Below, piece after piece: positions 1 through 64,000 of a stretch of DNA of 64,000 nt. The DNA is from Anaerolineae bacterium. GTDB taxonomy: Bacteria; Chloroflexota; Anaerolineae; Anaerolineales; UBA4823. How positions within the stretch are numbered: position 1 is the first letter of the stretch; each line of letters starts with the position of its first letter. The notes beneath the pieces were generated by a model that worked only from the letters and a program-made list of their open reading frames with translations, had not been told where the DNA came from and did no database searches. Made by a program: the position numbers and the translations under genes. The stretch covers positions 1,328 through 65,327 of the forward strand of contig JBFYSV010000182.1 in NCBI GenBank assembly GCA_041301185.1, given 5' to 3'.

Positions 1-271
1 TGTGGTTGTGACTGGAAGTGACCACATCTATAAAATTTAGCCGCTCGGGGGCGATCACGCGTTCGGTCATTCGTATATGGGGCTTATCGGTGTTGGCGTA
101 TTTTTTGGTCAGCGAATCCGACAGGTAAGGATCCATCAGGAGATGGTAGCCCAGCCATTGCACCAGGAAACCGCTCTGCCCCAGCCACCATACGTGGAGA
201 TGGTCTTGATCGTTTTTAGCCTGGGCAATATCACCCAGGAATTCATCGTTTATAAGCACGGGTGGAATCAT
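1..271 (-). CDS. MBL-fold metallo-hydrolase (UlaG-like), N-terminal ~90 codons only; the gene continues beyond the window start
   Basis: Own translation of the minus strand from ATG at 271..269 gives MIPPVLINDEFLGDIAQAKNDQDHLHVWWLGQSGFLVQWLGYHLLMDPYLSDSL...IDVVTSSHNH. WWLGQSGFL and the start of an HxHxDH metal motif (SHNH) are typical of beta-lactamase-fold hydrolases. A GAGG Shine-Dalgarno lies just upstream. It is not in the ORF track because it is truncated. Confidence 0.5.
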   Translation of the reverse strand, partial: MIPPVLINDEFLGDIAQAKNDQDHLHVWWLGQSGFLVQWLGYHLLMDPYLSDSLTKKYANTDKPHIRMTERVIAPERLNFIDVVTSSHNH

Positions 272-584
272 GGTTTTTCCTCGGGGGGTAGTTTTTTATC
301 GAGTTGTCATTGCCGCCAGAGATTGCCGGCATTAGATTTACCTGGTCGCCAGTGTGAAGAGTTCGATTCAGTTCCGCCACTCGCCCGTTAATCACCAGAA
401 GCAGGTGTTCTGGTTCCAGGTCAATCGCCAGGTATTCGAGCAAATCTGCCAGGGAGCTGCCGGAGGGAATTTCCACCTCCAGGCGGCTGACCAGCCCATC
501 GGGTGTCTGGCGTTGCAGAATAGTGTGCAGGTGGACGGTAACGGTTATCATCTTGCTGTCAAGGATGGCAGCGAAACGCGCCAT
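243..584 (-). CDS. ThiS/MoaD-family ubiquitin-like sulfur-carrier protein with a 22-aa extension after the Gly-Gly
   Basis: ORF track, 113 aa. The sequence reads ...GDQVNLMPAISGG followed by NDNSIKNYPPRKNHDSTRAYKR. The beta-grasp-sized body ends in GG, as in ThiS/MoaD. The start is uncertain (ATG 584 or ATG 551, MITVTVHL...). The 3' end overlaps the next gene start by 29 nt. Confidence 0.5.
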   Translation of the reverse strand: MARFAAILDSKMITVTVHLHTILQRQTPDGLVSRLEVEIPSGSSLADLLEYLAIDLEPEHLLLVINGRVAELNRTLHTGDQVNLMPAISGGNDNSIKNYPPRKNHDSTRAYKR

Positions 585-670
585 GAACCTGTTTCTGAGA
601 TGGTTGTGCCTTTGCTCGATAACAGTTTGATTGAATCGCTGCGGACAGTATTATACTTAATCCCTGTGCT

Positions 671-1336
671 ATGAACCAGAAGCTTAACCTTAGCGCCATA
701 ATCTTCGATATGGATGGGCTGATGTTCGATAGCGAGAGGATCGCCCAAATCACCTGGCAGCAAGCTGCCGGTGAGTCCGGGTTTGATTTCCCGGCAGAGA
801 TCTACATGGGCATTGTCGGGCTGTCGTATCCAGATGTTGATCGTTACACCCGGCAGGTGTTTGGGGAGGATTTTCCTCTTGAGACAGTCTATGCGCGCAA
901 ACAAGCACTGATGGAAAACTATATCACCACGCAGGGCATTCCCATCAAGCCTGGCTTGTGGGAGCTCTTGCGGGCAGTTGAAGCCGCCGACCTGCGCCGG
1001 GCGCTTGCCAGCTCGTCTGCCAGGAGAATCGTCCTGCGCAATCTGCGCGCCGCCGGGTTAGACTCCGCTTGGTTTCATGCCATTCTCAGCGGGGATGAAA
1101 TCCGCCACAACAAGCCTGCCCCAGACATCTTCTTGTTGGCTTCGCAGCGATTGCACGCACCGCCTGAAAGGTGCCTGGTGCTGGAAGATTCGAACGCCGG
1201 CATCCAGGCTGCCTGTGCTGCCGGTATGCTGTCCATTATGATCCCGGACATGCTGCCGGCAACACTCCATACAAAGCAGTGCGCCTATCGGATACTGCCA
1301 GATCTGCACGCCGCCAGGGAACTGCTCTTTTCATAG
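671..1336 (+). CDS. HAD-IA family hydrolase (beta-phosphoglucomutase/phosphatase-like)
   Basis: 221 aa. Motif I is IIFDMDGLMFDSE (DxDG), and the C-terminal motif is LVLEDSNAGIQAACAAG. The length is typical for the family. Confidence 0.8.
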   Translation: MNQKLNLSAIIFDMDGLMFDSERIAQITWQQAAGESGFDFPAEIYMGIVGLSYPDVDRYTRQVFGEDFPLETVYARKQALMENYITTQGIPIKPGLWELLRAVEAADLRRALASSSARRIVLRNLRAAGLDSAWFHAILSGDEIRHNKPAPDIFLLASQRLHAPPERCLVLEDSNAGIQAACAAGMLSIMIPDMLPATLHTKQCAYRILPDLHAARELLFS

Positions 1337-1337
1337 A

Positions 1338-2081
1338 ATGGCGCCTAATCTCATCCTCTACTACACCACCATGGCGCTCGCCGCGTTCCTGACGGGCGTT
1401 TCTAAAGGAGGCCTGGGGGGCATGATGGGGGCGCTGATTACGCCGATGGTGGCACTGGTGATACCGGTAGACCAGGCGATCGGGCTGTTGCTCCCGGTAA
1501 TCATACTTGGAGACGTGTTCGCCCTGGGGGCCCACTGGCGGCGTTGGAATGGGCGCCTGGTTGGCCTGCTGATTCCCGGAGGGCTAATCGGTATTACCTT
1601 GGGTACGTTTGTGTTAACAAACATTTCAGCATTGTTGCTCCAGCGCATTCTGGGCGTATTGGTCTTTTTGTTTGTGGGCTACCGGCTGGCTGAGAACAAG
1701 GTTCTCAAAACGCTAAGCTACCAGACACAAAACTGGCATGGCTGGGTCGCGGGAGGGTTGGCAGGTTTCACCTCAACGCTGGCACATGCCGGTGGACCGC
1801 TCATCGCCATTTATTTGCTGATACAAAATATCCCCCCACCGGTATTTATTGCCACTTCATTATTATTCTTTGCGGTGACGAATTTGATCAAGGTGCCCTT
1901 TTATTACCAGGCAGGTCTGATCGATATGGCTGTCCTGGCCCAGGTGGTTTGGCTGGCTCCACTTGTCCCGCTCGGGGTCTGGGTAGGAAAGCGACTAGCG
2001 ATGCGGGTAGATCGAACCGTCTACGAGCGGATCATCCTGGTGTTGCTGGTGATCTCAGGTGTCCTGCTTCTGACTCGCTAA
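1338..2081 (+). CDS. TauE/SafE (DUF81) family sulfite/anion exporter-like membrane protein
   Basis: 247 aa, about 7-8 Gly-rich TM helices, two-half internal symmetry (GG..G motifs near both termini). The start is 1 nt after the HAD gene stop. Confidence 0.7.
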   Translation: MAPNLILYYTTMALAAFLTGVSKGGLGGMMGALITPMVALVIPVDQAIGLLLPVIILGDVFALGAHWRRWNGRLVGLLIPGGLIGITLGTFVLTNISALLLQRILGVLVFLFVGYRLAENKVLKTLSYQTQNWHGWVAGGLAGFTSTLAHAGGPLIAIYLLIQNIPPPVFIATSLLFFAVTNLIKVPFYYQAGLIDMAVLAQVVWLAPLVPLGVWVGKRLAMRVDRTVYERIILVLLVISGVLLLTR

Positions 2082-2103
2082 GCGTGCCCCAACAGGCTTG
2101 AGC

Positions 2104-5100
2104 TTACCACTCGGTCAGCTTCCAAATCTCGGGGTGAGAGCGGTCGGCAAGCTCGCTGGCGGGTGCAGCCACCTCATCCATTCCTGCTCGATTGACTTCG
2201 GCAAAAATGATCACCGCTTGCTTGAGATGAGCCATGGAATGCTCTTCCAATCCGGCGGTATGGTACAGGTCTGCCAGGTTGTTGTGCAGGGCGGCTTCTC
2301 TATGGCGGTCGCCGAGAGCAGCACACAGGGTCAACGCCTGGCTGGCAAACTCAATGGCACGCTCCAGATCGCCCATGTCTGCATAGGAGAGAGAGAGATT
2401 GTTCAGGGCAGCGATCTGGCCGACCGGCTGGTCGATCTTTTTGGCTAGATCCAGGCTTTTAGCCAGGTGGATGATCGCTGCGGACAGGTCCTCCCGGGCG
2501 CGTGACAGGATTCCCAGGATATTATGGGTCAGCGCCAGCGAGGCGATATCCACCGCCTCTTCAGCCAGCGCCAACGCTTGGCAGGCCATTTGCCAGGCGT
2601 TTTCCATCTCGCCCCGCCGGTAGACGGTACGACTCCAATCCGCATACAGCCGAGCCAATCCACCCGGGTCGTTTCCATCGCGTAGCATCTCGGCGCTGGC
2701 CTGGAAGTAGCCTTCAGCCCGTTCCCAGTCTCCCAGCCGGTGGTAGACATCACCCAGTTTATGCCCCAGGCGGGCCTGGGCAGCTGGATCAGTGCCTTGC
2801 TGGGCCAGAGCCGCTTCCAGGCTGTTAATCGCGGAGTCGTAGTTGCCCATCAGGATGTGCGTATCCCCAATTGCTTCGTTGATTTGAGCGATATGCGGGT
2901 GCCCTAAGGCCAGGGCGGTCTGAAAATGCGCCAGCGCTTCAGCATTGGCATATAAAGAGCGCGCTTGCTCGCCGGCAATTTGATAGAATTCGGCGGCCGG
3001 GCGAGCCTGGCCTGCCTGCTTGTAGTGATAGGCAATCTGCCCCGCAAAACCGGGCTGGTCGTGGCGCCCGCGGATCCGCCCCACCAGTGATTCGGCAATG
3101 CGGAGATGCAACAACCGTCTGCGAGCCAGGCTGGTTTCACCATAGACCAGATGGCGCAGCTTCTCATGGCTGAAATCGTAGCTAAGCAGTCGCAGGTTCT
3201 CCGGGCCGGTTTTTTCCTGGCCGGGTAGCGCTTCACGGATCAGTCCATGGCCCATCAGGATTTCCAGGGTAGAGATCGTCTCCTCGTCGGTTCGACCGCT
3301 GGCCTCGCGCAGTGTATCGTAGTCGAATGATCGCCCGATGGCGGCTGCAGTCTGTAATAGCTGCACCCCGGTCTCGCTGATTTGCTCCAGGCGAGAATGG
3401 AGCAGATCGCGCACGCCGTGCGGCAGGGGCCAGGAGGCTGGTGCAGAATTATCTCCTGACTCCGGTAAGGAAGCCAGGTACTCGTAGATAAAAAATGGCA
3501 AGCCCTCCGTCTCTTGATAGAGCTGTTCGGTAATTGTGGGCGTGACCCGCGGTACCTGGCTTGTTAATATGCCAACCAGCGCTCGAACGGATTCGGGCGT
3601 CAGCCGTGCCAGGTTGATCAGCTCGCCATAATCGTTGCGCTGGGCCTCTGCCAGCAGCCGGCGCAGGCGATGCCCGCTTCCCAGGTCTTCACCTCGCCAG
3701 GTGACCAGGATCAGTAACGGATGGCCGCGCAGGCGCCTGACAAAGTAGGTCAGTAAATCCAACGAGGCATCATCTGCCCAATGGACGTCATCTAAAAAGA
3801 CAACGCCAGGGGTATCCCCCTCGCACAAAGCCCGGATCACCAGGCTCAGGTTCTCAAAAAAACGGGCCTGGGCGCCGGGGTCTTCAGCGGGTGGTATAGC
3901 TGGCAGGTTCGTTTGAAGTTGGTGGATGGCAGGCAAAAGGCGGGCTGCCTCGCTCAGGGATGAGGCGGATATGCTGTGGTGCCAATTGGCATAGACAGTC
4001 TGGCTGATGGCGTTGCTCAATCCTTCGATAAACGGCGCGTAAGCAAGATTGGTTTCGCCTGGATAGCAGCGCGCCTGGATAATGCTTGCCCCTGTGGGCC
4101 GGATCGAGGCCAGAAATTCCTCAGCCAGTCGAGACTTGCCAATCCCTGCCTCTCCCTCCAGGACGATAAATTGCCCGTCTCTCTCGATCTCTGCATATGC
4201 CTGGTGCAGCGCTTTCCATTCGGTTTCCCGGCTGGTGAGCGGCAAGAGCAGGGCGTGGGGCTTCCTGGGAAGTGCCTGTGTGGCAATCGCAGCTGCGTAG
4301 AATCCGGTCCCCGTTTGCAGGTGTTGATACCCGGCAGCAGCAGGTGACCTTGCTGGTATATCCAGGCTGGAGGCAGCTCGCCGTGGGCCGGTTTGTTCTT
4401 TGATTTCCCTGAAAAGACGGCTGGTCTCCGCCAGCGGCGCAACACCCAGCTCTTTGTCCAGGATGCGCACGCATTCCTGATACTGGCGCAGGGCAGCGTT
4501 GCGCTGCCCGGATAGCGCATACAGCTGCATCAGCTGGCGGTGAGCCGGTTCGTGCAAGGCGTCCAGTGAAAGCCAGCGCTGGGCGTAATCGATGGCGGTC
4601 TCGAAATTGCCCTGGTCTGCATAGCCCTGGACCAGACGTTCCAGGACGCTACCCAGCTCGCGGCGGAAGGTTTCACTCTGGAAGAACTGCCAGTCATCGA
4701 ACTCTGCGCTATCCCGCAGGCTGAAGCCAGCCATAAAAGTACCCCGGTGAAGACACGCTGCCTGGCTCAGCCAGGGCAGGCATTTCGGGCAAGCCTGGCT
4801 GGCAGGGTGGGGATGGGATTCGCACTCCGCCAGGCAGCGATAGAATTCCCAGGCGTCCACCTGCAGGCCGGTTGAGTCGGGCAGGTAGAGCAGCTCTTGC
4901 CTGCTTTCCAGGAGTGGTTTGCCTAGAGAACGGTGCAGGGCGGAAATGGTCCTGCGCAGGGCGGCGCGAGCGTTGGTCTGGCTGTAGTCGGGCCATAACA
5001 GCGCTGCCAGGGTATCCCGGCTGTGTGGCTGGCGGGTAATCGCCAGGTAAGCCAGCAGGGCGATCGCCTTGCGGGTATCGACATGAACCGGTGTGCCCTC

Positions 5101-5148
5101 CAACTCAAGCAGGGGCGCGCCGAGCAAGCTCAGAGTAAGTTTCTGCAT
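2104..5148 (-). CDS. SARP/AfsR-like transcriptional regulator: OmpR-type winged helix + BTAD + AAA/NB-ARC-like ATPase + TPR repeats
   Basis: 1014 aa. The N-terminus reads LSLLGAPLLELEGTPVHVDTRKAIALLAYLA...LWPD (winged-helix/BTAD). The Walker A is VLEGEAGIGKSRL. The C-terminal half has repeated A/L/Y-rich TPR-like units (YHRLGDWERAEGYF, LSYADMGDLERAIEF). Confidence 0.85.
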   Translation of the reverse strand: MQKLTLSLLGAPLLELEGTPVHVDTRKAIALLAYLAITRQPHSRDTLAALLWPDYSQTNARAALRRTISALHRSLGKPLLESRQELLYLPDSTGLQVDAWEFYRCLAECESHPHPASQACPKCLPWLSQAACLHRGTFMAGFSLRDSAEFDDWQFFQSETFRRELGSVLERLVQGYADQGNFETAIDYAQRWLSLDALHEPAHRQLMQLYALSGQRNAALRQYQECVRILDKELGVAPLAETSRLFREIKEQTGPRRAASSLDIPARSPAAAGYQHLQTGTGFYAAAIATQALPRKPHALLLPLTSRETEWKALHQAYAEIERDGQFIVLEGEAGIGKSRLAEEFLASIRPTGASIIQARCYPGETNLAYAPFIEGLSNAISQTVYANWHHSISASSLSEAARLLPAIHQLQTNLPAIPPAEDPGAQARFFENLSLVIRALCEGDTPGVVFLDDVHWADDASLDLLTYFVRRLRGHPLLILVTWRGEDLGSGHRLRRLLAEAQRNDYGELINLARLTPESVRALVGILTSQVPRVTPTITEQLYQETEGLPFFIYEYLASLPESGDNSAPASWPLPHGVRDLLHSRLEQISETGVQLLQTAAAIGRSFDYDTLREASGRTDEETISTLEILMGHGLIREALPGQEKTGPENLRLLSYDFSHEKLRHLVYGETSLARRRLLHLRIAESLVGRIRGRHDQPGFAGQIAYHYKQAGQARPAAEFYQIAGEQARSLYANAEALAHFQTALALGHPHIAQINEAIGDTHILMGNYDSAINSLEAALAQQGTDPAAQARLGHKLGDVYHRLGDWERAEGYFQASAEMLRDGNDPGGLARLYADWSRTVYRRGEMENAWQMACQALALAEEAVDIASLALTHNILGILSRAREDLSAAIIHLAKSLDLAKKIDQPVGQIAALNNLSLSYADMGDLERAIEFASQALTLCAALGDRHREAALHNNLADLYHTAGLEEHSMAHLKQAVIIFAEVNRAGMDEVAAPASELADRSHPEIWKLTEW

Positions 5149-5251
5149 ATGCCACTCAAGCTAACCATTGATGATCCCCGGTTTTTTTATGCGGATTGAA
5201 ATCAGACAGTCAATAGCCCCATTTTACTCGAAAATAGTTACTAAATTTTGC

Positions 5252-5296
5252 CGTAACGTCTGCCGTAACGTTTTAGTTACGCTGGTTGGGTATAAT
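5252..5296 (+). promoter_or_regulatory. Candidate activator-dependent promoter: direct repeat CGTAACG-N5-CGTAACG, then 20 nt, then TATAAT
   Basis: CGTAACG at 5252-5258 and 5264-5270, TATAAT at 5291-5296. It lies in the divergent region between the SARP regulator and the cytochrome c gene. The same architecture and spacing recur at 16034-16078 and 20692-20736. Confidence 0.45.
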
Positions 5297-5384
5297 ATGA
5301 TAAAACAGGCTGAATTACACCATATTGCTGCTTGCCCTGCGTGTGATTCTCTTGAGAATGATTGACGCAGGAGGAAATGCAAAG

Positions 5385-6290
5385 ATGAAAAATGCACTTA
5401 AATGGATTGGGATCGTCCTTGGCGGATTGGTGGGTCTGCTCGTCCTGGTAGCGATAGGCTTGGTGATTTACGGGCAGGTTTCTTTTAAGCGGACCTATGC
5501 CAACCGTCCGCTCTACCCGATCACCGCCGACACAAGCCCGGAAGGTATTACCCGGGGCAAATACCTGATGGAAAACGTGATGATCTGCTACGAGGCCTGC
5601 CATTCCGAGTTTGGCAAGCCGTGGGTCGGAGGTTATGAAAAGGTTCAGGACGGCCCGATCTCGGCGGTGTTTGCTGTGCCCAATATCACCCAGGATATGG
5701 AAACCGGACTGGGAGGCTGGAGCGATGCCGAGATAGCCCGCGCCATCCGAGAAGGAATCGATAAGGATGGGGTCTCGCTGATGATTATGCCTTCGTCGAG
5801 CTACCATGCGCTGAGTGACGCGGATGTAGCCGCGGTGGTGGGCTATCTGCGCGGATTAGAGCCGGTGCGCAACGAGGTTCCACCCTTGCAGGTGAACACG
5901 GTTGGGAAAGTGTTTAATGCCCTGGGCATGTTCGGCCCCAGCCCGGTGGGCGAGCCCTACTCTGCCCCCCAGGTGGCTCCCCCGCCCGGTACGGTCGAGT
6001 ATGGCGCTTACCTGGTATCGTTGGGCGATTGCCGCGGCTGCCACGGGCCGGACCTGGCAGGTGGGCCGACGCCCTTCGCCATGGAAGGACCCTTACCGGC
6101 TAACCTGACCCCGGCTGGCGAGCTGCCAACCTGGACGGAGGCGGATTTCATCACTGCGGTACGCACCGGCGAGGTGCCCAGCGGGACTTTCCTGACGGAT
6201 GGCATGCCGCATTACAACATGACCGATGAAGACCTGGCGGCAATTTTCAAGTACCTGCAGACCCTGCCGCCGGTTGTGCCGGAAGGATAA
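5385..6290 (+). CDS. Membrane-anchored dihaem c-type cytochrome
   Basis: Two CxxCH motifs (CYEACH, CRGCH) and an N-terminal TM helix (WIGIVLGGLVGLLVLVAIGLVIY). ATG 5385 is preferred over the ORF-track start 5325 because GGAGGA lies 8 nt upstream. Confidence 0.75.
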   Translation: MKNALKWIGIVLGGLVGLLVLVAIGLVIYGQVSFKRTYANRPLYPITADTSPEGITRGKYLMENVMICYEACHSEFGKPWVGGYEKVQDGPISAVFAVPNITQDMETGLGGWSDAEIARAIREGIDKDGVSLMIMPSSSYHALSDADVAAVVGYLRGLEPVRNEVPPLQVNTVGKVFNALGMFGPSPVGEPYSAPQVAPPPGTVEYGAYLVSLGDCRGCHGPDLAGGPTPFAMEGPLPANLTPAGELPTWTEADFITAVRTGEVPSGTFLTDGMPHYNMTDEDLAAIFKYLQTLPPVVPEG

Positions 6291-6295
6291 TTCGT

Positions 6296-6325
6296 GTAGA
6301 GACGCAGCAGATGCTGCGTCTCTAC
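6296..6325 (+). terminator. Perfect 14-bp palindromic hairpin just after the cytochrome c stop (possible terminator or REP-like element)
   Basis: GTAGAGACGCAGCA-GA-TGCTGCGTCTCTAC at 6296-6325. There is no following T-run, so terminator function is uncertain. Confidence 0.4.
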
Positions 6326-6359
6326 GGGCGAAAAGAAACGATCAGACAGCTTACTCCGC

Positions 6360-6459
6360 TATCCGGTCAGCATCAGGGGAGACCGGATAACCATCGAGGT
6401 CTCACGCCCGGTGCTTAACAATCCATGAACAAAATGATTGCACCGGACGTGAGGGCCTC
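6360..6459. repeat. Two further inverted repeats (hairpins) in the same intergenic region
   Basis: TATCCGGTC (6360-6368) pairs with GACCGGATA (6381-6389). GAGGTCTCACGCCCGGTGC (6396-6414) pairs with GCACCGGACGTGAGGGCCTC (6440-6459), imperfectly, with a 25-nt loop. Confidence 0.35.
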
Positions 6460-6547
6460 ATAACTATAAATTGGCAGCTTTGGCAAGCTATATCTGTAGA
6501 TCTGACGGATGATGTAAACCGATGCCATACATTTCAGCTAACAAGGT

Positions 6548-6646
6548 GTCATTCTAAGAGAGCGAAGTTACCGAAGAATCCCTGGAGCGCCTCGAAAAAG
6601 CAGTAGCCACAGGGACTCTTCGCTGCCTTTTGCAGCTCAGACTGAC
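6548..6646. repeat. Imperfect 36-nt inverted repeat (MITE/REP-like palindromic element)
   Basis: The left arm is GTCATTCTAAGAGAGCGAAGTTACCGAAGAATCCCT (6548-6583). The reverse complement of the right arm (6611-6646) is GTCAGTCTGAGCTGCAAAAGGCAGCGAAGAGTCCCT. The termini GTCA.TCT.AG and GAAGA.TCCCT are shared. Confidence 0.35.
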
Positions 6647-6681
6647 ATTAAGTTGGAAATCAAGTCAGGAGATCACAAAAT

Positions 6682-7158
6682 ATGATGACCGATACGAAAG
6701 GAACGATCAACAAGGAAATTAGCGCCAGCGATGCAGCCATTGACGGGCTGCTGAGCGGTGTGCTGGCGGGGTTGGCGATGATAGCTTACGTAGCATTAAG
6801 CGCCTGGATTGGTGGAGCCGACCCGGTGGCTACCCTGGCTCTGTTTGCCCCTGAACCCACGACTGGTCCGCTGGTGGGGCTACTGGCGCACCTGGCGGTG
6901 TCCGGTATCTACGGGGTGGTGTTTGGAGCGCTATATGCCGGGCTGCTGCGCCGCCCGAATTACAACCCGCCTGCCTGGCTGCACGCCCTGGTGGGCGGTC
7001 TGTATGGCTTGCTGCTCCTGCTGGCAGCCTGGACGCTCTTACTGCCAGCCACCGGCTCACGGCTCCAGCAGATCCCCTTGCTCCACCTGGCGGTGGGCCA
7101 CGTGGTGTACGGCGCTTTGCTGGGCTGGCTGGTTTATCGCCGGGTGCAGCGGGCATGA
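6682..7158 (+). CDS. Small 4-TM membrane protein, unknown function
   Basis: 158 aa with four Gly/Ala/Leu-rich hydrophobic segments. GGAG lies 8-11 nt upstream of the ATG. It is the first gene of the membrane-protein island. Confidence 0.6.
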   Translation: MMTDTKGTINKEISASDAAIDGLLSGVLAGLAMIAYVALSAWIGGADPVATLALFAPEPTTGPLVGLLAHLAVSGIYGVVFGALYAGLLRRPNYNPPAWLHALVGGLYGLLLLLAAWTLLLPATGSRLQQIPLLHLAVGHVVYGALLGWLVYRRVQRA

Positions 7159-7189
7159 GATTGAACACAAGCGAGATATTGATTGGATC

Positions 7190-8590
7190 ATGCCTCGATT
7201 AATAAACGATTCCGAGACGAAGTTTAATCGCGGCGCCTGGCTGACCCTGGCGTTTGTCATACTGCTGCTCTTCTATCTGTTTGCTTCACTCGCTTACCGC
7301 TTCTCATTGCCCACAGACGGCTGGATGGTGAATGAAGCAACGCAGGTGGGTTTCAACTACACCAAAAACCTGATGGGCGCACCTTCCGGTTTGCAGCCCG
7401 GTGATAATGTGATCGCCGTGGAGGAGAATCCCGCGGATAGGTTTAATATCTCACCTGCTCTGCAGGAAGCCTGGAAAGCAGGAGCTATCCTGGAGTACAC
7501 CGTGATCCGGGATGGTGAAGAAATACAGGTGCCTGTGACGCTGACCCACTGGCAGATTGGGAAATGGCTAAGGATTACGCTGGGCGACCCATACATGCTA
7601 TTGGGGATATTCCCGGGGTATTTCTTGCTGATCCTGGCTTTCATTGTTTTTCTGCTCCGCCCCGGTGATCTTGCTGCTGGAGCGTTTCTGTTGCTTATGA
7701 CTGCCTTATTTCAAGTGTCGAATCTGCCCACCGGCTTGGCGGAGTGGATCGATCCGCTGGCGAATATCGCCATAGTAGGAACGATCGATGTTTTGCTTGT
7801 GGTTGTTATGCCTTTCTTGTTCATCCGTTTTGGGCTGGTCTTCCCGCACCTCAAGCCGATCGTGCAGCGCCTGCCCTGGCTGACCTATGTGCCCCTCGCG
7901 ATCGGTTTGCTTATCAGCGTTTTATTCCCTTACAGTATTTTGGGCTGGTTTTGGTTGTTATTTTCATTGTTCTTAACCGTAGCCATTCTTATCCACAATG
8001 CAATCACCATGCGGGATGCGGTCAGCCGGGCACAGATCCTGTGGGGCGTGGGCGGGATCATCTTCGGCTTTGGGTTGATCGCGCTGCTGTTGGTGGCGAA
8101 TACCTTTGAGTTGATCGAGTTCAACCAAAATTTCACCAATCTGGTCTCTGCCCTCGCCCTGATGGGTATGGGCATCTGCCTGGCGATTGCCATCACCCGC
8201 TACCGCCTGTTCGACATAGAGGTCATCATTCGCCGCACGCTGGTCTACGCCGCCCTCACCGCCACCCTGGCGTTGGTTTACTTCGGCAGCGTGATCTTGA
8301 TGCAAAGCCTGTTCGAGGCAGTCACCGGGCAGCAGTCGGCAATCGCCATTGTGATCTCCACCCTGGGCATTGCCGCCCTGTTCAATCCATTGCGCAAGCG
8401 CATCCAGAAGGACATCGACCGGCGCTTCTTCCGCAAGAAGTACGACGCCGAGAAAATTGTGGCGGCGTTCGGTGCCGGTTTGCGCGAGGAAGTGGACCTG
8501 GAGGAGCTGAGCAAGCGCCTGCTGGGGGTGGTGGAGGAGACCCTGCAACCGGAGAGCCTGTCGCTGTGGTTAAGGAAGAGGTCAAAATGA
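7190..8590 (+). CDS. Output-less sensor-like polytopic membrane protein, paralog 1 (PDZ-like ectodomain type)
   Basis: 466 aa from ATG 7190. The ORF-track frame opens at 6809, but its first 127 codons overlap gene 6682-7158 in another frame. The N-terminus MPRLINDSETKFNRGAWLTL matches paralog 17407. It has a PDZ-like stretch (GAPSGLQPGDNVIAVEENP), then about 8 TM helices, then the conserved C-terminal module ITRYRLFDIEVIIRRTLVY...IDRRFFRKKYDAEK...VVEETLQPESLSLWL. Confidence 0.8.
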   Translation: MPRLINDSETKFNRGAWLTLAFVILLLFYLFASLAYRFSLPTDGWMVNEATQVGFNYTKNLMGAPSGLQPGDNVIAVEENPADRFNISPALQEAWKAGAILEYTVIRDGEEIQVPVTLTHWQIGKWLRITLGDPYMLLGIFPGYFLLILAFIVFLLRPGDLAAGAFLLLMTALFQVSNLPTGLAEWIDPLANIAIVGTIDVLLVVVMPFLFIRFGLVFPHLKPIVQRLPWLTYVPLAIGLLISVLFPYSILGWFWLLFSLFLTVAILIHNAITMRDAVSRAQILWGVGGIIFGFGLIALLLVANTFELIEFNQNFTNLVSALALMGMGICLAIAITRYRLFDIEVIIRRTLVYAALTATLALVYFGSVILMQSLFEAVTGQQSAIAIVISTLGIAALFNPLRKRIQKDIDRRFFRKKYDAEKIVAAFGAGLREEVDLEELSKRLLGVVEETLQPESLSLWLRKRSK

Positions 8591-9816
8591 GCGCCACACC
8601 TAATTTCAGGGGTCGCAAACAGTGGTGGGTGGCTATCTTGCTCTTTGGGCTATATCCTGCCATGCTTGCTGTCTGGTATTCGCTGACCGATATCTCCCCG
8701 CCCGGTCCACAGGCGCAGTCCAGTCAGGTCAGCTTTCTGATCCTGTTTGGAGCTTTCGCTGCTGTTGGCGCACTGCTCGTGGCGCACCGTCCCGCAAACC
8801 TGGTCGGCTGGATCTTCTACACATCCGGGATTGTAGGCGCATTCTCGGGTTTCGGCGGCGAATACGCCCGCTACACCCTGTTGACCAACCCGGGATCACT
8901 GCCTTACGGACTTGCGGTCGGGTTGCTCTCGGACGTGGTCTGGCTCTGGGCGCTTATTCAGATGTTCACCTTTCTGCCGCTGCTTTTCCCCACCGGGCGG
9001 CTGCCCTCGCCGCGCTGGCGCTGGGTTGGCTGGCTGACTTTTTTTGGATTTCTTGTATTATTTATCGGCATCTTTCTGACTCCCGCTATCGCATTAGGGC
9101 GGCAGGAATGGCGGTATACCGTCGAGAATCCCATCGGGATCAAAGGCGCGGAAGCGGTGCTCTCTGATATAGGCAGCAGCGCGTTTGTGCTGATCGTGGT
9201 CAGCGCATTCTTTTCCACAGTGTCGCTTTTGGTCCGCTACCGGCGAGCATCCGGGCAGGAGCGCGCCCAGATCAGGTGGTTTGCTTACGCGGTTGTCATT
9301 ATCGTGGGTTTTATTCTCCTCACTGAGATTATCGATTTTAAGGTGCCAGATATCCTGTTTGTACTGAGCATGATGACCCTGCCTATCGCCGCTGCCATCG
9401 CTATTCTTAAGTACCGCCTGTACGATATCGACGTGATCATCCGGCGCACGCTGGTCTACGGCGCGCTCACCCTGACCCTGGCGCTGGTCTACTTCGGCAG
9501 CGTGGTGCTGCTGCAGGGCGCATTCACCGCGGTCAGCGGTCAGCAGTCGGCAATCGCCATTGTGATCTCCACCCTGGGCATTGCCGCCCTGTTCACCCCA
9601 TTGCGCAAACGCATCCAAAACGACATCGACCGGCGCTTCTTCCGCAAGAAGTACGACGCCGAGAAAACCCTGCAAGCTTTCAGTGCCAACCTGCGCCAGG
9701 AGCTGGACCTGGAAGAGCTGAGCGAGCGTTTGTTGGGGGTAGTGGAGGAGACCCTGCAGCCGGAATCGGCCAGCCTGTGGATGATAAAGCCTACACTCGG
9801 AGAGAAGAAGATCTGA
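8587..9816 (+). CDS. Output-less sensor-like polytopic membrane protein, paralog 2
   Basis: 409 aa. ATG 8587 overlaps the stop of paralog 1 (ATGA). The N-terminal half contains HRPANLVGWIFY and RYRRASGQERAQIRW. The C-terminal module is ILKYRLYDIDVIIRRTLVY...IDRRFFRKKYDAEK...VVEETLQPESASLWM. Confidence 0.8.
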   Translation: MSATPNFRGRKQWWVAILLFGLYPAMLAVWYSLTDISPPGPQAQSSQVSFLILFGAFAAVGALLVAHRPANLVGWIFYTSGIVGAFSGFGGEYARYTLLTNPGSLPYGLAVGLLSDVVWLWALIQMFTFLPLLFPTGRLPSPRWRWVGWLTFFGFLVLFIGIFLTPAIALGRQEWRYTVENPIGIKGAEAVLSDIGSSAFVLIVVSAFFSTVSLLVRYRRASGQERAQIRWFAYAVVIIVGFILLTEIIDFKVPDILFVLSMMTLPIAAAIAILKYRLYDIDVIIRRTLVYGALTLTLALVYFGSVVLLQGAFTAVSGQQSAIAIVISTLGIAALFTPLRKRIQNDIDRRFFRKKYDAEKTLQAFSANLRQELDLEELSERLLGVVEETLQPESASLWMIKPTLGEKKI

Positions 9817-9883
9817 TCGGGCGATCGCTCCCAAGCCAATTGAAGGTCTTCTCCGGTATAATCGTAGTCTTGGTGCTATAGGG

Positions 9884-11254
9884 ATGAAACGCTTTGTCTT
9901 AACCCCATTCTTGCTCCCGGAGAAACCTCTGACCGGCAGGAGCCTGCTGGCTGCCCGCCTGGTATCAGCCGGGATTAGTCTGGCAAGCCTGACCATGTTC
10001 CTGGTCGCCTTACCGGCGCGCCTGGAATGGCTGACCCGCTTTTCGTTTGGCGCAGAGCGGGTTCTCCTCGAGCAAACGTTATTACTTAATGACCCCATCC
10101 ACTGGTTGACCGATGTGTTTCCGTATGTTGCCCTGGCAATCGAGATCATCGTGTTTTTGATCTACCTGTTGAACGCTGCTTTGCTCTACTACCTCCGCTC
10201 GCAAGAATGGCTGGTTTTGCTGACCTCTGCTGCGTTGATGTCCTTTGCCCTGCATATCATCCCCACCCTGAATACCTGGATGCTGGAAAACCCTGATCTG
10301 GCCTTTTTGGGGATCATCCTCAAATCGATTGGCCTGGGACTGGCTTTTCTTTTCCTGTACCTCTTCCCCAGCGGGTTTTACTCTCCACGCTGGATTCGCG
10401 TATTTTTCTTGCTGTGGATTGTTTGGGCGCTCCTATGGCTGATCTACCCGGATTCGATCTTCAGCTTTCAAGACCCGTTCAATATCAGCCTGGTTGGCTT
10501 TGTGTTGCTGATGACTTGGTGGGGGGTGGGTATCTTTGCCCAGCTATACCGCTACTCGCGCGTCTCCGGTCCAGTTGAGCGCCAGCAGACCAAGTACATC
10601 ACATTTGGAGCCACCCTGGTGGCAATCGCCTACTGCCTGTACGTGCCGCTGCGCCAGTTGATGAGCTACATGCCCCGCCCCGACCTGGCTCAAGTCGTTT
10701 TTCAAATGGTTGCCCCGTATGTGTATTTGGTCATGGTGGCTGCCATCCCCATCACGATTGCCTTGTCTATCTTGCGTTACCGGCTATGGGATATCGACCT
10801 GATCATCCGCCGGACCCTGTTATACTCTGCGCTGACCGCAACCCTGGCGGTACTCTATTTCGCCAGTGTAGTGTTGATGCAGGGCTTGCTTGCCCTGGCA
10901 GGCGTCAATCAATCGGCATTGGTAGTTGTGATCTCTACCCTGGGGATTGCGGCCTTGTTCACACCGCTGCGACAGCGCATCCAATCGGATATCGATCGTC
11001 GTTTCTTCCGCCGGCGTTACGACACCGAGAAGATCCTGGCGGCTTTTGCAACCCTGGCCAGCGAGCAGGTTGACCTGGACGAGCTAAGCAGCCGTTTTTT
11101 GGCAGTCGTTGAAGAAACGATGCAGCCCGAGTTCGCCGGCGTGTGGCTGGCGCCTCTCTCCATCGGCGGGATGCCTCCCGAAGGGGTAAATGACCAAAGA
11201 GCAAGCCAGGCTTCCAGCCTATATCGCCAATCTGTAAAGGAGGATGGTTTATGA
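9884..11254 (+). CDS. Output-less sensor-like polytopic membrane protein, paralog 3
   Basis: 456 aa, about 10 TM helices, with QLYRYSRVSGPVERQQTKYI. The C-terminal module is ILRYRLWDIDLIIRRTLLY...IDRRFFRRRYDTEK...VVEETMQPEFAGVWL, followed by a 40-aa hydrophilic tail. Confidence 0.8.
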   Translation: MKRFVLTPFLLPEKPLTGRSLLAARLVSAGISLASLTMFLVALPARLEWLTRFSFGAERVLLEQTLLLNDPIHWLTDVFPYVALAIEIIVFLIYLLNAALLYYLRSQEWLVLLTSAALMSFALHIIPTLNTWMLENPDLAFLGIILKSIGLGLAFLFLYLFPSGFYSPRWIRVFFLLWIVWALLWLIYPDSIFSFQDPFNISLVGFVLLMTWWGVGIFAQLYRYSRVSGPVERQQTKYITFGATLVAIAYCLYVPLRQLMSYMPRPDLAQVVFQMVAPYVYLVMVAAIPITIALSILRYRLWDIDLIIRRTLLYSALTATLAVLYFASVVLMQGLLALAGVNQSALVVVISTLGIAALFTPLRQRIQSDIDRRFFRRRYDTEKILAAFATLASEQVDLDELSSRFLAVVEETMQPEFAGVWLAPLSIGGMPPEGVNDQRASQASSLYRQSVKEDGL

Positions 11255-12621
11255 GTCCAGAACGCAGTAACACCCCGGTGGAACGCCAGGTGGAATGGGG
11301 TTCGCAGGATGCCGGGCAATATTTCCGCTATATGTCTGAGTTCGTTGGATTTGGCTTGCAAGAAGCCGAAGCCATCCAGGCGACTCACCTGATTGTCGAG
11401 AAGTACATCCCACAGATTGTGGGCCAGTTCTATACTAAGTTGCTGGGCTACCCGCCAACCCGCAAGGTGTTTTCGAAAAAAGACGGCAGCATCGACCAGG
11501 AATATCTCCAGATGCGCATGCACCACCTGACCAATTTTCTACGCCGCACTGCCGCTGGGGTCTATGACAATGATTATGCCCGCTTTATCGATTATGTCGG
11601 TCGGGCGCATACCTCGCATGGCGCCGACCCCAAGATTTATATCCCCGAGCGCTATGTCATCGGGCAGATTGGCTTGATCCAGCATGCCATCAGCGACGCT
11701 TTGCACAAAGAGCTGGGCGATGCGGACCCCGAGCTGGAACACCAGGCCTCCAGGGCATGGAACCTGCTGTTGATGGTGATCCTGGAGATGCTGGCCAGGG
11801 CATACAGCGACGAACGCGCTGCTGAAGGAGAGGGCACCCAGGCAACCATCGACAAAAGCACCGTCCAGCAGCTTGCAGTCCAGATCTACGAGCGCAACCT
11901 GGGGTTGTATCGCTCGATTGAGCACAAAGAGGTAAAAATTGGGAGAGTAGCCGATATCCCCGAAGGCGAGCGAAAGATTGTGGAGGTAGAGGGGGTCTCG
12001 ATTGGCGTTTTCCATCACAACGGGGACTGGTACGCCTTGCGCAATAGCTGCTTGCACCGCTCCGGGCCGGTGTGCACCGGGTCGCTAAAAGACGGCATCC
12101 TGACCTGTCCCTGGCACGGTTACCAGTATGAAATTACGAATGGTGAGTTTTTGCTGGACAGCAGCGCAAAACTGGAAATGTACCCGGTAGAGATTCGAGA
12201 AGGCGATATTTACCTGCGCGTCCCATTCCTGGTGATGGACTCGCCTCCCGTCGAGCTGGAACCAGCAAGCGGAGCAGGGACAGCCCAGCCAGTTTCCACC
12301 GCGGCCCCCGAGAAGCCATCCCTGAAAGGGAACGAGTTTTGGGTTGCAGACCTCCCACCGGGACAGATCGGTTTGGTGGTGGTGGGCGGGGAGGAAGTAG
12401 CCGTTTATAATATCGCAGGAAAATTCTACGCTACGCACAATTACTGCACCCATGCCGACGGGCCATTGAACGAGGGCTATATAGAAGAATATGGCGTGGT
12501 ATGCCCCTGGCACGACTCGTGCTTCGATGTGCGCGATGGCAGCGTGCTCAGGGGACCGGCAACCGAGCCAGTCATAGCGTATACCGTGATCGTTGAAGAC
12601 GGGATCGGCCGGGTAGAGTGA
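11251..12621 (+). CDS. Protoglobin-like (globin-coupled-sensor type) domain fused to two Rieske [2Fe-2S] domains
   Basis: 456 aa. The N-terminal ~190 aa resemble sensor globin/protoglobin (FIDYVGRAHTSHG...YIPERYVIGQIGLIQ, candidate proximal His in GRAH). There are two CxH-X(16-17)-CxxH Rieske motifs: CLHRSGPVCTGSLKDGILTCPWHG and CTHADGPLNEGYIEEYGVVCPWHD. The ATG overlaps the stop of paralog 3 (ATGA). Confidence 0.7.
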   Translation: MSPERSNTPVERQVEWGSQDAGQYFRYMSEFVGFGLQEAEAIQATHLIVEKYIPQIVGQFYTKLLGYPPTRKVFSKKDGSIDQEYLQMRMHHLTNFLRRTAAGVYDNDYARFIDYVGRAHTSHGADPKIYIPERYVIGQIGLIQHAISDALHKELGDADPELEHQASRAWNLLLMVILEMLARAYSDERAAEGEGTQATIDKSTVQQLAVQIYERNLGLYRSIEHKEVKIGRVADIPEGERKIVEVEGVSIGVFHHNGDWYALRNSCLHRSGPVCTGSLKDGILTCPWHGYQYEITNGEFLLDSSAKLEMYPVEIREGDIYLRVPFLVMDSPPVELEPASGAGTAQPVSTAAPEKPSLKGNEFWVADLPPGQIGLVVVGGEEVAVYNIAGKFYATHNYCTHADGPLNEGYIEEYGVVCPWHDSCFDVRDGSVLRGPATEPVIAYTVIVEDGIGRVE

Positions 12622-12682
12622 TTGAGTGATAAAATTTAATTCGCGGTTGATGCGTGAGAGATAAACACGCTTCGGAGGAAGC

Positions 12683-13936
12683 ATGCACCATAACAGGGTT
12701 GTGATCACCGGTCTGGGGGCTATTACCCCGCTGGGATTGTCCGTGAGCGAGTATTGGGACGGTCTGGTCCACGGTCGCTCGGGTATTCGTAAAATCAGCT
12801 TGTTTGATGCCAGCCATATGCCCTGCCAGATTGCTGGCGAGGTGCACGATTTTGATCCCGGTAACTATATGGATCGCAAAACTGCCCGGCGCATGCCGCG
12901 TTCCAGCCAGTTTGCGGTAGCGGCAGCCCGCCAGGCGATCGAAGATGCAGGTTTGGCTTATCCGATGACCGATCCGGAGCGGGTTGGCGTGTTTTTAGGC
13001 ACAGCAGTCGGCGGTCTGGATACACTCAACTCGGCAGGGGAAATCTTGCGCACCAAAGGCTTTGACCGCATCCCCCCCTTACACCTGCCGAGCGGGATTC
13101 CCAACATCCCCGCATTTCTGATTGCCCATGAGTTTCAGTGCCTGGGGCCAAATAGCACCACTGCTACCGCTTGCGCAGCTGGCACCCAGGCGGTGGGTGA
13201 AGCCTCAGAATGGATCCGCCGGGGAGCAGCGGATATTGTCATCGCTGGCGGCACAGAGACAATCGTTATGGAACTGGTGGTTGGCGCTTTCAGCGTGATG
13301 CGCGCCCTGCCGTTTGATTTTAACGACCGCCCCGAAGCTGCTTCACGTCCCTTTGACGCCTTGCGCCAGGGGTTTGTTCTATCGGAAGGCGCGGCTATAC
13401 TGGTGCTGGAAGGCCTCGAGCACGCCCAGAGGCGCGGCGCGCGGATCTACGCTGAGGTCTTGGGTTACGCCTCCTCGTCTGACGGCTATGACATCGCCGC
13501 CTTGCAGCCGGAGGGGCTGGGTCCCAGCCGGGCGATGCGCTGGGCGATCCAGAACGCCGGCCTCCAACCGAAAGATGTGGGCTATATCAACGCTCATGGC
13601 ACTTCCACATCGCTCAACGACAAAATTGAGACCCTGGCGATAAAAAATGTCTTCGGTGAAGATGCGTATAAAGTCACCATCAGCTCGACCAAATCGATGA
13701 TGGGCCACGCCATGGGCGCTTCCGGCGCGCTGGAAGCGATTGCCTGCACCCTGGCGATTGGTAAGGGCGTGATCCCTCCCACGATCAACTATGAAAACCC
13801 CGACCCCGAGTGCGATCTGTTCTACACCCCCAACCAGGCGATCCAGCGCAATGTGAATATCGCTATGTCGAACTCGTTTGGCCTGGGCGGGCAGAACGCC
13901 TGCCTGGTATTGAAGCGTATGAACGGGGATAGTTAA
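12683..13936 (+). CDS. fabF: Beta-ketoacyl-ACP synthase II
   Basis: 417 aa. Recognisable features are RVVITGLGAITPLG, the active-site region ATACAAG, INAHGTSTSLND and SNSFGLGGQNACLVL. GGAGGA RBS. Confidence 0.9.
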   Translation: MHHNRVVITGLGAITPLGLSVSEYWDGLVHGRSGIRKISLFDASHMPCQIAGEVHDFDPGNYMDRKTARRMPRSSQFAVAAARQAIEDAGLAYPMTDPERVGVFLGTAVGGLDTLNSAGEILRTKGFDRIPPLHLPSGIPNIPAFLIAHEFQCLGPNSTTATACAAGTQAVGEASEWIRRGAADIVIAGGTETIVMELVVGAFSVMRALPFDFNDRPEAASRPFDALRQGFVLSEGAAILVLEGLEHAQRRGARIYAEVLGYASSSDGYDIAALQPEGLGPSRAMRWAIQNAGLQPKDVGYINAHGTSTSLNDKIETLAIKNVFGEDAYKVTISSTKSMMGHAMGASGALEAIACTLAIGKGVIPPTINYENPDPECDLFYTPNQAIQRNVNIAMSNSFGLGGQNACLVLKRMNGDS

Positions 13937-13966
13937 ACACTCGCCCCTGATAACAGGCATCCTGGA

Positions 13967-15922
13967 TTGAACAAGGGAACGGACGTCCTGTTACAGCCAG
14001 ACGAAATTCCTGCGCAGCCGCGCAGGCGGCTTTGGTTTGGGCGGGTAGCCTGGCTTGTGCTGGCTATCCTGGTAGCGATTTACTGCCTGGCGGTTGTTCC
14101 GATTGATGTTCGGAATTACCCGGATAGTTGGGAGGCGGTTTCTAGCTACCCGGCTGTGGATAGCCTGCTTTCTTTCTCTGCTTATTCCTTCTATCAGCTC
14201 GCCCTGCGCTACCTGGTTATCTTCTTCTCGTTTTTCGTCGCCCTGACGATCTTTATCCGGGTTGGGCTGGCGGATAGCAGGTACGCGCCGGTTGCCCTGC
14301 TGGCGGCCTCCTTGCTGGTCTTATTCCCGCTGCTTGTTTCCCTGGGAGCCAGCGGAGTGGATCTGCCTTATGCTCGACCGTGGGATCGGGTCTTAGAGGC
14401 GGTTGGTCTCCTGCTGGGCTTGCTGTGCTTCCCGCTGCTCATCTGGTTTTATTTCGTCTTTCCTGATGGGAATTTCAACCCTGGTTGGATGCGCTGGCTG
14501 GGAGCGCCGCTTGCCGTAACGATAGTTCTTATGTTTTCGCTTTCGGTTACCCAGGCTATCCCTGGGGGATGGTGGTGGGCTGTTGGAATGCTGGCGTTCC
14601 TGGTCGCTTTAGTGGCGGGGATTGCTTCGCAGATATACCGCTACCGGGTTCTTGCCAGTGCTGCAGAGAAGAGCCGCACCCGCTGGGTCATCGTAAGCCT
14701 GCTCCTGTTGCCTGTGCTGACAATCCTGGGTTCCAGCCTGTCTGCGCTGATCAATATCCACCTGCAAGCTCTTTCCGTGGCTCTGCTGCCAACCGCATTG
14801 CTCATATCGATCTTCAAATACGGGCTTTGGGCGGTGCGCCTATCCCCCCGTCGGGTGAAAGGATACGCCTACCTGGTTGGGGTTTTGGTGGTTACCGGCA
14901 TGCTGAGCCTGTTCTGGTTCAATCGCACCTACCAGCTAGAAGCTTACCCTGCCATCGATTTTGAGCCGCTGCCGCAAACCGATCAGCAATTGCCGGTGGT
15001 CATCGACACTGATATGGCTGCCGACGACTGGATGGCGATCCTCTTTCTATTGCAGCGCTCGGATGTGCAGGTCAAAGCGATCACGGTCACCGGGGCAGGC
15101 GAAGCCCATTGCGAGCCTGGCGTGCGTAATGCCCTGGGGCTGGTGGCGCTGGCTGGTAATGATCCCATCCCGGTGGCTTGTGGTCGAGAAACCCCGCTGG
15201 CGGGAAACCAGGAGTTCCCCCAGGCGTGGCGGGAGGGCGTTGACCAGTTGCTGGGGTTGCAGCTGCCTGAGGGCAGCAATCCGGATACCACCGGCAATGC
15301 TGTCGATCTGCTCGTATCCACAGCCGAAACTTCACCCGAAAAAGTAGTCTTGCTGACCCTCGGCCCGCTGACCAATGTGGCAGAAGCCATCCAGCAAGAG
15401 CCCGCCTTCCTGGAGAACATCCAGCAGATCTATATCATGGGCGGGGCGCTGCAGGTTCCAGGCAACGTGTTTTATTCGGGGGTGGGAATCGATAATAAAG
15501 ATGCTGAATGGAATGTTTTTGTGGACCCGCTGGCAGCCAAGATAGTCATCGAATCGGGTGCCCCGGTCACCCTGGTGCCCTTGGATGCCACCAACCAGGT
15601 GCCAGCCGATCTGAGCTTCTACCGCCAACTGCAAAGCAACCGCAAAACGCCTGAAGCGGAGTTTATTTACCAGGTGCTGAGCAACAAGCTGGATATGATC
15701 CTGCCGGGCGTTTACTATTTCTGGGATCCCCTGGTGGCGGCGGTGGCAGTTGATGAGAGCATTGGATATATCAAAGATGGTCTGGTTCGGGTCATTGCAG
15801 AGCCGGGGGTGCACAGCGGAGCCACCCGCCTGGTGAAAGATGGTGTTCCGGTGCGCTATGCCAAGTCGGCGGACAACGAGCGGTTTGTTTTCGAGTTCCT
15901 GCGTGCTTTAAATCAGGAGTAG
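13967..15922 (+). CDS. Fusion: sensor-like polytopic membrane domain (same family as paralogs 3, 5 and 7) + inosine-uridine-preferring nucleoside hydrolase domain
   Basis: 651 aa. The N-terminal ~310 aa are multi-TM, with QIYRYRVLASAAEKSRTRWV and ISIFKYGLWAV (degenerate versions of the family motifs). The C-terminal ~320 aa carry the IUNH signature VVIDTDMAADDWMAILFLL (DTDxxxDD), then YIMGGA and WDPLVAAVAV. The TTG start has no clear SD, so the start is uncertain. Confidence 0.7.
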   Translation: MNKGTDVLLQPDEIPAQPRRRLWFGRVAWLVLAILVAIYCLAVVPIDVRNYPDSWEAVSSYPAVDSLLSFSAYSFYQLALRYLVIFFSFFVALTIFIRVGLADSRYAPVALLAASLLVLFPLLVSLGASGVDLPYARPWDRVLEAVGLLLGLLCFPLLIWFYFVFPDGNFNPGWMRWLGAPLAVTIVLMFSLSVTQAIPGGWWWAVGMLAFLVALVAGIASQIYRYRVLASAAEKSRTRWVIVSLLLLPVLTILGSSLSALINIHLQALSVALLPTALLISIFKYGLWAVRLSPRRVKGYAYLVGVLVVTGMLSLFWFNRTYQLEAYPAIDFEPLPQTDQQLPVVIDTDMAADDWMAILFLLQRSDVQVKAITVTGAGEAHCEPGVRNALGLVALAGNDPIPVACGRETPLAGNQEFPQAWREGVDQLLGLQLPEGSNPDTTGNAVDLLVSTAETSPEKVVLLTLGPLTNVAEAIQQEPAFLENIQQIYIMGGALQVPGNVFYSGVGIDNKDAEWNVFVDPLAAKIVIESGAPVTLVPLDATNQVPADLSFYRQLQSNRKTPEAEFIYQVLSNKLDMILPGVYYFWDPLVAAVAVDESIGYIKDGLVRVIAEPGVHSGATRLVKDGVPVRYAKSADNERFVFEFLRALNQE

Positions 15923-16033
15923 CTGGCTCACCCGGCAGTCTCCTTCCTGGGTCCGTCAATCTATTCTCTCTGGCAGCTTTACCATATTGCGTCAATACAC
16001 AAAACGCGCGTATTGCTGCCGGATTCCCTCTTT

Positions 16034-16078
16034 CGTAACGCCAACCGTAACACTTTCGAGACGGGAGGTGAGTATCAT
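16034..16078 (+). promoter_or_regulatory. Second copy of the CGTAACG-N5-CGTAAC(A)-N20-TATCAT promoter architecture
   Basis: CGTAACG at 16034-16040, CGTAACA at 16046-16052, TATCAT at 16073-16078. The spacings are identical to the copies at 5252 and 20692. It lies upstream of paralog 5. Confidence 0.4.
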
Positions 16079-16117
16079 ATACCCATCTATCTTGACATTT
16101 ATGACCCAAGGAGAATA

Positions 16118-17410
16118 TTGAAAAGCCTCTTGAGTGTGCCAGAAACAGTACCCTTTCGTAATAGCGGGGCATGGTTGCGAATAGCGCGCCCGCTGGCTTT
16201 CTTGCTGGGAGCTGTACTCACCCTGCTGGCGATTTATTCGTACGCCTATACAGCCAGTATGGTCTTCACAAATCCGGCGCTGGTTCTGCCGGATGAAAAA
16301 TGGACAGCCCCCCTACTTAACAATGCCCTGGTTGGATTGGGGCTGCCGGGAGCTTTTTATGCTGTTTTTACCCTGGGCATAACCCTGCTATTTGGTCTTT
16401 CTTTCCTGGTCTGTGGTTGGTTAATCCTGCTGCGCAGAAGCCGGGATTGGTTTGGCCTGTACCTGGCTCTGTTACTTTTAGCCTGGGCAAGCGGGGTGGG
16501 GGTGTTTTCTTCAATGCCGAGTGCTGCCTGGACCGAGGGCACTTATCTCGGCTGGTTTATGTGGCCGGGATTATTCTTGTTGCCTTATTTTTTCCCCAGC
16601 GGTCATGTTATCCCACGCTGGGCGCGCTGGTTCGCCTGGGGCTGGATTTTATTCTCCGCTTATATGTTTGTAACGGATGTCCTGGGTGTTCTCCCCGAGA
16701 ATTTCTTGCTCTTTTTACCGGTAATTTTTTCTGTTCTGCTGGTGGGCGGCTACGCTCAGATCTACCGTTACCGCCATGCCAGCGCGCTGGAACGCCAGCA
16801 AATCAAGCTAGTGGTATTTTCGTTGGTACTTTTCGCTACATTCTTTGTATTCTTTGCGCTGGCAATCAATTACACCGGGTTGGTTGACCCAGGCAAACGC
16901 AGCCCGGTCAGCGCGCTTGCCTTTAGCCTCCTCCTTTCAACCGGCGCTCATCTGGTTTTTATGGGCGTGCCTATCTCCATCGCCGTGGCGATTCTGCGTT
17001 ACCGGCTGTGGGATATGGATATTGTGATCCGCCGCACCCTGGTCTACGGCGGTTTGACCCTCACCCTGGCGCTGGTGTATTTTGGCAGCGTGATCCTTTT
17101 ACAAAGTATGGTGACCGCCGTCGGCGGGCAGCAGACGGCGGTCGTAACCGTGATCTCCACCCTGCTGATTGCCGCCCTGTTCAACCCGCTACGCAAGCGC
17201 ATCCAGAGCGGTATTGACCGGCGCTTCTTTCGTAAGAAATACGACGCCGAGAAGGTCGTGGTCGCGTTCGGCGCCAGCCTGCGCCAGGAGGTGGATTTGG
17301 AAGATCTACAATCTCAGATTGTGGCGGTAGTGGAAGAGACCCTGCAACCGGAGCTGGTCAGCCTGTGGCTGAGACCGGGAACAGATAAGAAGGGTGAGGT
17401 GAGCCTGTGA
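16118..17410 (+). CDS. Output-less sensor-like polytopic membrane protein, paralog 5
   Basis: The ORF-track frame opens at 16013 (TTG), but that would place the candidate promoter inside the gene. In-frame TTG 16118 follows AAGGAG. The protein contains QIYRYRHASALERQQIKLV. The C-terminal module is ILRYRLWDMDIVIRRTLVY...IDRRFFRKKYDAEK...VVEETLQPELVSLWL. The start is uncertain. Confidence 0.75.
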   Translation: MKSLLSVPETVPFRNSGAWLRIARPLAFLLGAVLTLLAIYSYAYTASMVFTNPALVLPDEKWTAPLLNNALVGLGLPGAFYAVFTLGITLLFGLSFLVCGWLILLRRSRDWFGLYLALLLLAWASGVGVFSSMPSAAWTEGTYLGWFMWPGLFLLPYFFPSGHVIPRWARWFAWGWILFSAYMFVTDVLGVLPENFLLFLPVIFSVLLVGGYAQIYRYRHASALERQQIKLVVFSLVLFATFFVFFALAINYTGLVDPGKRSPVSALAFSLLLSTGAHLVFMGVPISIAVAILRYRLWDMDIVIRRTLVYGGLTLTLALVYFGSVILLQSMVTAVGGQQTAVVTVISTLLIAALFNPLRKRIQSGIDRRFFRKKYDAEKVVVAFGASLRQEVDLEDLQSQIVAVVEETLQPELVSLWLRPGTDKKGEVSL

Positions 17411-18849
17411 GTGCCTGGACTCGACAGATAGATGAAAAACGCTTTGATCGCGGCGCCTGGGTGGTCCTGGCTTTAGCCCTGGCTCTGGTGCTGTTGAGCG
17501 CGGCCCAGATTGCTTACCGCTATACCCTGCCCACCGATGGATGGTCGGTGTACACCACCCAGGTTGATCAAGCAGATTGGGTTTACTCGAGCAATCTGGT
17601 TGGAGCGCCATCTGGTTTGCAACAAAATGATGCCCTGCTGGCTGTCGATGACCTGCCGATGCAGGGCAGCGCTACCAGTTACGCGGTACCACCTCCGCCT
17701 GGCTGGGTTGCCGGTCAAAGCGTCGATATGACAGTGCAGCGTGGGGAGCAGGAGGTTTCTATTCTGGTACCGGTTGTTCGCTGGACGCCAGGAGCCTTGT
17801 GGCGCTACAACATCGCAGACCTGGTCAAACTGATCAGTCTGCTCGGCGTGCTGACACTTTTCGCGGTCGGTCTGTTTACTTTCATCAAGCGTCCCAGTGT
17901 GCTAGCAGCGCGGGCGTTGCTGGTGTTGTGTTCCGCGTCCTTTGCTAACAGCCTGAGCGGGCTGCTACCGGATGGGCTTTCAGTGCAGTTCGACCCACTG
18001 GCATTCGCCTTCACCGCTTTCTTTAGCTATATCATCTTTGGAACCCTGCTGGCGCCATCTATCCTGGCCTTTACTTTGCTCTTTCCCCATCCCAAGCGCG
18101 TAATCCAAAGATACCCCAGGATAGGCCTGCTGCCTTATGCTCTAGGGTTGGCGATCTTGATTGCCCTGCTGGCTGGAGTGCCGGGGTCAATTGGCTGGTT
18201 TGGTACGCTGGGTATGATCCTGGCTTCGATTACCAGCATGGTGCATTCGGGTTTCACCCAGCGAGATGCGGTCAGCCGGGCGCAGTTGCGCTGGGCGATC
18301 GGTGGCTTCATTGCCGGTCTGGGTCTGGCGCTGTTGACCTTCCCGGCTGCATTGGGTTGGGTAACCAATCCCTTCCTGGCACAATTGCTGGGATCCGGGG
18401 TCAGTATCGGCTTTACCGTGATTAGCATCTGTCTGGCCATTGCTGTGCTGCGCTACCGTCTGTGGGACATCGACGTCATCATCCGGCGTACGCTGGTCTA
18501 TGCCGCGCTGACCGCCACTCTGGCGCTGGTCTACTTTGGCAGCGTGATCTTGCTGCAAAGCCTGGTGACGGCGGTCGGGGGGCAGCAGACGGCGGTCATC
18601 ACGGTCATTTCCACCCTGTTGATCGCTGCCTTATTCACCCCGCTGCGCAGGCGTATCCAGAACGATATCGACCGGCGCTTCTTTCGCAAGAAGTACGACG
18701 CCGAGAAGGTTGTGGCCGCATTCGGCAGCAGCCTGCGTGAAGAAGTGGACCTTGACGACCTGCAAGACCATATTGTGGCGGTGGTAGAGCAGACCTTGCA
18801 ACCGGAACACGCCAGCCTGTGGCTGAGGAATCCGGAGAAGAGAGGGTGA
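17407..18849 (+). CDS. Output-less sensor-like polytopic membrane protein, paralog 6 (PDZ-like ectodomain type)
   Basis: 480 aa. The GTG start overlaps the stop of paralog 5 (GTGA). The N-terminus is collinear with paralog 1 (FDRGAWVVL...YRYTLPTDGW...GAPSGLQQNDALLAVDD), and HSGFTQRDAVSRAQLRW matches HNAITMRDAVSRAQILW of paralog 1. The C-terminal module is present. Confidence 0.8.
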   Translation: MSAWTRQIDEKRFDRGAWVVLALALALVLLSAAQIAYRYTLPTDGWSVYTTQVDQADWVYSSNLVGAPSGLQQNDALLAVDDLPMQGSATSYAVPPPPGWVAGQSVDMTVQRGEQEVSILVPVVRWTPGALWRYNIADLVKLISLLGVLTLFAVGLFTFIKRPSVLAARALLVLCSASFANSLSGLLPDGLSVQFDPLAFAFTAFFSYIIFGTLLAPSILAFTLLFPHPKRVIQRYPRIGLLPYALGLAILIALLAGVPGSIGWFGTLGMILASITSMVHSGFTQRDAVSRAQLRWAIGGFIAGLGLALLTFPAALGWVTNPFLAQLLGSGVSIGFTVISICLAIAVLRYRLWDIDVIIRRTLVYAALTATLALVYFGSVILLQSLVTAVGGQQTAVITVISTLLIAALFTPLRRRIQNDIDRRFFRKKYDAEKVVAAFGSSLREEVDLDDLQDHIVAVVEQTLQPEHASLWLRNPEKRG

Positions 18850-20126
18850 CCGAAGGGAGACTGCACTCTACCCAGTTGCATGGCATCTGGCTTCAATTGG
18901 CTCGTCTCTTGTGGTGGGTGGCTGTCCTGGCGATCACCACCATTTTTGTGGTCGCATTACCCGTGCGCATGGAACAAATTCGCCAGGATCCTTACCAGCT
19001 CACACCGATCCTGAATCAATTGGGGCTGGGCATCACTTTCTTTGTGTTCTATGGCCACACATTGGAGATCATTCTCTCGTTTGCATGCCTGGCGATTGCC
19101 CTGATCATTTACTGGCGCAAGTCAGACGATTGGATGGGGCTGCTGGTTTCACTGGGTCTGGTTTCATTTATGGCCCTTCTGCCTCCTATTGCCGCGCTGT
19201 CGGAGACGAATCCAGAGTGGCGCATCCCGGTGTTCTTGCTTCGTATCTTCAGCTTCGCCGCCTTGCTGATGATTTTCTATTTATTTCCGGATGGACGCTT
19301 TGTGCCTGGTTGGAGTAGGTATATCCTCCTGTTTTTCATTGCAATGTCATCTTTATGGCTTCTGTTCCCTGGGCTGACCCTCCCAGCCGCGCCGGCTGAT
19401 ATTCAATCTATACCGCAAGCTTTACTGGTAGCCTGGGTGATCCTTGGACTCAGCACGGGGGTATTTGCCCAGCTCTATCGCTACCGCAGAGTATCTGCGA
19501 ATGTGGAGCGCCAGCAGACCAAGTGGGTTGTGATGGGTTTTCTGGGGGTGTTCTTGGGGCTGCTCCTGGTTTCTTTGCCGGTGCTCTTATTTCCTGCTTT
19601 GCTTGAACCAGGCATGCCAAATTTCATCTACTTGATGATCGCCATTCCGGTAGCCTTGTTCGGCTGGTTTTTATTCCCATTGACCCTGGGTATATCCATC
19701 CTGAAATATCGTTTGTGGGATATCGATGTCATCATTCGGCGCACGCTGGTTTATGGTGGTCTGACTGCTACCCTGGCTCTGGTCTACTTCAACAGCGTGA
19801 TACTGATGCAGAGCCTGGTGACGGCGGTCGGCGGGCAACAGACAGCGCTTGTAACGGTGATCTCCACCTTGCTCATCGCCGCCCTGTTCACCCCGCTGCG
19901 ACGCCGAATTCAAAATGACATCGACCGGCGCTTTTTCCGCAAGAAGTACGATGCCGAGAAAACTGTGACAACATTCAGTGCCAGCCTGCGAGAAGCCGTA
20001 GACTTGGAGGTCTTGATCGAACGATTGGAGGCTGTGGTGGAAGAAACCTTACAGCCGGAATATGTGAGTCTGTGGTTTGTTAAACAGAAACCGAAGGATG
20101 AGTTGGAAAACCGACTTGATATTTAG
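18846..20126 (+). CDS. Output-less sensor-like polytopic membrane protein, paralog 7
   Basis: The ORF-track start is GTG 18819. In-frame GTG 18846 gives a GTGA start/stop overlap like its neighbours. The protein contains QLYRYRRVSANVERQQTKWV. The C-terminal module is ILKYRLWDIDVIIRRTLVY...IDRRFFRKKYDAEK...VVEETLQPEYVSLWF. Confidence 0.8.
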   Translation: MTEGRLHSTQLHGIWLQLARLLWWVAVLAITTIFVVALPVRMEQIRQDPYQLTPILNQLGLGITFFVFYGHTLEIILSFACLAIALIIYWRKSDDWMGLLVSLGLVSFMALLPPIAALSETNPEWRIPVFLLRIFSFAALLMIFYLFPDGRFVPGWSRYILLFFIAMSSLWLLFPGLTLPAAPADIQSIPQALLVAWVILGLSTGVFAQLYRYRRVSANVERQQTKWVVMGFLGVFLGLLLVSLPVLLFPALLEPGMPNFIYLMIAIPVALFGWFLFPLTLGISILKYRLWDIDVIIRRTLVYGGLTATLALVYFNSVILMQSLVTAVGGQQTALVTVISTLLIAALFTPLRRRIQNDIDRRFFRKKYDAEKTVTTFSASLREAVDLEVLIERLEAVVEETLQPEYVSLWFVKQKPKDELENRLDI

Positions 20127-20138
20127 AAGGAGTATCCG

Positions 20139-20609
20139 ATGAGAATTGGTATAAAGACATTTACCTTACTTATACCCGTGCTGATATTGGCTTTGTCTGC
20201 TTGTAGTTCTGAACAAACCGAGCCTATAATAGATCCTACCCAGGGCGCTCAAATGCTGGCAGGGAATTACAAAACCAGTATTACCACCGAGGACATCAGT
20301 AATTTTCAGATCTCGAGCGACCCCAGTCTTGGGATGAACCAGGGAGACTGGCTGTTCACCCTGACCCATGATGGAAAATTCAATGCCGAGATGGACGGAA
20401 ATTTTATGGCGGCGGGAAAATACACTGTGGAAGGTGATCGCATCGAGGTGTATATCGAGAGCAGTTGTGAGGAATGTGGTTGCATAAATGCGATCGGTCG
20501 CTATGTCTGGGCGCTGAATGAGGATACTTTAACCTTTGTAAAAACGGCAGGAAGCTGTTACGGTATGGACCTTGTTCTCACCTCAAAAGCTCTTACCCGG
20601 CAGCCTTAG
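20139..20609 (+). CDS. Lipoprotein, unknown function
   Basis: 156 aa. The signal peptide has a lipobox (LILALSAC). AAGGAG RBS. The start is 12 nt after paralog 7. Confidence 0.65.
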   Translation: MRIGIKTFTLLIPVLILALSACSSEQTEPIIDPTQGAQMLAGNYKTSITTEDISNFQISSDPSLGMNQGDWLFTLTHDGKFNAEMDGNFMAAGKYTVEGDRIEVYIESSCEECGCINAIGRYVWALNEDTLTFVKTAGSCYGMDLVLTSKALTRQP

Positions 20610-20691
20610 ATATTACAGTAGGGTGATAGCAGGCACAGTGAAAATCTGCTTGCAGCCGTCTCTTGGTCAAATATAGTCAGCGAGTTTTTTT

Positions 20692-20736
20692 CGTAACGCA
20701 TTTCGTAACGATTTGCAGACGCTCCTCTAGTAAAAT
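20692..20736 (+). promoter_or_regulatory. Third copy of the CGTAACG-N5-CGTAACG-N20-TAAAAT promoter architecture
   Basis: CGTAACG at 20692-20698 and 20704-20710, TAAAAT at 20731-20736 (a TATAAT also lies at 20742-20747). It is about 30 nt upstream of the PP2C gene ATG. The ~50-nt alignment to the 5252 copy also includes ACGCT and TA.AATATG. Confidence 0.45.
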
Positions 20737-20764
20737 ATGGCTATAATTCGGAGAATTTAGATAG

Positions 20765-22405
20765 ATGACAGCATACTTGAAAAAATCCTGGCGCTCTCTG
20801 TTTGGATTGAAGGCAGTTGAAACTGAGGAACCGGTCTCGCTCAAGCTGGATAAGCCCAACCGGACGATGACCCTCAACCTGGATTTGGGTGCAAATGATC
20901 CTCTCCTGGCTTATTTCCTGAGCGCTCAAGGTGTTGTAGAGATCGACCGCCTGGAGATGGACTCACCCGCTTTGCGCGCTCTGAAGGAAGCCGGGGTGAA
21001 GGTCACCGCGCCGCTGGTCAGCCAGGGCGAGTTGATCGGTTTGCTGAACCTGGGGGGGCGCCTCAGCGAGCAAGACTACACCACAGACGACCGCCATTTG
21101 TTGAACACACTGGCTACCCAGGCCGCGCCAGCCTTGCGCGTCGCCCAACTTGCTCGCCAGCAGCAAATCGAAGCCCGCGAGCGGGAGCGTCTTGATCAGG
21201 AGCTGCGCGTGGCGCGGGTCATCCAGCAAACCTTGCTGCCCAAATCGCTGCCAGAGTTGTTTGGATGGCGGGTGGACGCTCTTTGGCAACCCGCCCGCGC
21301 TGTCAGCGGTGATTTTTATGATTATATTATTTTCTCGGATGGCAAGCTTGGGCTGGTGATTGGTGATGTTACCGATAAGGGTGTCCCGGCTGCATTGGTA
21401 ATGGCAACCACGCGCAGCATCCTGCGAGCCGCGGCAGAACGATATACCTCACCCGGGGAAATTCTGGCATATGTGAACGATCTGCTCTGTCAGGATATCC
21501 CCCAGAACATGTTTGTCACCTGCCTGTATATCATCCTCGATCCCATCAGCGGACACATGCTCTTTGCCAATGCCGGACACAACTTGCCGGTACACCTGAC
21601 CCAAGACGGCGTGCAGGAGCTACGCGCCACAGGGATGCCGCTAGGCTTGATGCCCGGGATGAATTATGAGGAGAAGGAAGCCCATCTATCGCCCGGCGAC
21701 GGGTTGATGATCTACAGCGATGGGTTGGTGGAAGCGCATAACGTGAGTGGAGATATGTTTGGTTTTCCTCGATTGCGTGAGCTCCTTGCGCAGCAGAGTC
21801 AGCTGGGCGATCGATCGGGCGAAGCCTCGATCCAGATGCTCAAAGGCAAGCTCGCCGAGTTCACCGGCCCGGCCTGGGAGCAGGAGGATGATGTGACATT
21901 GGTGACCTTAGAATATGTAGCTTCTGTGGAGGCACCCTCATCTGTACAGGAAGAGTCCCAGCAAGAAGAAACCTATGCTACTCTGGCTGAGTTCAGCTTG
22001 CCCAGCGAGCCCGGCAATGAGATCCTGGCAAAGGAAGAAGTTGCCAGGATTGTCCAGGGACTGAATTTTCGAGGAGAACGCCTGGAACGCTTGAAGACGG
22101 CCGTTGCTGAGGCAACCATGAACGCCATGGAACACGGTAACCAATATCGCGACGATCAGCCGGTCAATATCCAGGTTCTGGCATCGCCTTCAACGCTGAT
22201 GGTACGAATTTCCGATTACGGAGGGGGTCAACCGATCCCCGAACCCGAAACCCCAGACCTGGAAGCTAAACTGGCGGGATTGCAATCGCCGCGTGGCTGG
22301 GGCTTATTTTTGATCAAGAATATGGTCGATGAGATGCGCGTGCAGACCGATGAGGTGCACCACACCGTTGAGCTCATTTTTAATTTGGAAGGAAAACCTT
22401 TATGA
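20765..22405 (+). CDS. Partner-switching regulator: GAF-like N-terminus + PP2C (SpoIIE/RsbU-type) phosphatase + RsbW-like HATPase domain
   Basis: 546 aa. Recognisable features are GELIGLLNLGG...DDRHLLNTLATQAA (GAF end), RVARVIQQTLLP...SGDFYD...IGDVTDKGVPAAL...YSDGLVEA (PP2C motifs), and the C-terminal AEATMNAMEHGN...GWGLFLIKNMVDE (GHKL ATPase N and G boxes). Confidence 0.8.
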   Translation: MTAYLKKSWRSLFGLKAVETEEPVSLKLDKPNRTMTLNLDLGANDPLLAYFLSAQGVVEIDRLEMDSPALRALKEAGVKVTAPLVSQGELIGLLNLGGRLSEQDYTTDDRHLLNTLATQAAPALRVAQLARQQQIEARERERLDQELRVARVIQQTLLPKSLPELFGWRVDALWQPARAVSGDFYDYIIFSDGKLGLVIGDVTDKGVPAALVMATTRSILRAAAERYTSPGEILAYVNDLLCQDIPQNMFVTCLYIILDPISGHMLFANAGHNLPVHLTQDGVQELRATGMPLGLMPGMNYEEKEAHLSPGDGLMIYSDGLVEAHNVSGDMFGFPRLRELLAQQSQLGDRSGEASIQMLKGKLAEFTGPAWEQEDDVTLVTLEYVASVEAPSSVQEESQQEETYATLAEFSLPSEPGNEILAKEEVARIVQGLNFRGERLERLKTAVAEATMNAMEHGNQYRDDQPVNIQVLASPSTLMVRISDYGGGQPIPEPETPDLEAKLAGLQSPRGWGLFLIKNMVDEMRVQTDEVHHTVELIFNLEGKPL

Positions 22406-22749
22406 ACCATGCCTTTGGAGCCAGTGTGCGCCAGCGCTCCGGACTGGCGATCATCGATTTATCCGGCGAGATCAACGCCTTTGCCGACCAGGAACTGGAT
22501 GCGGTGTATAGTGAGGCTGAAGCAACCAATGCCAGCAACATTGTGTTGAACTTCGAGCGTGTGACGTATATTAACAGCACGGGTATTGCCTTGATTGTTG
22601 GTCTCTTAGCCCGGGCGCGCAAAGCCAATCGCCGCCTGGCGGTAATCGGTCTGAGCGATCATTATGTGGAAATCTTTCATATCACCCGACTGGTCGATTT
22701 TATGAGTATCTATCCGGATGAGACCAGCGTTTTGGCGCAAGTGGGATAA
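22402..22749 (+). CDS. STAS-domain anti-sigma-factor antagonist (RsbV/SpoIIAA-like)
   Basis: 115 aa. It contains YINSTGIALIVGL (the phospho-Ser/Thr position motif, S/T-G). The ATGA overlap with the PP2C gene stop suggests translational coupling. Confidence 0.8.
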   Translation: MNHAFGASVRQRSGLAIIDLSGEINAFADQELDAVYSEAEATNASNIVLNFERVTYINSTGIALIVGLLARARKANRRLAVIGLSDHYVEIFHITRLVDFMSIYPDETSVLAQVG

Positions 22750-22775
22750 ATATTTTTCTGAAGGAGATATAAAAC

Positions 22776-23129
22776 ATGGCTGAAGAGAAAGTACAAATGA
22801 CCGCCCGCAAGTTTAATAACAATACCAGCATTATTGACATTCAGGGGGAGATAAACGCCTTTGCCGAGAACGTCTTGATGGATGCCTACACCCAGGCAAC
22901 CAGCCAGGGTGCAAAAAATATCGTGTTGAATTTCTCTGAGCTGTCATACATGAACAGTTCTGGAATTGGCTTGTTGGTCACGTTGCTGATCCGGGCGAAC
23001 CGCCAAAAGCAAAGCCTGGTAGCGTTCGGCTTATCCGATCATTACAAGCAGATCTTTGAGCTTACCCGGCTAAACGAGTCGATCAAAATCTACTCTAGCG
23101 AGGCAGACGCAATAGCAGCTGCGGGATAA
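22776..23129 (+). CDS. STAS-domain anti-sigma-factor antagonist, second copy
   Basis: 117 aa. It contains YMNSSGIGLLVTL and is paralogous to 22402-22749. GAAGGAG RBS. Confidence 0.8.
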   Translation: MAEEKVQMTARKFNNNTSIIDIQGEINAFAENVLMDAYTQATSQGAKNIVLNFSELSYMNSSGIGLLVTLLIRANRQKQSLVAFGLSDHYKQIFELTRLNESIKIYSSEADAIAAAG

Positions 23130-23160
23130 CCCTGATTTGCACCCCTTTCCAGGAGGCAAA

Positions 23161-23916
23161 ATGAACGATTCCACCTCTCCACAAGAAGACATCGATCCCC
23201 GCCAGTCCGCCTGGTCTCCACCAGTATCGCGGATGAAGGTTTCAGATATCCCCGAAGGGGCAATGAACCTGAATGTCGATGGGCGCCAGCCGGTCTCCCC
23301 GCTGCAAGGTTTTGGTCAGATGTGGCAGAAGACCTTCAAGGTGCGCTTGAGCGGTGTGGAGATGACTCCGGCTGAGGTGATGAAGGTTTGGAAAGATAAC
23401 TTCCCAAAATTTCAACCGCCGGAAAATCGATTCTATCCGACCATGTCTGGCTTGAAACCAGGGGAGGTGGTGCTGATTGACGCCAAAGTACCTCCTTTGC
23501 CCGGCACTCCCAGCATATTACCGGTTTCGACCGGGGTGTTAGTGATGTACGCCGACGATACGACGATCACCGTGATGACCCCCGAGGGGCATCCCGAATC
23601 GGGTTGGAACACCTTCAGCACCTATGAAGAGGATGGAGTCGTCATCGCCCAATGCCAATCTCTGTGCCGCCCGAATGACCCATTATATGAGTTCTTCAAC
23701 CGCTTCATGGGCAGTTCTGCGCAGCAGGATAAAATCTGGATTCACGTGCTCGTCTCCCTGGCAGAGCACTTTGGGGTCAAAGAGCAGGTGGCAACCACCA
23801 AGGTGCTGGTTGATCCCAGCGTGCAGTGGGGCCAGGCGAAGAATATCTGGAATAATGCCGCCATCCGCACTGTTTTTTACCTGCTTGCCGCGCCAGTGCG
23901 CTGGCTGAAAAAATAA
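23161..23916 (+). CDS. Hypothetical protein (possibly DUF1990-like) with a C-terminal hydrophobic helix
   Basis: 251 aa from ATG 23161 (AGGAGG 4 nt upstream; ORF-track start 23137). The segment VLVMYADDTTITVMTPEGHPESGWNTF resembles the G-H-P-E core I associate with DUF1990. This is low certainty. Confidence 0.45.
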   Translation: MNDSTSPQEDIDPRQSAWSPPVSRMKVSDIPEGAMNLNVDGRQPVSPLQGFGQMWQKTFKVRLSGVEMTPAEVMKVWKDNFPKFQPPENRFYPTMSGLKPGEVVLIDAKVPPLPGTPSILPVSTGVLVMYADDTTITVMTPEGHPESGWNTFSTYEEDGVVIAQCQSLCRPNDPLYEFFNRFMGSSAQQDKIWIHVLVSLAEHFGVKEQVATTKVLVDPSVQWGQAKNIWNNAAIRTVFYLLAAPVRWLKK

Positions 23917-23937
23917 GCCGGGTGTATCGTTCTTTGC

Positions 23938-24084
23938 GTGGTGCAGCAGACCAATACCCTGGTTGATCCGGGCGTACAGTGGAAGTATGTGCGCAATATT
24001 TGGCATAATGCAGCTATCCGGACAGCAGTTTATTATCTTTTAGCTCCGCTGCGGTGGGTGAGCAGGCCGTTCAAGCGGAAATGA
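23938..24084 (+). pseudogene. Remnant or partial tandem duplicate of the C-terminus of gene 23161-23916
   Basis: Own translation gives (V)VQQTNTLVDPGVQWKYVRNIWHNAAIRTAVYYLLAPLRWVSRPFKRK*, against the parent C-terminus VATTKVLVDPSVQWGQAKNIWNNAAIRTVFYLLAAPVRWLKK*. There is no SD, and it is below the ORF-track size cutoff. Confidence 0.5.
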
Positions 24085-24138
24085 TCTGGTAAGATTGGAT
24101 AAAGGCACCGGCTATCAAAGAGCGGGTGTTAAAACCTG

Positions 24139-25593
24139 TTGATACAGCAAAATCGAACCTATGATGCCGTCGTGGTCGGCTCCGGGCCGAACGGGCTGGC
24201 TGCTGCCATTACCCTGGCGCAGGCCGGCCTTTCTGTGCTGGTGCTGGAAGCCAACCCGGAGCCTGGGGGCGGCACGCGCACGGCAGAGCTAACTCTACCA
24301 GGTTTTTGGCACGATGTCTGTTCAGCAATCCACCCCCTGGGGCAGGCATCGCCCTTTTTTCGTTCTATTCCATTGGAATCCTACGGGTTGGAGTGGGTGT
24401 ATCCCTTAGCTTCGGTTGCTCATCCCTTGGATGGGGGGCAGGCTGTGTTACTGGAGGACTCGATTGAAGCGACCGTCGAACGCCTGGGACCGGATGCCGA
24501 GGCTTACCGCCGTTTGATCGCACCCCTGGCAGAAAAACTAGATATCCTGTTGGAGGATCTGCTCGGTCCATTGCCGCTCCCCCCAAGGCACCTGAGTGCA
24601 GTGATACCTTTTGGACTCAAAGCCATCCAGCCAGCGCGCGGCTTTGCGCAGCGGCATTTCAAGGGGGAGGCGGCGCAAGCGCTATTTGCCGGGATGGCGG
24701 CGCATGCCATCATGCCGCTCGAGAACCCGATCACCGCCTCTTTTGGCTTGATCATGCTCATGATGGGGCATCGTGGCGGCTGGCCGCTTGCCCGGGGTGG
24801 ATCGCAGCAGATCTCGAAAGCCCTGGTGGACTACCTGCGCTCGTTGGGGGGCGAGGTGGTTACCGGGCAAATGGTCACCTCCCTGGACGAGTTACCTAAA
24901 GCCCGTGCGGTTTTATTGGATACCTCTCCGCAAGGCTTGTTACGCATTGCGGGCGGGCGCTTGCCAGGCGGTTACCGCAAGCAGCTTGAGCGCTACCGCT
25001 ACGGACCAGCCGTGTGCAAGGTGGATTACGCACTGGATGGGCCGATCCCCTGGCAGAATCCGGATTGCGCTCGCGCTGCCACCGTACACCTGGGCGGCAC
25101 ATTAGATGAAATTGCTGCCCTGGAACGGGCCACCTGGCGGGGCGAGCACCCCGAAAGACCTTTTGTAATCCTCGCCCAGCAATCGCTGTTTGATCCGAGC
25201 CGCGCTCCGCAGGGCAAGCACACCGCCTGGGCTTACTGCCATGTGCCCAATGGATCGACGGTGGATATGACTCCCCGCATCGAAGCTCAAATCGAGCGCT
25301 TCGCGCCGGGGTTCCGCCAAAGCATCCTGGCGCGGCATACTCGCCTGGCAGTCGATTGGGAGAGCTATAATCCAAACTATGTGGGGGGAGATATCAACAC
25401 AGGGGTGCAGGATATCTGGCAGTTCTTCACCCGTCCCAGTTGGAGGGTGGTGCCGTATCGCACGCCGGTCAAGGGGCTGTATATCTGCTCGTCAGCCACA
25501 CCACCGGGCGGGGGAGTACATGGCATGTGTGGCTATCATGCCGCCCAGACGGTATTGAAGGATTTGCAGCGAGGTCGGTCGCTAGCCATATAG
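24139..25593 (+). CDS. Phytoene-desaturase-family NAD(P)/FAD-dependent oxidoreductase (CrtI/CrtD-like)
   Basis: 484 aa. The N-terminal dinucleotide fold is YDAVVVGSGPNGLAAAITLAQAG...LEANPEPGGG, and the C-terminal motif is GLYICSSATPPGGGVHG. TTG start. Confidence 0.75.
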   Translation: MIQQNRTYDAVVVGSGPNGLAAAITLAQAGLSVLVLEANPEPGGGTRTAELTLPGFWHDVCSAIHPLGQASPFFRSIPLESYGLEWVYPLASVAHPLDGGQAVLLEDSIEATVERLGPDAEAYRRLIAPLAEKLDILLEDLLGPLPLPPRHLSAVIPFGLKAIQPARGFAQRHFKGEAAQALFAGMAAHAIMPLENPITASFGLIMLMMGHRGGWPLARGGSQQISKALVDYLRSLGGEVVTGQMVTSLDELPKARAVLLDTSPQGLLRIAGGRLPGGYRKQLERYRYGPAVCKVDYALDGPIPWQNPDCARAATVHLGGTLDEIAALERATWRGEHPERPFVILAQQSLFDPSRAPQGKHTAWAYCHVPNGSTVDMTPRIEAQIERFAPGFRQSILARHTRLAVDWESYNPNYVGGDINTGVQDIWQFFTRPSWRVVPYRTPVKGLYICSSATPPGGGVHGMCGYHAAQTVLKDLQRGRSLAI

Positions 25594-25619
25594 TTTTGCG
25601 GGCGAAGAAATTTGCCAGG

Positions 25620-26168
25620 CTAGATATAATGCTGCAGGCACTTCTCGCACAGGATCTCGGTCTTTTCCAAAATAGATTGGCGTAGCTGGATCGTGTTTGG
25701 TGGTGTGCAACCGCATCTGGCGGTAATGCATGGGTCCGAATCAATATCCGCCATCAGGTCATCCACCAGGACCATTGCCCGGATCAGCCCGCTATATTTG
25801 CGAATGACATCTGCCAGCGGAACAAGCACGCTCTGCCAGCGGTGCACGGCTTCAGGAGCCAGCATCCACTTGACCCGTTTGTTTTTGGTATCACGGGTCG
25901 AGGTTAGCCCAAAAGCACGCGCTGGCTGTTTGTACCAGGGTGAAAAACGACCGATAGACTCGACTACCTCCTGTAGCATGACGACCAGCACCGCTTCTGC
26001 TGCCTGGTTGGGACTGGAGAGGTTCACCTGGGAGAACAGGGTTTGCATATCCGGCAGGCAGGCGGTTACATCGTAGGCCTGGCAGATCGCCGTCCAGGCG
26101 CGCTCAATCGTCTCCCAGAGAACTTCCACTGGGTCAATCGTACGGTTGACTGTATCTATTGGAACCAT
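25620..26168 (-). CDS. Hypothetical protein with a C-terminal Cys cluster
   Basis: 182 aa. I recognise no family. The C-terminus reads CITARCGC...CEKC. It lies 80 nt downstream of hdrCB on the same strand. Confidence 0.4.
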   Translation of the reverse strand: MVPIDTVNRTIDPVEVLWETIERAWTAICQAYDVTACLPDMQTLFSQVNLSSPNQAAEAVLVVMLQEVVESIGRFSPWYKQPARAFGLTSTRDTKNKRVKWMLAPEAVHRWQSVLVPLADVIRKYSGLIRAMVLVDDLMADIDSDPCITARCGCTPPNTIQLRQSILEKTEILCEKCLQHYI

Positions 26169-26248
26169 TGGTGCCCTCCCCGAATTGGTGGAGATGGAGG
26201 TGGCAGAATTGGAATGCCAGCCTGGGCAAACTGCCCTGGTCAGGCAGA

Positions 26249-27676
26249 CTACGATGGTCCAATCATCCCTTTATTTTGAAGGAGCGGTCGCGGGTCAACC
26301 ATGTTTTTGTGGAGTGCAGCCGCTTTGGGAGCCAGCCTAAGGGCCAGCGCCATCAGTTGGGTAAAAAATAGTACCGGCATCGGATCGTCCAGCTTCATCT
26401 GGAACTGGCGTGCGTCCAGGTTGGTGTGGCACAACGGGCAAGCAACCACGATCGCTTCGGCACCGGCTTCCCGGGCATGATGGATCAGGCTGCTGCTCAT
26501 CTTGAGCACGATATCCGGTCGGGTGAGCGAGTGTGCCGCACCGCAACAGACGGTCTTGTAGGACCAGTCGAGCACTTCCAATCCTAAGACCTGCATCAGC
26601 TCGTCCAGGTCGGTAGGATTCTCGGGGTGGCTGGCCTCGGTTACCTCGGGTGGGCGGGTCAGCAGGCAGCCGTAATAGCACACCACCCGCAGCCCCTTAA
26701 GCGGCTGTTTTACCTTCTTGGAGAGCTCCTCTGCTCCAATATGGTTCAAGATCGCCTGGCTGAGCGAGCTCACCTCGACTGTATCCTGATAGGTGTAGCC
26801 GGTTTCCTGGTCTGCCCAGTCTTTGCGCTCGGCTTCGTGGCGGATTTCGTGTAAGGCAGCTTTATGGCGGTTGAAGCAAGCCGCGCAGGGCATCGTAACT
26901 TCCTTGAACCCGCTTTGCTCGATCAGCGCCAGGTTTTGCATCGGCAGGCGCAGGGCTGCCTCAGGATCGGCGCGGTGGGCGGCGCTGCTGCCGCAGCAAA
27001 CCCAACCGTGCGGTTCAACCAGTTTTAATCCGATGGACTGGCAAACCGCCTCCGCTGAGGTGTTGAATTCAGGCGAGGTCGCATGCAGCGAGCAACCCGG
27101 GTAGTATGCCAGGGAGCTTTCTGCTTCAGGCAAGGGTTTTGCCCTGCGAGGCGGATGCGATCGGTGAGGCAGGAAAGGCATCTTGTTCTTTTGCACGTAC
27201 TTTAGACCTAAGTCCAGGTCGCTGAACAGATCTCTGTTGCGCAGCTTCATCTCCACCAGCATACCTAGCTCGTACGACCGGCCCCACAGGCGGATTTCAC
27301 GCAGGAAGGCTTCATTGAAAACTTTGACCTGCGGAATCTGCGGCTTGTAGCCGCGTTGGAGCGCTTCGCGGGTCAGAAACTCCATGATGGCGGTGATGTT
27401 TAGATCTTGGGGGCAACGCGTGGCGCAGGTCTGGCAGGAAGCGCACAGCCAGGGTGTCTGCGTCTGCAGGGCGATATCTTCTTGCCCCAGCTGCAATGCG
27501 CGCATGATCTGGTTGGGCTGCCAATCGAAGAAATCTACCATTGGGCAGCCGCTGGTGCACTTCACACACTGGTAGCACAGGTAGACGTTCTCCCCTAATT
27601 CATCTCTCACCCGTTCAGCCAGGCCTGAGCTGATCTTGTAGTTTTTGCTGGTGGCTTGTTCGCTTTCGCTCATCAT
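26249..27676 (-). CDS. Heterodisulfide-reductase HdrC/HdrB-like fusion (2x[4Fe-4S] ferredoxin domain + two CCG domains)
   Basis: It contains CYQCVKCTSGCP and CASCQTCATRCP (HdrC-like), then CCG-domain motifs (YYPGC...VCCG; YYGC...CCGA...CPLC). The start is ATG 27676 or 27673, overlapping the metF stop (ATGATGA). The ORF-track start 27769 would overlap metF by 97 nt. Confidence 0.8.
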   Translation of the reverse strand: MMSESEQATSKNYKISSGLAERVRDELGENVYLCYQCVKCTSGCPMVDFFDWQPNQIMRALQLGQEDIALQTQTPWLCASCQTCATRCPQDLNITAIMEFLTREALQRGYKPQIPQVKVFNEAFLREIRLWGRSYELGMLVEMKLRNRDLFSDLDLGLKYVQKNKMPFLPHRSHPPRRAKPLPEAESSLAYYPGCSLHATSPEFNTSAEAVCQSIGLKLVEPHGWVCCGSSAAHRADPEAALRLPMQNLALIEQSGFKEVTMPCAACFNRHKAALHEIRHEAERKDWADQETGYTYQDTVEVSSLSQAILNHIGAEELSKKVKQPLKGLRVVCYYGCLLTRPPEVTEASHPENPTDLDELMQVLGLEVLDWSYKTVCCGAAHSLTRPDIVLKMSSSLIHHAREAGAEAIVVACPLCHTNLDARQFQMKLDDPMPVLFFTQLMALALRLAPKAAALHKNMVDPRPLLQNKGMIGPS

Positions 27677-28731
27677 GCCTCCTGCGCGGTTGGGACAGGA
27701 CTGGTCTCTACGACCGGGCGGGGATACAATCCTGTGCCCTCTACGATCGGTTTGACCGCTTCCTCCCACTCAATCGCCATAATATGCACCCCGGCAACCC
27801 CTTCGATCTTGCGGAGCTTTTGTATCAGTTGTATGCAAACCTTGATGCCTTCAGCTTGCCAGGCTTCGGAGCGTGCCTTTTTATCTTCTTTGGTCAGCTC
27901 ATCCTTGCTTTTACCCGCCCAGGGCGCCCCAGCCGCTTCCATCTGCTCGATCAGCTCATCTGGCACCAGGATGCCAGGTACGCTCTTCTTCATGTAGCGC
28001 GCCATGCCTGGGCTCTTTAGAGGCCCTACACCCGCCAGGATATACGTCTGCCGGTGCAGACCCAGCTCGAGCACCTTTTCCATGAAGCGGGCGAAAGCTG
28101 GTATATCATAGACCAGCTGGGTCTGGATAAAATTCGCCCCCGCCTTGACCTTTTTCGCCAGGCGATACGGGCGAAAATCCACCGGATCTGCGAAGGGTGC
28201 CGCAGCCGCGCCAATGAAAAAGCGCGGCTCTGGACCTTTGAATGCCTCACCCGATTGGAAGGTGTGCATGTCGCGCATCTCGGTTACCATTTTCACCAGC
28301 TGGATCGAATCCATGTCAAAGACGTTCTTTGCATCGGGGTGGTTGCCGAATGTCTGGTGATCGCCAGTCAGGCACAGCAGGTTGCGCGCTCCAAGGGCGT
28401 AAGCGCCGAGCAGGTCGCTCTGAATCGCCAGCCGGTTGCGGTCACGGCAGGTCATCTGGATGACAGGCTCCAGACCTTCCTGGATGACAAGGGCTCCCGC
28501 GCCGATGCTGGACATGCGCACGATGGCAGTCTGGTTATCGGTGATATTGACCGCGTCCACATAGCCGCGCAGCAGGGTTGCTTTCTTGCGGATTACGTTA
28601 GCGTCGGCGCTCTGAGGCGGTCCCAGTTCGCCCGTCACGGCAAAATGGCCTGCCCGCAAAACGCGCTCCAGGTTTGAGCCGGACAGGTAGCCGTTGGTGC
28701 GATGTTCTTCGGGGATAGCGAGGCTAGTCAT
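27673..28731 (-). CDS. metF: Methylenetetrahydrofolate reductase, MetF (acetogen type, partner of MetV)
   Basis: 352 aa. Recognisable features are FAVTGELGPP, DAVNITDN, MTCRDRN, LCLTGDH and the FIQTQLVYD family pattern. Confidence 0.85.
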   Translation of the reverse strand: MTSLAIPEEHRTNGYLSGSNLERVLRAGHFAVTGELGPPQSADANVIRKKATLLRGYVDAVNITDNQTAIVRMSSIGAGALVIQEGLEPVIQMTCRDRNRLAIQSDLLGAYALGARNLLCLTGDHQTFGNHPDAKNVFDMDSIQLVKMVTEMRDMHTFQSGEAFKGPEPRFFIGAAAAPFADPVDFRPYRLAKKVKAGANFIQTQLVYDIPAFARFMEKVLELGLHRQTYILAGVGPLKSPGMARYMKKSVPGILVPDELIEQMEAAGAPWAGKSKDELTKEDKKARSEAWQAEGIKVCIQLIQKLRKIEGVAGVHIMAIEWEEAVKPIVEGTGLYPRPVVETSPVPTAQEA

Positions 28732-28733
28732 GC

Positions 28734-29417
28734 TTATTCCTCCTCTGGCGCCAGCCTGAGGTCTTTGCGCACAATTTTGCGCGGGCCGCCATCTCGAGAT
28801 GTACGCCAGTTTTTGGGCGGCTGAATTTCGTATAACAAGTGAAGCTTGCCCATGCTGCTCATCCGGTCGTAGATCAGCTGCCAGGCGCAGTCGATCTCGG
28901 GGTTGATCTCGCAGTGACCATCCTCAGATCCGCCGCATGGACCGTTGAGCAGCGATTTTGAGCAGCGAGCGATCGGGCAGATCCCACCAGTTAACCCCAG
29001 GATGCAATCTCCACAGGCAGCGCAACGCTCAACCCACACGCCTTGTTCTGAGGGCAGCCCCAGGAAGGTGGTATTCAAGCCAGGGACCACCCATGTCTTG
29101 GGGAAGTGCTCTGCGATAGCCTGCACGCCAATCCCGCAGCCCAATGAGAGCACGATGTCCGCCTGCTGCACCTCTTCCGCAATCTGGTCCAGGTACTCCC
29201 ACTCGCATTGGCGCTGAACGGTCACGTCAGTAACCTGCTTTCCATTTCCATCCAGTTTGCTTGCCATGCGCAGGGATGCGGCAACAATCGCGGCTTCGCG
29301 CGATCCACCCGCAAAGCAAACGGTGACGCAGGTGCCGCAGCCAACCACCAGCACCTTGTTGGCGTCACCAATCAGTGTTTTAAGCTCGGCCAGGGGTTTT
29401 TGTTCGGCGGTGATCAT
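28734..29417 (-). CDS. metV: MetV-like subunit (methylene-THF reductase C-terminal/zinc-ribbon-like Fe-S domain protein)
   Basis: 227 aa. It contains VLVVGCGTCVTVCFAGG, then ERCAACGDCILGLTGGICPIARCSKSLLNGPCGGS..GHCE, the Cys pattern of the MTHFR_C domain found next to metF in acetogens. Confidence 0.75.
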   Translation of the reverse strand: MITAEQKPLAELKTLIGDANKVLVVGCGTCVTVCFAGGSREAAIVAASLRMASKLDGNGKQVTDVTVQRQCEWEYLDQIAEEVQQADIVLSLGCGIGVQAIAEHFPKTWVVPGLNTTFLGLPSEQGVWVERCAACGDCILGLTGGICPIARCSKSLLNGPCGGSEDGHCEINPEIDCAWQLIYDRMSSMGKLHLLYEIQPPKNWRTSRDGGPRKIVRKDLRLAPEEE

Positions 29418-29442
29418 GGGTTATACCTCCAGATAATACCGG

Positions 29443-30009
29443 TTAGAATTCATCGGTTTTGGGACGCAGTTTCAGGAATAGCACAGCCACATCGCGTGTA
29501 TCCCCGTCGGTTAACATAAAATAATCTTCATAAGTGGTGATTCTCTCAAATCCCAGTTTTTGAAAGGCTTTGATCACTTTCGACTGGTCGGCAACAACCT
29601 CTGCGACCAAAAGGTGCAGTCCGGAGCGGCGGGCAAGATCGATCAGCTTGTTCAACATGCGGGTGCCCAGGCCGCGCTGGCGGAAGCCTTTAGCCAGGAA
29701 AATCCGCACTTCGCCAATATGGCGTTTGGGTCCACGCCGGAAGTGCAGCGTGGCTTGCCCGACCACCTGATCCTTGACGATGGCAAGTAAGGGCAGCACA
29801 CGGCTATAATCCAGGGTTTTGCACCAGGCTTCGATAACTGCAGGATCGCGCACGTTATCTCGCAAGAAACGAAAGTCCTCATCGCTGACCGGGGAGAATA
29901 ACCCGATTAACCCCTGCAGGTCATCGGATGTCATCGGGCGCAGCAATACGCTGACGCCGTCTTTCAAAGTGACCATATCGCGGTATTTCTTTATTTGTTC
30001 GGGTAACAT
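29443..30009 (-). CDS. GNAT-family N-acetyltransferase
   Basis: 188 aa. The acetyl-CoA binding motif is FRQRGLGTRMLNKLIDLAR (Q/RxxGxG/A). It is embedded between mvhD and metV. Confidence 0.75.
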   Translation of the reverse strand: MLPEQIKKYRDMVTLKDGVSVLLRPMTSDDLQGLIGLFSPVSDEDFRFLRDNVRDPAVIEAWCKTLDYSRVLPLLAIVKDQVVGQATLHFRRGPKRHIGEVRIFLAKGFRQRGLGTRMLNKLIDLARRSGLHLLVAEVVADQSKVIKAFQKLGFERITTYEDYFMLTDGDTRDVAVLFLKLRPKTDEF

Positions 30010-30019
30010 GATGTTTTCG

Positions 30020-30487
30020 CTATGCTTCCTTTCCTTCTCGAGACTCTTGCCTTTTAAGAGGATTGGGACCCAGTTTCGATATGAGGTCGGTTATCTCGCT
30101 GGCGGAGTTGACAAACTCCCCGGCCATCGCAGCGGAAAGATTTACCATCTGGAGGCGCTGACCTTCCAGACCGATTATCTCCAGTAGTTCTTTTGCATAT
30201 TCCACTCGCCTGCGGGCGTTGAGATTACCTTCCAGGTAATGACAGTCGCCCTCCAGTCAACCTGCCACCATCACCCCGTCGGCACCATCCTCAAAGGCAC
30301 GCAGGACATATAATACATCTAATTTCCCGGAGCAGGGCAACTCGATGATCTTGATGGATGGCGGATATTCCAGGCGCATCGAGCCAGCCAGGTCTGCGGC
30401 TGCGTAGGCACAATAGTGACAGCAGAATGCGACGATCTCAGGGCTGAAATTTTCGGGCGAGCTGTTGGGTGGCGTTTCATCCGTCAT
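30020..30487 (-). CDS. mvhD: MvhD-like (methyl-viologen-reducing hydrogenase delta subunit family) protein with an in-frame TGA at a conserved Cys: candidate selenoprotein (155 aa, U77)
   Basis: ORF-track pieces 30257-30487 and 30020-30205 are in the same frame, separated only by TGA at 30259-30257. The read-through gives ...FEDGADGVMVAG-U-LEGDCHYLEGNLNARRRVEYAKELLEIIGLEGQRL... This aligns residue for residue with paralog 35273-35779: ...FEQGADGVYVIA-C-PIGNCHHVRGNERGQARLARAKEILDEIGLGGERL... Confidence 0.65.
30214..30251 (-). promoter_or_regulatory. Candidate bacterial SECIS hairpin downstream of the in-frame UGA
   Basis: The mRNA reads UGA-CUGGA-GGGCG-ACUGUC-AUUACC-UGGAA-GGUAAU-CUCAA-CGCCC. 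It has a lower stem GGGCG/CGCCC, an internal loop, an upper stem AUUACC/GGUAAU and a 5-nt apical loop about 23-27 nt after the UGA. It was folded by eye only. Confidence 0.4.
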
Positions 30488-30495
30488 AGTTATCG

Positions 30496-33400
30496 TTACT
30501 CCGCAACACCAAGGATCAGGCTCTCCACGGGAATGAAACCCGAAGAGCGGGCTTCGATTTCAAACAGCGAATCCAGCTTGTTCAGCATCTGGACATCGGT
30601 ATAGTGCATCAGCTGGATAGCCTGCGCGGGACATTCTGAAACGCAGCTTCCGCATCCGTGGCAAACTGCCGGCTCGATGAAGGCAGCACCCACAATTTTC
30701 CCCACGCCAGTAGCCTCAGAGCTAATCCGGGGTACATTGTAGGGACAGATCCGGACGCAAGTCAGGCAGCCCACGCACTTCTGTGGATCAACCTGCGCCA
30801 CGCGGGCATTGGTCAGCATGGTCTTTTGGGATAATACAGTGGCAGCGCGGGAGGCGGCTGCCAGCGCTTGGGCAATGCTTTCGTCCAAGAATTTTGGATA
30901 GTGAGCCATGCCAGCCATAAAGACGCCATCTGCGGCAAAATCTACCGGGCGCAGTTTCACATGGGCTTCCAGGAAGAAGCTGTCCAGATCGACCGAGAGT
31001 TTGAGCTTGCTGGCAAGCTGGTGCGTACCTTCTGGCGGGATGATGGGCGTACTCAAGACCAGCAGGTCGGGCTGGATGGTGATCTCCCGGGAGAGGACTG
31101 GCTCCCAAACACGTACCGTAATCTCAGAACCGGGCTGCAAGACCGGCCTCTTTGGCGATACCCTGTTGCTCGGGGCGAGTTCCACCTGTGGCTTGCGACT
31201 GAACTCATACTGGATAAACCTTACTCCCGCACGGCGGGCTGCGGTGTAGAGCCTTTCTTTGAAACCATAAGTGCGAATATCACGATAGAGAATGGTGATT
31301 TCCGCCTGGGGGTTAATCTCCTTCAGCTTCAGGGCATTCTTTAGCGCTGTGGTGCAGCACAACCGGCTGCAGAAGTTCTCGGCTGGTCCCACGCATTGAA
31401 TCATGACAACAGATTGCGGGGCATCTACCTCCAATCCAGGGTTGGCGAGTAGTTGCTCGAACTCCAGCTGGGTCAAGATGCGCGGGTCTTGTCCGTAGCA
31501 ATATTCTTGCCCTTTGTACTCCACCCCGCCTGTGGCGATGATGGTCACACCGTGCTGCACTTGGAGAGAACGAACCCCATTGCTGAGCGTGGAGGTGAAG
31601 TTGCCCATGAAGCCGTGGGTCTCAACCAGCTCGCTATCCAGGTGGACGGTGATCAAGGGGTGCTCCACGACTTTGCGGGTGATCTGAGCCAGATATTCTC
31701 GAGGCGAAAGCTCTTGACCACCGTTACTCCCTGGCAGGAAGTACCTCAGGTGACGCAAATTTCCACCTAAGCAGGCCTCTCGTTCAACCATGTGGACTGG
31801 GAATCCCTGGTCAGCCAGCGCCAGGGCGGCGTTCATCCCCGCCGCGCCTCCCCCCACGATGAGCGCGGCGTTATTAACCGCCACCTGACTGATTGCAAGT
31901 GGTTCAAGCCTGGCAGCCTTACCTACGGCCATGCGAACCAGCGCTTTCGCCTTGATTGTGGCTGCTTCCCAGTCGCTCGAATGCACCCAGGAGCACTGGT
32001 TGCGGATATTCGCCATCTCGAACAGGTGCGGGTTGAGACCCGCCTGGCGGATGGCATCCTGGAAAAGCGGCTCATGAGTGACCGGCGTGCAAGACGCTAC
32101 CACCACCCTGTTTAGCTGCAATGCTTTGACTTGCTCGATGATGTGGACAATCGTATCCTGGGAGCAGGTGTACAGGTTGTTTTCGGCGTGCACCACACCG
32201 GGCAGCATCCGAGCATACTCGGCGACGTCGGGCACATCCAGGTACCCGCCGATATTGCTGCCGCAATGGCAGACGAAGACCCCGATGCGCGTTTCCTCAG
32301 CAGAAATATCTCTTTCAGGAGGATACTCCTGGGTCCTTGCCAGGCTATGGCGGGCAGGGGCGAGAATCCGGGCCGCGCTGGCGGCAGCTCCACTGGCTTC
32401 AATCACCGTCTCGGGGATGTCCTTCGGTTCTCGGAACGGACCAGCAACGTAGATGCCCGGGCGGCTGGTCTGCAAGGGATCGAACAGAGTCGTGTGGCAA
32501 AAGCCGTAGTCATCCAGCTCGACTCCCAGGCTGCGCCCAAGCTGTTTTACACGCGGGGAAATTTCCATACCGACCGACAGCACCACCAGGTCGAACTCCG
32601 CCTGCACCGGCTCGCTTGCCCCGGCATACGGGGCGAAGTAGCGCACGACGAGGTTGCCGGTTTGCGGGTCTTCTTTCACATCGCTGAGCCGGCAGCGGGT
32701 GTACTGGATGCCGTATTTCTGCTCCGCCCTGCGGTAGTATTCTTCATAGCCTTTACTGAAAGCACGCGTATCCATGAAGAATACCTGACAGGTTACCTCG
32801 CCGTGACCGTTGCCTGTGTGAGCATGGGCGCGGGCATGCTCAATGGTCATGATCGCTTCTTTGGCCGCGTACATGCAGCACACTGAGGAACAATAATCGT
32901 GGCTTTGGTCCCGGCTGCCAACGCATTGCAAGAAGGCGATCCGTTTTGGGGCAGCACCGTCCGATGGGCGCTGGACCCACCCGCGGGTGGGTCCGCTGGC
33001 GGACAGCATCCGCTCATATTGCAGAGATGTGACCACATTCGGGTAGCGCCCCAGACCATACTCTTCAGAGAGATGGGCGTTATAAACCTCGTAACCAGGC
33101 GCCAGGATGACGGCCCCCACCGGTACCGATTCGGTCTCGCCGATCATGTTGTGATCGATGGCGTTCACTCCGCAGGCAAAAACGCAGCTCATGCATTCCG
33201 AGCAAACTCCGCAAGCCAGGCAGCGGGCAGCCTCTGCCTGGGCGCTGGCATCGTCATAGCCGCCTTCGACTTCGTGGAAATTATCCCGGCGCTGTTCCAC
33301 CGCCAGCTCGGGCATGGGTACCCGTCGCTGTAAATGGATCTCGCCGCGCCCGCGCCGCTCGTCGATCTCGGACTGGGACAGGCGAACCACGGGCAGCTCC

Positions 33401-35232
33401 GGCCGGGGTGGGGGTTCCAGGGGCTCGCCGCGCAGGTAGCGGATCATCGACTGGGCAGCAGTGTGGCCGCGATCGACTGCTTCGATGACGAAAGCCGTAC
33501 CGGAGATACAGTCGCCGGCGGCGAAAACCCCCGGACGAGAGGTCGCCAGCGTATTGGGATTGATGGCGATCGTCTGGCGCTCGGTTAAACCGACATTGGC
33601 ATCCTCCGGGATAAACGCCAGACCGGCGCGCTGCCCAACTGAGAAGATGACGGTATCACAGGGAATGACATGGTTGGTGTTTGGGATCTTCTCTACTTGC
33701 AAGCGGCCGCGCTCATCGAAGCTGAAAGAGGCGACCTGCTGGCATTCGACACCGCCCACATGCCCCCAGGAGTCATCCAGGATGCGCTCAAACGTGCGGT
33801 CTGGATAGATCTTAACCCCTTCAGCTTCCGCAGCATCAACCTCCCAGACGTGGGCGGGCATCGCCGGGCGGCTTTCCAGGCAGGCGAGGTGAACCTCGCA
33901 CCCCAGGCGCACCGCGGTCCGGGCGCAATCGACGGCAACGTTCCCGCCACCCAATACCAGCACGCGCTTGCCCAGGGCGGGTGTAGCACCATTGCTTACA
34001 TCCTGGCTACTTGCGCCCTGAGCCTTAGCAGGTGAGTATTTACTCAGGCGGACGTCGCGCAGAAAGTGGGTGTTGACGATCACACCTTCCAGGTCTGCGC
34101 CGGGGATGGGCAGGCGGATGCCTTCATGGGCGCCAACCGCGATCAGCACGGCATCGAAGCCCTGCTCGAAGACCTCATCCAGATTGTCTATGCGGTGATT
34201 GAGGCGCAGGTCCATCCCCAGGTCGATGATGTCCTGAACCTCGCGCTCGATGATTTCGGTCGGCAGGCGGTACTCAGGCACGCCCAGGCGCAACATGCCG
34301 CCTGGTACAGGCATGGCTTCGAAGACAGTGACGCCGTAGCCTGCCCGGCGGATATCTTGGGCAGCGGTCAGCCCGCACGGGCCAGCGCCAATGATTGCCA
34401 CTCGCTGTTCGGATAAAAGAGGCGTGGTCTCTACCGGCTGGCGAGTCTCGGCGTAGATTTTATCGGTTACAAAGCGCTTTAGCGCCCGGATGTTGATCGG
34501 CTCATCTACCAACCCGCGATTGCAGGCGGTCTCGCAGCGGTGATTGCAGATCCGCCCGCAGATGCCCGGGAAAGGGTTATCCATTTTGATGACCCGCATG
34601 GCATCCTGCCAGCGACCTTCCCGGATCAGAGCAATATAGCCCTGAGCGCGCTGCCCGCTCGGGCAGGCATCCCGGCAGGGAGCGATGCCGCGTTTTTCAA
34701 TGGCATAGGCATTGGGGACTGCCTGCGGGTAAAGCTTATACACTGCCCGTCGTTGTGAAAGCCCTTCATTGAACTTGTCGGGAATGATGACCGGGCAGAC
34801 CTTGGCGCAATCGCCGCAGCCGATACACTTGCTGGTATCGATATAGCGCGGGTTGTGGCGCAGGTTCACGGTGAAGTTACCAGCCTGCCCGCGAATATCG
34901 AGCACCTCCGTATCGGTCATGAGCTGGATATTGGCGTGCTGCCCAACATCCACCAGCTTGGGCGAGATCGTGCACATAGCGCAGTCGTTGGTGGGGAAGG
35001 TTTTGTCCAGCTGAGCCATTTTCCCCCCAATGGCTGACTGCACTTCTACCAGGTAGACTTTAAAGCCCTGGTCCGCCAGGTCCAGGCTGGACTGCATGCC
35101 GGCGATCCCGCCGCCTACCACCATCACAGAGCCGATCACATCTTTGGAGGATGGGGCGCGGTTCTTCGTGGGGTGCAGATCACCTGCACCTCCCGGACCG
35201 GGTATGGCTGTTCCTCCTGGCGAAACGGGCAT
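30496..35232 (-). CDS. hdrA: Giant HdrA-like flavoprotein with an inserted GltD/NfnB-like NAD(P)H-binding module (1578 aa)
   Basis: The N-terminal HdrA FAD fold is VMVVGGGIAGMQSSLDLA with a ferredoxin CIGCGDCAKVCP. An insertion resembles the glutamate synthase small subunit (CRDACP...GICGRICNHRCETACNR, VAIIGAGPCGLTAA, VLVLGGGNVAVDCA, VFAAGDC). HdrA then resumes (LQCVGSRD...YCSSVCCMYAAKEA), with a second FAD fold LIVGGGAAGMNAALALA and C-terminal CVGCLTCVRICP / CHGCGSCVSECP. AGGAGA RBS before ATG 35232. Confidence 0.8.
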   Translation of the reverse strand: MPVSPGGTAIPGPGGAGDLHPTKNRAPSSKDVIGSVMVVGGGIAGMQSSLDLADQGFKVYLVEVQSAIGGKMAQLDKTFPTNDCAMCTISPKLVDVGQHANIQLMTDTEVLDIRGQAGNFTVNLRHNPRYIDTSKCIGCGDCAKVCPVIIPDKFNEGLSQRRAVYKLYPQAVPNAYAIEKRGIAPCRDACPSGQRAQGYIALIREGRWQDAMRVIKMDNPFPGICGRICNHRCETACNRGLVDEPINIRALKRFVTDKIYAETRQPVETTPLLSEQRVAIIGAGPCGLTAAQDIRRAGYGVTVFEAMPVPGGMLRLGVPEYRLPTEIIEREVQDIIDLGMDLRLNHRIDNLDEVFEQGFDAVLIAVGAHEGIRLPIPGADLEGVIVNTHFLRDVRLSKYSPAKAQGASSQDVSNGATPALGKRVLVLGGGNVAVDCARTAVRLGCEVHLACLESRPAMPAHVWEVDAAEAEGVKIYPDRTFERILDDSWGHVGGVECQQVASFSFDERGRLQVEKIPNTNHVIPCDTVIFSVGQRAGLAFIPEDANVGLTERQTIAINPNTLATSRPGVFAAGDCISGTAFVIEAVDRGHTAAQSMIRYLRGEPLEPPPRPELPVVRLSQSEIDERRGRGEIHLQRRVPMPELAVEQRRDNFHEVEGGYDDASAQAEAARCLACGVCSECMSCVFACGVNAIDHNMIGETESVPVGAVILAPGYEVYNAHLSEEYGLGRYPNVVTSLQYERMLSASGPTRGWVQRPSDGAAPKRIAFLQCVGSRDQSHDYCSSVCCMYAAKEAIMTIEHARAHAHTGNGHGEVTCQVFFMDTRAFSKGYEEYYRRAEQKYGIQYTRCRLSDVKEDPQTGNLVVRYFAPYAGASEPVQAEFDLVVLSVGMEISPRVKQLGRSLGVELDDYGFCHTTLFDPLQTSRPGIYVAGPFREPKDIPETVIEASGAAASAARILAPARHSLARTQEYPPERDISAEETRIGVFVCHCGSNIGGYLDVPDVAEYARMLPGVVHAENNLYTCSQDTIVHIIEQVKALQLNRVVVASCTPVTHEPLFQDAIRQAGLNPHLFEMANIRNQCSWVHSSDWEAATIKAKALVRMAVGKAARLEPLAISQVAVNNAALIVGGGAAGMNAALALADQGFPVHMVEREACLGGNLRHLRYFLPGSNGGQELSPREYLAQITRKVVEHPLITVHLDSELVETHGFMGNFTSTLSNGVRSLQVQHGVTIIATGGVEYKGQEYCYGQDPRILTQLEFEQLLANPGLEVDAPQSVVMIQCVGPAENFCSRLCCTTALKNALKLKEINPQAEITILYRDIRTYGFKERLYTAARRAGVRFIQYEFSRKPQVELAPSNRVSPKRPVLQPGSEITVRVWEPVLSREITIQPDLLVLSTPIIPPEGTHQLASKLKLSVDLDSFFLEAHVKLRPVDFAADGVFMAGMAHYPKFLDESIAQALAAASRAATVLSQKTMLTNARVAQVDPQKCVGCLTCVRICPYNVPRISSEATGVGKIVGAAFIEPAVCHGCGSCVSECPAQAIQLMHYTDVQMLNKLDSLFEIEARSSGFIPVESLILGVAE

Positions 35233-35272
35233 GTTTTCTCCTGTTACAAAACCTCACCGGCTATGAAAGAGC

Positions 35273-35779
35273 TTATCCGCCCCTCCGTCCACGAAAAACG
35301 ATCTCTTCATCTTCTTCGGGTGCAACTGGTTTAATTGTTGTATCTTTGCCGTTCAGCATTTTCAAGGGATTGGGACCAAGTTTGCGGATGCGCTCCGTCA
35401 TGGTTTGGGCAGCCATTGCAAAGGCATTCCCCTGGCTGCCAGACATAAAGAACATATCCAGCCGCTCCCCACCCAGCCCTATTTCATCCAGGATTTCTTT
35501 GGCTCTTGCCAGTCGGGCCTGGCCGCGCTCGTTGCCGCGCACGTGATGGCAGTTGCCGATCGGGCAGGCGATGACATACACGCCATCCGCGCCTTGCTCG
35601 AAAGCTTCCAATAGATAGCGGATATCGGTCTTGCCGGTGCAGGGCAGGCGCACAAACTTGACATTTGCCGGGTACTGGATGTGCAGCCCGCCCGCGGTAT
35701 CAGCAGCCATATAACCGCAATAGATGCAGTAAAAAGCGGTGATCTCAGGCTCGAAGGCTTTATCCATTACAGGAGACAT
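35273..35779 (-). CDS. mvhD: MvhD-like protein (Cys form)
   Basis: It contains FYCIYCGYMAADTAG, LPCTGK and ACPIGNCHH. ATG 35779 (GGAG 5 nt upstream) is preferred to the ORF-track start 35803. Confidence 0.8.
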   Translation of the reverse strand: MSPVMDKAFEPEITAFYCIYCGYMAADTAGGLHIQYPANVKFVRLPCTGKTDIRYLLEAFEQGADGVYVIACPIGNCHHVRGNERGQARLARAKEILDEIGLGGERLDMFFMSGSQGNAFAMAAQTMTERIRKLGPNPLKMLNGKDTTIKPVAPEEDEEIVFRGRRGG

Positions 35780-38700
35780 AGCTTCTCCTTCTCCGGCAGC
35801 CAACTACCTAACCCGCCGATATGTTGCAGCATGATCTGCTCATCGGTATAGTTCACCAGTTGGATGGCGTTGGCGGGACACTCGCCTGTGCAGGTTCCGC
35901 AGCCCTGGCATTGGGCAGGGTCAATATAGGCTGCTCCGCCCAGTCTGCCGACCCCGGTTCGACCCTCTTGCTGGATCACCTGGGGAATGCCAAACGGGCA
36001 GGTACGGGTACAGGTCAGGCAGCCGACACATTTCGCCGGATCGACCTCCGCCACCACACCTCCCAGGTAGAGCGAATCTCCCTGCGAGAGCAGCGTGACG
36101 GCGCGAGCCGCGGCTGCCATGGCGTGGCTGATGCTCTCCTCGATGAACTTGGGGTAGTGGGCCATCCCTGCCAGGAAAATCCCCTCGCGCATGAAATCCA
36201 TCGGTCGCAGCTTCATTTGCGCTTCGGTAAAGAATCCCTCGCTGGATAAGGGGACGCGCAGCAGGCGAGCGAGCTCGGCGGTTCCCTGTGCTGGGGAAAT
36301 CGACATGCTCAGCGGAATCAGGTCGGCAGGCAGGTCCAGCCAGCGGTCCAAGGAAAGATCGCGCACTCTGACGGTCGCCTGATCACCTTGGGTGAGGATT
36401 TCGGGTGGTTCATCGGAGGTGTAACGGATAAAGATCACTCCCAGCTGGCGAGCCTGGTTATAGTATTCTTCCCGGAATCCGTAGGTGACGATGTTTTTAT
36501 ACAGGATGCTGACATTGCAGCGTGGATTAAAGAGCTTGAGGCGGATGGCGTTTTTGATGGTGTTGGTGCAGCATACCCGCGAGCAGTAGTCCTTCTCGCC
36601 TTCAGGATGGATGCACTGGATCATCACCACGTTGCGCAAGGCGGCGATCTCGCCTGGGTTGTGGATGATTTTCTCTTCTAGCTCGCGCTGGGTGATCACG
36701 TGGGGGAGAGATAACCAGCGGTGCTCGTGACTCTCTCGCCCGCCAGTGGCGACAATCGTGACCCCGTGTTCGATATGGAAGGTTTCGGTATGACCATCTG
36801 GATAGGTGGTGCGCAAGTCTGCCTGGAAGTTACCGACATGCCCGCTATGGCGGACCAGCTCGGTGCGGATCAGCGATTGGATGCGCGCGTGAGCCCGGGT
36901 TCGGTTGATCAGGTCGCGCCCCAGGCGGCGCGGGTTGTAGCCTTCGGCAACGTAATACATGTTCTGCAAATTGCCGCCCAGCACCTCGGATCGCTCAATC
37001 AGGTGGACGTTGTAACCGCTGTCGGCGATGACCAGGGCAGCGGTCATGCCTGCCAGCCCGCCGCCGATGACCAGCGCAGACGGCAGGCACTGGTGGCGCT
37101 GCTTACGCACTTCCTGGGCAAGGCTGACCCGGCCGATCGCCACGCGCAGCATCTCCTGTGCTTTGCGGTTGGCTAGCTCGGGCTGCCAGTGGTGCGAGCG
37201 GCTGCATTGGGATTGCAGGTTGACTAGCTCGACCAGGTAAGGGTTCAATCCGGCATAGCGGATAGTGCGCTGGAACAGGGAATCATGGGTGCGGTTACTG
37301 CAAGCCGCGATCACAACCCGGTTCAAATCCATCTCGCCGATGCGCTCTTGGATGTGCTCAAGCACCTCTGGGAAGCAGGCAAACTCAACCACTTCCGATA
37401 AGACCACGCCGGGCATGCCGGCAGACTGGCGAGCCAGCTCAGGGATATCGATCACTTCTCCAATTGTCCCACCGCACGAGCAGGTGAAAACTCCCACCCG
37501 CAATGGCTGCCCGCTGACGCTCTTTTCGGGGGGCAGATCGTTAGCCGAGAGGAAAGGCCACTCACGGGTATAGGGGTAGGTGTTCAGGCGATCGTTGAGC
37601 AGGCGCATCACCTCGGCCGCCGCCCCGCTGGCATCCAGAATGGTCTCAGAGATCTCTTTGGGGGATGAGAAAGCGCCACACACAAACACACCGGAATGGG
37701 AAGTCTGCAATGGCGTGAACTTATCCGTCTTGCAGAACCCATATTCATTCAGCTCCAGGTCGAGCAGACGGGTGAAATGGCGCGCCGAGTCAGGCGGCTC
37801 CAGGCCAGTCGCCAGCACAACCATATCGAAGTGCTCCTGGCGCGGGTGCCCATTTGGATCGGCATAGTGCAAGATTAGCTCATGCGTGGTTGGATCTTCG
37901 CTGATCGCCGACACCCGGCAGCGCAAGTAGTGGATGCCATGTTGCTGGCGCGCCCGGTCGAAGTAGGAGCTGTATTCTTTGTTGAAGGCGCGCTCGTCCA
38001 TGATGAAGATACTGCAATTAGCCTTCTCGCCGAGGCGTTGTTTAGCCAGGATGGCTTCTTTGGTGGCATACATGCAGCAGATGGATGAGCAATAGGTGTT
38101 CTGCTGGTCGCGCGAGCCAATGCACTGCAACCAGGCAATGGATTGGGGCGCCTGCTGGTTAGAAGGTCTGCGCACGACCCCTTCGGTCGGACCGGAGCGG
38201 CTTGCCAGGCGCTCGTACTCCATAGCGCTCAAGACATCCGGGTAACGCCCGTAACCCAGCTCGTCAAGGCGGCGCGGGTCGTAGGTCTGGAAGCCTAACG
38301 CCAGGATGATCGCGCCGACTTCGACTGACATCAGGCGCGGCGGTTCATCCAGGTGGATGGCGTGGCTGGGGCACACCTCGACACAGCGCCCGCAATTCTC
38401 ACAGTAGGGGCCTTTATCAATCACATACACATCCGGCGCAGCCCGCGCTGCTACCTTATACGCCGCTTTGCGGGTTGCCATGCCTTGCTGGTAGCTATCC
38501 GGCAGCTCCACCGGGCAGACTTCAGCGCAGTAGCCGCAGTTGATACAGCGCGCCGGATCGACATAGCTTGGCTCCTGGCGCAGCGATACGGTGAAATCAC
38601 CCGCTTGCCCGGCGACATCCATCACGTGGGTGTTGGTCAGGATCTCGATATTGGGATGCTGGTTCTGCTGGATATAAGCCGGGGAAATAGACGGCCGGGT

Positions 38701-38964
38701 GCAGCCGTAGCCGTGATCCGGGGTGCCGCGACACAGGACGCAGTCATGTTGGGGAAACATAAAGCCGAGCTGCGCCACCCGGCCTCCCAGGCAGGGGGTG
38801 TGCTCGACCAGGTAGACTTTCAACCCAGAATCGGCTAGGTCCAGGGCGGCGCGCATCCCGCCAATGCCACCGCCAACGACCAGGGCTGCTGCAGATTTTG
38901 GTTGAAGACCGGTTATGCTGATTGGCTGCATACTCGTTTTCCCAGGTAAATGAATCAAGCGCAA
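35767..38964 (-). CDS. hdrA: HdrA-like heterodisulfide reductase subunit A flavoprotein (~1050-1070 aa)
   Basis: It contains LVVGGGIGGMRAALDLA, CINCGYCAEVCP, CENCGRCVEVCP, LQCIGSRD..YCSSICCMYATKEA, a second FAD fold LVIGGGLAGMTAALVIA, and C-terminal CVGCLTCTRTCP / CQGCGTCTGECP. The start is ambiguous: TTG 38982 (track), TTG 38964 (GGGAGGG 5 nt upstream, used here) or ATG 38931. Confidence 0.8.
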   Translation of the reverse strand: MRLIHLPGKTSMQPISITGLQPKSAAALVVGGGIGGMRAALDLADSGLKVYLVEHTPCLGGRVAQLGFMFPQHDCVLCRGTPDHGYGCTRPSISPAYIQQNQHPNIEILTNTHVMDVAGQAGDFTVSLRQEPSYVDPARCINCGYCAEVCPVELPDSYQQGMATRKAAYKVAARAAPDVYVIDKGPYCENCGRCVEVCPSHAIHLDEPPRLMSVEVGAIILALGFQTYDPRRLDELGYGRYPDVLSAMEYERLASRSGPTEGVVRRPSNQQAPQSIAWLQCIGSRDQQNTYCSSICCMYATKEAILAKQRLGEKANCSIFIMDERAFNKEYSSYFDRARQQHGIHYLRCRVSAISEDPTTHELILHYADPNGHPRQEHFDMVVLATGLEPPDSARHFTRLLDLELNEYGFCKTDKFTPLQTSHSGVFVCGAFSSPKEISETILDASGAAAEVMRLLNDRLNTYPYTREWPFLSANDLPPEKSVSGQPLRVGVFTCSCGGTIGEVIDIPELARQSAGMPGVVLSEVVEFACFPEVLEHIQERIGEMDLNRVVIAACSNRTHDSLFQRTIRYAGLNPYLVELVNLQSQCSRSHHWQPELANRKAQEMLRVAIGRVSLAQEVRKQRHQCLPSALVIGGGLAGMTAALVIADSGYNVHLIERSEVLGGNLQNMYYVAEGYNPRRLGRDLINRTRAHARIQSLIRTELVRHSGHVGNFQADLRTTYPDGHTETFHIEHGVTIVATGGRESHEHRWLSLPHVITQRELEEKIIHNPGEIAALRNVVMIQCIHPEGEKDYCSRVCCTNTIKNAIRLKLFNPRCNVSILYKNIVTYGFREEYYNQARQLGVIFIRYTSDEPPEILTQGDQATVRVRDLSLDRWLDLPADLIPLSMSISPAQGTAELARLLRVPLSSEGFFTEAQMKLRPMDFMREGIFLAGMAHYPKFIEESISHAMAAAARAVTLLSQGDSLYLGGVVAEVDPAKCVGCLTCTRTCPFGIPQVIQQEGRTGVGRLGGAAYIDPAQCQGCGTCTGECPANAIQLVNYTDEQIMLQHIGGLGSWLPEKEKLCLL

Positions 38965-39098
38965 ACCGCCCTCCCTGCTCAATGCAGAAAGGGCGGCGGC
39001 TGCGATGAAATTGCGAAGAAGCCCCCTCTATTAATCGGGTGGCTTGTTGCTATTCTGACTCGGATGGGTACCGGTCAATCATACGTTGTTATGTGATT

Positions 39099-39127
39099 AT
39101 TGTAGCAAAGGCATACCGGGGTGTCAA
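39099..39127 (-). promoter_or_regulatory. Sigma70-type promoter for the hdrA-mvhD-...-hdrCB operon
   Basis: On the minus strand: TTGACA (39127-39122), a 17-nt spacer, TACAAT (39104-39099). It sits in the 225-275 nt gap between the fdhA stop and the hdrA start. Confidence 0.6.
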
Positions 39128-39206
39128 CACGAACATATTCATACAATTTGTGTGATATTAGTCATATGTTAAGTAGATCAACCCCAATGGTGAGTGTTTG
39201 AGAAAA

Positions 39207-41369
39207 TCAATGACGACCGCGAGACAGTATCGCCTCCGGGCGAGCCAGCTCGCTACCGGCGGCTGGCTCAATCTTCACCGCACAGGCTTTGTATTCGGGA
39301 ATCTTGGCCTGCGGGTCGAGGGCGTCGATGGTCAGCAAGTTGGCGGCGGCTTCGGCAAAATGGAAGGGGATGAAGACTGCCCCCGCCGAGGTTTTGTCAG
39401 TGACGGTGGCGCGCAGCACGATGCTCCCCCGCCGGGAGGAGACCCGCACCGCCTGCCCATTGGTAATTCCAGCCAGGGTCGCGTCGGGTGGGCTGATTTC
39501 GACCCGCGCTTCGGGGTATAGCTCGTCCAGCTTGGAATGGCGGGTCATCGTGCCGCCGTGCCAGTGCTCCAGCACCCGCCCGGTGACCAGGATGAAGGGA
39601 TACTCGTCATCCGGCTGTTCGACCACCGGCACATACTCCAGCGGGTGGAACTTGCCCCTCCCGCTGGGGAAGGTCTCGGCGAACAGGAAAGGCGTGCCGG
39701 GGTGTGCCTCGTCCCAGACCGGCACCTGCAAGCCGACCTTATCAATCCGCTCGTAAGTCACCCCGGCGTAATCCGGGACGACGCTGCCCATCTCCGCCAG
39801 GATCTCCGCCGGGTGGCTGTAATCCCAGTTACCCTTGTTGGGGCGTCCCAGGCGGGCCTCGATGCGCCGCGCAAGGTCGCACAGGATCTGCCAGTCGGGG
39901 CGCGATCCGCCGCGCGGGGCGATCGCCTGGCGGACACGCTGCACGCGCCGGTCGGTGTTGGTGAAAGTGCCGTCTTTCTCCGCCCAGGAGGTGGCCGGCA
40001 AGAAGACATCCGCGAAGGCCCCCGATTCGTTAATGAACAGGTCCTGGGCGACGATGAACTCCAACTGCTGCATGTGGTGGCGGGTCAGGTTCAGGTTGGG
40101 CTCGGACATCATTGGGTTCTCGCCCATGATGTACAGTGAGCGCACGCCGCCCGGGTGGGCATTGGATAGAATCTCGGTGGTGGTCAGGCCGCGCTTTTGA
40201 TTCAGCCCGCCCGGCTCAATGTTCCAGGCGGTCTCCCATTTGGCGGCGTTCTGCGGATCGTCCACCGGCATATAGCCGGGGTAATGGTAGGGCATGCAGC
40301 CCATATCCGAAGTACCCTGAACGTTGTTCTGCCCTCGGAGTGGATTGAGACCGGTGCCCTGCCGCCCGATGTGCCCGGTGAGGAACGCCAGGTGGATCAG
40401 CGAAAGGGCGCTGGCGGTGCCGTGCGAGAGCTGCGAGATGCCCATGCCCCAGTAGATCGCTCCCCGTTCGGCGGTGGCATACATGCGCGCCGCCTGGATG
40501 ATCAGCTCCCGGTCCACGCCGGAGACGCTCTCGGCGTACTCGGGGGTGAATTTCTCCACCGAGCGGGCGAAATCCGCGTAACCCTCAGTACGCTGGTCCA
40601 CGAACTCCTGGTTAACCAACCCTTCTTTGATAATGACGTGCGCCATGGCAGTAAAGACGGGCACGTTGGTGCCTGGCTTGAGCGGCAGCCACAGCTCGGC
40701 GAGGTCGCACAGCTCCATGCGCCGCGGGTCAATGACGATCATCTTGGCGCCGTATTGCTCGACAGCTGCTTTCATCTGCAGGGCGATGATGGGGTGGTTT
40801 TCGGTGGTGTTTGAGCCGGTGACGATGAAGCAATCGTTATGGATCACTTCGGCAGCGGTGTTGCTCATCGCCGACGAAGCGATCGCCTGTTGCAGCGCCA
40901 CCACCGAGCCGGCATGGCATAAGCGGGTGCAGTGATCGACGTTGTTGGTGCGGAACAAAGATCGGTACATTTTCTGCAGCAGGTAGTTGTCTTCGTTGGT
41001 CGCCTTGGCACAGCAGTACACCGCCATCGCCTGGGGACCATCCCGGCGGTAGATCTCCACCAACCGGTCGGTGATACTATCCAGCGCTTCGTCCCAACTG
41101 GCTTCGCGCCATTCGGATAAATCAAATGCCTGGGTGCGCTGCCCTGGGGTTTGGGGTGTTTTGCGGATCAGTGGGGTCGTTACCCTTTTGGGATGGTAAA
41201 TGAAATCGTAACCAAAGCGCCCCTTGACGCACAGGTTGCCCTGGTTGACCACGCTATTGAAGGGCGATGTGACCTTGTAGATATAGTCATCCTTGACGTG
41301 CAGCTCCAGGTTGCAGCCCACGCCGCAATACGGGCAGGTGGTGGGGGTGATCTGGTCGGGAGTGATCAT
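39207..41369 (-). CDS. fdhA: Formate dehydrogenase catalytic (molybdopterin/tungstopterin) subunit, cysteine type
   Basis: 720 aa. The N-terminal [4Fe-4S] motif is [15 protein letters not shown]. The active-site region [14 protein letters not shown] has Cys where Sec-type enzymes carry U. There are molybdopterin oxidoreductase and C-terminal MopB barrel patterns. No Tat signal. Confidence 0.85.
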
Positions 41370-42064
41370 GGTCGCCGCCTCGTCTTTCTGGATGCCTGCA
41401 TCACTTCAGCCGGAGTATGACCTTGTTCGAGCAGCCACTCGCGGCGGGGTTTTAGCGCCCCGCTCGGGCAAACGCCCACGCACTGCCCGCAGAAGACGCA
41501 GGTAGTCTCGGGCATAGATTTGTCGAAGAAAGTACCGATCTGGGTTTCGAAGCCGCGCCCGGTGAAGTTAATCGCAAAGGTGTACTGGGCATCCTCGGCG
41601 CATACCTGCACGCAGCGCCAGCACAGCACGCACTTGGCGTAATCGCGAACGTACATTGGGTTGTCGTCGATGACGGGCGGGTCACGCCGCTCAGCGCCGG
41701 GAAAGCGTTGCGGGTCAGAATTGTACTCGGCGAGCATGGCGAGGATCTCGGGCGAGTCGGAAAGATCGACTGTGGAAGCCAGCATTTCGAAGATCGTTCG
41801 CCGGCTGCGCTCGACGCGCTCGGAACGAGTCCAGACTTTCATACCCTCACTAACTTTTGCGACGCAGGCAGCTGCCAGGACGCGGGCGCCATCGATTTCT
41901 ACCACGCAGGTGCGGCAGACGGCATTGGCGGTGGTGGCTTCGTGATAGCATACGGTGGGGATGTTGATGCCTGCCAGGTGGGCAGCTTGCAGGATGGTCG
42001 TCCCCAGGGGAACGCTGACGGTCTGCCCGTCGATCGAGATCGTAATTTCATTCATACAGGTCAA
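41366..42064 (-). CDS. Fe-S subunit equivalent to the N-terminal domain of NuoG/FdsA ([2Fe-2S] + 2x[4Fe-4S])
   Basis: 232 aa. It contains [22 protein letters not shown]...CYHE...CRTCVVEI (2Fe-2S), then [11 protein letters not shown] and [16 protein letters not shown]. The stop overlaps the fdhA start (ATGA). Confidence 0.8.
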
Positions 42065-42105
42065 ATATCCATAAGAGTGATTGGAGCGAGCACGAGGATG
42101 GGATT

Positions 42106-43842
42106 CTATCCAGTATGAGACTTTGATTCAATAAACAGGTCAGGCCATAGACGCAGCGCGCTCAACACCGCTGTGCCGGCCGTTTGCCCCAGACCACACA
42201 GCGAGGCGTCGCTCATCGTCCAGCCTACGTCTGCCAGGAGCTCGCCGTCGCTGGGCAGGGATTGCCCGGCAGCGATCCGCTCCAGGATCTCATACTGGCG
42301 CTGGGTGCCCATCTGGCAAGGGTAGCACTTTCCGCAGGATTCGTGGGCAAAGAAGTGTGCCAGGCGCTTTAGAACTTCGCGCAGGTCGCGCCGCTTGTCG
42401 AAGACCATGACCACGCCCGAACCCAGCAGCAAACCCGCCTGGCGCAGGTCTTCGAAGGTCAGGCGCACATCGAGCACGTCTGGGGTAGCGAAAGTACCAG
42501 CCGCCCCGCCGAACAAGATGGCTTTCATCTTGCGCCCGCCGGGCACGCCGCCCGCCAGACCCAGCAGCAGGTGGCGCAGGCTGACACCGAACGGCACTTC
42601 ATAAACGCCTGGGTGGACGACATCGCCGGATACGCAGAACAGCTTTGTGCCAGGGGATTTCTCTGTCCCATACTGGCGATATGCCTGTGCACCGTGCTCC
42701 AGAATGTAGGGGATATTGCACAGCGTCTCGACGTTGTTGACAACGGTGGGTTTCAGGAACAAGCCATGGGTGGTGGGGAAGGGCGGCTTGACCCGCGGGA
42801 AGCCGCGCTTGCCCTCGATCGATTCGAACAGAGCAGTTTCTTCTCCGCAGATATAAGCGCCTGCTCCACGGCGCAGCTCAACGTCGAAATTTAACCCGGA
42901 ATCCAGAATGTTCTCTCCCAAATAGCCGGTCAGGCGAGCTTCTTCGATCGCCCAGCTCATTACTTGATAAGCATGTGGATACTCGCCGCGCAGGTAGATA
43001 TAACCCCGGGCTGCCCCGACCGCGTAAGCGGCGATGACCAGCCCCTCCAGCACGCGGTGCGGATCATTCTCCAGCAGCAGGCGATCTTTGAACGTGCCTG
43101 GCTCAGATTCATCCGCATTGCACACCACGTATTTCGGCTGCCCTTCGGCCGCAGCCGCCCCTTCCCATTTGACCCCGGTAGGGAAGGCCGCCCCGCCCCG
43201 CCCCACCAAACCGGCTGTTTTCACCGTTGAGATCACCCCTTCGGGAGAGGTCTCCAGGGCTTTTCTCAAGCCGGCGTAGCCGCCAGCCTGCAGGTATTCA
43301 TCCAGCGAGGTAGGCCGGCCTTTATTGCAGCCAGCGGTTAACAGGTGAATGTCGCCCTGTATGATGCCATAGGGTTGCGTGCCTATGCCTCGAACAATTC
43401 TATCTGCCTGGGCAGGATCCAAACGCCCCAGTGGCACTTCGCCAACCAGAGCTGCCGGAGCGTGCTCGCATAAACCCAGGCAAGGAGCTCTCTCAACGGT
43501 AAAGGCGCCATCGGCGCTGATTGCTCCGGGGGCTGTGCCCAGGTGGCGGCAGATAGCTTGCATCACGGCATCTGAGCCGGCTAAGGCGCAGGCCGGGTCG
43601 CCACATACCTGGATAACCGTCCTACCAACCGGCTCTCGGTAGAACATACTATAAAAATCGATCACGCCGTACACATCCGCAAGCGGAACGCCTAGCATCT
43701 GTCCCACCCGGGAAGCCACAGGCTCGGGCAAATATCCATAATAAGATTGGGCAGCGTGCAAGGCAGGAAGCAGTGCAGTCCGACCTTGGGGTACAAATTC
43801 GGTCAGGATAGCATCCAGCGGAGCGAGGTCGATATCTGACAT
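42106..43842 (-). CDS. NuoE-NuoF fusion-type NAD(P)H-binding flavoprotein subunit (FdsGB/HydB-like)
   Basis: 578 aa. The N-terminal NuoE-like thioredoxin fold has [11 protein letters not shown]. It also has [13 protein letters not shown] (FMN), [16 protein letters not shown] (NAD) and [12 protein letters not shown] ([4Fe-4S]). Confidence 0.85.
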
Positions 43843-43872
43843 AATGTCTCCAAATTACAGGATTCTAGTATA

Positions 43873-44643
43873 TCACTTTTCAGCTTCACTCTTTACACGC
43901 CGCAAGAAACTGGGGGTATTGAGCGCCCGCTCCAGCAGGTAGGTAAGATAATGCTGGATCAATATGTCCATCTCGCGGTTGGTCTGGGGGTCGATCTTGG
44001 CGCGGGCTGCCTCGGTGAACGTGCTGCGTTGCATGTGGCGGAAGTATTTCAAGGCGAGCAAAGAGATAGGGTGCGCTCCTTGCGTGCCGCTGCCGCAGTG
44101 GGGACACAGCACGCCGCCTTCTTTTGCAGAGAAGAACTGGTTTTCCGGCTGGATCTGCTTACCGCAACGGGCGCAGTTGAATAGCTGCGGGCGAAAACCC
44201 AGCAAATCTAACAGGCGAATTTCATAATAGTGCACCACCAGCGTTGGCTCAGGGTGGCCAGCCAGGTTTTCCAGGGTATCGGTCAGCAGTCTGTAAAGGG
44301 CGCGGTTTTCGCCCTCTTCATAGGTGAAGCGATCCAGCAATTCGACGACATAGGAAGCATAGCCAACCAGCAGCAGACTCTCGCGCAAAGGGGAATAGGC
44401 ATTGATGGTCTCAGCCTGGGTGACAATCTGCATGTCGCGACCGCGCGCCAGGAGCAGGCTGACGCGGGTAAAGGGCTCCAGGTGACCGGCTTTGCGCGAG
44501 CGCAACTTGCGCACCCCTTTGGCGATGGCGCGTACTTTACCATGCTCGCGAGTGAATAAGACCAAGATGCGGTCCGCTTCCCCCCAATCGGAGTGACGTA
44601 AGACCACTGCTTCTACCCGGAAAGAACGCTGCCGAGAAGGCAT
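43873..44643 (-). CDS. recO: DNA repair protein RecO
   Basis: 256 aa. It contains FRVEAVVLRHSDWGEADRILVLFTREHGKVRAIAKGVRK and a zinc-finger CARCGK...CPHCG. Confidence 0.85.
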   Translation of the reverse strand: MPSRQRSFRVEAVVLRHSDWGEADRILVLFTREHGKVRAIAKGVRKLRSRKAGHLEPFTRVSLLLARGRDMQIVTQAETINAYSPLRESLLLVGYASYVVELLDRFTYEEGENRALYRLLTDTLENLAGHPEPTLVVHYYEIRLLDLLGFRPQLFNCARCGKQIQPENQFFSAKEGGVLCPHCGSGTQGAHPISLLALKYFRHMQRSTFTEAARAKIDPQTNREMDILIQHYLTYLLERALNTPSFLRRVKSEAEK

Positions 44644-44666
44644 GCGTGGATTATACAGTATTCCGG

Positions 44667-44695
44667 TTGACTCGCATCCCCCCTTCTGGTAAAAT
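44667..44695 (+). promoter_or_regulatory. Sigma70-type promoter for rplI
   Basis: TTGACT (44667-44672), a 17-nt spacer, TAAAAT (44690-44695). Confidence 0.55.
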
Positions 44696-44771
44696 CCCCC
44701 TGCCCGAGGCGTTGTACCCTTCGCCCGGGTCTGCTAATTGCAGAATATCCTGATTGGAAGGGCTAGATGCA

Positions 44772-45305
44772 ATGAAAGTACTTTTACTCAAGGACGTTTA
44801 TAAGCTTGGGCGTGCCGGGGATGTCAAGAAAGTGGCCGATGGTTACGGTCGCAACTATCTGATCCCGCACGGGCTGGCTGTTCTGGCTACCCCAGGCGCT
44901 CTGCGGCAGGTAGAGCATATCCGCTCTCAGGCAGCGATTAACCGGACAGCGCTTAACCAAGAGCTGAGCGGGGTTGCCGATCAGCTCTCCAAAACCGTGC
45001 TTACCTTTGCTGCCAAGGCAGGCGAGATGGGCAAGCTCTACGGTTCGATCACTGCCCAGATGATTGTCGAGGCTATCCAGGCCAAGGTTGGCCTGCAATT
45101 AGACCGCCGCCAGCTGGATGCCCAACCCATTCGTACCCTCGGAGAGCACAAGGTCCACGTCCGCCTGACCATGGATCTCGTGCCCGAAGTCATGGTGATT
45201 GTCCACCGTGAGGGAGAGGCACCAGCCCTGGTTCAGTCTGAAGAGAGCCAGCCTGAAGATGCAGCTAAGCCAATGGCAGAGGCTGAAGCCGCCAGCGAAG
45301 AATAG
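44772..45305 (+). CDS. rplI: 50S ribosomal protein L9 with an acidic C-terminal tail
   Basis: MKVLLLKDVYKLGRAGDVKKVADGYGRNYLIPHGLAV is the canonical L9 N-terminus. ATG 44772 is preferred to the ORF-track start 44754. Confidence 0.9.
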   Translation: MKVLLLKDVYKLGRAGDVKKVADGYGRNYLIPHGLAVLATPGALRQVEHIRSQAAINRTALNQELSGVADQLSKTVLTFAAKAGEMGKLYGSITAQMIVEAIQAKVGLQLDRRQLDAQPIRTLGEHKVHVRLTMDLVPEVMVIVHREGEAPALVQSEESQPEDAAKPMAEAEAASEE

Positions 45306-45357
45306 ATCCGAGTCTAGATCGGGGCGGGAATGCCCTGCTCCAAGTACAAAACCGCCA

Positions 45358-45398
45358 GGGGCGGGGTATCCCATTATCGAAAAGGGACCCCGCCCTTT
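45358..45398 (+). terminator. Rho-independent terminator after rplI
   Basis: GGGGCGGGG (45358-45366) pairs with CCCCGCCC (45388-45395), followed by TTTGTGT. Confidence 0.55.
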
Positions 45399-45430
45399 GT
45401 GTCGGGTATTGCGTGTGCTTTAGTGAAAGA

Positions 45431-46666
45431 ATGGATGAAAGTGTAGGATCTCAACTCCGCCTGGCGCGTGAAGCGCAAAGGGTTACATTAGAGCAGGCTT
45501 CCCGGGCAACCCATATTCGCCTACACTATCTGCAGGCGCTGGAGGCTGGCGAGTTCGATGCCCTGCCTTCTATGGTTCAGGCGCGGGGTTTTATCCGCGC
45601 CTATGCCACATTCCTGGGGCTAAACCCGGAGAGCATGCAGGCAGCCTTGAATGCTTCGCTGGGTATGGGTGAACAGCCCGCGCCTGCACCTGCTCCGCTA
45701 CCACTGGCGGTGGATGACAGAGCATCCCAGGATGATTCTATCGAGGCGATTTTCCTGGATATCGGTCAACGCTTGAAGCGGCATCGAGAGCTGCTTGGGC
45801 TGTCTATCGAGGATGTGGAACGCCACACCCATCTGCGCCAGCGTTACCTGATTGCGCTGGAAGCGGGCGACCTGGAAAGCCTGCCTTCCCCGGTGCAAGG
45901 CAGGGGGATGCTGAATAATTATGCCAGCTTTTTAGGGCTTGATCCCGAACCACTGTTGCTGCGCTTCGCCGAGGGCTTGCAGGCTCAGCTGGCGGTGCGC
46001 CAGGCGACCCGACCGGTGCCCACCCGTCCCGTGCAAACAGTAGCCCAGCCTCCCGGTTCAGTGCGGCGATTGGTCTCTGGAGAAACAATCCTGGCTGTGT
46101 TGGTGGTGCTTTTCCTGGCCGGTTTTGTGATTTGGGGTGCGGTGCGCATCTTCGCCATACAGGCTGACCAGGAGCCCGTCCCTACTGCGCCGTCCATCGC
46201 AGAGGTGCTACTCTCGGCACCCACGCCAACCGCCACCTCCACTTCTCTGGCGCCCACGCCGACAGTTCCCCCGCTGCCCCAGGCCACCAGCGGGGTGGAG
46301 ACCCCCGAGGCAATTGCTGTCCTGCCGGGAGAGCAGGTGGGTTTACAGGTCTATGTGACCGTGCGCCAGCGGGCATGGGTGCGAGTGACCGTCGATGGCG
46401 AGGTCGTCTTCGAGGGACGCGTGCTGCCAGGTAGCGCTTACCAGTATGAAGGTGAAGAAACGGTGGAGATACTGACCAGCAACGGGGCTGCCCTGCAAAT
46501 CTTTTTCAACCAGCAGGACCTTGGTCTAATGGGCTTGTTCGGGCAGGTGGTTCAGCAGGTGTTCACGGCATCTGGGGTGCAGACGCCTACCCCCACCGTG
46601 ACGCTCACCCCTACTGTCACTCCCCGCATAACCCAAACCCCGCAGGCGACGGCGGCTTCTCCTTAA
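45431..46666 (+). CDS. RodZ-like protein: two XRE-type HTH domains, TM helix, Pro/Thr-rich linker, C-terminal DUF4115-like domain
   Basis: It contains LRLAREAQRVTLEQASRATHIRLHYLQALEAG and a second copy LKRHRELLGLSIEDVERHTHLRQRYLIALEAG. It also has a TM helix ILAVLVVLFLAGFVIW and the C-terminal stretch VTVRQRAWVRVTVDGEVVFEGRV. ATG 45431 is preferred to GTG 45413. Confidence 0.7.
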   Translation: MDESVGSQLRLAREAQRVTLEQASRATHIRLHYLQALEAGEFDALPSMVQARGFIRAYATFLGLNPESMQAALNASLGMGEQPAPAPAPLPLAVDDRASQDDSIEAIFLDIGQRLKRHRELLGLSIEDVERHTHLRQRYLIALEAGDLESLPSPVQGRGMLNNYASFLGLDPEPLLLRFAEGLQAQLAVRQATRPVPTRPVQTVAQPPGSVRRLVSGETILAVLVVLFLAGFVIWGAVRIFAIQADQEPVPTAPSIAEVLLSAPTPTATSTSLAPTPTVPPLPQATSGVETPEAIAVLPGEQVGLQVYVTVRQRAWVRVTVDGEVVFEGRVLPGSAYQYEGEETVEILTSNGAALQIFFNQQDLGLMGLFGQVVQQVFTASGVQTPTPTVTLTPTVTPRITQTPQATAASP

Positions 46667-46694
46667 CAGATGCATACCACTTAACGGTGCCAGG

Positions 46695-48059
46695 ATGAAA
46701 GCGAAAACGGTTCATTTAGTTTCGTTGGGATGTGCAAAAAATACAGTCGATTCGGACTCGATGCTGGAGTTGTTGCGGAGAGCAGGTTATCGCCCGGTAG
46801 ACACGCCAGAGCGAGCCAGCATCTTGATCGTAAACACGTGCGGCTTTATCGGCCCGGCAAAGGATGAGTCGCTCCAGGTTCTGGGAGAGCTGGCTTCCCA
46901 AAAGCGGAAAGGCCAGACCTTGATCGCGGCTGGCTGCCTGACTCAGCGTTACGGGGCGGAGGTCGCCCGCCAGGTGCCGGGGATCGATGGCATCCTGGGC
47001 ACCCGGCGTTGGATGGATATTGTGGATGTGGTCCAACAATTGCGGGATGGCGAGCACCCCCAGCCGCTTTACCACCTGCCTGAAACGCCAACGGTCGGCA
47101 TGGATGAGAGAGGCACCTTGCGCGCCAGCCTGCAGGGCGCCAGCGCTTTCTTGAAAATTGCAGATGGCTGCCGCCGCCCATGTGCCTTCTGCGCCATCCC
47201 GCTGATCAAGGGTACTGCAGTCAGCCGCCCGCTGCAAGCAATCCTGGATGAGGCGCGCAGCCTGGGCGATCTGGGAGTGAGAGAGCTCAACTTGATTGCC
47301 CAGGATACCACCGATTACGGTCACGACCTGGGGATGAAAAATGGGCTGGCGCAGCTGCTGGAGGGGCTGGTTACAGCCGTGCCGGATATGGACTGGATCC
47401 GCATCCTGTACGCTTATCCCGGCTACGTCACCGAGCGCTTGATCGAGGTCATGGCAACCCACCCGCAAATCTTGCCTTACCTGGATATGCCCCTGCAACA
47501 TGCCCACCCGCAGGTGCTGCGCCGCATGTGCCGCCCTGCCAATGTGGATTGGGTGTACCGCACGCTGGAGAAGATGCGCCAGGCTATGCCAGATCTGGCG
47601 CTGCGTACGACCTTTATTGTCGGCTACCCGGGGGAAAGCGAGGCTGAGTTCCAGACCTTGTTGGATTTCATCCAGGAGATCCGTTTTGACCGCCTGGGCG
47701 CATTCCCGTTTTCGTTTGAGCCGGGCACTGCCAGCGAGCCGCTCGGCGACCCCGTGCCGGCAGAAGTCAAGCAAGAGCGCTGGGAGCGGCTGATGGAGTT
47801 GCAGCAAGGCATTTCATTGGAGAAAAACCAGCGCCTGGTGGGTAAGACGCTCCAGGTATTGATTGAGGGTCATGGTGAGGTGGAAAGCGAAGATGGAATC
47901 CCGCTTCCAGATCAGGTCATCACCCTGGGGCGTTCCTACCGGGATGCGCCCGAGATCGATGGGATGGTGATCATCGAAGGACACATCCCGGTGGGTGAGA
48001 TAGTGCCAGTGCGCATCAACGGGGCGATGGCTTACGATTTAACGGGTGTGAGAGTGTGA
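46695..48059 (+). CDS. rimO: Ribosomal protein S12 methylthiotransferase RimO (radical SAM, MiaB family, TRAM domain)
   Basis: 454 aa. It contains VHLVSLGCAKNTVDSDSM and VNTCGFI, the radical-SAM motif ADGCRRPCAFC, and a C-terminal TRAM domain (GKTLQVLIEG...VRINGAMAYDL). Confidence 0.85.
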   Translation: MKAKTVHLVSLGCAKNTVDSDSMLELLRRAGYRPVDTPERASILIVNTCGFIGPAKDESLQVLGELASQKRKGQTLIAAGCLTQRYGAEVARQVPGIDGILGTRRWMDIVDVVQQLRDGEHPQPLYHLPETPTVGMDERGTLRASLQGASAFLKIADGCRRPCAFCAIPLIKGTAVSRPLQAILDEARSLGDLGVRELNLIAQDTTDYGHDLGMKNGLAQLLEGLVTAVPDMDWIRILYAYPGYVTERLIEVMATHPQILPYLDMPLQHAHPQVLRRMCRPANVDWVYRTLEKMRQAMPDLALRTTFIVGYPGESEAEFQTLLDFIQEIRFDRLGAFPFSFEPGTASEPLGDPVPAEVKQERWERLMELQQGISLEKNQRLVGKTLQVLIEGHGEVESEDGIPLPDQVITLGRSYRDAPEIDGMVIIEGHIPVGEIVPVRINGAMAYDLTGVRV

Positions 48060-48063
48060 TCTG

Positions 48064-48864
48064 GTGCCCAAGATGACTGATCGGGACTATCTGCTCAACC
48101 AGCAGTATGCAGGCTGCGCTAATTTACAGAGGCGCATTGACCTGCACGCCCGCTTTAGCACGAATCGTTACGGCTGGTTCCGTTGGGTATTTGATCACAT
48201 TGAATGTCCGGGGCGCAGGCAGTTGCTTGAGTTGGGTTGCGGGCAGGGCGACTTGTGGGCCGAGAACTTTATGCGCATTCCAAAGGGATGGATGTTGACA
48301 CTGTCAGATTTCTCACCCAACATGCTGAAGACCGCCTGCCAGGTACTGTGTGGGCACATATCCTCTGCATGTTTCTGCCTCATTGACGCGCAATCCATCC
48401 CTTTTCAAAAGGGGTGCTTTGATATTGTGATCGCGAATCATATGCTTTACCATGTACCGCAGCGCGATCAGTCGCTCTTTGATATCCAGCGTGTCTTGCA
48501 GCCAAGGGGCCGTTTTTACACCACCACGATTGGTGAGAAGCACATGGAGGAGTTGGCCTTTCTGGTGAAGGATTTTGACCCCCAGTTCAGGGACTCCCTC
48601 GATACCGGTGAGATCGGCTTTACCTTGGAAAGTGGTGCAGCGCAACTCAAGGCTTTCTTTTCGCACGTAGAGCGCTACCGCTACGAAGACAAACTGGTGG
48701 TTACCCAGGCAGAGCCGCTGATAGATTATGTCCTCTCGAGTGTACGATTGGGGGGCTACTCACCGCAGCGGCCTGCCTTTGCAGCTTTCGTAAAACAGCG
48801 CATGCAAAGCAGTGGTGAAATCCACATTACTAAGGACTCGGGGCTGTTTGTTTGTTGGAACTAG
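48064..48864 (+). CDS. Class I SAM-dependent methyltransferase
   Basis: It contains LELGCGQGDLW (motif I) and FDIVIANHMLYHV. The start is uncertain (GTG 48064 or ATG 48073). Confidence 0.7.
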   Translation: MPKMTDRDYLLNQQYAGCANLQRRIDLHARFSTNRYGWFRWVFDHIECPGRRQLLELGCGQGDLWAENFMRIPKGWMLTLSDFSPNMLKTACQVLCGHISSACFCLIDAQSIPFQKGCFDIVIANHMLYHVPQRDQSLFDIQRVLQPRGRFYTTTIGEKHMEELAFLVKDFDPQFRDSLDTGEIGFTLESGAAQLKAFFSHVERYRYEDKLVVTQAEPLIDYVLSSVRLGGYSPQRPAFAAFVKQRMQSSGEIHITKDSGLFVCWN

Positions 48865-49811
48865 AGTTTTTTCTGCCTGCGAGCAGAGGTACAGCATTGA
48901 ACGCCGACTTGATCCTCCACACCAGTGCCATCCGGGCGGCTTGCCCGGAGCTCGGCTTCCAGAGCTTCTTGCCCATTGATGAGGGTTGGAGCAGCTTTGT
49001 GGTAGAAGCCAGGACGGCACAGTCCGGTCAATCGTGGATATTTCGTTTCCCGCGCCGCCCAGAGATCGTCAAGAGCCTGGAGATAGAGATTGCGCTGCTT
49101 CCCTACCTGGCTCGCGCCTTGCCGGTATGCGTGCCGCAGTTTGAAATTATCGTTCCTGGGCCGGATGGGCGACCAGCGTTCGTCGGCTATCCTAAAATTC
49201 TCGGATCAGCGCTGGACTCTGTCCTGGCAGACTATCCGGAAGCTCAGCCCAATCTGGCACAGCAAATCGGCGAGATCCTATCTGCCCTGCACCAGACGAC
49301 CCTGCCCTGGGTGGTGCATCGCCTGTTGCCCCGGCGCACGGTTTTGGATTGGAAACGCAGCTACCTTGACCTATACCAGAAAGTGCGCCAGCAAGTCTAC
49401 CCCATGCTTGACGCGTCAAGGCAGGGGGCAGCGACAGCTCTTTGGGAGGGCTTCCTCCGCCAGCGGGACCACTTCCGCTTTGAGGTAGCCCTGATTCACG
49501 GCGATCTGGGAGCGGAGCATATTTTGTGCGATCCGGTCTGCAACCGGGTCACCGGAATTTTGGATTGGGAAGATGCCTGCACGGGCGATCCCGCACTGGA
49601 TTTTGTCGGGCTGCTGCAATCGGGCGGGGAGGGTTTTGTCTGCCAGGTGCTGACAGCTTACCGGGGCAAGTCGGGTGCGAACTTCTGGGCGCGCGTGAAT
49701 TTTTACACTAAAATTGTCCCGTTCTATGAAATCCTGTTCGGCCTGGAGACCAGCGACCTGCTGCGGACCCAGGCGGGATTACTACGCTTACAAGGTATTC
49801 TGGATGATTGA
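48852..49811 (+). CDS. Aminoglycoside/choline-kinase-type phosphotransferase (APH family)
   Basis: It contains the Brenner-type catalytic motif LIHGDLGAEHIL and ILDWEDACTGDPALDF. The start is uncertain (the ORF-track TTG overlaps the preceding gene). Confidence 0.65.
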   Translation: MLELEFFLPASRGTALNADLILHTSAIRAACPELGFQSFLPIDEGWSSFVVEARTAQSGQSWIFRFPRRPEIVKSLEIEIALLPYLARALPVCVPQFEIIVPGPDGRPAFVGYPKILGSALDSVLADYPEAQPNLAQQIGEILSALHQTTLPWVVHRLLPRRTVLDWKRSYLDLYQKVRQQVYPMLDASRQGAATALWEGFLRQRDHFRFEVALIHGDLGAEHILCDPVCNRVTGILDWEDACTGDPALDFVGLLQSGGEGFVCQVLTAYRGKSGANFWARVNFYTKIVPFYEILFGLETSDLLRTQAGLLRLQGILDD

Positions 49812-50835
49812 TATTGACCGATCTGAGATAAATTTTGCTCTGAATACCGTCCGGCAGGCATCCCTGCTGGTGAAAATGATCCAAGGTGAGATGGTCTCGC
49901 CAGCCCTGACCAAGGATGACCGCTCTCCGGTGACGGTAGCCGATTTTGCTTCGCAGGCGCTGGTGGCTTACCTGCTGGAGAGGCAATTTCCCGGTGATGC
50001 GTTGGTGGCGGAAGAAGACGCTTCCAGGCTGCGCCTCGGGCTGGTGGGCAATGCGGCACAGCCCGCCTCCGCCGTGGAGCAGGTGGTACGCTTCAGCGAG
50101 CGTTTTATTCCGGGAGCCGATCCCGCCTCAGTATGTGATTGGATCGACCGCGGCGCTGCCCAGCCTTCCAGGCGCTTCTGGGTGCTAGACCCGATTGATG
50201 GCACCAAGGGTTTTCTACGTGGCGACCAGTATGCAGTGGCGCTGGCGTTGGTGGTTGACTGGCAGGTGGAGATTGGGGTGTTGGGTTGCCCTAACCTGGC
50301 AATGGGTGAGACAGATTCCGGACGACGGCTGAGGCCCGATCTGCAAGGATCTGGCTTGCTAGCGGTAGCAGTGCGCGGGCAGGGAACCTGGATCGCCTCA
50401 CTCGCCTATCCGGGGCAATTCGAAAGTGTGCAGGTGTCGCAGCGAGTTGACCCGGTGCAGGCGCGCCTTTTACGATCCTTCGAGTCCGGGCATACCAATG
50501 TAGACCAAATCGACGACTTCGCCCTTACCCTGGGAGTTCAAGCTGCCCCCGTGCGCATGGATAGCCAGGCTAAGTACGCTGTGCTGGCTGCCGGGGATGG
50601 TGATTTGTTGCTGCGCCTGTTGTCCCCCACCAAGCCGGATTATCGCGAGAAAATCTGGGACCAGGCGGCTGGCTCGTTGGTGGTGCAGGAGGCAGGCGGG
50701 ACGATCACCGATCTGGACGGAAAGCCGCTGGACTTTAGTGCCGGTCGCAGCCTGCACAATAACCGGGGTATCCTGGCTTCCAATTCATTATTGCACCCGG
50801 CTGCCCTGCAGGCGTTGCGAGCGGTACGGGCATAG
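49804..50835 (+). CDS. 3'(2'),5'-bisphosphate nucleotidase (HAL2/SAL1/CysQ-type inositol monophosphatase family)
   Basis: It contains DRSPVTVADFASQ, VAEED, WVLDPIDGTKGFLRG and WDQAAGSLVVQEAGG. ATG 49804 (MIDIDRSE...) is preferred to the ORF-track start 49714, which overlaps the APH gene. Confidence 0.8.
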   Translation: MIDIDRSEINFALNTVRQASLLVKMIQGEMVSPALTKDDRSPVTVADFASQALVAYLLERQFPGDALVAEEDASRLRLGLVGNAAQPASAVEQVVRFSERFIPGADPASVCDWIDRGAAQPSRRFWVLDPIDGTKGFLRGDQYAVALALVVDWQVEIGVLGCPNLAMGETDSGRRLRPDLQGSGLLAVAVRGQGTWIASLAYPGQFESVQVSQRVDPVQARLLRSFESGHTNVDQIDDFALTLGVQAAPVRMDSQAKYAVLAAGDGDLLLRLLSPTKPDYREKIWDQAAGSLVVQEAGGTITDLDGKPLDFSAGRSLHNNRGILASNSLLHPAALQALRAVRA

Positions 50836-50871
50836 CGCCAATGGGTAGGCGCTTGTAGATAACACTTAGCC

Positions 50872-52410
50872 ATGACACGCCCAGACCGAGTTGCATTGTT
50901 GTTAAGCCTGGTGGCAGTGATTGCCAGCTACTTGATCGCGGTGCAGGTGTATGAGAGCATGGCGCATATCGAGGATGAGCTTGCTTACGTCTGGCAGGCG
51001 GAGGCAATCGCCAAAGGTCACCTGACACTGCCCTCACCCCCCAGCCCAAAAAGCTTTCTGGTGCCTTTCGTGGTGGATTATAACGGGCTGCGCTTTGGCA
51101 AGTACCCGCTGGGCTGGCCTGTCCTGCTGTCCTTTGGGGTCCTGTTGGGGGTCAAACCGCTGGTCAACGCCTTGCTTTCGGGAGCGGCAATATGGCTGAT
51201 ATACCGCCTGGGGAAGCGCATCTTTGGCGAGACGGTGGGATTACTCGCTGCCGGTTTGACCCTGACCTCGCCCTTCTTCTTGATCAATTCCGGATCTTTA
51301 TTGTCACACCCATTCGGGCTCTTTCTCAGCGCTGCTTTTGCCCTCTCCTGGCTGGATGCCTGGGATAGCGAGCGCCACAAATCGCTGCCCGTGTACTGGC
51401 CGTGGCTGGCGACGGTTACGGCTGGAGTCACCCTGGGTTTGCTGATCCTTTCGCGGCCGCTCACGGCAGTGGGCGTGGCGCTGCCGTTTGGTTTGCATAG
51501 TGTCTACCTGCTAATCCGTTCCAGCTGGCGGGACCGCTGGCGGCTGGTTGCATTCGGGCTGATCGTTTTGGCTTTTGTGGGGCTGCATTTCTTGTGGCAA
51601 ATGGCAGTGACCGGCGACCCCACAAATAACCCGTACACCCTGTGGTGGGAGTATGACCGGGTGGGCTTCGGTCCGGGTTACGGGCGCACCGAGAGCGGGC
51701 ACACGCTGAAACAGGCGTGGATCAATACAAAGTTCAGCCTGCTGGTGGGCTGGCACGACCTGTTCGGGTGGGGGAAATACTCCTGGATCTTATTGCCGTT
51801 TGGCTTGCTGGCTGTGCTACGCTACCGCCTGTGGAAGGGATTGCTGGTGGGCAGCGTCTACCCGAGCCTGGTGGTGGTCTACCTGGCTTACTGGATTGGC
51901 TCCCATTTGTTTGGACCACGCTACCTATATGAAGGCTTGTATAGCTTGACCTTGCTAAGCGCGGCCGGGGTTGCGTTCTTAGCCGGCTGGCCTGTGCGCC
52001 CGGAGGATGCCTGGCGGCGCTATGAAGGCTGGCGCCGAGCCCGACCGCTGCTTGTCACGGCAGCCCTGGCGCTGCTGGTCAGCGTCAACCTGCTGTTCTA
52101 TACGCCGTTGAGATTAGGCGGGATGCACGGCCTGTACGGAATCTCTCGCGCTCGCCTTGAACCTTTTCTGACCGCAGATGCGCAAGAGTTAACGCCCACC
52201 CTGGTGATTGTCCACCCGGACCACTGGTCAGAATATGGTGCCTTACTGGAGCTGCAGGATCCATTTCTGGATACACCCTTCATTTTTGTCTACGCCCGAG
52301 GGCCTGGCGCGGACAGGATACTGGCAGACCAATTCCCCGAGCGCAAGATTATCCATTACTACCCTGACGAGCCCGATCAGTTCTATCTCACCCCGCGACC
52401 TGGCGAATAA
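50872..52410 (+). CDS. GT39/GT83-like (ArnT/PMT_2 family) membrane glycosyltransferase
   Basis: 512 aa, about 11 TM helices. The N-terminal loop has the acidic motif HIEDELAYVWQAEAI (DE motif of the GT-C fold), followed by a large hydrophobic core. Confidence 0.6.
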   Translation: MTRPDRVALLLSLVAVIASYLIAVQVYESMAHIEDELAYVWQAEAIAKGHLTLPSPPSPKSFLVPFVVDYNGLRFGKYPLGWPVLLSFGVLLGVKPLVNALLSGAAIWLIYRLGKRIFGETVGLLAAGLTLTSPFFLINSGSLLSHPFGLFLSAAFALSWLDAWDSERHKSLPVYWPWLATVTAGVTLGLLILSRPLTAVGVALPFGLHSVYLLIRSSWRDRWRLVAFGLIVLAFVGLHFLWQMAVTGDPTNNPYTLWWEYDRVGFGPGYGRTESGHTLKQAWINTKFSLLVGWHDLFGWGKYSWILLPFGLLAVLRYRLWKGLLVGSVYPSLVVVYLAYWIGSHLFGPRYLYEGLYSLTLLSAAGVAFLAGWPVRPEDAWRRYEGWRRARPLLVTAALALLVSVNLLFYTPLRLGGMHGLYGISRARLEPFLTADAQELTPTLVIVHPDHWSEYGALLELQDPFLDTPFIFVYARGPGADRILADQFPERKIIHYYPDEPDQFYLTPRPGE

Positions 52411-52445
52411 GTTACTATCCGAAAACTCTCGGCGACTTAGGAGAG

Positions 52446-52478
52446 CTGCCCTATTTAGGGCAGGTTTCCAAACCTGCC
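52446..52478. terminator. Overlapping alternative hairpins between convergent genes (bidirectional terminator candidate)
   Basis: CTGCCCT-ATTT-AGGGCAG (52446-52463) overlaps GGCAGGTT-TCCA-AACCTGCC (52459-52478). Confidence 0.45.
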
Positions 52479-52526
52479 GGGATATTTTCGGATGGATTCC
52501 AATTGTGCGGTGGCAAGCGGGGTCCT

Positions 52527-53036
52527 TCAGGATACGCGGGCGACTGCGGTCAAGGCCAAAACCAGCATAGCCAGCACCAGATTGAGGCGGATCAGCAGTG
52601 ATTCCTGCTGCCTGAGGCGGCTGGCATCTGGTGTGTCCAGCCCGCGCGATTGGCGCAGTGCAGCCCGCTGCAAGCGCGGCAATAATCCCCAGGTCATGTA
52701 AGCGCTCACGCCGGTCATTCCGAAAAATACCACGTGTTTGGCGAAAATCGCGACTGCCCAACGGTTATCGATTGCCAGGAAGCCAGAATAGCTGGGGTTG
52801 GCGCTCATCTGGAACATCCCGGTGGCTATCAGGACGAGCAGGCACACCCATCCGAGAGGGTCCAGGCGGCGTTGCAGGTCAGATAGAAATGCTGCATAGT
52901 GCTCGTCCTGAGGCTGCTTACGAGCAGCGGGCAGCACCAGCAGCGACAGGCACGCCAGGCTGCCGATCCAGACCACCGTGGCGAGCATATGCAACCAGTA
53001 GATGAAGCTGAGGGCCCAATCAGGAGGCGCGCTCAT
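52527..53036 (-). CDS. CopD-like membrane protein
   Basis: 169 aa, 4 TM. The N-terminus FIYWLHMLATVVWIGSLACLSLLVLP is typical of the CopD/YcnJ C-terminal domain family. Confidence 0.55.
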   Translation of the reverse strand: MSAPPDWALSFIYWLHMLATVVWIGSLACLSLLVLPAARKQPQDEHYAAFLSDLQRRLDPLGWVCLLVLIATGMFQMSANPSYSGFLAIDNRWAVAIFAKHVVFFGMTGVSAYMTWGLLPRLQRAALRQSRGLDTPDASRLRQQESLLIRLNLVLAMLVLALTAVARVS

Positions 53037-54451
53037 GGGCTGGGAGTTGCTGTCGGCTCCTCTGCCGGGGGTGGCTCCGGGGTTGGCTCTTCAGTTGCGG
53101 GTGCTTCAGTAGGTGGTGCTTCAGTGGCAGGGGGCTCCGTGGGCGGCAGCTCTGTGGCTGGAGGCTGGTTGGTGTCCTCGGTGGGCAGTGGCGTGGCCTC
53201 GGGCAAGGAATCGCTAGAATCGGATTGTTCATCGTCGTCATCATCGCCACCACCATCACACTCATCGATGGCGTTGTTGCGCGCCTCTTCAACCAGGGTA
53301 TCGATGCCCATCGAAAGCGCCAGGTCGAACTGCTCCACCGCAGCGCAGGCGTCTCCGTTCTTCAGCAGAAAATCGCCGTACCCGGCGTAAGCCAGGCGCA
53401 GGCGCTCGGTCGCAGTCCAGCCAGAGCCATCTCGCAGGTTGGGTAGTGCAGGAGCGATCTGGGCAAAATAGTAGATGGCTTGACCCCAATCCAGCTCCCA
53501 GAAGCTGGCCCCAGTTTTGTACAGGCTGGCCCAGGTGAGGTAGCTCTTGGAATCGGCGTCCAGCGGGCCAATCTGCTCAGCTTGAGTCAGATCGTAGATG
53601 CCACCTTCCAGATCGCCATTCTGCAGAATTTTGTCTTTGCCACGGTTGCGGTAAGCCACGTAAAGCCCGCGATCCACCCATACCGGCTGGTAATTCAGGT
53701 CGGCTTTGCGCAAGGCGAGCAGCGTATCGATGGCAAGAGTCCACTCGCTATTGTTGAGATGATCTTGCGCCTGGGAATGCAGCTCATCTATGCCGCGCGT
53801 ATCCGGGGTGGGAGTGATGGTAGGTGTTGGGGCGACGGTGGGCGTGGCAGTCGAGTTCATGCTCAGTAACACCTCTGCCAGCTTGTCGGTCACGCCGGGG
53901 TAGTTGGGGTTGTAGCGGATGACGTACTCGAAGCGCTGCCGGGCCAGGTCAAAGCGGCGGGCTTCCATATCCTGCACGCCCAGCACGAACTGCTCATCAA
54001 CCTGTAGTGCGATCTGGGTGGCTTCAGCGCCGGTGCGCTGGCTGATGCCCGACTGGTAACCGGCATAAGCGCTGCCAGCAGCGATCAGGATCAGGAAGAG
54101 GACACCCAGCAGGGCAATCCAGCGCAGAGGTGAAGAGCGCTTGCCTTTGGGAGGCGGCGCATCCACCGGGCTGCCAGAAGACGCCTCCAGGCGGGTAGCG
54201 ACGGTTGCTTCAGGATCAACGGTTTCTGCCGAAATTGCCTCGGGGGGAGGCGGGATAGTTTGCTCGAAGGCGGCGTCGACGATTGTCTCCGGGCGGACGG
54301 GTACAGGCATGGTTTGTGCCGGATCGTTGGTCTCAGGCTGCCTGGCGCCGACCGCCGAGGGCATGGTTTGCTCTAAATGAGAAAGGTCCCCATTTCCCTC
54401 CTCAGGACGGATGGGGTAGGGTTGTGTTTCTTCAAAATCAGTATTTTCCAT
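53033..54451 (-). CDS. Membrane-anchored TPR-like protein with a Pro/Thr/Glu-rich C-terminal tail
   Basis: 472 aa. It has a single TM (WIALLGVLFLILIAAGSAYAGY), TPR-like helices and an acidic stretch GGGDDDDDEQSDSSD. The tail reads PPATELPPTEPPATEAPPTEAPATEEPTPEPPPAEEPTATPSP. The stop overlaps the next gene start (ATGA). Confidence 0.6.
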   Translation of the reverse strand: MENTDFEETQPYPIRPEEGNGDLSHLEQTMPSAVGARQPETNDPAQTMPVPVRPETIVDAAFEQTIPPPPEAISAETVDPEATVATRLEASSGSPVDAPPPKGKRSSPLRWIALLGVLFLILIAAGSAYAGYQSGISQRTGAEATQIALQVDEQFVLGVQDMEARRFDLARQRFEYVIRYNPNYPGVTDKLAEVLLSMNSTATPTVAPTPTITPTPDTRGIDELHSQAQDHLNNSEWTLAIDTLLALRKADLNYQPVWVDRGLYVAYRNRGKDKILQNGDLEGGIYDLTQAEQIGPLDADSKSYLTWASLYKTGASFWELDWGQAIYYFAQIAPALPNLRDGSGWTATERLRLAYAGYGDFLLKNGDACAAVEQFDLALSMGIDTLVEEARNNAIDECDGGGDDDDDEQSDSSDSLPEATPLPTEDTNQPPATELPPTEPPATEAPPTEAPATEEPTPEPPPAEEPTATPSP

Positions 54452-54531
54452 GCGCCGGATTATACCCCAGGTAGGAAAAGTGATGTGCTAGTGACAACAG
54501 GATTCATACTCTGCTAAGGAACAAACTCCCT

Positions 54532-55020
54532 ATGCTTTATCCAGCCTCAGATATCGATTTGGATAACGAAGCTCGAACCATCAACGGTTATAATTTAGAT
54601 ATGCCCGAATATCGCTTCTATCACCCCATCGAAGTGCGCTACGGAGACCTGGATCCCCAGGGGCATGTCAACAACGCTAAATTTATGACGTATATGGAGC
54701 AAGCGCGGGTCAATTACATCCGTAACCTGGAGCTGTGGGACGGCAGCTCGTTTCTGCACATCGGCTTTATCTTGGCGGAAGCGCGTGTTACCTTCCTCTC
54801 TCCCATCCTGTTCACCCAGCAGGTGCGGGTGGGAGTACGCGTCTCCCGTCTGGGCAACAAGAGCCTGGACATGGAGTACCGCATTGAAGATGCGCAGAGC
54901 GGGCAAGAGCTGGCTCGTGGTTTGAGCGTGCAAGTATCTTACGATTACCGCCTGGCAAAGACCATCCCCCTGCCAGACCACTGGCGCCAGGCGATCGGAG
55001 AGTATGAAGATTTGGATTAA
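54532..55020 (+). CDS. 4HBT/YbgC-like acyl-CoA thioesterase
   Basis: It contains IEVRYGDLDPQGHVNNAKFMTYMEQAR (hotdog-fold catalytic Asp motif). The start may be ATG 54601. Confidence 0.75.
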   Translation: MLYPASDIDLDNEARTINGYNLDMPEYRFYHPIEVRYGDLDPQGHVNNAKFMTYMEQARVNYIRNLELWDGSSFLHIGFILAEARVTFLSPILFTQQVRVGVRVSRLGNKSLDMEYRIEDAQSGQELARGLSVQVSYDYRLAKTIPLPDHWRQAIGEYEDLD

Positions 55021-55043
55021 GGTCGGTTCAACCCGGAGGGAAA

Positions 55044-56090
55044 ATGCCTATTCCTGAGATTGACACGGAATACCTGATGACTACGTTAACTACCCTACTC
55101 AACACCCCCAGCCCAACCGGCTACGCCCAGGGTGCAATCGCTGCCGTTGAGGAAGCCTTGCGCCAGTTCCCCGGGCTGGAGCTGAACCGCACCCGCAAAG
55201 GTGCTCTGGTGGCAACCTGGTCCGGTGCGCGCAACGATGCGCCGCGCGGCCTGACTGCCCACGCCGACACCCTGGGGGCGATGGTCAAAGAGATCAAGTC
55301 CAGCGGGCGGCTCAAGCTGACCAAGATCGGGGGCTACGCCTGGAATACGGTGGAGGGTGAGGGCTGTTCGGTGTTTGCCAGCAATGGGGCAAAGGTACGC
55401 GGTTCGCTGCTCTTGGCGAAAGCCTCCAGCCATGTGCATGGCAGTCAGGTGAACGAGCTTAAACGGGATGATGAGAATATGGAGGTGCGCCTGGACGCGC
55501 CCACCACCAGCGCCGAAGAGACGCGCCTCCTGGGCATCCAGGTGGGTGACTTTGTAGCCTTCGACCCGCGGCTGGAGATCACCAACGACTTCGTGCGCTC
55601 GCGCCACCTGGATGATAAAGCCTGCGTGGCATGCCTGCTCGCCGCGGTTAAGGCACTGTACGACGCCGGTTTGCAGCCTACCCAAACAGCGATCCTGCAC
55701 ATCAGCAACTATGAAGAGGTGGGGCATGGGGCGGCGTCTGGCTTCCCGGCGGATATGGTAGAGCTGCTCACCGTGGATATGGCCGCGGTGGGCGACGGGC
55801 AGGCCTCCGACGAGTTCCACGCCACGCTGTGCGTCAAGGACTCCGGCGGACCTTACCACCACGGCTTGAGTCAGCATCTGCGCCAGCTGGCTGAGGAGAA
55901 CGGCATTCCCTACAAGGTGGATATCTATCCTTATTATGGTTCGGATGGAGAAGCGTACTGGCACGCCGGCGGAGACGTGGCGGTAGCATTGATCGGTCCG
56001 GGGGTGGACGCCTCGCACAACTATGAGCGCACTCACCTGGATGCGCTGGTAGCAACCACACGCTGGGTTATAGCGTATCTACTTTCATAA
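55044..56090 (+). CDS. M42-family metallopeptidase (FrvX/glutamyl aminopeptidase-like)
   Basis: 348 aa. It contains LLNTPSPTGY, HADTLGAMV, RHLDDKACV, NYEEVGHGAA and GPGVDASHNYERTH. Confidence 0.75.
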   Translation: MPIPEIDTEYLMTTLTTLLNTPSPTGYAQGAIAAVEEALRQFPGLELNRTRKGALVATWSGARNDAPRGLTAHADTLGAMVKEIKSSGRLKLTKIGGYAWNTVEGEGCSVFASNGAKVRGSLLLAKASSHVHGSQVNELKRDDENMEVRLDAPTTSAEETRLLGIQVGDFVAFDPRLEITNDFVRSRHLDDKACVACLLAAVKALYDAGLQPTQTAILHISNYEEVGHGAASGFPADMVELLTVDMAAVGDGQASDEFHATLCVKDSGGPYHHGLSQHLRQLAEENGIPYKVDIYPYYGSDGEAYWHAGGDVAVALIGPGVDASHNYERTHLDALVATTRWVIAYLLS

Positions 56091-56107
56091 TATGATAGGT
56101 GGTGAGC

Positions 56108-57103
56108 ATGAAAATTGATGCCAGCTTACCGCCTGTGTCGCTCGCAGAGGTGCCTGCCATTGCCCAGGCTGCCGAGGCGATCGGGTTCGACGCCCTGTGG
56201 TCTACCGAGACGATCCACGATCCTTTCCTGCCAGGAGCATTGATCGCCGAGCATACCCGCCGGTTGCATTTTGGCACGGCGGTGGCGATCGCCTTTGCCC
56301 GCAGCCCGGCAAACCTGGCGTACACCGCCTGGGACCTGGCGCAGGCCTCTGGTGGGCGGTTCATCCTCGGGCTGGGCACCCAGGTGAAAGCGCATATCGA
56401 GCGTCGCTACGGCATGCCGTGGCCCGATTCGGTGGTCGGCAAGCTCCGCGAGCAGATCGCCGCCGTGCGCGCCTTCTGGCATACCTGGCAGACCGGCGAA
56501 AAGCTGGACTTCCGTGGCGAGCATTACAAGCTGACCCTGATGTCGCCCTTCTTCAACCCAGGGCGCATTGAGCACCCGGATATCCCCATCTATATCGCCG
56601 GGGTCAATACCGGGCTGGCCCGCCTGGCGGGTGAGTGCGCAGATGGCTTCCACGTGCATCCTTTCCACAGCCCGGCTTACCTGAAGCAGGTACTCTTGCC
56701 GGCAATCGAGCAGGGTGCGCTCAAGGCAGGCCGCTCCCGTCTCGATATCCAGGTCTCGACCACTGTGTTTGCTATCAGCTCGGCGGAAGAGGACCTGTTC
56801 GTGCGCGCCCAGATCGCCTTCTACGCTTCCACGCCGTCTTACCGGGCGGTGATGGCGCTGCATGGCTGGGAGGCAATTGCCAGCCAGCTTACCCAGCTGG
56901 CAAAACGCGGCCAATGGGGTGAGATGCCGGCCCTGATCGATGATCAGATACTGGCGACCTTTGCCGTTGTGGCAAAACCGACCGAACTGCGCGAGGCGGT
57001 GTTCGAACGCTACCTCGGGCTGGCGGATCGCCTGGCGCTCTACCTGCCCTTTGTGCCGGGCGAGCGGGACGAGTTTTGGAAGGGTTTTATTGAAGCTGGA
57101 TAG
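56108..57103 (+). CDS. Luciferase-like (LLM class) F420/flavin-dependent oxidoreductase
   Basis: It contains AEAIGFDALWSTETIHDPFL and GRFILGLGTQVKAHIERRYG, with a TIM-barrel LLM pattern. ATG 56108 is preferred to GTG 56099. Confidence 0.7.
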   Translation: MKIDASLPPVSLAEVPAIAQAAEAIGFDALWSTETIHDPFLPGALIAEHTRRLHFGTAVAIAFARSPANLAYTAWDLAQASGGRFILGLGTQVKAHIERRYGMPWPDSVVGKLREQIAAVRAFWHTWQTGEKLDFRGEHYKLTLMSPFFNPGRIEHPDIPIYIAGVNTGLARLAGECADGFHVHPFHSPAYLKQVLLPAIEQGALKAGRSRLDIQVSTTVFAISSAEEDLFVRAQIAFYASTPSYRAVMALHGWEAIASQLTQLAKRGQWGEMPALIDDQILATFAVVAKPTELREAVFERYLGLADRLALYLPFVPGERDEFWKGFIEAG

Positions 57104-57132
57104 AAATACAGACCGGCGGGAGCCTGCCCAGG

Positions 57133-57810
57133 TTGGTATGTACGGTGAATGAGGAAACTCTGTATTTTAACGAACGCCAGCGCATGGTGGAGGAGCAGCT
57201 GATTGTGCGGGATATCCGCGACCGGCGAGTTCTCCAGGCCATGCGGGATGTGCCACGCCATCTCTTTGTCCTGCCTGAGCACCGCCGCCATGCTTATAGC
57301 GATGGTCCATTGCCGATTGGCGGTGGGCAGACCATCTCCCAGCCGTATATTGTTGCTTTGATGAGCCAGCTGCTTGAGCTATCCGGCAAGGAAACCGTCC
57401 TCGAAGTTGGCACCGGCTCGGGCTACCAGGCTGCGATTCTGGCGCATCTGGCGAGCCAGGTGCATACCATTGAACGCGACCCCAGGCTATCCGAGCGGGC
57501 TGCGCAGGTGCTGACAGACCTGGGCTTGAACAATGTCCAAACTCATGTGGGAGACGGATCGTTGGGGCTTCCAGAATACGCCCCTTTCCACGCAATCCTT
57601 GTCACTGCGGCTGCGCCAGACGTGCCTGGCGCTCTGCTGGACCAGCTCGCCGACGGCGGCAGGCTGGTGATCCCGGTTGGCAGCCGTTTTGGCCAATACC
57701 TGGAGAAATGGCTGCGCCAGGTCGACAATTTCACCAAAGACGTGCTGGTGCCGGTCGCTTTCGTGCCCCTGCGCGGCCAATACGGTTGGGATGAAGATTG
57801 GGATTATTGA
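57133..57810 (+). CDS. pcm: Protein-L-isoaspartate O-methyltransferase
   Basis: It contains VPRHLFV, ISQPYIVALM, VLEVGTGSGYQAAILA and ILVTAAAPDVP..L..QL..GGRLVIPVG. The exact start is uncertain. Confidence 0.85.
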   Translation: MVCTVNEETLYFNERQRMVEEQLIVRDIRDRRVLQAMRDVPRHLFVLPEHRRHAYSDGPLPIGGGQTISQPYIVALMSQLLELSGKETVLEVGTGSGYQAAILAHLASQVHTIERDPRLSERAAQVLTDLGLNNVQTHVGDGSLGLPEYAPFHAILVTAAAPDVPGALLDQLADGGRLVIPVGSRFGQYLEKWLRQVDNFTKDVLVPVAFVPLRGQYGWDEDWDY

Positions 57811-57824
57811 GTAGCGACTGGTGA

Positions 57825-58124
57825 ATGCGGATGAATCCAACCGGTTTGATCCTGGGCTTATTCGTGCTGTTTTGCATCGGGTTTGGTTTTTTGTGGGTGA
57901 TCAAGCTCGAGTATTATTTTGGAGCAGGGACCTGGAAAGCAGTCCTACTGGTCGGAATATTGATCTGCCTGGCCTCATTACTGATGCCAGATTTCACCAC
58001 CTCTGCCCTGTTGGGTATATTTGGCGGCTCGGTCGTGTGGGGTGCTACTGAGCTGCCGGGTCAGGCAGAGCGCGTCCAGCGCGGTTTATTCCCGGCTAAT
58101 CCCAAGCGCAAAGGTGGGAAATGA
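57825..58124 (+). CDS. Small 3-TM membrane protein (DUF4491-like)
   Basis: 99 aa. It is paralogous to the next gene (GGSVVWGATELPGQAERVQRG versus LLWDGVEMYRQEKRVQRE). Confidence 0.5.
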   Translation: MRMNPTGLILGLFVLFCIGFGFLWVIKLEYYFGAGTWKAVLLVGILICLASLLMPDFTTSALLGIFGGSVVWGATELPGQAERVQRGLFPANPKRKGGK

Positions 58125-58393
58125 GCCTGCAGTGGGCAGGGATCGTCCTGGCATTGACCACCTTTGCCACAATCGGCATGGGGCACGTGCTGGTGCGCCG
58201 CCTGCACGCCCGCTACGGCACCCGCCCGGCAATCCCGCTTTTTCTTGCTGGTGGGTTGGTGCTATTATTTTCGATGATGACGGCTGGCGACCTGCTCTCC
58301 GGGGTGTTGGGCATCACTGCCATTACCTTGCTGTGGGATGGTGTCGAGATGTACCGTCAGGAAAAGCGCGTGCAGCGCGAAAAAGCCGGGTGA
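58121..58393 (+). CDS. Small 3-TM membrane protein (DUF4491-like), tandem paralog
   Basis: 90 aa. ATGA overlap with the preceding gene. Confidence 0.5.
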   Translation: MSLQWAGIVLALTTFATIGMGHVLVRRLHARYGTRPAIPLFLAGGLVLLFSMMTAGDLLSGVLGITAITLLWDGVEMYRQEKRVQREKAG

Positions 58394-58422
58394 GCGAAGT
58401 GTGAGTCGCCCATCCGGCTTTT
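58381..58422. terminator. Bidirectional terminator-like hairpin between convergent genes
   Basis: AAAAGCCGG (58381-58389) pairs with CCGGCTTTT (58414-58422). A/T runs on both sides. The loop is long (24 nt), so confidence is moderate to low. Confidence 0.4.
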
Positions 58423-58438
58423 TGTTGGATATCGATGA

Positions 58439-60082
58439 CTACGTCTGGCTCATGGAGACGAACACCATGGGCCGGCGCTTTGTTCTGCTGTAGAAGAATG
58501 ATTTCAGGGTCTGTTCCAGGTCTGCCTGCATCCTGCCGTTGCTGGTGCAGTCAACAGTCTGGACGACCAGCTTGCGGGCGGCGGCAAATAGCTCGTCGGC
58601 CTCACGCGCGTAGACAAAGCCACGGGTGATGAACTCGGGGTCTTCCACCAGATGACAGGTGTAACGGTCTAGGTTCAGGTTGACCAGCACAAAGCCATCC
58701 CGGGAGAGTATCTCGCGCTCGCGCATCACGCTGGGACCGATCTCGCCTACCCCTGCCCCATCCACGAAGACGTAGCCGCCGGGGATGCGCTCACCGACAC
58801 GCATTTTCCCATCCTCGAACTCGACGGTGTTCCCGTTCTCGACGACGGCAATATTCTCGGTAGGCAAACCAACTTCCTGAGCCAGGGCAGCGTGCTGTTT
58901 CAAATGACGCAGCTCGCCGTGGATAGGGATGAAGTATTTCGGTTTGACCAGGTGGAGCATCAGCTTCATCTCCTCCTGGCGGGCATGCCCTGAGACGTGC
59001 ACCGGGGCAATGTCTTCGTAAATGACGTTGGCGCCTCGGCGGAACAGACGATTGATGGTGCGGCTGACGCCTTCCTCGTTGCCCGGGATGGGGTGGGAGG
59101 AGAGCACGATGGTATCCCCAGGCAAGAGATCAAACTGCCGGTTAGTGCCGGTAGACAGGCGCCCCATGATCGAGGTCGGCTCGCCCTGGGTTCCGGTGGT
59201 CATCAAGACCACTTCTTTAGGGCTCATCTTTAGCGCCTGGTCGATGCTCACCAGGATCTCATCGGGGATATCCAGGTATCCCAGCTTGCGCGCCATCTTG
59301 GCGTTTTCGACCATACTGGTGCCAGCAAAAGCCAGCTTGCGGTGGTGGCGGATGGCCGCGTTGGCAACCTGCTGCATGCGCGAGATCAGCGAGGCAAAGC
59401 TGGCGACGATCACCCGCCCGGAGGCGTTGCGAAAGACGCCATCAAACGCCGGGTCGATAACCCGCTCGGATGGCGTCCATCCCGGTTTATCGGCGTTGGT
59501 CGAGTCTGCCAGGAGAGCCAGCACACCCCGCCCGGCGAAATCTGCCAGGCTGGCATAATCTGTCGGCCAGTTGTCCACCGGCGTATGGTCAAACTTATAG
59601 TCGCCAGTGTGCACCACCAGTCCGGCGGGTGTGGTGATGCCCAACCCGACTCCATCTGGGATGGAGTGGCAGACGTGGAAAAATTCTACCTTGAACGGAC
59701 CAATCTGCACGCTCTCGCCTGCCTGGATTGTGTTCAGCTGCACCTCGCTCAGCAAGCCGCCCCGCGAAAGCTTGACTTCAAGCAAGCCGCGGGTCAGCGG
59801 CGTGGCATAGATGGGTACGTTGATTTGCTCCATCAGGTGGTGGATGGCGCCAGTATGGTCCTCGTGCCCGTGGGTGACGATCACCCCGCGCACTTTTTGA
59901 CGGTTTTCCAGCAAGTACTGGAAATCGGGGATGATGTAGTCGATCCCCAGCATATCATTTTCGGGGAACATCAAGCCGGCGTCCACGACGAGGATATTCT
60001 CGCCGTATTCGTAGGCCATCATATTTTTCCCAACTTCCCCGAGTCCCCCCAGGGGGATGATCTTTAGTTTTTTGTTGCTCAT
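58439..60082 (-). CDS. rnj: Ribonuclease J
   Basis: 547 aa. It contains KIIPLGGLGEVGKNMMAYEY, VVDAGLMFP, the VTHGHEDHTGAI (HxHxDH) motif and a beta-CASP pattern. AAGAAGGAAG RBS. Confidence 0.9.
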   Translation of the reverse strand: MSNKKLKIIPLGGLGEVGKNMMAYEYGENILVVDAGLMFPENDMLGIDYIIPDFQYLLENRQKVRGVIVTHGHEDHTGAIHHLMEQINVPIYATPLTRGLLEVKLSRGGLLSEVQLNTIQAGESVQIGPFKVEFFHVCHSIPDGVGLGITTPAGLVVHTGDYKFDHTPVDNWPTDYASLADFAGRGVLALLADSTNADKPGWTPSERVIDPAFDGVFRNASGRVIVASFASLISRMQQVANAAIRHHRKLAFAGTSMVENAKMARKLGYLDIPDEILVSIDQALKMSPKEVVLMTTGTQGEPTSIMGRLSTGTNRQFDLLPGDTIVLSSHPIPGNEEGVSRTINRLFRRGANVIYEDIAPVHVSGHARQEEMKLMLHLVKPKYFIPIHGELRHLKQHAALAQEVGLPTENIAVVENGNTVEFEDGKMRVGERIPGGYVFVDGAGVGEIGPSVMREREILSRDGFVLVNLNLDRYTCHLVEDPEFITRGFVYAREADELFAAARKLVVQTVDCTSNGRMQADLEQTLKSFFYSRTKRRPMVFVSMSQT

Positions 60083-60111
60083 ATACTTCCTTCTTTACGA
60101 TAAATTCATAC

Positions 60112-60143
60112 AAAAAACCCCGACAGGAAGATACCGGCCGGGG
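60112..60143 (-). terminator. Intrinsic terminator/attenuator 30 nt upstream of the rnj start codon
   Basis: The minus-strand RNA reads GCCCCGGCCGGUAUCUUCCUGUCGGGGUUUUUU. The stem is CCCCG(GC)/(GU)CGGGG, followed by a U6 tract. Confidence 0.5.
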
Positions 60144-60295
60144 CTTGCAGTTACGGTTTAGAAATTCCAGACACTTTGTTTGGGTAGATAAATCCCCATA
60201 AATGGCTTTGCTTCACGGTAACGCAGTAAGGCCAGAAACCTGGCCGGTCAATCGATTGGACATCTATTTCCGCCACAGGTAATTCTTACAAACCA
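60144..60295 (-). other. Structured leader RNA of rnj, or an independent small RNA
   Basis: It lies between a consensus promoter and the terminator above. An internal hairpin is GGCCAG-GUUU-CUGGCC (60230-60245). The 5' segment GGUUUGUAAGAAUUACC (60278-60294) can pair with the 3' segment GGAAUUUCUAAACC (60155-60168). No convincing ORF. Confidence 0.4.
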
Positions 60296-60301
60296 AGGTG
60301 G

Positions 60302-60330
60302 ATTTTAGCATGGATGGTGGGATTTGTCAA
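60302..60330 (-). promoter_or_regulatory. Sigma70-type promoter driving the leader/sRNA and probably rnj
   Basis: On the minus strand: TTGACA (60330-60325), a 17-nt spacer, TAAAAT (60307-60302). Confidence 0.6.
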
Positions 60331-60343
60331 AGACCGAGTTTGT

Positions 60344-60390
60344 AAAAAAATCAAGGTTGATTTGGCGGCTGTGCCGCCAAATCAACCTTG
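60344..60390 (-). terminator. Rho-independent terminator of groES-groEL
   Basis: An 18-bp stem, CAAGGTTGATTTGGCGGC (60352-60369) pairing with GCCGCCAAATCAACCTTG (60373-60390), is followed on the minus strand by a T7 run (60344-60350). It lies 19 nt after the groEL stop. Confidence 0.8.
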
Positions 60391-60408
60391 AGATGATCCG
60401 GTCTTATT

Positions 60409-62040
60409 TTAGTACTCCGGCATGGGTGGCGGAGCGGGTTTGTCTTTCTCGGGCAAGTCGGTGACCAGGGCTTCGGTGGTCAGGATCATGGCTGCGATAG
60501 AGGCGGCATTTTCCAATGCCCCGCGGGTCACCTTTGCCGGGTCGATGACGCCGTCCTTGACCATGTCTAGGTAGGATTCGGAGATCACGTTGAAGCCAAT
60601 ATTCTTATTCTTCTTTTCTTTCTGGGCGCGGCGCACGTTCTCCAGGATTACGGAGCCGTCTTTGCCGGCGTTCTCGGCGATCTTGCGCAAGGGGACTTCC
60701 AGGGCTTTGCGGACAATGTTGACGCCGATCTGTGCATCGTCGGAATCCATTTTGATTTTATCCAGGGCGCCCATCGCATTGATAAGAGCCACGCCGCCGC
60801 CTGGAACGATGCCTTCTTCCACCGCGGCACGGGTCGCCGAGAGGGCGTCTTCCACGCGGTGCTTCTTCTCTTTAAGCTCGGTCTCGGTGGCTGCGCCAAC
60901 ACGGATGATGGCAACGCCGCCGGAGAGCTTGGCAAGGCGCTCCTGCAGTTTTTCTCGGTCGTAGTCGCTGGTGCTCTTGTCGATCTCGACCCGGATCTGC
61001 TCGATGCGTCCTTTGATCTGGGCGGATTCGCCCTTGCCGCCGATCACAGTGGTGTCATCCTTGGTGGAGACAACCTTCTCGGCACGGCCCAGGTCGCTGA
61101 TCACAACGCTCTCTAGCTTGCGACCGGTCTCTTCGGAGACCACGGAAGCGCCGGTGAGCACGGCGATATCCTGCAGCATCGCCTTGCGACGGTCGCCAAA
61201 ACCAGGGGCTTTGACTGCCAGCACGTTGAGCATACCGCGTAGCTTGTTTAGCACCAGGGTCGCCAGGGCTTCGCCATCCACGTCTTCAGAGATAATCACC
61301 AACTCGCGCTTGCCTATCTGGACCAGTTTCTCCAGGATGGGGACGATATCGGTGGCAGCGGAGATTTTCTTGTCGTGAATCAGCACGTAGGGTTCTTCGA
61401 TTACAGCTTCCATGTGCTCGGGCTCGGTGATGAAATAGGGCGAAATATAGCCACGGTCGAACTGCATACCTTCGACATACTCGGTCTCGAACGCCAGACC
61501 CTTGGACTCTTCCACGGTGATGACGCCGTCTTTACCGACTTTGTCCATCACTTCGGCGATCAGATCACCGATGACGCGGTCCTGGGCTGAGATCGATGCT
61601 ACGTTGGCAATTTCCTCTTTGGTGGTAATCTCGATAGCCTGGGCTTTGATCTGGTCGGCAACGGCTTTGGTTGCGGCCTCGATGCCACGCTTGAGCAGCA
61701 TCGGGTTGGCGCCAGCGGCCAGGTTCTTCATGCCTTCGCTGACGATCGAGTGCGCCAGGACGGTGGAGGTGGTGGTGCCATCGCCAGCGATATCGTTGGT
61801 CTTGGTGGCGGCTTCTTTGAGAAGCTGGGCGCCCATATTCTCGAATGGGTCTTCCAGCTCAATTTCTTTAGCTACGGTCACGCCGTCGTGGGTGATCGTG
61901 GGGGAACCGAACTTGCGGTCGATGGCGACGTTGCGCCCTTTGGGGCCGAGGGTGGTGACGACTGCGGTCGCCAGCATATCCATACCGCGCTGCAGGCGGC
62001 GGCGAGCTTCTTCAGAAAATACCAGTTGTTTGGCTGCCAT
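60409..62040 (-). CDS. groL: Chaperonin GroEL
   Basis: 543 aa. It contains [37 protein letters not shown] and the C-terminal PPMPEY. Confidence 0.97.
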
Positions 62041-62074
62041 AGGTGTACTCCTTCAAAATATTTGATTATTCAGG

Positions 62075-62374
62075 TTATTTGGTTGTGACGATAGCTAAGA
62101 TGTCGCTCTCTTTGAGGATGAGCAGCTTCTTACCTTCGACTTTGATTTCAGTGCCAGCGTATTTGGCGTACAGCACGACATCACCCACGGCAACATCCAT
62201 GGCAATGCGATCACCATCTTCGTCGCGATCGCCAGGACCGATTGCCAGGATAGTGCCTTTTTGCGGTTTTTCCTTGGCGGTTTCCGGAAGCACAATGCCA
62301 CCAGCGGTAATTTCTTCCTGTTCGACAGGCTCTATCACCACGCGGCTTCCCAGGGGTTTCAATGAAATGGACAT
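62075..62374 (-). CDS. groS: Co-chaperonin GroES
   Basis: 99 aa from ATG 62374 (AAGGAGG 5 nt upstream): [46 protein letters not shown]. The ORF-track start 62491 would run through the CIRCE element and the promoter. Confidence 0.95.
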
Positions 62375-62424
62375 ACTTACCTCCTTGAAAGGGTTAGATA
62401 TTTGGATGTTCACATGCAGGCAAG

Positions 62425-62451
62425 TTAGCACTCTTCCGCTTTGAGTGCTAA
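62425..62451 (-). promoter_or_regulatory. CIRCE operator (HrcA binding site)
   Basis: A perfect match, TTAGCACTC-N9-GAGTGCTAA, at 62425-62451, between the promoter and the groES start. Confidence 0.9.
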
Positions 62452-62462
62452 CTTGCACACAA

Positions 62463-62491
62463 ATCATACCGACTCTTGAGATAAAAGTCAA
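62463..62491 (-). promoter_or_regulatory. Sigma70-type promoter of groESL
   Basis: On the minus strand: TTGACT (62491-62486), a 17-nt spacer, TATGAT (62468-62463), immediately upstream of CIRCE. Confidence 0.65.
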
Positions 62492-62536
62492 GAGGCAAGA
62501 TGAGATATTAACAAAACTCTGACATTTTTTGAGTGA

Positions 62537-63952
62537 TCAGGGGGTGGCAGGGACAGGGGTGGGCTCTTCCATCAGTTCTGTTGGGAGTGGTGTCTCTTGT
62601 GCAGGGGTGTCGCTATTGAGCTGGTTGCAGATGCCCTCACTATCCGCCACAATGCTCATCAAGATCGGGTCATCCGGGTAGGCAGCCTTGACCTCGTTTA
62701 GCGCCTGGCGTGCTTCGGGGCAGAAATCCTGGTTGGGGCGGCTAAGAAAAGCCAGTACGGTGCCGTATTCCACGTAATAATACGCCACGGTGAGATTGGT
62801 CAGCCCCAGTCCTTTCACCGCCACCTGCCCGACTTCGTTCTCCTCAGCGGTGCAGCCGCGCACAGCGCACTTCAACGCCGGCTGGGCGCCCTCGTAGTTG
62901 CGGGACTTGATATAGATGATGCCAAGCTGCCCGTAGGTGTTGGCGTTGGTGGGGTCAAAGCTTAGGGCGGTCTCGGCGTTGCGGGCGGCGATGAAGAATT
63001 CACCTTGTTGGGTATAGACCTTGGCGATCTCCAGATTGGGGATAGGGTTCGACACGCCAAGCTGCTTGTTGATCTCGGCAGCTTTGGCGTAGTATTCCAG
63101 GGCGCGGTCGAACAGGCGCAAGCTGAGATAGTTGCGCCCAACGTAGACGTACAGGAAAGTCAGGTTGGGACTGATCTCGGAAGCTCGCAAGTATTGCTCG
63201 ATGGCGCTGCGGTACTGGCCCAGGGATTCTAACACGGTGGCGTACACCCGGTGGGCATCCATCGAATTGGGAGCCAGGGTGACAGCCTTGGCCGCGTTTT
63301 GCTCTGCCTGCGACCACTTCTGCTGGTCAAGCAGGACTTCAGCATAGAAAGCCAGCGCCAGGCCGTTTTCCGGGTCCAGCCCGTAAGCGCGCACCGCCTC
63401 GCCTTCTGCCTCCAGCAAAAGCTCCTGGGTACGCTCCGGGCTTACCAGCGGGCTGGAGGCGTACCAGTCCAGCACGAAAGCGCGGATGGCGTGGATGGTG
63501 CTGTCATCGGGGTCCAGCTCGACGGCCTTGTTGATCGATGCCAGCGCCTGCTCCAGGCGGGCCAGCCGGTCAGGGTCGTTGCTGAGCATGGTAGTGGAGT
63601 AGGTCTCGATGCGGGCTTTTTCAGCCCACGCCTGGGCGTTGTTGGGATCGATCTCCAGGGCGCGCTGGTAGGTGTCGATGGCATCCGGGCGAGCCGGGGT
63701 GGGCAATGGCGGGTCAGGGTCATCCAGCTTGCCGGTCTGGAAGTAGGCCTGCGCCTCCAGGATGTAGGAGGACGCCATGCGGGTGGGGGTGGGGGTAGGC
63801 TCGAAGAGGGTCTCGACCTGGCCGCGCTGGATACTCATTAAGAGCCAGACGCCGGCAAAGATCAGGCTGATCCACAGCATGATCCGGTAGGGGTTATAGG
63901 GTACTTTCGCGGGGCGAAAGTGGGGGCGCTTGCCTACAATATTGCGTTCCAT
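62537..63952 (-). CDS. Membrane-anchored TPR-repeat protein with a Pro/Thr-rich C-terminal tail
   Basis: 471 aa. It has an N-terminal TM (IMLWISLIFAGVWLLM) and multiple TPR units (AIDTYQRALEIDPNNAQAW, AINKAVELDPDD, AIEQYLRASEISPN, ALEYYAKAAEIN). The tail reads PTELMEEPTPVPATP. Confidence 0.75.
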   Translation of the reverse strand: MERNIVGKRPHFRPAKVPYNPYRIMLWISLIFAGVWLLMSIQRGQVETLFEPTPTPTRMASSYILEAQAYFQTGKLDDPDPPLPTPARPDAIDTYQRALEIDPNNAQAWAEKARIETYSTTMLSNDPDRLARLEQALASINKAVELDPDDSTIHAIRAFVLDWYASSPLVSPERTQELLLEAEGEAVRAYGLDPENGLALAFYAEVLLDQQKWSQAEQNAAKAVTLAPNSMDAHRVYATVLESLGQYRSAIEQYLRASEISPNLTFLYVYVGRNYLSLRLFDRALEYYAKAAEINKQLGVSNPIPNLEIAKVYTQQGEFFIAARNAETALSFDPTNANTYGQLGIIYIKSRNYEGAQPALKCAVRGCTAEENEVGQVAVKGLGLTNLTVAYYYVEYGTVLAFLSRPNQDFCPEARQALNEVKAAYPDDPILMSIVADSEGICNQLNSDTPAQETPLPTELMEEPTPVPATP

Positions 63953-63958
63953 CTACGC

Positions 63959-64000
63959 TCAGGGGGTGGGAGTGACTTCATCTTCAGGGGTGGGGGCCGG
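63959..64000 (-). CDS. C-terminal 13 codons of another gene ending in a Pro/Thr-rich tail (truncated by the window end)
   Basis: Own translation of the minus strand gives ...PAPTPEDEVTPTP*, with the stop at 63961-63959. It resembles the tail of the adjacent TPR protein. Very little sequence is available. Confidence 0.25.
   Translation of the reverse strand, partial: PAPTPEDEVTPTP

Follow-up and report, generated by a model that had tools for sequence, protein, structure and literature searches.

In pho boxes, the sites of the response regulator PhoB, tandem direct repeats replace the −35 element and a head-to-tail dimer contacts region 4 of sigma. To our knowledge, work on the SARP regulators has so far dealt almost only with antibiotic-cluster switches in Streptomyces. 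The afs box lies at −40 to −19 and has an 11-bp period, and the rule quoted for SARPs is that a repeat lies 8 bp from the −10 element (PMC10936776). The PimR operator consists of three heptameric direct repeats, each of which is bound by a monomer, and binding is cooperative (PMC5930380). Our literature searches, on the heptamer described below and on SARP regulons in Chloroflexi, yielded no relevant work.

The window (the whole 64,000-nt stretch of DNA that we analyzed, from an Anaerolineae bacterium) contains three putative promoters that share one architecture:

5252–5296, plus strand: site 1 promoter, with R1 CGTAACG at 5252–5258, R2 CGTAACG at 5264–5270, R3 AGTTACG at 5275–5281, and a putative −10 hexamer TATAAT at 5291–5296
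16034–16078, plus strand: site 2 promoter, with R1 CGTAACG at 16034–16040, R2 CGTAACA at 16046–16052, R3 CGAGACG at 16057–16063, and a putative −10 hexamer TATCAT at 16073–16078
20692–20736, plus strand: site 3 promoter, with R1 CGTAACG at 20692–20698, R2 CGTAACG at 20704–20710, R3 GCAGACG at 20715–20721, and a putative −10 hexamer TAAAAT at 20731–20736

These sites were first reported, as pairs of heptamers, in a first-pass annotation of the sequence. On rereading the window, we found all three at the positions given there, each with the reported 12-bp period from R1 to R2 and 20-nt gap to the hexamer, and each lacking a −35 hexamer. The two repeats that it counted are indeed present, but there is also a third, degenerate part (R3), to which the ACGCT that it noticed at sites 1 and 3 belongs, so the box has three parts. 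Similarly, the 12-bp period describes the step from R1, an additional upstream repeat, to R2, but the classical 11-bp step holds between R2 and R3. The full box is CGTAACG-N5-CGTAACG-N4-nnnGACG-N9-TAnAAT, without a −35 hexamer. If the hexamer is the −10 element, then the −35 slot falls inside the box, R3 ends 9 nt before TAnnAT, and the downstream pair R2–R3 would occupy the classical SARP or afs-box position. Promoters of the form TTGACW-N17-TAnnAT do occur elsewhere in the window, as the annotation had stated (4 matches versus 0.01 expected), so canonical promoters exist in this organism.

The box is extremely rare. With up to one mismatch, CGTAAC-N6-CGTAAC matches the window three times (0.08 expected from shuffles), and the exact pattern has only three matches in the 4.17-Mb genome, all on one strand and within 15.5 kb (about 0.1 expected genome-wide from the hexamer frequency). 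We also carried out a genome-wide matrix scan, as the annotation had proposed, here with a weight matrix that was trained only on sites from relatives. Site 3 had the top score (58.7), followed by site 1 (50.8) and site 2 (36.8). Neither this matrix nor a generic architecture pattern found another convincing box in the genome; the next-best score (17.3) was a weak look-alike at the extreme end of contig C271, where the downstream gene is missing. Genome scans with one mismatch or with alternative spacers gave only coding-like chance matches. The clustering of the three sites in a paralog-rich region might suggest that their similarity is due to chance, or that it was left behind by a local duplication or a mobile repeat and means nothing for regulation. 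However, the exact matches far exceed the chance expectation, and the flanks and inter-repeat spacers differ between the sites. The conservation of the box at orthologous promoters refutes this explanation, which we consider to have virtually no chance of being correct.

We looked for the box in relatives, as the annotation had suggested, and found about 57 boxes in 23 of 61 related genomes. Orthologous promoters within and beyond one order keep the box but not the sequence at its spacer positions, which drifts. Several positions outside the pattern that was used to select the sites are near-invariant in the 57 relatives' sites (G7, 54/57; G19, 57/57; T21, 50/57; G27, 46/57; and A43, 46/57). 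The R2–R3 step is 11 bp at every site. For R1–R2, a step of 12 bp holds at about 57 sites and one of 11 bp at two sites that adjoin the regulator gene (in genomes G016 and G025). R3 is strongly kept in relatives as GACG(C)T. As it has just ACG (and sometimes G2) in common with R1 and R2, its reader might not be a third protomer.

Site 1 is 103 bp from the start codon of a divergently oriented gene:

2104–5148, minus strand: AfsR-like "large SARP" regulator of 1014 amino acids, the candidate activator (Pfam, structure alignment, fold search)

Its SARP domain (winged helix and BTAD; residues 1–255) is followed by a STAND/AAA_16 ATPase (about 304–480) and by TPRs (about 720–985). Pfam matches BTAD (E = 1.4e-18), AAA_16 at residues 304–480 (E = 2.8e-27), and several TPR families at residues 720–985. 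The match to Trans_reg_C is weak (E = 0.01, under the cut-off), and the NCBIfam model for AfsR matches only the TPR part, far under its cut-off. Residues 3–244 align to EmbR (2fez) across both sub-domains (E = 5e-10). In a fold search with the AlphaFold model (pLDDT 93.9), the top six hits were the SARP domain of AfsR (8k60, 8hvr) and EmbR, with TM scores of 0.70–0.76. By sequence and fold, the regulator belongs to the large (AfsR-type) subgroup of the SARP family: it has the winged helix and BTAD at the N terminus and STAND and TPR at the C terminus, and heptameric direct repeats with an 11-bp step are present at the promoters (R3 being degenerate).

The regulator and the box are tightly linked across genomes. 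With a cut-off of at least 46% identity, an ortholog was found in 20 of the 61 genomes, and all 20 also have the box; 3 genomes have the box only, and 38 have neither (Fisher p = 3e-13, uncorrected for shared ancestry). Genomes that have just 30–35% identical paralogs do not have the box. In every one of the 20 genomes, the start of the ortholog has a divergent box no more than about 150 bp away; this box is exact in 15 genomes, has one mismatch in 3, and has an 11-bp R1–R2 step in 2. Full-length orthologs are also found in metagenome-assembled genomes that are labelled as Thermoleophilia, Solirubrobacteraceae, Actinomycetota, Acidobacteriota, or Gammaproteobacteria. These have an R2–R3 core, CGTAACGnTTyCnGGACG, upstream of the regulator, and the same gene families adjoin it. 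We found no box beside two orthologs from Ktedonobacterales (L092 and L093). Together, the adjacency, the co-occurrence, and the SARP domain point to the 1014-residue protein as the probable activator, as the first-pass annotation had proposed.

Another DNA-binding protein, such as an OmpR/PhoB-type response regulator, could bind the box instead, with the SARP gene being merely a member of the regulon. Regulators of that type likewise bind direct repeats that overlap the −35 region. This seems quite unlikely because the box tracks the SARP ortholog in both presence and position, and the module has no further transcription factor that is conserved. The paralogs of the regulator, of which each of these genomes has 5–17, are also hard to square with an unrelated reader. 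Among 80 regulator loci, ACG-N9-ACG-N8-ACG-N9-TAnnnT has 15 matches, 14 of which are just upstream of a SARP gene and divergent from it; controls with shifted spacing had 0–3 matches. The heptamers of the paralogs differ (TGTCACG, xxxGACG, and others), and so does the predicted recognition helix. Paralogous regulators thus appear to use the same spacing grammar with a different heptamer word. A tree of SARP domains gives modest support for a separate clade of the paralogs with other heptamers, and its base is poorly resolved.

The genes downstream of the three sites are as follows:

5385–6290, plus strand: membrane-anchored cytochrome c, the first gene after site 1 (Pfam Cytochrom_C)
6809–15922, plus strand: genes possibly transcribed by read-through from site 1 (Pfam, paralogy)
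6809–8590, 8566–9816, and 9884–11254, plus strand: three membrane paralogs after cytochrome c (paralogy)
11251–12621, plus strand: protoglobin-2xRieske protein (Pfam)
12683–13936, plus strand: KAS (Pfam)
13967–15922, plus strand: fusion of a membrane domain to a nucleoside hydrolase (Pfam, paralogy)
16118–20609, plus strand: site 2 operon (ORFs, paralogy)
16118–17410 (TTG start), 17407–18849, and 18819–20126, plus strand: membrane paralogs of the site 2 operon (ORFs, paralogy)
20139–20609, plus strand: lipoprotein of 156 amino acids in the site 2 operon (ORFs)
20765–25593, plus strand: site 3 operon (Pfam, NCBIfam)
20765–22405, plus strand: half-GAF-PP2C(SpoIIE)-HATPase_c_2 fusion (Pfam, NCBIfam)
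22402–22749 and 22776–23129, plus strand: two STAS proteins (Pfam, NCBIfam)
23137–23916, plus strand: 259-residue protein, function unassigned
24139–25593, plus strand: CrtI/CrtO-like FAD oxidoreductase (Pfam, NCBIfam)

As expected for the small regulon that the annotation had claimed, the same gene families follow the box in over 20 related genomes. Across 60 sites, including the three in the window, the first gene after the box belongs to the PP2C operon 17 times, is a cytochrome c 11 times, and is a membrane paralog 12 times; relatives account for 16, 10, and 11 of these, respectively. Most of the PP2C loci in relatives continue, where the sequence reaches, with two STAS genes, the gene for the 259-residue protein, and the FAD oxidoreductase. 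Judging from these sequences, the regulon is found well beyond this genome, as a module (the same box with the same targets) that is conserved across phyla.

Transcription from site 1 may read through into 6809–15922. The spacer at 6291–6808 showed no box and no canonical promoter. (A scan of 5000–24500 for consensus promoters and terminators found promoters at no more than the rate in shuffles.) In genome G002, the box is followed by cytochrome c, a membrane paralog, globin-Rieske, and KAS, which is the same order as in the window, and in G028 (site S28) the globin-Rieske gene is directly after the box. The start codon of the PP2C gene is conserved in relatives. In several of them it is just 6–9 nt past the hexamer, with GGAG in between, which would require either leaderless mRNAs or a second promoter upstream.

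Because STAS proteins and RsbW-like kinase domains, both of which are encoded in the regulon, usually control a sigma factor, the boxes could instead be promoters for an alternative sigma factor: an ECF factor, or a SigB/SigF-type factor that the PP2C/STAS partner switch sets free. In that case, the −35 element would be GTAAC, and the −10 element GACG or GGGTAT. GTAAC is similar to the −35 elements of ECF factors as we know them, and GTTTTA-N12-GGGTAT at site 1 looks like a SigB promoter. However, we rejected the ECF version because the spacing is wrong (the AAC of R1 is about 22 nt from the CG of R3, and the AAC of R2 about 8 nt, where 16–17 nt is expected) and because the conserved downstream hexamer is TAnAAT. 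We rejected the SigB version because the GGG before the hexamer (positions 37–39) carries little information in the 57 relatives' sites and because the 17 Sigma70_r2 matches in the genome, which is 91.5% complete, comprise 2 group-1/2 factors and about 15 ECF or ECF-sized proteins but no group-3 factor. Furthermore, no sigma gene accompanies the module in any relative that we examined, and direct, duplicated repeats are typical of activator sites. We consider it very unlikely that the boxes belong to an alternative sigma factor.

Given the uniqueness and conservation of the box, its constant targets, its linkage to the regulator, the SARP fold, the afs-box geometry, and the missing −35 hexamer, we propose, with a probability of about 80%, that the regulator activates three sigma-A promoters as SARPs do. 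Sites 1–3 would be activator-dependent promoters for the housekeeping sigma factor, with the three-part direct-repeat box in place of the −35 region. In the start-site numbering that we infer, R1 (CGTAACG) would lie at about −51 to −45, R2 (CGTAAC(G/A)) at about −39 to −33, and the degenerate R3 (nnnGACG) at about −28 to −22, with a gap of 9 nt before TAnnAT. The protein most likely to bind the box is the divergently encoded regulator, through its SARP domain and probably with one protomer per repeat, side by side. The protomers on R2 and R3 would sit where the two halves of the afs box lie (R2 upstream, R3 downstream) and would touch region 4 of sigma and the core of RNA polymerase; R1 would be an additional upstream high-affinity anchor. 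The STAND ATPase and the TPRs may gate this activity upon some signal. In this genome, the predicted regulon has three transcription units, and the window contains them all: cytochrome c, possibly together with the genes that follow; three membrane paralogs with the lipoprotein; and the PP2C-kinase/STAS operon.

A SARP-type protein might also bind the box and repress, by blocking promoters that are otherwise active. A protein bound at −51 to −22 could occlude RNA polymerase. This is improbable, to about the same degree as an alternative sigma factor, because these promoters have no −35 hexamer, which the organism's other promoters do have, and should be weak unaided; because all characterized SARPs are activators; and because the predicted position of the box is that of the activating afs box (PMC10936776).

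If the regulator is the activator, a more tentative idea is that the regulon is a self-contained signaling device, shared across phyla and working without a sigma factor. On the membrane side are several interchangeable polytopic proteins, each of which ends in the initial portion of a GAF domain; the single soluble PP2C-kinase protein starts with the remainder, and sensor and phosphatase would assemble by split-GAF complementation. In place of a sigma factor, the STAND-TPR part of the regulator would then be the target of the kinase/phosphatase and the two STAS proteins, and the regulator would switch on the whole set via the CGTAACG boxes, so that the circuit feeds back positively on itself. 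A fused single-chain version at another place in this genome (on contig C77) supports the split GAF. In contrast, it is speculation that the STAS proteins or the kinase act on the regulator, and the scheme as a whole is doubtful.

The mechanism itself is ordinary, and this type of switch is known; the set of signaling and redox targets, and its occurrence across phyla, appear not to have been described before. An AfsR-type SARP in uncultured Chloroflexota would have a different role, with a sharply defined predicted box and a small regulon that contains membrane sensor-like proteins, a PP2C/kinase-STAS partner switch without a sigma factor, a cytochrome c, and a globin-Rieske protein. This joins several genes of unassigned function into one predicted co-regulated unit and provides concrete, testable targets for a very abundant but uncharacterized class of regulators. 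The grammar (ACG-anchored repeats at 12 and 11 bp, 9 nt, and a −10 hexamer) could be used to predict the regulons of the paralogs.

How does this system compare to those already described? The pho boxes of PhoB, with their 11-bp period, are a case of class II activation by an OmpR-family winged helix, with the −35 element replaced as it is here, but PhoB is a response regulator with a receiver domain and lacks BTAD, STAND, and TPR. EmbR of Mycobacterium tuberculosis (2fez, 2ff4) is, of the solved structures, the one that matches the regulator best in sequence, and it has the same winged-helix and BTAD fold, but its C terminus is an FHA domain instead of STAND and TPR, and it is controlled by the kinase PknH. 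PimR (a SARP-LAL of Streptomyces natalensis) shares the three-repeat operator and is likewise a large SARP that has an ATPase region at its C terminus. Its heptamers (CGGCAAG) have uniform 4-bp spacers, whereas the spacers here are 5 and 4 bp; its operator is clear of the −35 region, which the box here covers; and it has a single target gene, in contrast to three or more predicted promoters per genome.

AfsR of Streptomyces coelicolor has the same domain order (SARP domain of winged helix and BTAD, STAND/NOD ATPase, and TPR), and its SARP domain has the same fold (TM 0.71–0.76), with only about 21% identity in that domain. At the afsS promoter, direct repeats likewise replace the −35 element while the −10 element is kept. 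In our inferred numbering, the first bases of R2 and R3 are at about −39 and −28, versus −40 and −29 for the repeats of the afs box, and both pairs have an 11-bp step. Unlike the afs box, the box described here has an additional upstream R1 at a 12-bp step, its downstream repeat is degenerate (with a GACG core) instead of a copy of the upstream one, and its gap to the putative −10 element is 9 nt instead of 8 bp. Finally, the host is a member of the Chloroflexota instead of the Actinomycetota, and the predicted targets are signaling and redox genes instead of afsS or antibiotic clusters.

The first-pass annotation had described three promoter boxes in the window, each with two CGTAACG-type heptamers (R1 and R2) upstream of a −10-like TAnnAT hexamer, and all three lie exactly where it placed them:

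Site 1: CGTAACG 5252-5258, CGTAACG 5264-5270, TATAAT 5291-5296
Site 2: CGTAACG 16034-16040, CGTAACA 16046-16052, TATCAT 16073-16078
Site 3: CGTAACG 20692-20698, CGTAACG 20704-20710, TAAAAT 20731-20736

The window has three matches to CGTAAC-N6-CGTAAC with at most one mismatch, versus 0.08 expected from shuffles. In the assembly that we searched (4.17 Mb in 361 contigs, 91.5% complete, with the window at C89:1328-65327), the exact pattern occurs at sites 1-3 only, on one strand. One-mismatch and other-spacer variants elsewhere in the genome resemble chance matches in coding sequence. The two-heptamer architecture is present as described, but the box is longer and includes a third element. Alignment in 12-nt blocks shows a TTT-rich spacer behind the second heptamer that is common to all three sites, and each site has a degenerate third repeat, R3 (AGTTACG at 5275, CGAGACG at 16057, and GCAGACG at 20715), which lies 11 bp past the second heptamer and 9 nt ahead of the hexamer.

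The exact two-heptamer pattern was found in 27 of 61 related genomes, where the matches are often grouped within a few kb and nearly all have a G after the first CGTAAC. Promoter-like boxes are present in 23 of these genomes, from about 20 genera. (This count leaves out a few chance matches that have neither GACG nor the hexamer.) The consensus of 57 sites in relatives is (T/C)CGTAACG(C)TTT(C/T)CGTAACG(A)T...(G)GACG(C)T-N7-TAnA(A/C)T, and several positions outside the selection pattern are nearly invariant (G7 in 54, G19 in 57, T21 in 50, G27 in 46, and A43 in 46 of the 57). When the whole genome was scanned with a weight matrix for which only sites from relatives were used, the scores were 58.7 for site 3, 50.8 for site 1, and 36.8 for site 2, far above the next best score of 17.3 among 8.3 million positions. 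Because of this gap, the predicted regulon in this 91.5%-complete assembly is the three promoters at sites 1-3.

The same gene families follow the boxes in the relatives.

First gene after the box (60 boxes, including the window's three)
GAF-PP2C-HATPase_c_2 gene: 17 sites
Membrane paralog family member: 12 sites
Cytochrome c homolog: 11 sites
Protoglobin-2xRieske: 1 site
259-aa gene: 1 site
Other or unidentified, recurrent further members among them: 17 sites
No ORF, contig ends: 1 site

Most of the loci that begin with PP2C continue with STAS, STAS, the 259-aa gene, and a FAD oxidoreductase. The regulon proposed from the window, comprising the cytochrome c, part of the membrane array, and the PP2C/STAS operon (20765-25593), has thus been conserved throughout an order of Chloroflexota. 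Further afield, a core of R2, R3, and the hexamer was found in 20 of 401 genomes sampled across the phylum, in several families and often 3-5 times per genome.

Three other kinds of genes are preceded by the box in relatives and are absent from the window:

~150-aa protein, resembling a 4-TM membrane protein by eye, with motifs AVDGL...LAVSGxYG, in five genomes: sites S13, S16, S27, S45, S55 (loci L081, L082, L050, L064, L076)
~340-aa protein, beta-propeller-like by eye: sites S19, S35 (loci L083, L057)
Membrane protein whose C-terminus resembles a copper site by eye, motif GxPGHxxxGMxG: sites S41, S47 (loci L062, L066)

Also, the protoglobin-2xRieske gene of one relative (G028, locus L052) has its own box directly upstream (C24 471641-471658, minus strand). 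The relative's box supports including the window's protoglobin-2xRieske gene (11251-12621) in the regulon; the stretch 6809-15922, in which this gene lies, may be transcribed from site 1.

The candidate activator is the 1014-aa AfsR-like regulator (2104-5148, minus strand). By tblastn, 20 of the 61 genomes encode a full-length ortholog with 46-61% identity, and in the remaining genomes the search found nothing closer than paralogs with 30-35% identity. All 20 genomes with the ortholog have the box. Among the genomes without it, 3 have the box and 38 do not (Fisher p = 3e-13, ignoring shared ancestry). The three box-only genomes are incomplete, and the ortholog was not detected there. Even more telling than this co-occurrence is the adjacency: in 20/20 genomes, the start codon of the ortholog and a divergent box are no more than about 150 bp apart. 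Fifteen of these regulator-adjacent boxes are exact, three have one mismatch (G027, G034, and G049), and two have an 11-bp rather than a 12-bp step from R1 to R2 (G016 and G025, the only occurrences of this form among all 61 genomes). Adjacency and co-occurrence both back the earlier suggestion that the neighboring regulator is the candidate.

Full-length orthologs with 42-46% identity also turned up in a scan of public genomes, in MAGs labeled Thermoleophilia, Solirubrobacteraceae, Nitriliruptorales, Actinomycetota, Acidobacteriota, Gammaproteobacteria, Thermomicrobiales, and Litorilinea/Caldilineaceae. The core CGTAACGnTTyCnGGACG is upstream of and divergent from the regulator in the majority of them, and R1 is degenerate. 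Genes homologous to the membrane paralogs, PP2C, cytochrome c, or the FAD oxidoreductase are close by. Because distant orthologs keep R2 and R3 while R1 is degenerate, R2-R3 with the hexamer is the ancient core of the box, and R1, which is strong in the window's lineage, was added upstream.

Could an unrelated factor read the box? The 20/20 adjacency to a SARP gene makes this difficult to sustain, and so do the paralogous regulators, which have heptamers of their own. The generic pattern ACG-N9-ACG-N8-ACG-N9-TAnnnT has 15 matches in 80 regulator loci (591 kb, both strands), versus 0-3 for each of eight controls with shifted spacing, and 14 of the 15 are directly upstream of a SARP gene and divergent from it. 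For seven of the 15, the SARP gene is a paralog whose heptamers differ from CGTAACG; examples are TGTCACG twice, ACAGACG/TTTGACG, and GTAAACG/GCCTACG (types TGTCACG, xxxGACG, and xxAAACG; minus strand of each locus, at L126:2907, L149:2882, L153:2909, L162:2882, L163:2911 and 2588, and L167:2692). Their promoters keep the 12 + 11 + 9 spacing anchored on ACG. The predicted recognition helix, at about residues 57-72, is ARAALRRTLSAL in the CGTAACG group versus ARATLRRVLSDL, AYAYLRNALWQL, and others in the paralogs; the VDTRKA motif ahead of helix 1 differs as well, and the paralogs with other heptamers group apart from the window's clade in a poorly resolved tree. The paralogs retain the grammar of the box but with a different heptamer word, and this grammar could predict the regulons of many paralogs.

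Applied to the genome that contains the window, the generic pattern matches sites 1 and 3 as well as a single place outside the window, where contig C271 ends (26693-26740, CGAAACG-N5-AGCAACG-N4-CAGAAACG-N9-TAAACT, matrix score 17.3). The contig stops 3 nt past the hexamer, so that the downstream gene is beyond its end, and C271 has no SARP paralog.

In the consensus of the 57 relatives' sites, no −35 hexamer fits at a spacing of 16-18 nt. The window's canonical promoters, which the first-pass annotation had set against the boxes, do carry one: TTGACW-N17-TAnnAT has four exact matches, versus 0.01 expected, which shows that housekeeping promoters in this organism have a canonical −35:

39099-39127, minus strand
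44667-44695, plus strand
60302-60330, minus strand
62463-62491, minus strand

Repression by the regulator at the boxes is unlikely, as these promoters do not have a −35. Reading site 1 as a SigB-like promoter fails: the GGG ahead of its hexamer is not conserved in relatives, and a group-3 sigma factor is absent from the 91.5%-complete genome. Reading the boxes as ECF promoters fails because the spacing does not fit. Between the hexamer of site 2 and the TTG start codon at 16118 there is a match to TTGACA-16-AATATT (16092-16119, plus strand). It overlaps the ribosome-binding site of the gene starting at 16118 and is probably non-functional for that gene. The regulator itself seems to be transcribed from its own promoter on the minus strand (TTGACT 5213-5208, 18 nt, TAAAAA 5189-5184, by eye); as this candidate is separate from the box, autoregulation is not indicated.

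Predicted leaders in the window are about 82, 33, and 22 nt. In seven relatives, the conserved PP2C start codon is just 6-9 nt past the hexamer, usually with GGAG in between (L050 in G019, L063 in G034, L065 in G039, L067 in G049, L079 in G016, L087 in G041, and L042 in G060). This implies that their PP2C mRNAs would be leaderless or near-leaderless, or else that there is an additional promoter upstream.

Why might membrane paralogs and PP2C be co-regulated? Elsewhere in the genome, C77:13987-16647 encodes a single protein of ~886 aa in which the membrane domain and the C-terminal module known from the paralogs lead directly into a GAF that is complete (Pfam profile 2-131) and then into a PP2C domain. 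Pfam matches to GAF in the window's PP2C protein (20765-22405) are limited to the C-terminal part of the profiles and start, according to the model, at ~52 or 80, and the window's paralogs (we compared 8566-9816 and 17407-18849) end where GAF would begin. It therefore looks as if one GAF domain is divided between the tails of the paralogs and the N-terminus of the PP2C protein. Such a split GAF, which would join interchangeable sensors to one phosphatase-kinase, would explain the co-regulation.

Overall, the original observation is confirmed and its interpretation is supported, and we infer that the regulator acts at the boxes. This would be a new and well-delimited regulon of a known regulator class, outside that class's usual phylum and usual role.

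The regulator's architecture is that of a large SARP. Pfam identifies BTAD, AAA_16, and TPR repeats, and residues 3-244 align to EmbR across the winged helix and BTAD domain (E = 5e-10). Residues 1-260 were modeled with AlphaFold using 23 homologs (pLDDT 93.9), and the six best PDB matches of the model are EmbR and the AfsR SARP domain (TM 0.70-0.76), the latter within transcription initiation complexes (8k60 and 8hvr). In the AfsR complex, two SARP protomers sit side by side on two repeats of 11 bp, which span −40 to −30 and −29 to −19 and overlap the −35; the protomers touch sigma region 4 and the polymerase core (PMC10936776). If transcription starts 7 nt past the hexamer, then R1, R2, and R3 start at −51, −39, and −28, which puts R2 and R3 within 1 bp of the afs-box repeats. 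The use of three repeats is reminiscent of PimR, whose three-heptamer operators bind one monomer per heptamer (PMC5930380). By the family rule, the period is 11 or 22 bp, and 8 bp separate the 3' repeat and the −10 (PMC10936776). In contrast, the window's boxes have a 12-bp step from R1 to R2, and their R3 is degenerate and lies 9 nt, not 8 bp, from the hexamer.

Follow-up and report, generated by a model that had tools for sequence, protein, structure and literature searches.

Tandem arrays of kinase-less membrane proteins upstream of a partner-switching phosphatase in Chloroflexota

What is the role of membrane proteins that are encoded side by side, share one C-terminal end and stop where a signal-transmitting domain would be expected? 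This question is raised by the window analysed here, i.e. the whole stretch of 64,000 nucleotides from an Anaerolineae bacterium. The array consists of seven ORFs, all found on the + strand (G1 to G7, Table 1), of which six, G1-G3 and G5-G7, end in a common module of about 125 aa. A tblastn search of the whole window with one module as query returned exactly six copies (E 6e-49 to 2e-87) and no further copy above noise, in agreement with the preliminary description, whose quoted motifs are all present in the sequences as well. Its estimate by eye of 75-90% identity between the copies reflected their strong conservation, but the measured values are lower, namely 58-83% over 118-122 aa with a mean of about 72%. 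The most divergent copy is that of G3 (58-66% to the others), and the modules of G1 and G2 have an exact run of 55 nt in common. The N-terminal parts of the six proteins are only 25-37% identical in pairs. As described before, no kinase, cyclase, phosphodiesterase or DNA-binding domain was detected in the six module proteins with Pfam and NCBIfam profiles. However, the lack of an output domain does not extend to all seven: G4 has no module and carries in its place one TM helix and an inosine-uridine nucleoside hydrolase domain (residues 344-640, IU_nuc_hydro, E 4.5e-59, Pfam), an architecture that is kept in three other loci (L002, L005, L045).

The array genes have intact reading frames, ribosome-binding sites and coupled stop and start codons. 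Overlaps occur at G1/G2, G3/protoglobin, G5/G6, G6/G7 and PP2C/STAS1. The array is transcribed as one unit, with translational coupling between some of its genes.

Table 1. Features of the array and its surroundings. Fractions give loci with a homologue, of 77 compared unless noted; A, B and C are N-terminal types; numbers after profile names are E-values.
Feature	Position	Strand	Module	Profile matches and sequence features	Homologues
BTAD-AAA_16-TPR (SARP/STAND-type) transcriptional regulator, divergent	2104..5148	-		BTAD 1.4e-18, AAA_16 2.8e-27, TPR_12 1.3e-22 (Pfam)	upstream in 17/29 loci with >=5 kb upstream
Membrane-anchored c-type cytochrome, opens + strand cluster	5325..6290	+		Cytochrom_C 3.9e-14	20/77
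Small polytopic membrane protein, 158 aa	6682..7158	+		sub-threshold DUF2231/DUF5518 only	18/77, always ahead of first array gene
G1, type C	7190..8590	+	8198-8587	signal-anchor TM, ~90-aa outward PDZ-like domain, membrane core; stop overlaps G2 start (ATGA)	
G2, type B	8587..9816	+	9403-9792	HRPANLVGW variant	
G3, type A	9884..11254	+	10769-11149	30-aa extra tail	
Protoglobin fused to two Rieske [2Fe-2S] domains, within array	11251..12621	+		Protoglobin 3.1e-21, Rieske 2.4e-35; start overlaps G3 stop (ATGA)	
Stand-alone beta-ketoacyl synthase (FabF-like), within array	12683..13936	+		ketoacyl-synt 3e-47, Ketoacyl-synt_C 1.6e-39	
G4, type A membrane core	13967..15922	+		QIYRYR motif, degenerate KYGLWAV motif	
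G5, type A	16118..17410	+	16991-17395	start codon TTG, AAGGAG 4 nt upstream	
G6, type C	17407..18849	+	18445-18846	start overlaps G5 stop (GTGA)	
G7, type A	18846..20126	+	19698-20078	start overlaps G6 stop (GTGA)	
Small predicted lipoprotein	20139..20609	+		lipobox LSAC; no Pfam match	0/77
PP2C protein: incomplete GAF, long helical linker, PP2C/SpoIIE phosphatase, RsbW-like HATPase_c_2 kinase (bifunctional enzyme)	20765..22405	+		SpoIIE 2e-49, HATPase_c_2 3.8e-19 (Pfam)	
STAS protein 1 (anti-anti-sigma-like)	22402..22749	+		STAS 7.5e-14 (Pfam), NSTG serine motif; start overlaps PP2C stop	30/77, always 3' of PP2C
STAS protein 2	22776..23129	+		STAS 3.3e-17 (Pfam), NSSG serine motif	30/77
Conserved 259-aa protein (orf23137)	23137..23916	+		no match in Pfam, NCBIfam, PDB, PADLOC	27/77
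FAD-dependent amine-oxidase-like oxidoreductase	24139..25593	+		Amino_oxidase 1.6e-12, NAD_binding_8 6.1e-12	19/77

Hydropathy and an AF2 model of G7 (pLDDT 85) indicate about ten TM helices, at the upper end of the 8-10 proposed earlier. An eight-helix core is modelled with confidence, whereas TM9-TM10 and the poorly ordered tail have moderate or low confidence. The three N-terminal classes noticed in the preliminary description were recovered, but they are not unrelated: hhalign connects them with one another at 95.8-99.5%, which identifies them, at the level of sequence profiles, as divergent versions of a single membrane core. The PDZ-like ectodomain ascribed to G1 and G6 gave weak matches to PDZ-containing families only (E 0.025-0.03, residues 64-125). 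A comparison of 58 family members gave 62% identity for the module and 26% for the N-terminal part. Assuming an N-in/C-in topology, which is probable, conservation maps to the cytoplasmic side, i.e. the loops FPDGRFVPxW, YRYRR..ERQQTKW and YRLWDID..RR, together with the TM9-TM10 hairpin, the juxtamembrane motif DRRFFRKKYDAEK and the tail (66-81% conserved across genomes). The variable eight-helix core is presumed to be the signal-reading part. A fold search with the G7 model gave generic 7TM similarity only (TM-score <=0.39). Other integral-membrane inputs without a large periplasmic domain, such as HisKA_7TM (PF16927), MASE, 5TMR-LYT and 7TMR-DISM, are alike in concept; their profiles matched neither the window proteins nor the 58 family members, and PF16927 appeared on one fragment only in a first search.

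The origin of this membrane domain can be traced by comparison with histidine kinases, as the preliminary description had suspected. In the kinase L036:674-2341, the same membrane core with QIYRYR..RQQTKW is followed by the module and then directly by the GAF remainder, HisKA_3 and HATPase_c. The search yielded at least 1179 kinases of this type, with the full module present in each of the top 120. These GAF-HisKA_3 (NarL-partner type) kinases of Chloroflexota and Actinomycetota (e.g. L036:674-2341, hits P0390-P0509) have the core with FPDGR and YRYR..RQQTKW, the YRLWDID motif, TM9-TM10 and the GAF alpha1-beta1 tail in common with the window proteins. In contrast, the latter end after beta1 without GAF remainder, HisKA_3 and HATPase_c, carry DRRFFRKKYDAEK instead of NRLMYGDRDDPY and occur in tandem arrays. 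Judged by homology, each of these window proteins is a paralogue, without the kinase part, of the entire membrane input domain found in GAF-HisKA_3 kinases, and the last ~45 aa of the module correspond to the first helix and strand (alpha1, beta1) of the small GAF domain of these kinases. The sole curated model with any similarity is PrsK (TIGR02916), the histidine kinase of the XrtA/PEP-CTERM system, at 12-33 bits versus a cut-off of 300. Its positions ~127-350, which span the TM region and the beginning of GAF, align to G2, G5 (best NCBIfam match, E 3.8e-8), G6 (E 1.8e-8) and G7. In contrast to PrsK, the window proteins are devoid of kinase domains, and a PEP-CTERM/exosortase context was not observed.

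A profile built from the six modules matched 23,886 protein clusters, 4,207 of them at E<=1e-30, and almost all of the best 150 of the 23,886 are proteins of ~400-480 aa that carry the module at their C-terminal end. Across 77 genomic loci, 197 of 204 modules end at most 25 aa from the stop codon. Because one and the same end point recurs in thousands of clusters, a local truncation can be dismissed for the module, and the earlier idea of sensors cut off in this genome has to be abandoned. Tandem arrays are the usual arrangement: 2-11 complete copies are present in 79% of those loci that are 15 kb or longer, one locus (L023) has 12 module hits, and all copies within each locus lie on one strand. 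Between the window copies, dS ranges from 0.47 to saturated and dN/dS from 0.05 to 0.30. By these codon comparisons the family is under purifying selection, and its chain normally ends at the module. By their sequences, G1-G3 and G5-G7 are members of a large family of ~10-TM proteins that is so far undescribed; no matching described family was found in Pfam, NCBIfam, PDB or the literature, in accordance with the first impression of a novel organisation.

In many Chloroflexota, tandem arrays of this family sit just upstream of a partner-switching module. In 25 of the 42 loci with enough downstream sequence to test, the last array gene is succeeded by genes for PP2C, two STAS proteins and an orf23137 homologue, and the gap is below 300 nt in 11 of these 25. 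A reverse search starting from homologues of the PP2C N-terminus detected 1-7 family genes directly upstream in five of seven long contigs. The synteny of array and PP2C/STAS genes is two-way and strongly supports the link to the downstream phosphatase that had been proposed; the family genes are neither routinely single-copy nor without a neighbourhood association. The partners are not strictly dependent on each other in cis, because PP2C is missing from the 4 kb downstream of 17 of the 42 arrays and two of the seven PP2C loci have no array upstream. Synteny as such fits input, output or mere co-regulation alike and cannot separate them.

On balance, we lean slightly towards the explanation that the kinase-less membrane proteins are multiple alternative inputs to one partner-switching phosphatase. 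The array proteins would act as alternative or co-assembling membrane inputs to the single downstream PP2C-HATPase_c_2 enzyme, which would set the phosphorylation state of the two STAS proteins. Their conserved cytoplasmic face or tail would bind the N-terminal domain and linker of the PP2C protein, and binding could shift the phosphatase/kinase balance, comparable to the effect of RsbT on RsbU. For PPM phosphatases, it is described that the linker becomes ordered on action of a partner and that sensor domains are shared with kinases; the partner protein probably activates such a phosphatase by way of the N-terminal domain and helical linker of the enzyme (PMC12143880). Complementary GAF pieces in the membrane and PP2C proteins, detailed in the next paragraph, also speak for this explanation. 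Against it, no natural fusion of module and PP2C was found, all 28 full-length PP2C orthologues being soluble proteins of 530-606 aa. We infer that signalling runs from array to phosphatase, that membrane and PP2C proteins are in physical contact and that family members hetero-oligomerise via the module; naturally occurring proteins in which two complete family members are fused in frame, together with translational coupling, give indirect support to the last point. With genes for cytochrome c and a protoglobin-Rieske protein close by, the signal may concern redox or membrane state.

A specific form of this explanation, which we consider rather unlikely, is a split GAF domain working as 'plug and socket'. 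Here, alpha1-beta1 of the tail would complete the GAF beta-sheet of the PP2C protein in trans, and different membrane sensors would compete for, or combine on, one socket. The two partners cover different parts of the PrsK profile, the modules 127-350 and PP2C residues 73-141 positions 405-473, and in the fused kinases the GAF remainder directly follows the same well-conserved tail. The PP2C GAF domain (residues ~35-130) matches GAF profiles in their C-terminal halves only and lacks exactly those two elements, one helix and one strand, which are retained in the tail of the module. In its AF2 model, residues 1-32 are disordered, alpha1 and beta1 are missing, and the GAF part consists of a two-strand hairpin and one short strand. 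Foldseek aligned no more than 75-99 columns of ~150-aa GAF domains. The first ~35 aa vary among PP2C orthologues, and the tail strand is disordered in the G7 monomer model. Residues 77-142 correspond to the hairpin and last helix of the kinase GAF (hhalign 97.8%, E 8.7e-13). However, residues 35-76 have no counterpart in the mini-GAF of the kinases, so that the two halves are not simply one known domain cut in two. Homodimerisation could complete the PP2C GAF instead, and PP2C loci without nearby arrays exist.

It is improbable that the kinase-less proteins act instead on full-length GAF-HisKA_3 kinases, with the PP2C neighbourhood as co-regulation only. Mixed dimers would form through TM9-TM10 and the juxtamembrane region, and would add inputs to two-component signalling or damp it. 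The occurrence of the module, including two TM helices leading into dimeric signalling helices, in so many kinases of the same phyla is in line with this, as are the natural fusions, which demonstrate that two family members fit next to each other. Yet a module-bearing kinase adjoins the cluster in only one of 77 loci (L036), versus PP2C in 31, and the family's own juxtamembrane motif DRRFFRKKYDAEK in place of NRLMYGDRDDPY argues for a cytoplasmic partner other than that of the kinases.

We likewise give little credit to a non-signalling membrane function, be it transport, lipid or envelope chemistry or a respiratory accessory role, of proteins that would be targets of partner switching or co-expressed with it. 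Outputs of partner switching are not always sigma factors, the cluster also contains cytochrome c, protoglobin-Rieske and FAD oxidoreductase genes, and G4 bears an enzyme domain. Against this, no transporter or enzyme family in Pfam, NCBIfam or PDB matched the membrane proteins by sequence or fold, nor was the module assigned there to any known non-signalling family. Conservation lies on the cytoplasmic loops and tail and not in TM1-8, the would-be substrate path, and homology connects the entire membrane domain with the input domain of bona fide histidine kinases. Decaying kinase remnants or assembly and gene-calling artefacts, suggested by chains that end where a kinase would go on and by frameshifted copies in some related long-read assemblies (L001), are effectively refuted by the shared end points, the tandem arrays, low dN/dS at diverged synonymous sites, intact coupled frames with ribosome-binding sites and the distinct, conserved juxtamembrane motif.

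In Bacillus subtilis, the stressosome co-sensors RsbRA-RsbRD and YtvA feed RsbT and, through it, RsbU. Like the array proteins, they are paralogues that vary in their N-terminal sensing part but are conserved in their C-terminal part, and their genes accompany a PP2C/STAS/HATPase_c_2 partner-switching module. The array paralogues differ in being 10-TM membrane proteins, whose conserved part is a TM hairpin with a GAF fragment and not a STAS domain; there is no separate RsbT, HATPase_c_2 being fused to PP2C, and no sigma factor in the cluster. Mycobacterium tuberculosis Rv1364c (PAS-PP2C-HATPase_c_2-STAS), cited in PMC12143880, is an example of partner-switching proteins in which phosphatase and kinase are fused. 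Like the window enzyme, it joins PP2C and an RsbW-like kinase to a sensor domain and a helical linker on one polypeptide that acts on STAS domains. The window enzyme differs by an incomplete GAF in place of PAS, by two separate STAS substrates and by the preceding membrane-protein array.

The remaining neighbours are conserved to different degrees. The FAD-dependent oxidoreductase is the last conserved gene of the cluster. Homologues of the protoglobin-Rieske fusion lie within or beside arrays in seven loci, and the beta-ketoacyl synthase occurs in the two closest relatives only (L001 and L005).

The ORF listing placed seven genes for polytopic membrane proteins (G1 to G7) where the preliminary description had located them, and six of their products end in the same C-terminal module of about 125 residues, comprising two transmembrane helices (TM9-TM10), a juxtamembrane motif and a tail. 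With one copy as query, tblastn recovered exactly six modules (E 6e-49 to 2e-87) from the 64-kb window, any further match being noise. The copies are 58-83% identical over 118-122 aligned residues and the preceding parts 25-37%, so that the 75-90% initially estimated was somewhat high, but the contrast with the N-terminal parts is real. The stop codon of one gene overlaps the start of the next at G1/G2, G3/protoglobin, G5/G6, G6/G7 and PP2C/STAS1, the latter being a phosphatase gene and the first of two STAS genes downstream, which is consistent with one operon with coupled translation. A promoter scan was not above shuffled expectation, and terminator-like sites lie inside genes.

Features of the membrane-protein array and its surroundings in the window
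Feature	Coordinates	Strand	Remarks
SARP-like regulator, 1014 aa	2104-5148	-	winged-helix/BTAD, AAA_16, TPR; divergent
G1	7190-8590	+	ends in module
G2	8587-9816	+	ends in module
G3	9884-11254	+	ends in module
Protoglobin-Rieske protein	11251-12621	+	protoglobin and two Rieske [2Fe-2S] domains fused; within array; start overlaps G3 stop
FabF-like beta-ketoacyl synthase	12683-13936	+	stand-alone; mid-array; otherwise only in the closest relatives L001 and L005
G4	13967-15922	+	same kind of membrane region, without module; inosine-uridine nucleoside hydrolase PF01156, E 4.5e-59
G5	16118-17410	+	ends in module
G6	17407-18849	+	ends in module
G7	18846-20126	+	ends in module
Predicted lipoprotein	20139-20609		signal peptide, LSAC lipobox; between array and PP2C
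PP2C	20765-22405	+	GAF-PP2C-HATPase_c_2
259-aa protein	23137-23916		no Pfam, NCBIfam, PDB or PADLOC match
MTHFR group	26249-29417	-	methylene-tetrahydrofolate reductase, DUF5981 C-terminal partner, CCG/4Fe-4S heterodisulfide-reductase-like protein
Oxidoreductase, 1578 aa	30496-35232	-	multi-domain, flavin/iron-sulfur; adjoins MTHFR group

Recent gene conversion as the source of the similarity between the modules was rejected in favour of selection: dS between the window copies ranges from 0.47 to saturated, with 39-74% identity at third positions and dN/dS of 0.05-0.30, and a long exact run occurs only between G1 and G2. These two modules (8198-8587 and 9403-9792) have 55 nt in common without a mismatch and the lowest dS of all pairs (0.47), which suggests that a local gene-conversion tract may lie on a background of old divergence.

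A natural histidine kinase is encoded beside a related cluster (L036:674-2341). It has the same membrane core with QIYRYR..RQQTKW and the module; directly behind the latter, what remains of a small GAF is followed by HisKA_3 and HATPase_c. With its stretch from module to HisKA_3 as query, at least 1179 proteins were matched, and among the best 120 of these HisKA_3 and the full module (HMM positions 1-129) are present in 120/120, with a median of about 287 further residues behind the module. The statement in the preliminary description, that such motifs occur in the sensor regions of HisKA_3 kinases and run into the start of a GAF domain, was thereby verified. The core motifs FPDGR, YRYR..RQQTKW and YRLWDID together with the TM9-TM10 module are a feature of the kinase input domain and are present in the window proteins, and the core of G4 aligns to the L036 kinase (E 3.5e-12). 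By sequence comparison, the module is the last third of this input domain and its last 45 residues or so are helix alpha1 and strand beta1 of the GAF domain. The GAF-HisKA_3 kinases thus share core and module with the window proteins, but carry a complete GAF, HisKA_3 and HATPase_c after the membrane region, all three of which are lacking here. The kinase-less family is nonetheless a lineage distinct from the module-bearing kinases; its juxtamembrane motif reads DRRFFRKKYDAEK, and theirs NRLMYGDRDDPY.

The family proteins of the window end 0-30 aa past beta1. That no kinase domain follows the module was borne out, since neither HisKA_3 nor HATPase_c has a Pfam or NCBIfam match in G1-G7. A Pfam search likewise gave no domain in the six family proteins, GAF included, no STAS in G1-G7 and no match in 58 family members from different genomes; for HisKA_7TM (PF16927) there was none above the gathering threshold in the window proteins or these members. 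The sole curated similarity of the six is to positions 127-350, approximately, of the PrsK model TIGR02916 (G6, 1.8e-8; G5, 3.8e-8), and this remains below threshold, with 33.4 bits for G6 and 32.4 bits for G5 as the best scores against a cut-off of 300 bits. Exosortase XrtA and PrsR, the genomic partners of PrsK, were not noticed among the annotated neighbour genes. An AF2 model of G7 has pLDDT above 94 at residues 10-170 and 200-280 (approximate limits), 64-86 in TM9-TM10 and 47-73 in the tail, with the beta1 stretch disordered. In the PDB, Foldseek matched the core of this model only to generic seven-helix GPCR/rhodopsin bundles (best E 0.075, TM-score at most 0.39), and neither module nor membrane core matched any PDB sequence. 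Searches of Pfam, NCBIfam and the PDB and with Foldseek gave no characterised transporter or enzyme family by sequence or fold, and PADLOC gave no match to a defence system. The refuting case named in the preliminary description, a known family that ends at this point and has a non-signalling function, is dismissed only insofar as the present family is not among the known ones.

Among 98 full-length representatives, about 60 belong to a type A (G3, G4, G5, G7), 25 to a type B (G2) and 5 to a type C with an extra outward domain (G1, G6). The three N-terminal types distinguished initially were recovered, but they are homologous variants of one membrane core rather than unrelated: profile-profile comparison with hhalign over about 200 columns gave probabilities of 99.5% (A-B), 96.3% (A-C) and 95.8% (B-C), by which separate N-terminal domains were rejected.

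Among 1.84 billion representative proteins, a profile built from the six window modules matched 23,886 clusters (50% identity), 13,106 of them at E<=1e-10 and 4,207 at E<=1e-30; almost all of the best 150 are 400-480 aa long, with the module ending about 10 residues or less from the C-terminus. From a one-genome-per-species scan with more than 572 matches, 77 loci were kept, belonging to Anaerolineae, Caldilineae, Promineifilaceae, Ca. Amarolinea, Litorilinea and other Chloroflexota as well as to Rubrobacter and other Actinomycetota. Six-frame HMM searches detected 204 near-complete modules in these loci, all on one strand, and 25 residues or fewer follow the module in 197 of them. At least two copies occur in 79% and at least three in 62% of the loci of 15 kb or more, which clearly speaks against single-copy genes without a neighbourhood; the highest complete-copy count is 11 in 15 kb (L070), and L023 contains 12 module matches, some of them partial. 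Local truncation, pseudogenes or artefacts are excluded by the shared end point in this census and in the related loci and by the dN/dS values.

The first protein search gave mostly 'module-only' fragments of 110-230 aa, because the syntenic clusters L001 (ENA ERZ25039600 contig_60571) and L081 are split into many short ORFs by apparent frameshifts in long-read metagenome assemblies; the census of architectures was drawn from the search of representatives and the loci. Two complete members joined in frame by linkers of 40-60 aa, giving 630-960 aa in total, were observed in P0121, P0122, P0124, P0126, P0129, P0223 and L067:9833-11824; in-frame pairs of complete members occur in 7 of the best 150 representatives and in L067. 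A missing stop codon could account for them as well as true fusion, but true fusions would show that neighbouring members function next to each other.

Aligned with each other, the 58 members have a mean pairwise identity of 62% in the module and of 26% in the part preceding it. Conservation was mapped on the AF2 helix pattern, with an N-in/C-in topology inferred by the positive-inside rule. Conserved segments are the putative cytoplasmic loops FPDGRFVPxW, YRYRR..ERQQTKW and YRLWDID..RR (0.75-0.86), juxtamembrane motif and tail (0.66-0.81) and TM9-TM10 (0.69-0.78); TM1-8 and the outward loops are variable (0.13-0.39).

The neighbourhood of the arrays is conserved as well. Related loci have in common a divergent BTAD-AAA-TPR regulator, cytochrome c and a small membrane protein before the array, which is sometimes interrupted by protoglobin-Rieske or a G4-type hydrolase fusion, and behind it the GAF-PP2C-HATPase_c_2 gene, two STAS genes, a protein of about 260 aa without assigned family and an FAD oxidoreductase. 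Sequence continues for at least 4 kb beyond the last module in 42 loci; in 25 of them the PP2C gene lies on the same strand within these 4 kb, and in 11 of the 25 less than 300 nt away. Reciprocally, starting from homologues of the PP2C N-terminus, 1-7 family genes were found immediately upstream in 5/7 long contigs; the two others are a Ktedonobacter contig and one with an oxidoreductase in that slot. The link to the downstream phosphatase, suspected from the window, is hence supported by synteny in both directions.

The PP2C protein contains a SpoIIE phosphatase domain (PF07228, E 2e-49, residues 191-383) and an RsbW/SpoIIAB-like kinase domain (HATPase_c_2, PF13581, E 3.8e-19; anti-sigma F factor TIGR01925, E 6.4e-13). 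Both STAS proteins (E 7.5e-14 and 3.3e-17) have a serine motif, NSTG and NSSG, at the expected position, which is the site phosphorylated in RsbV and SpoIIAA. The predicted products match an RsbU/RsbW/RsbV-type partner-switching module with phosphatase, kinase and STAS proteins carrying a putatively phosphorylatable serine. None of the genes conserved in the cluster encodes a sigma factor; those conserved downstream encode the 259-aa protein and the FAD oxidoreductase. The former, found after the STAS pair in 27/77 loci, may be an output or a target of partner switching, and the SARP-like regulator, upstream of the arrays in 17/29 testable loci, could form the transcriptional end of the pathway.

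At the N-terminus of PP2C, Pfam GAF models match residues 43-124 by their C-terminal halves only, residues 73-141 match positions 405-473 of the PrsK profile, downstream of the 127-350 matched by the modules, and residues 77-142 align to hairpin, last helix and linker of the kinases' GAF (profile-profile, 97.8%, E 8.7e-13); nothing in the mini-GAF of the kinases corresponds to the middle of the PP2C GAF. Comparison of 27 orthologues shows about 35 variable residues at the start, save a short N-terminal W-R motif, and conservation from DIAPNDP onwards. An AF2 model from 121 sequences has residues 1-32 disordered, then two short helices, a hairpin (80-86/89-95) and finally a helix of 50 residues (107-157) that connects to the phosphatase, and Foldseek relates this N-terminus weakly to GAF domains only, of whose approximately 150 residues 75-99 are aligned. 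A PP2C with its own alpha1-beta1, proposed since 'KAVETEEPVSLKLDKP' resembles the module end, was rejected, as this stretch is not conserved in the 27 orthologues and is predicted to be disordered. In the alignments and models, PP2C appears as a GAF domain without alpha1/beta1 and the membrane proteins as alpha1/beta1 without the remainder, a complementarity which is suggestive. Within window and loci, a search for further proteins with this truncated GAF gave, apart from PP2C orthologues, only the L036 kinase and a weak match in L045. No module-PP2C fusion was found among loci ORFs or PP2C matches, a weak negative given that the protein matches are mainly short fragments.

We propose that the kinase-less proteins relay membrane signals to the PP2C/HATPase_c_2 enzyme. 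With their conserved cytoplasmic face and tail they would attach to its N-terminal domain and linker, and whether the enzyme mainly removes phosphate from the two STAS proteins or adds it would change on binding. Such control fits a published model of how PPM phosphatases are switched on, namely by a partner protein (RsbT, RsbQ) that binds at N-terminal domain and linker and orders a coiled-coil; according to the same paper, identical sensor domains drive both kinases and phosphatases (PMC12143880). Hetero-oligomerisation of neighbouring family members appears plausible because the module includes the TM hairpin which, in the kinases, is continued by dimeric helices, because adjacent genes seem translationally coupled and because in-frame fusions of two complete members occur. 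As to the stimulus, the neighbouring cytochrome c, protoglobin-Rieske and FAD oxidoreductase point loosely to a redox, oxygen or membrane-state signal.

A possible but disfavoured alternative are mixed dimers, in which the kinase-less proteins modulate module-bearing kinases; such a kinase lies near the arrays in only 1/77 loci, and the juxtamembrane motif of the kinase-less family is a distinct one. That the proteins have a membrane function other than signalling, and are a target of the switch instead of its input, is possible but less likely: nothing positive points to it, and the distribution of conserved segments speaks against TM1-8 as a path for a substrate.

Input to the partner-switching enzyme could take a more specific form, which we consider unlikely: a combinatorial split sensor with alpha1 and beta1 on several interchangeable 10-TM sensors and the GAF remainder on one PP2C/kinase enzyme, the fold being completed in trans. 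Here, docking of a sensor by its tail would make the GAF whole and bring order into the helical linker. If true, a single partner-switching output would receive many multiplexed membrane signals, making the system a membrane-embedded functional counterpart of the stressosome; such split-GAF contacts would connect several sensors to one output in a new way. The likeness to the RsbR co-sensors is by analogy only: both are PP2C-linked paralogues with a variable sensing part and a conserved assembly part (26% vs 62% identity in the present family). However, in RsbR a C-terminal STAS domain builds the core, whereas our family is without STAS and its conserved part is a TM hairpin with a GAF fragment.

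Histidine-kinase input domain and partner-switching module are known kinds. Three features have no description in Pfam, NCBIfam, the PDB or the searched literature: a kinase-less form that stands free and is multiplied, the conserved coupling of this form to the PP2C switch, and the complementary GAF fragments; literature searches gave no description of family or cluster. A very large family, spread across Chloroflexota into Rubrobacter and other Actinomycetota, is without Pfam or NCBIfam model, structure or literature. It shows that the membrane input domain of a common histidine-kinase class also exists by itself, in multiple copies and with a genetic tie to a switch of serine phosphatase and kinase, and offers testable cases for the route of membrane signals to PP2C-type general-stress phosphatases and for one input domain shared between kinases and phosphatases. 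A domain model is deserved regardless and would allow thousands of Chloroflexota 'hypothetical proteins' to be annotated as signalling components.

Further observations concern the surroundings of the array. The predicted lipoprotein gene has a homologue in 0/77 loci, and an MTHFR/DUF5981 pair similar to that of the window lies near PP2C in L079. Homologues of the protoglobin-Rieske protein, a hint of gas or redox input, occur inside or beside the arrays in 7 related loci. The membrane region of G4 is of the same kind as in the other six; in G4-type proteins, membrane core and one extra TM helix are followed by the nucleoside hydrolase instead of the module, and by the topology assumed for the family this domain would face outward. 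The same architecture was detected in L002:1171-3024, L005:13040-14893, L045:7086-9104 and L063:2696-6436, and in L063 a complete module precedes TM helix and hydrolase in one open frame.

Follow-up and report, generated by a model that had tools for sequence, protein, structure and literature searches.

An in-frame TGA codon in an mvhD gene of an Anaerolineae bacterium as a probable selenocysteine codon, followed by an invariant SECIS-like hairpin

The in-frame TGA of an mvhD gene in the DNA of an Anaerolineae bacterium was analysed, and the comparison of sequences indicated that it encodes selenocysteine (Sec) with a probability of about 90%, which would make the gene one for a Sec-containing MvhD. 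The gene occupies positions 30020..30487 on the minus strand of the window, a term used here for the whole stretch of 64,000 nucleotides that was analysed. It consists of 155 codons and a TAG stop, and its product is a [2Fe-2S] electron-transfer subunit of the PF02662/FlpD type. The UGA at 30257..30259 (minus strand) is codon 77; the residue at this place is Cys in Cys-type homologs and the second Sec in VhuD of Methanococcus maripaludis. The original prediction had named the TGA as a candidate selenocysteine codon, and this reading is supported by the state of the codon in relatives, by a hairpin lying after it and by the Sec column of VhuD.

The reading frame on the minus strand extends from the ATG at 30487-30485 to the TAG at 30022-30020 and contains a single interruption, the TGA at 30259-30257. 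Two listed open reading frames fall in the mvhD frame, one of 76 aa (30257..30487) and one of 61 aa (30020..30205), and the earlier observation that the two fragments are split only by the TGA was thus confirmed. Translation through the TGA gave a complete single-domain [2Fe-2S] protein of 155 aa, with the peptide GVMVAG-U-LEGDCHYLEGNLNAR around codon 77. This product matched the Pfam model PF02662 (FlpD/MvhD) over positions 1-123 of 123 (E=1.3e-47, 161 bits against a cut-off of 22.3), which is in accordance with the full-length MvhD homolog that had been expected on read-through. As the match spans the whole model, the 76-aa product would amount to about 60% of one domain; it would be devoid of the last cluster Cys and of 40% of the PF02662 domain. 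The MvhD/VhuD chains in the PDB matched the 155-aa protein with E values from 1e-34 to 1e-41. The score of the protein against the NCBIfam model for VhuD (NF045873) was 164.7 bits, under the curated cut-off of 215, and no mvhA/mvhG or other hydrogenase subunit was found among the scanned genes of the window. By its sequence the protein is assigned to the MvhD/VhuD/FlpD family, and the NF045873 score and the gene content place it outside VhuD proper.

The codon at column 77 was compared among the relatives of the gene. A species-level scan with one genome per species gave 80 loci, of which 79 could be scored at the TGA codon. TGA was present at exactly the codon-77 column in 69 of the 79 species-representative genomes, and 65 of these 69 were labelled Chloroflexota, mostly Anaerolineae/Anaerolineales. 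The metagenome scan showed TGA in 74 of 78 scored contigs. When both scans were pooled with the contigs fetched by protein identity, the totals were 145 TGA-type genes (139 distinct) and 22 Cys-type genes (TGT/TGC), so that the alignment of relatives proposed earlier as a check gave either Cys or TGA at the column. Nearly all TGA-type genes originate from Anaerolineae/Chloroflexota MAGs and metagenomes, and their proteins are 61-90% identical to that of the window mvhD. Sequencing error was rejected as an explanation of the TGA. The closest full-length database proteins (70-80% identity) have Cys at the column, except four that have W; the DNA of one W-annotated relative revealed a genuine TGA which the gene caller had rendered as Trp.

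Conservation beyond the TGA, which had been noticed in the window gene, was found to continue to the end of the protein. In the 78 codons that follow, the encoded residues are conserved whereas synonymous sites change freely, and this combination indicates purifying selection on translation. It also excludes a pseudogene or a real stop, and the chance that the TGA terminates mvhD, leaving a dead gene or a truncated product of 76 aa, is considered negligible. Gene callers do annotate the window allele as fragments of 76/77 aa and 61 aa, and TGA elsewhere in the genome is a stop. Such a stop would, however, have to be shared at one and the same codon by 139 distinct sequences, it would be followed by 78 codons under purifying selection for protein, and the truncated product would be the incomplete domain described above.

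The gene calls of JGI, which give W at the codon in four relatives, would also agree with a genome-wide reassignment of UGA to Trp or Gly (code 4 or 25). The use of TGA in the window contradicts this, as 9 of the 33 Pfam-supported genes, including metF and fdhA, have TGA as their stop, at a length that agrees with their domains, and the genetic code is therefore standard. Besides mvhD, the pairs of window ORFs joined by TGA were only noise and none looked like a gene, and in a tblastn search of 167 loci the conserved genes next to mvhD were free of in-frame TGA. On the nine TGA stops and the uninterrupted neighbours the genome-wide code change was excluded; it is extremely improbable.

The Sec reading of the codon is supported further by the residues that surround it in the protein. 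The family has five invariant Cys columns, at window positions 23, 26, 52, 77 and 82. M. maripaludis VhuD (PDB 9sfi_K) contains two non-standard residues (X), which align with window positions 26 and 77. For archaeal VhuD a distance of 50 codons between its two Sec has been reported; it matches window positions 26 and 77 and thus equates the window TGA with the second Sec site of VhuD. In a structural study of MvhD from M. marburgensis, Cys16 was described as an additional cysteine that is not a ligand, and the alignment with chain 9sw2_D showed that Cys16 is C26 of the window protein. By elimination, column 77 would then be one of the four ligands of the [2Fe-2S] cluster (C23, C52, U77 and C82). 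The TGA had originally been placed at a conserved cluster-ligand Cys; the conserved Cys/Sec column is borne out, while the ligand role is an argument by elimination which depends on Cys16 being a non-ligand.

The same study located His68 and Asp71 of the M. marburgensis protein at the contact with the Cys202/Cys205 pair of HdrA, and these residues correspond to window positions 78 and 81, flanking column 77. By analogy with the methanogen structures, the loop U-L-E-G-D-C with its Sec is suggested to face the flavin of HdrA. The gap across which this loop would face the flavin is 22-25 A in the published work, where the mechanism of electron transfer is still called unknown. A tentative and rather doubtful proposal is that in the Anaerolineae clade the single Sec of the Fdh/Hdr/MetVF set might be a direct selenolate ligand of the [2Fe-2S] cluster facing the HdrA flavin, and that selection might maintain a selenium-ligated cluster and not a catalytic Sec; under the same proposal the hairpin in Cys-type genes might have a second role, for example pausing of translation for cluster insertion.

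The region following the UGA was analysed for a bacterial SECIS element. The full predicted SECIS region of this allele covers 30210..30256 on the minus strand. It contains the upper stem-loop AUUACC-UGGAA-GGUAAU (30224..30240, minus strand), with 6 bp, a loop of 5 nt and G at loop position 2, and this upper hairpin is flanked by the lower stems CUG/CAG and GGGCG/CGCCC. The two-tier hairpin described earlier, made of GGGCG/CGCCC and AUUACC/GGUAAU with the loop UGGAA, was thus recovered. The upper hairpin lies 17-33 nt past the UGA and its loop begins 22 nt past it. The bSECISearch model of Zhang and Gladyshev specifies a loop of 3-9 nt, a stem of 4-16 bp, a minimum free energy of -7.5 kcal/mol or lower, a spacing of 16-37 nt and a G within the first two positions of the loop (N1-G-[G/U]-N-N2). 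The window hairpin agrees with this model on every point, having a 6-bp stem, a 5-nt loop of the form N1-G-G-N-N2, a spacing of 22 nt and an energy of -20 kcal/mol, and the earlier statement that it occupies the position of a bacterial SECIS is consistent with this fit. The predicted fold had an energy of -21.5 kcal/mol over 63 nt and of -20.0 kcal/mol from the UGA to +48; such a stability is usual for RNA of this composition (z = -1.44 versus shuffles). The window contains the pattern TGA-N16-ATTACC-N5-GGTAAT a single time, and none of 100 shuffles contains it.

A constraint on the hairpin was revealed by the synonymous profile, which was calculated codon by codon over codons 16-144 in the set of 139 distinct TGA-type genes. 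Zero synonymous entropy was obtained in one run only, codons 83-88, which encode His-Tyr-Leu-Glu-Gly-Asn. The 18 nt of these codons, CAT TAC CTG GAA GGT AAT, begin 16 nt past the TGA, and the exceptions among them were one GAG for Glu and a few replacements by Asp, Leu or Gln in the loop. All other degenerate codons showed 0.24-2.4 bits, including the Gly, Asp and Cys codons lying just upstream. Across the 139 distinct TGA-type sequences, 17-18 nt of the hairpin core are identical.

Two further analyses of the hairpin gave negative results. The suggested comparison with SECIS models of the Infernal type matched no SECIS family of Rfam, either at the gathering score over the whole window or at E<=10 over positions 29900-30600; in view of the known diversity of SECIS elements in bacteria, the missing match weighs little. 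The sole Rfam match was to a plant-virus element and was judged to be due to chance. RNAalifold and the counting of pairs in 69 aligned elements detected no compensatory base-pair changes in the upper or the lower stem, and on covariation measures the two-tier structure was no better than shuffles. The upper stem shows no covariation because it never varies, and its structure is consequently deduced from invariance of the sequence and not from covariation. The lower stem GGGCG/CGCCC holds in the LEGD...NAR variants; in the LPGD...QAR variants it is retained in part, mostly with a paired GGC/GCC core. It is not claimed as a conserved element, the covariation of the two-tier structure being no better than that of shuffles. 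Taken together, the position of the hairpin, its fit to the model and the constraint on its sequence at the RNA level support its identification as a SECIS element, and binding of SelB to it is predicted.

The fate of the hairpin in genes having Cys at column 77 was also compared. In distant Cys types, namely those of Desantisbacteria, Methanomassiliicoccales, Thermoplasmatota and some Chloroflexota paralogs, the region of the hairpin has other codons or residues. At least five Cys-type lineages near the TGA types (L002, L044/L141, L163, L164/165 and L166/167) have the hairpin without any change; the contig of L163 has two mvhD copies, both of the Cys type and both with the hairpin. For some of the Cys types that keep the hairpin, 38-47% of the synonymous codons are different in the closest TGA type sampled. 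This persistence might mean that the invariant 18 nt serve some other role, with or without Sec, such as a pause for cluster insertion, a site for RNA processing or a regulator, or a site acting at the level of DNA. An alternative role of this kind is nevertheless unlikely, given that position, loop and spacing of the hairpin all agree with the SECIS model and that the more distant Cys types have lost it. Cys genes that descend from Sec genes are, moreover, documented to retain remnants of a SECIS, and as only six synonymous sites are involved, survival of the hairpin after a recent conversion is not improbable. The hairpin in the near Cys types therefore plausibly reflects recent conversion of Sec to Cys, and it also allows a role independent of Sec.

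The hairpin and SelB could in principle serve for the insertion of a residue other than Sec. Recoding of the UGA with Cys by a tRNA-Sec-like tRNA-Cys with the anticodon UCA, or read-through by near-cognate Trp, at least under selenium limitation, would give a mature protein that often has Cys or Trp at position 77. The Cys-type genes of the clade are evidently functional, and the context of the codon would favour read-through: the base after the TGA is C in about 93% of the TGA-type genes counted (66 of 71), and CTG accounts for 95% of the Leu codons at +1. A C after a stop codon makes a leaky context. Insertion of Cys at Sec codons in a SelB-dependent manner is mentioned in the literature (Vargas-Rodriguez 2018, as cited elsewhere). 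Against this, the TGA is kept in 145 genes although one point mutation would give TGC or TGT, and this retention despite a one-step route to Cys argues that a residue other than Cys is inserted. Column 77 is, in addition, a proven Sec site in VhuD, and no tRNA-Cys with a UCA anticodon was seen in the window or in the searched loci. Routine insertion of Cys or Trp is thus very unlikely, and insertion of Sec is the preferred reading.

The machinery for Sec was searched in the window and in 170 sequences from related loci, with 1.65 Mb of flanks. Neither the window nor these flanks contained selA/selB/selD genes by motif searches for SelA, SelB and SelD, ARAGORN gave no tRNA-Sec in the window and 60 loci, and Pfam searches of about 40 window ORFs gave no component of the machinery. 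The GNAT protein identical to that of the window was found on short contigs only. [quoted passage not shown] (2017) describes Sec-containing formate dehydrogenases in Anaerolineae single-cell genomes.

The decoding step proposed here follows the established knowledge of Sec decoding in bacteria. SelB loaded with Sec-tRNA(Sec) would bind AUUACC-UGGAA-GGUAAU while the ribosome translates the mvhD mRNA and would deliver Sec at the UGA of codon 77, and translation would proceed to the TAG at 30022-30020. Gene order and homology suggest that the resulting MvhD may dock on the HdrA module of a 1578-aa HdrL, and homology to the methanogen complexes suggests that it may relay electrons between its [2Fe-2S] cluster and the bifurcating FAD. 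The window MvhD would accordingly form part of a methylene-tetrahydrofolate reductase module of the Moorella type, Hdr-MvhD-MetVF, placed beside a formate dehydrogenase/HdrA/MvhD module.

The genes of these putative modules are all encoded on the minus strand. The HdrL-type flavoprotein of 1578 aa (30496..35232), which lies directly upstream of the TGA-type mvhD, has an HdrA-like piece at its N-terminus, together with an NAD(P)H domain resembling GltD/NfnB and a full HdrA module. On the other side of mvhD, a GNAT acetyltransferase gene (29443..30009) is located between it and metV (28734..29417; PF12225), and these are followed by metF for methylene-tetrahydrofolate reductase (27673..28731; PF02219) and by a fused hdrC-hdrB-like gene (26249..27769) with a 4Fe-4S dicluster and two CCG domains. 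The metF, metV, mvhD, hdrA-type and hdrB/hdrC genes thus form one minus-strand cluster at 26249-35232. Further upstream are the Cys-type mvhD paralog (35273..35803), which is 43% identical and lies downstream of an uninterrupted HdrA-type flavoprotein of 1071 aa (35767..38982), the gene for the formate dehydrogenase alpha subunit FdhA (39207..41369) with an ordinary TGA stop, and the genes of NuoE/F-like and 2Fe-2S/4Fe-4S subunits (41366-43842). In the alignment with the paralog the TGA column is occupied by Cys (VMVAG-U-LEGDCHY versus VYVIA-C-PIGNCHH), as had been stated.

The arrangement was compared among the relatives. Of the 43 loci with enough flank, 42 have a homolog of HdrL immediately upstream of the TGA-type mvhD. 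By comparison, metV followed the TGA-type mvhD within 2.5 kb at 33 of 98 loci, for metF the count was 29 of 82, and a GNAT gene at mvhD is rare (5 of 116). The constant neighbour of the TGA-type mvhD is HdrL, and the link to MetVF appears not to be general in the clade. The window FdhA is of the Cys type (HCTRLCHAG) and neither of the two HdrA-type ORFs is interrupted by TGA, both in line with the original prediction. A tblastn search of the 167 loci gave no TGA at a Cys column in the homologs of FdhA, HdrA, HdrL, HdrCB and MetF, and the relatives therefore agree with the view that Sec in the cluster would be limited to MvhD.

The Sec reading has consequences for annotation. In public records mvhD appears as fragments of 76/77 aa and 61 aa or with Trp at the TGA, and as a result the annotation of well over a hundred genomes and contigs of Anaerolineae lacks an essential subunit of Hdr/MetVF or has it in truncated form. 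When the metabolism of the Anaerolineae that are abundant in sediment and sludge is reconstructed, mvhD should be counted as intact and, on the Sec reading, selenium-dependent. The 139 distinct Sec types, along with several Cys revertants that retain an apparent fossil SECIS, provide a comparison set for the recognition of SECIS by SelB; the same set could address why a [2Fe-2S] ligand position stays Sec while those of FdhA and HdrA do not. For specialists the finding of a Sec-MvhD is unsurprising, and its use lies in annotation and comparison. A recent review, in its available part, places Sec hydrogenase subunits including MvhD only in sulfate reducers and methanogens, and the present gene would extend the range of Sec-MvhD to Chloroflexota.

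The window system was compared with the known ones. With the consensus bacterial SECIS the window hairpin shares the stem length, the loop size, the pattern of the loop G, the spacing and the energy threshold; it differs in being unusually invariant and in having no match to an Rfam family. With VhuD of M. maripaludis the window MvhD shares the PF02662 fold, the five Cys/Sec columns and an HdrA-type neighbour gene. VhuD has two Sec, whereas the window protein would have one, with Cys at the first site (C26); the archaeal SECIS lies in the 3'-UTR, whereas the window gene has its hairpin within the reading frame; and VhuD serves a [NiFeSe] hydrogenase-Hdr complex, while the window has no mvhA/mvhG. 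The PF02662 proteins form a classical family of selenoproteins, which occurs in all archaea that use Sec.

Bacterial precedents are also available. Nineteen examples of Sec-containing PF02662 proteins (FrhD/MvhD/VhuD) in bacteria were listed in 2006, including those of Syntrophobacter, Desulfotomaculum, Carboxydothermus and Moorella thermoacetica (FrhD), and Desulfobacterium autotrophicum has four Sec-mvhD genes (mvhD1,2,3,5) beside hdrA/hdrL. The Sec-MvhD of Deltaproteobacteria and Clostridia resemble the window protein in family, in decoding within the ORF and in pairing with HdrA or with HdrL having an NAD(P)H domain, and Moorella thermoacetica has the same type of hdr-mvhD-metVF cluster. 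These bacteria belong to phyla different from that of the window (Chloroflexota, Anaerolineae). In D. autotrophicum and Moorella, HdrA and FdhA contain Sec too, whereas both are of the Cys type in the window cluster.

Within the lineage itself, the marine Anaerolineae DscP3, An-B22 and SM23_63 share hdrABC-mvhD-metVF and the fused hdrCB, according to the accessible text of Sewell et al. (2017). In that text MvhD is given four conserved cysteines, an in-frame TGA is not mentioned, and Sec is described only in formate dehydrogenases. Precedents exist for the Sec column, the mode of decoding and the gene neighbourhood. The new elements are the phylum and the scale, as a large clade of Anaerolineae is involved, together with MvhD as the sole predicted Sec protein of its cluster and the uniform core of the SECIS element.

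The SECIS-type upper stem-loop lying 3' of the in-frame TGA in mvhD (CATTACCTGGAAGGTAAT) was also found in genes that encode cysteine at that column. A single contig of the related locus L163 carries two HdrL-MvhD modules, whose mvhD genes (L163:10001-10474 and L163:16655-17113) have the Cys codons TGC and TGT. The hairpin is intact and unchanged in both copies although both are Cys-type, and the organism may have abandoned selenocysteine (Sec) recently. Two mvhD-like genes less than 20 kb apart were observed in L011 and 30 other related loci, and in some of these, such as L011, each of the two matches has the TGA in frame at this column.

At C82 of the window, the motif's second Cys is replaced by Trp (TGG) in a low-coverage Cys77-type contig (L002:1226-1657) and by Tyr (TAT) in one TGA-type MAG (L020, near 10201). 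These replacements reflect either sequencing errors or loss of a cluster ligand. The TGA-type gene is also present in two contigs labelled Methanosarcinales archaeon and Acidobacteriota (L069 and L018), where the bacterial in-ORF hairpin is identical to that of the Anaerolineae. The presence of the gene under these labels is likely a binning error, gene transfer being a possible alternative.

The Sec codon is handled inconsistently across public gene calls (L001:521-952; L170-L173). JGI rendered it as Trp in four relatives, and the window's own mvhD allele was split into fragments of 76/77 and 61 aa by NCBI, ENA and JGI.

Elsewhere in the window, a 456-aa protein with a protoglobin domain and two Rieske [2Fe-2S] domains is encoded at 11251-12621 (+). 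Four large ORFs neighbouring this gene (593, 416, 456 and 465 aa; 6809-11254 and 16013-17410) gave no Pfam match. The hdrCB ORF as listed, with a GTG start at 27769, shares 97 nt (27673-27769) with the end of metF; its start was probably set too far out, and the overlap is probably not genuine.

In the 1578-aa flavoprotein HdrL (30496-35232, -), the HdrA Cys pair motif DKTFPTNDCAMC occurs only in a short N-terminal HdrA-like piece (residues 77-88), while the complete C-terminal HdrA module has PGSNGGQELSPREY at the position of Cys202/Cys205 of M. marburgensis.
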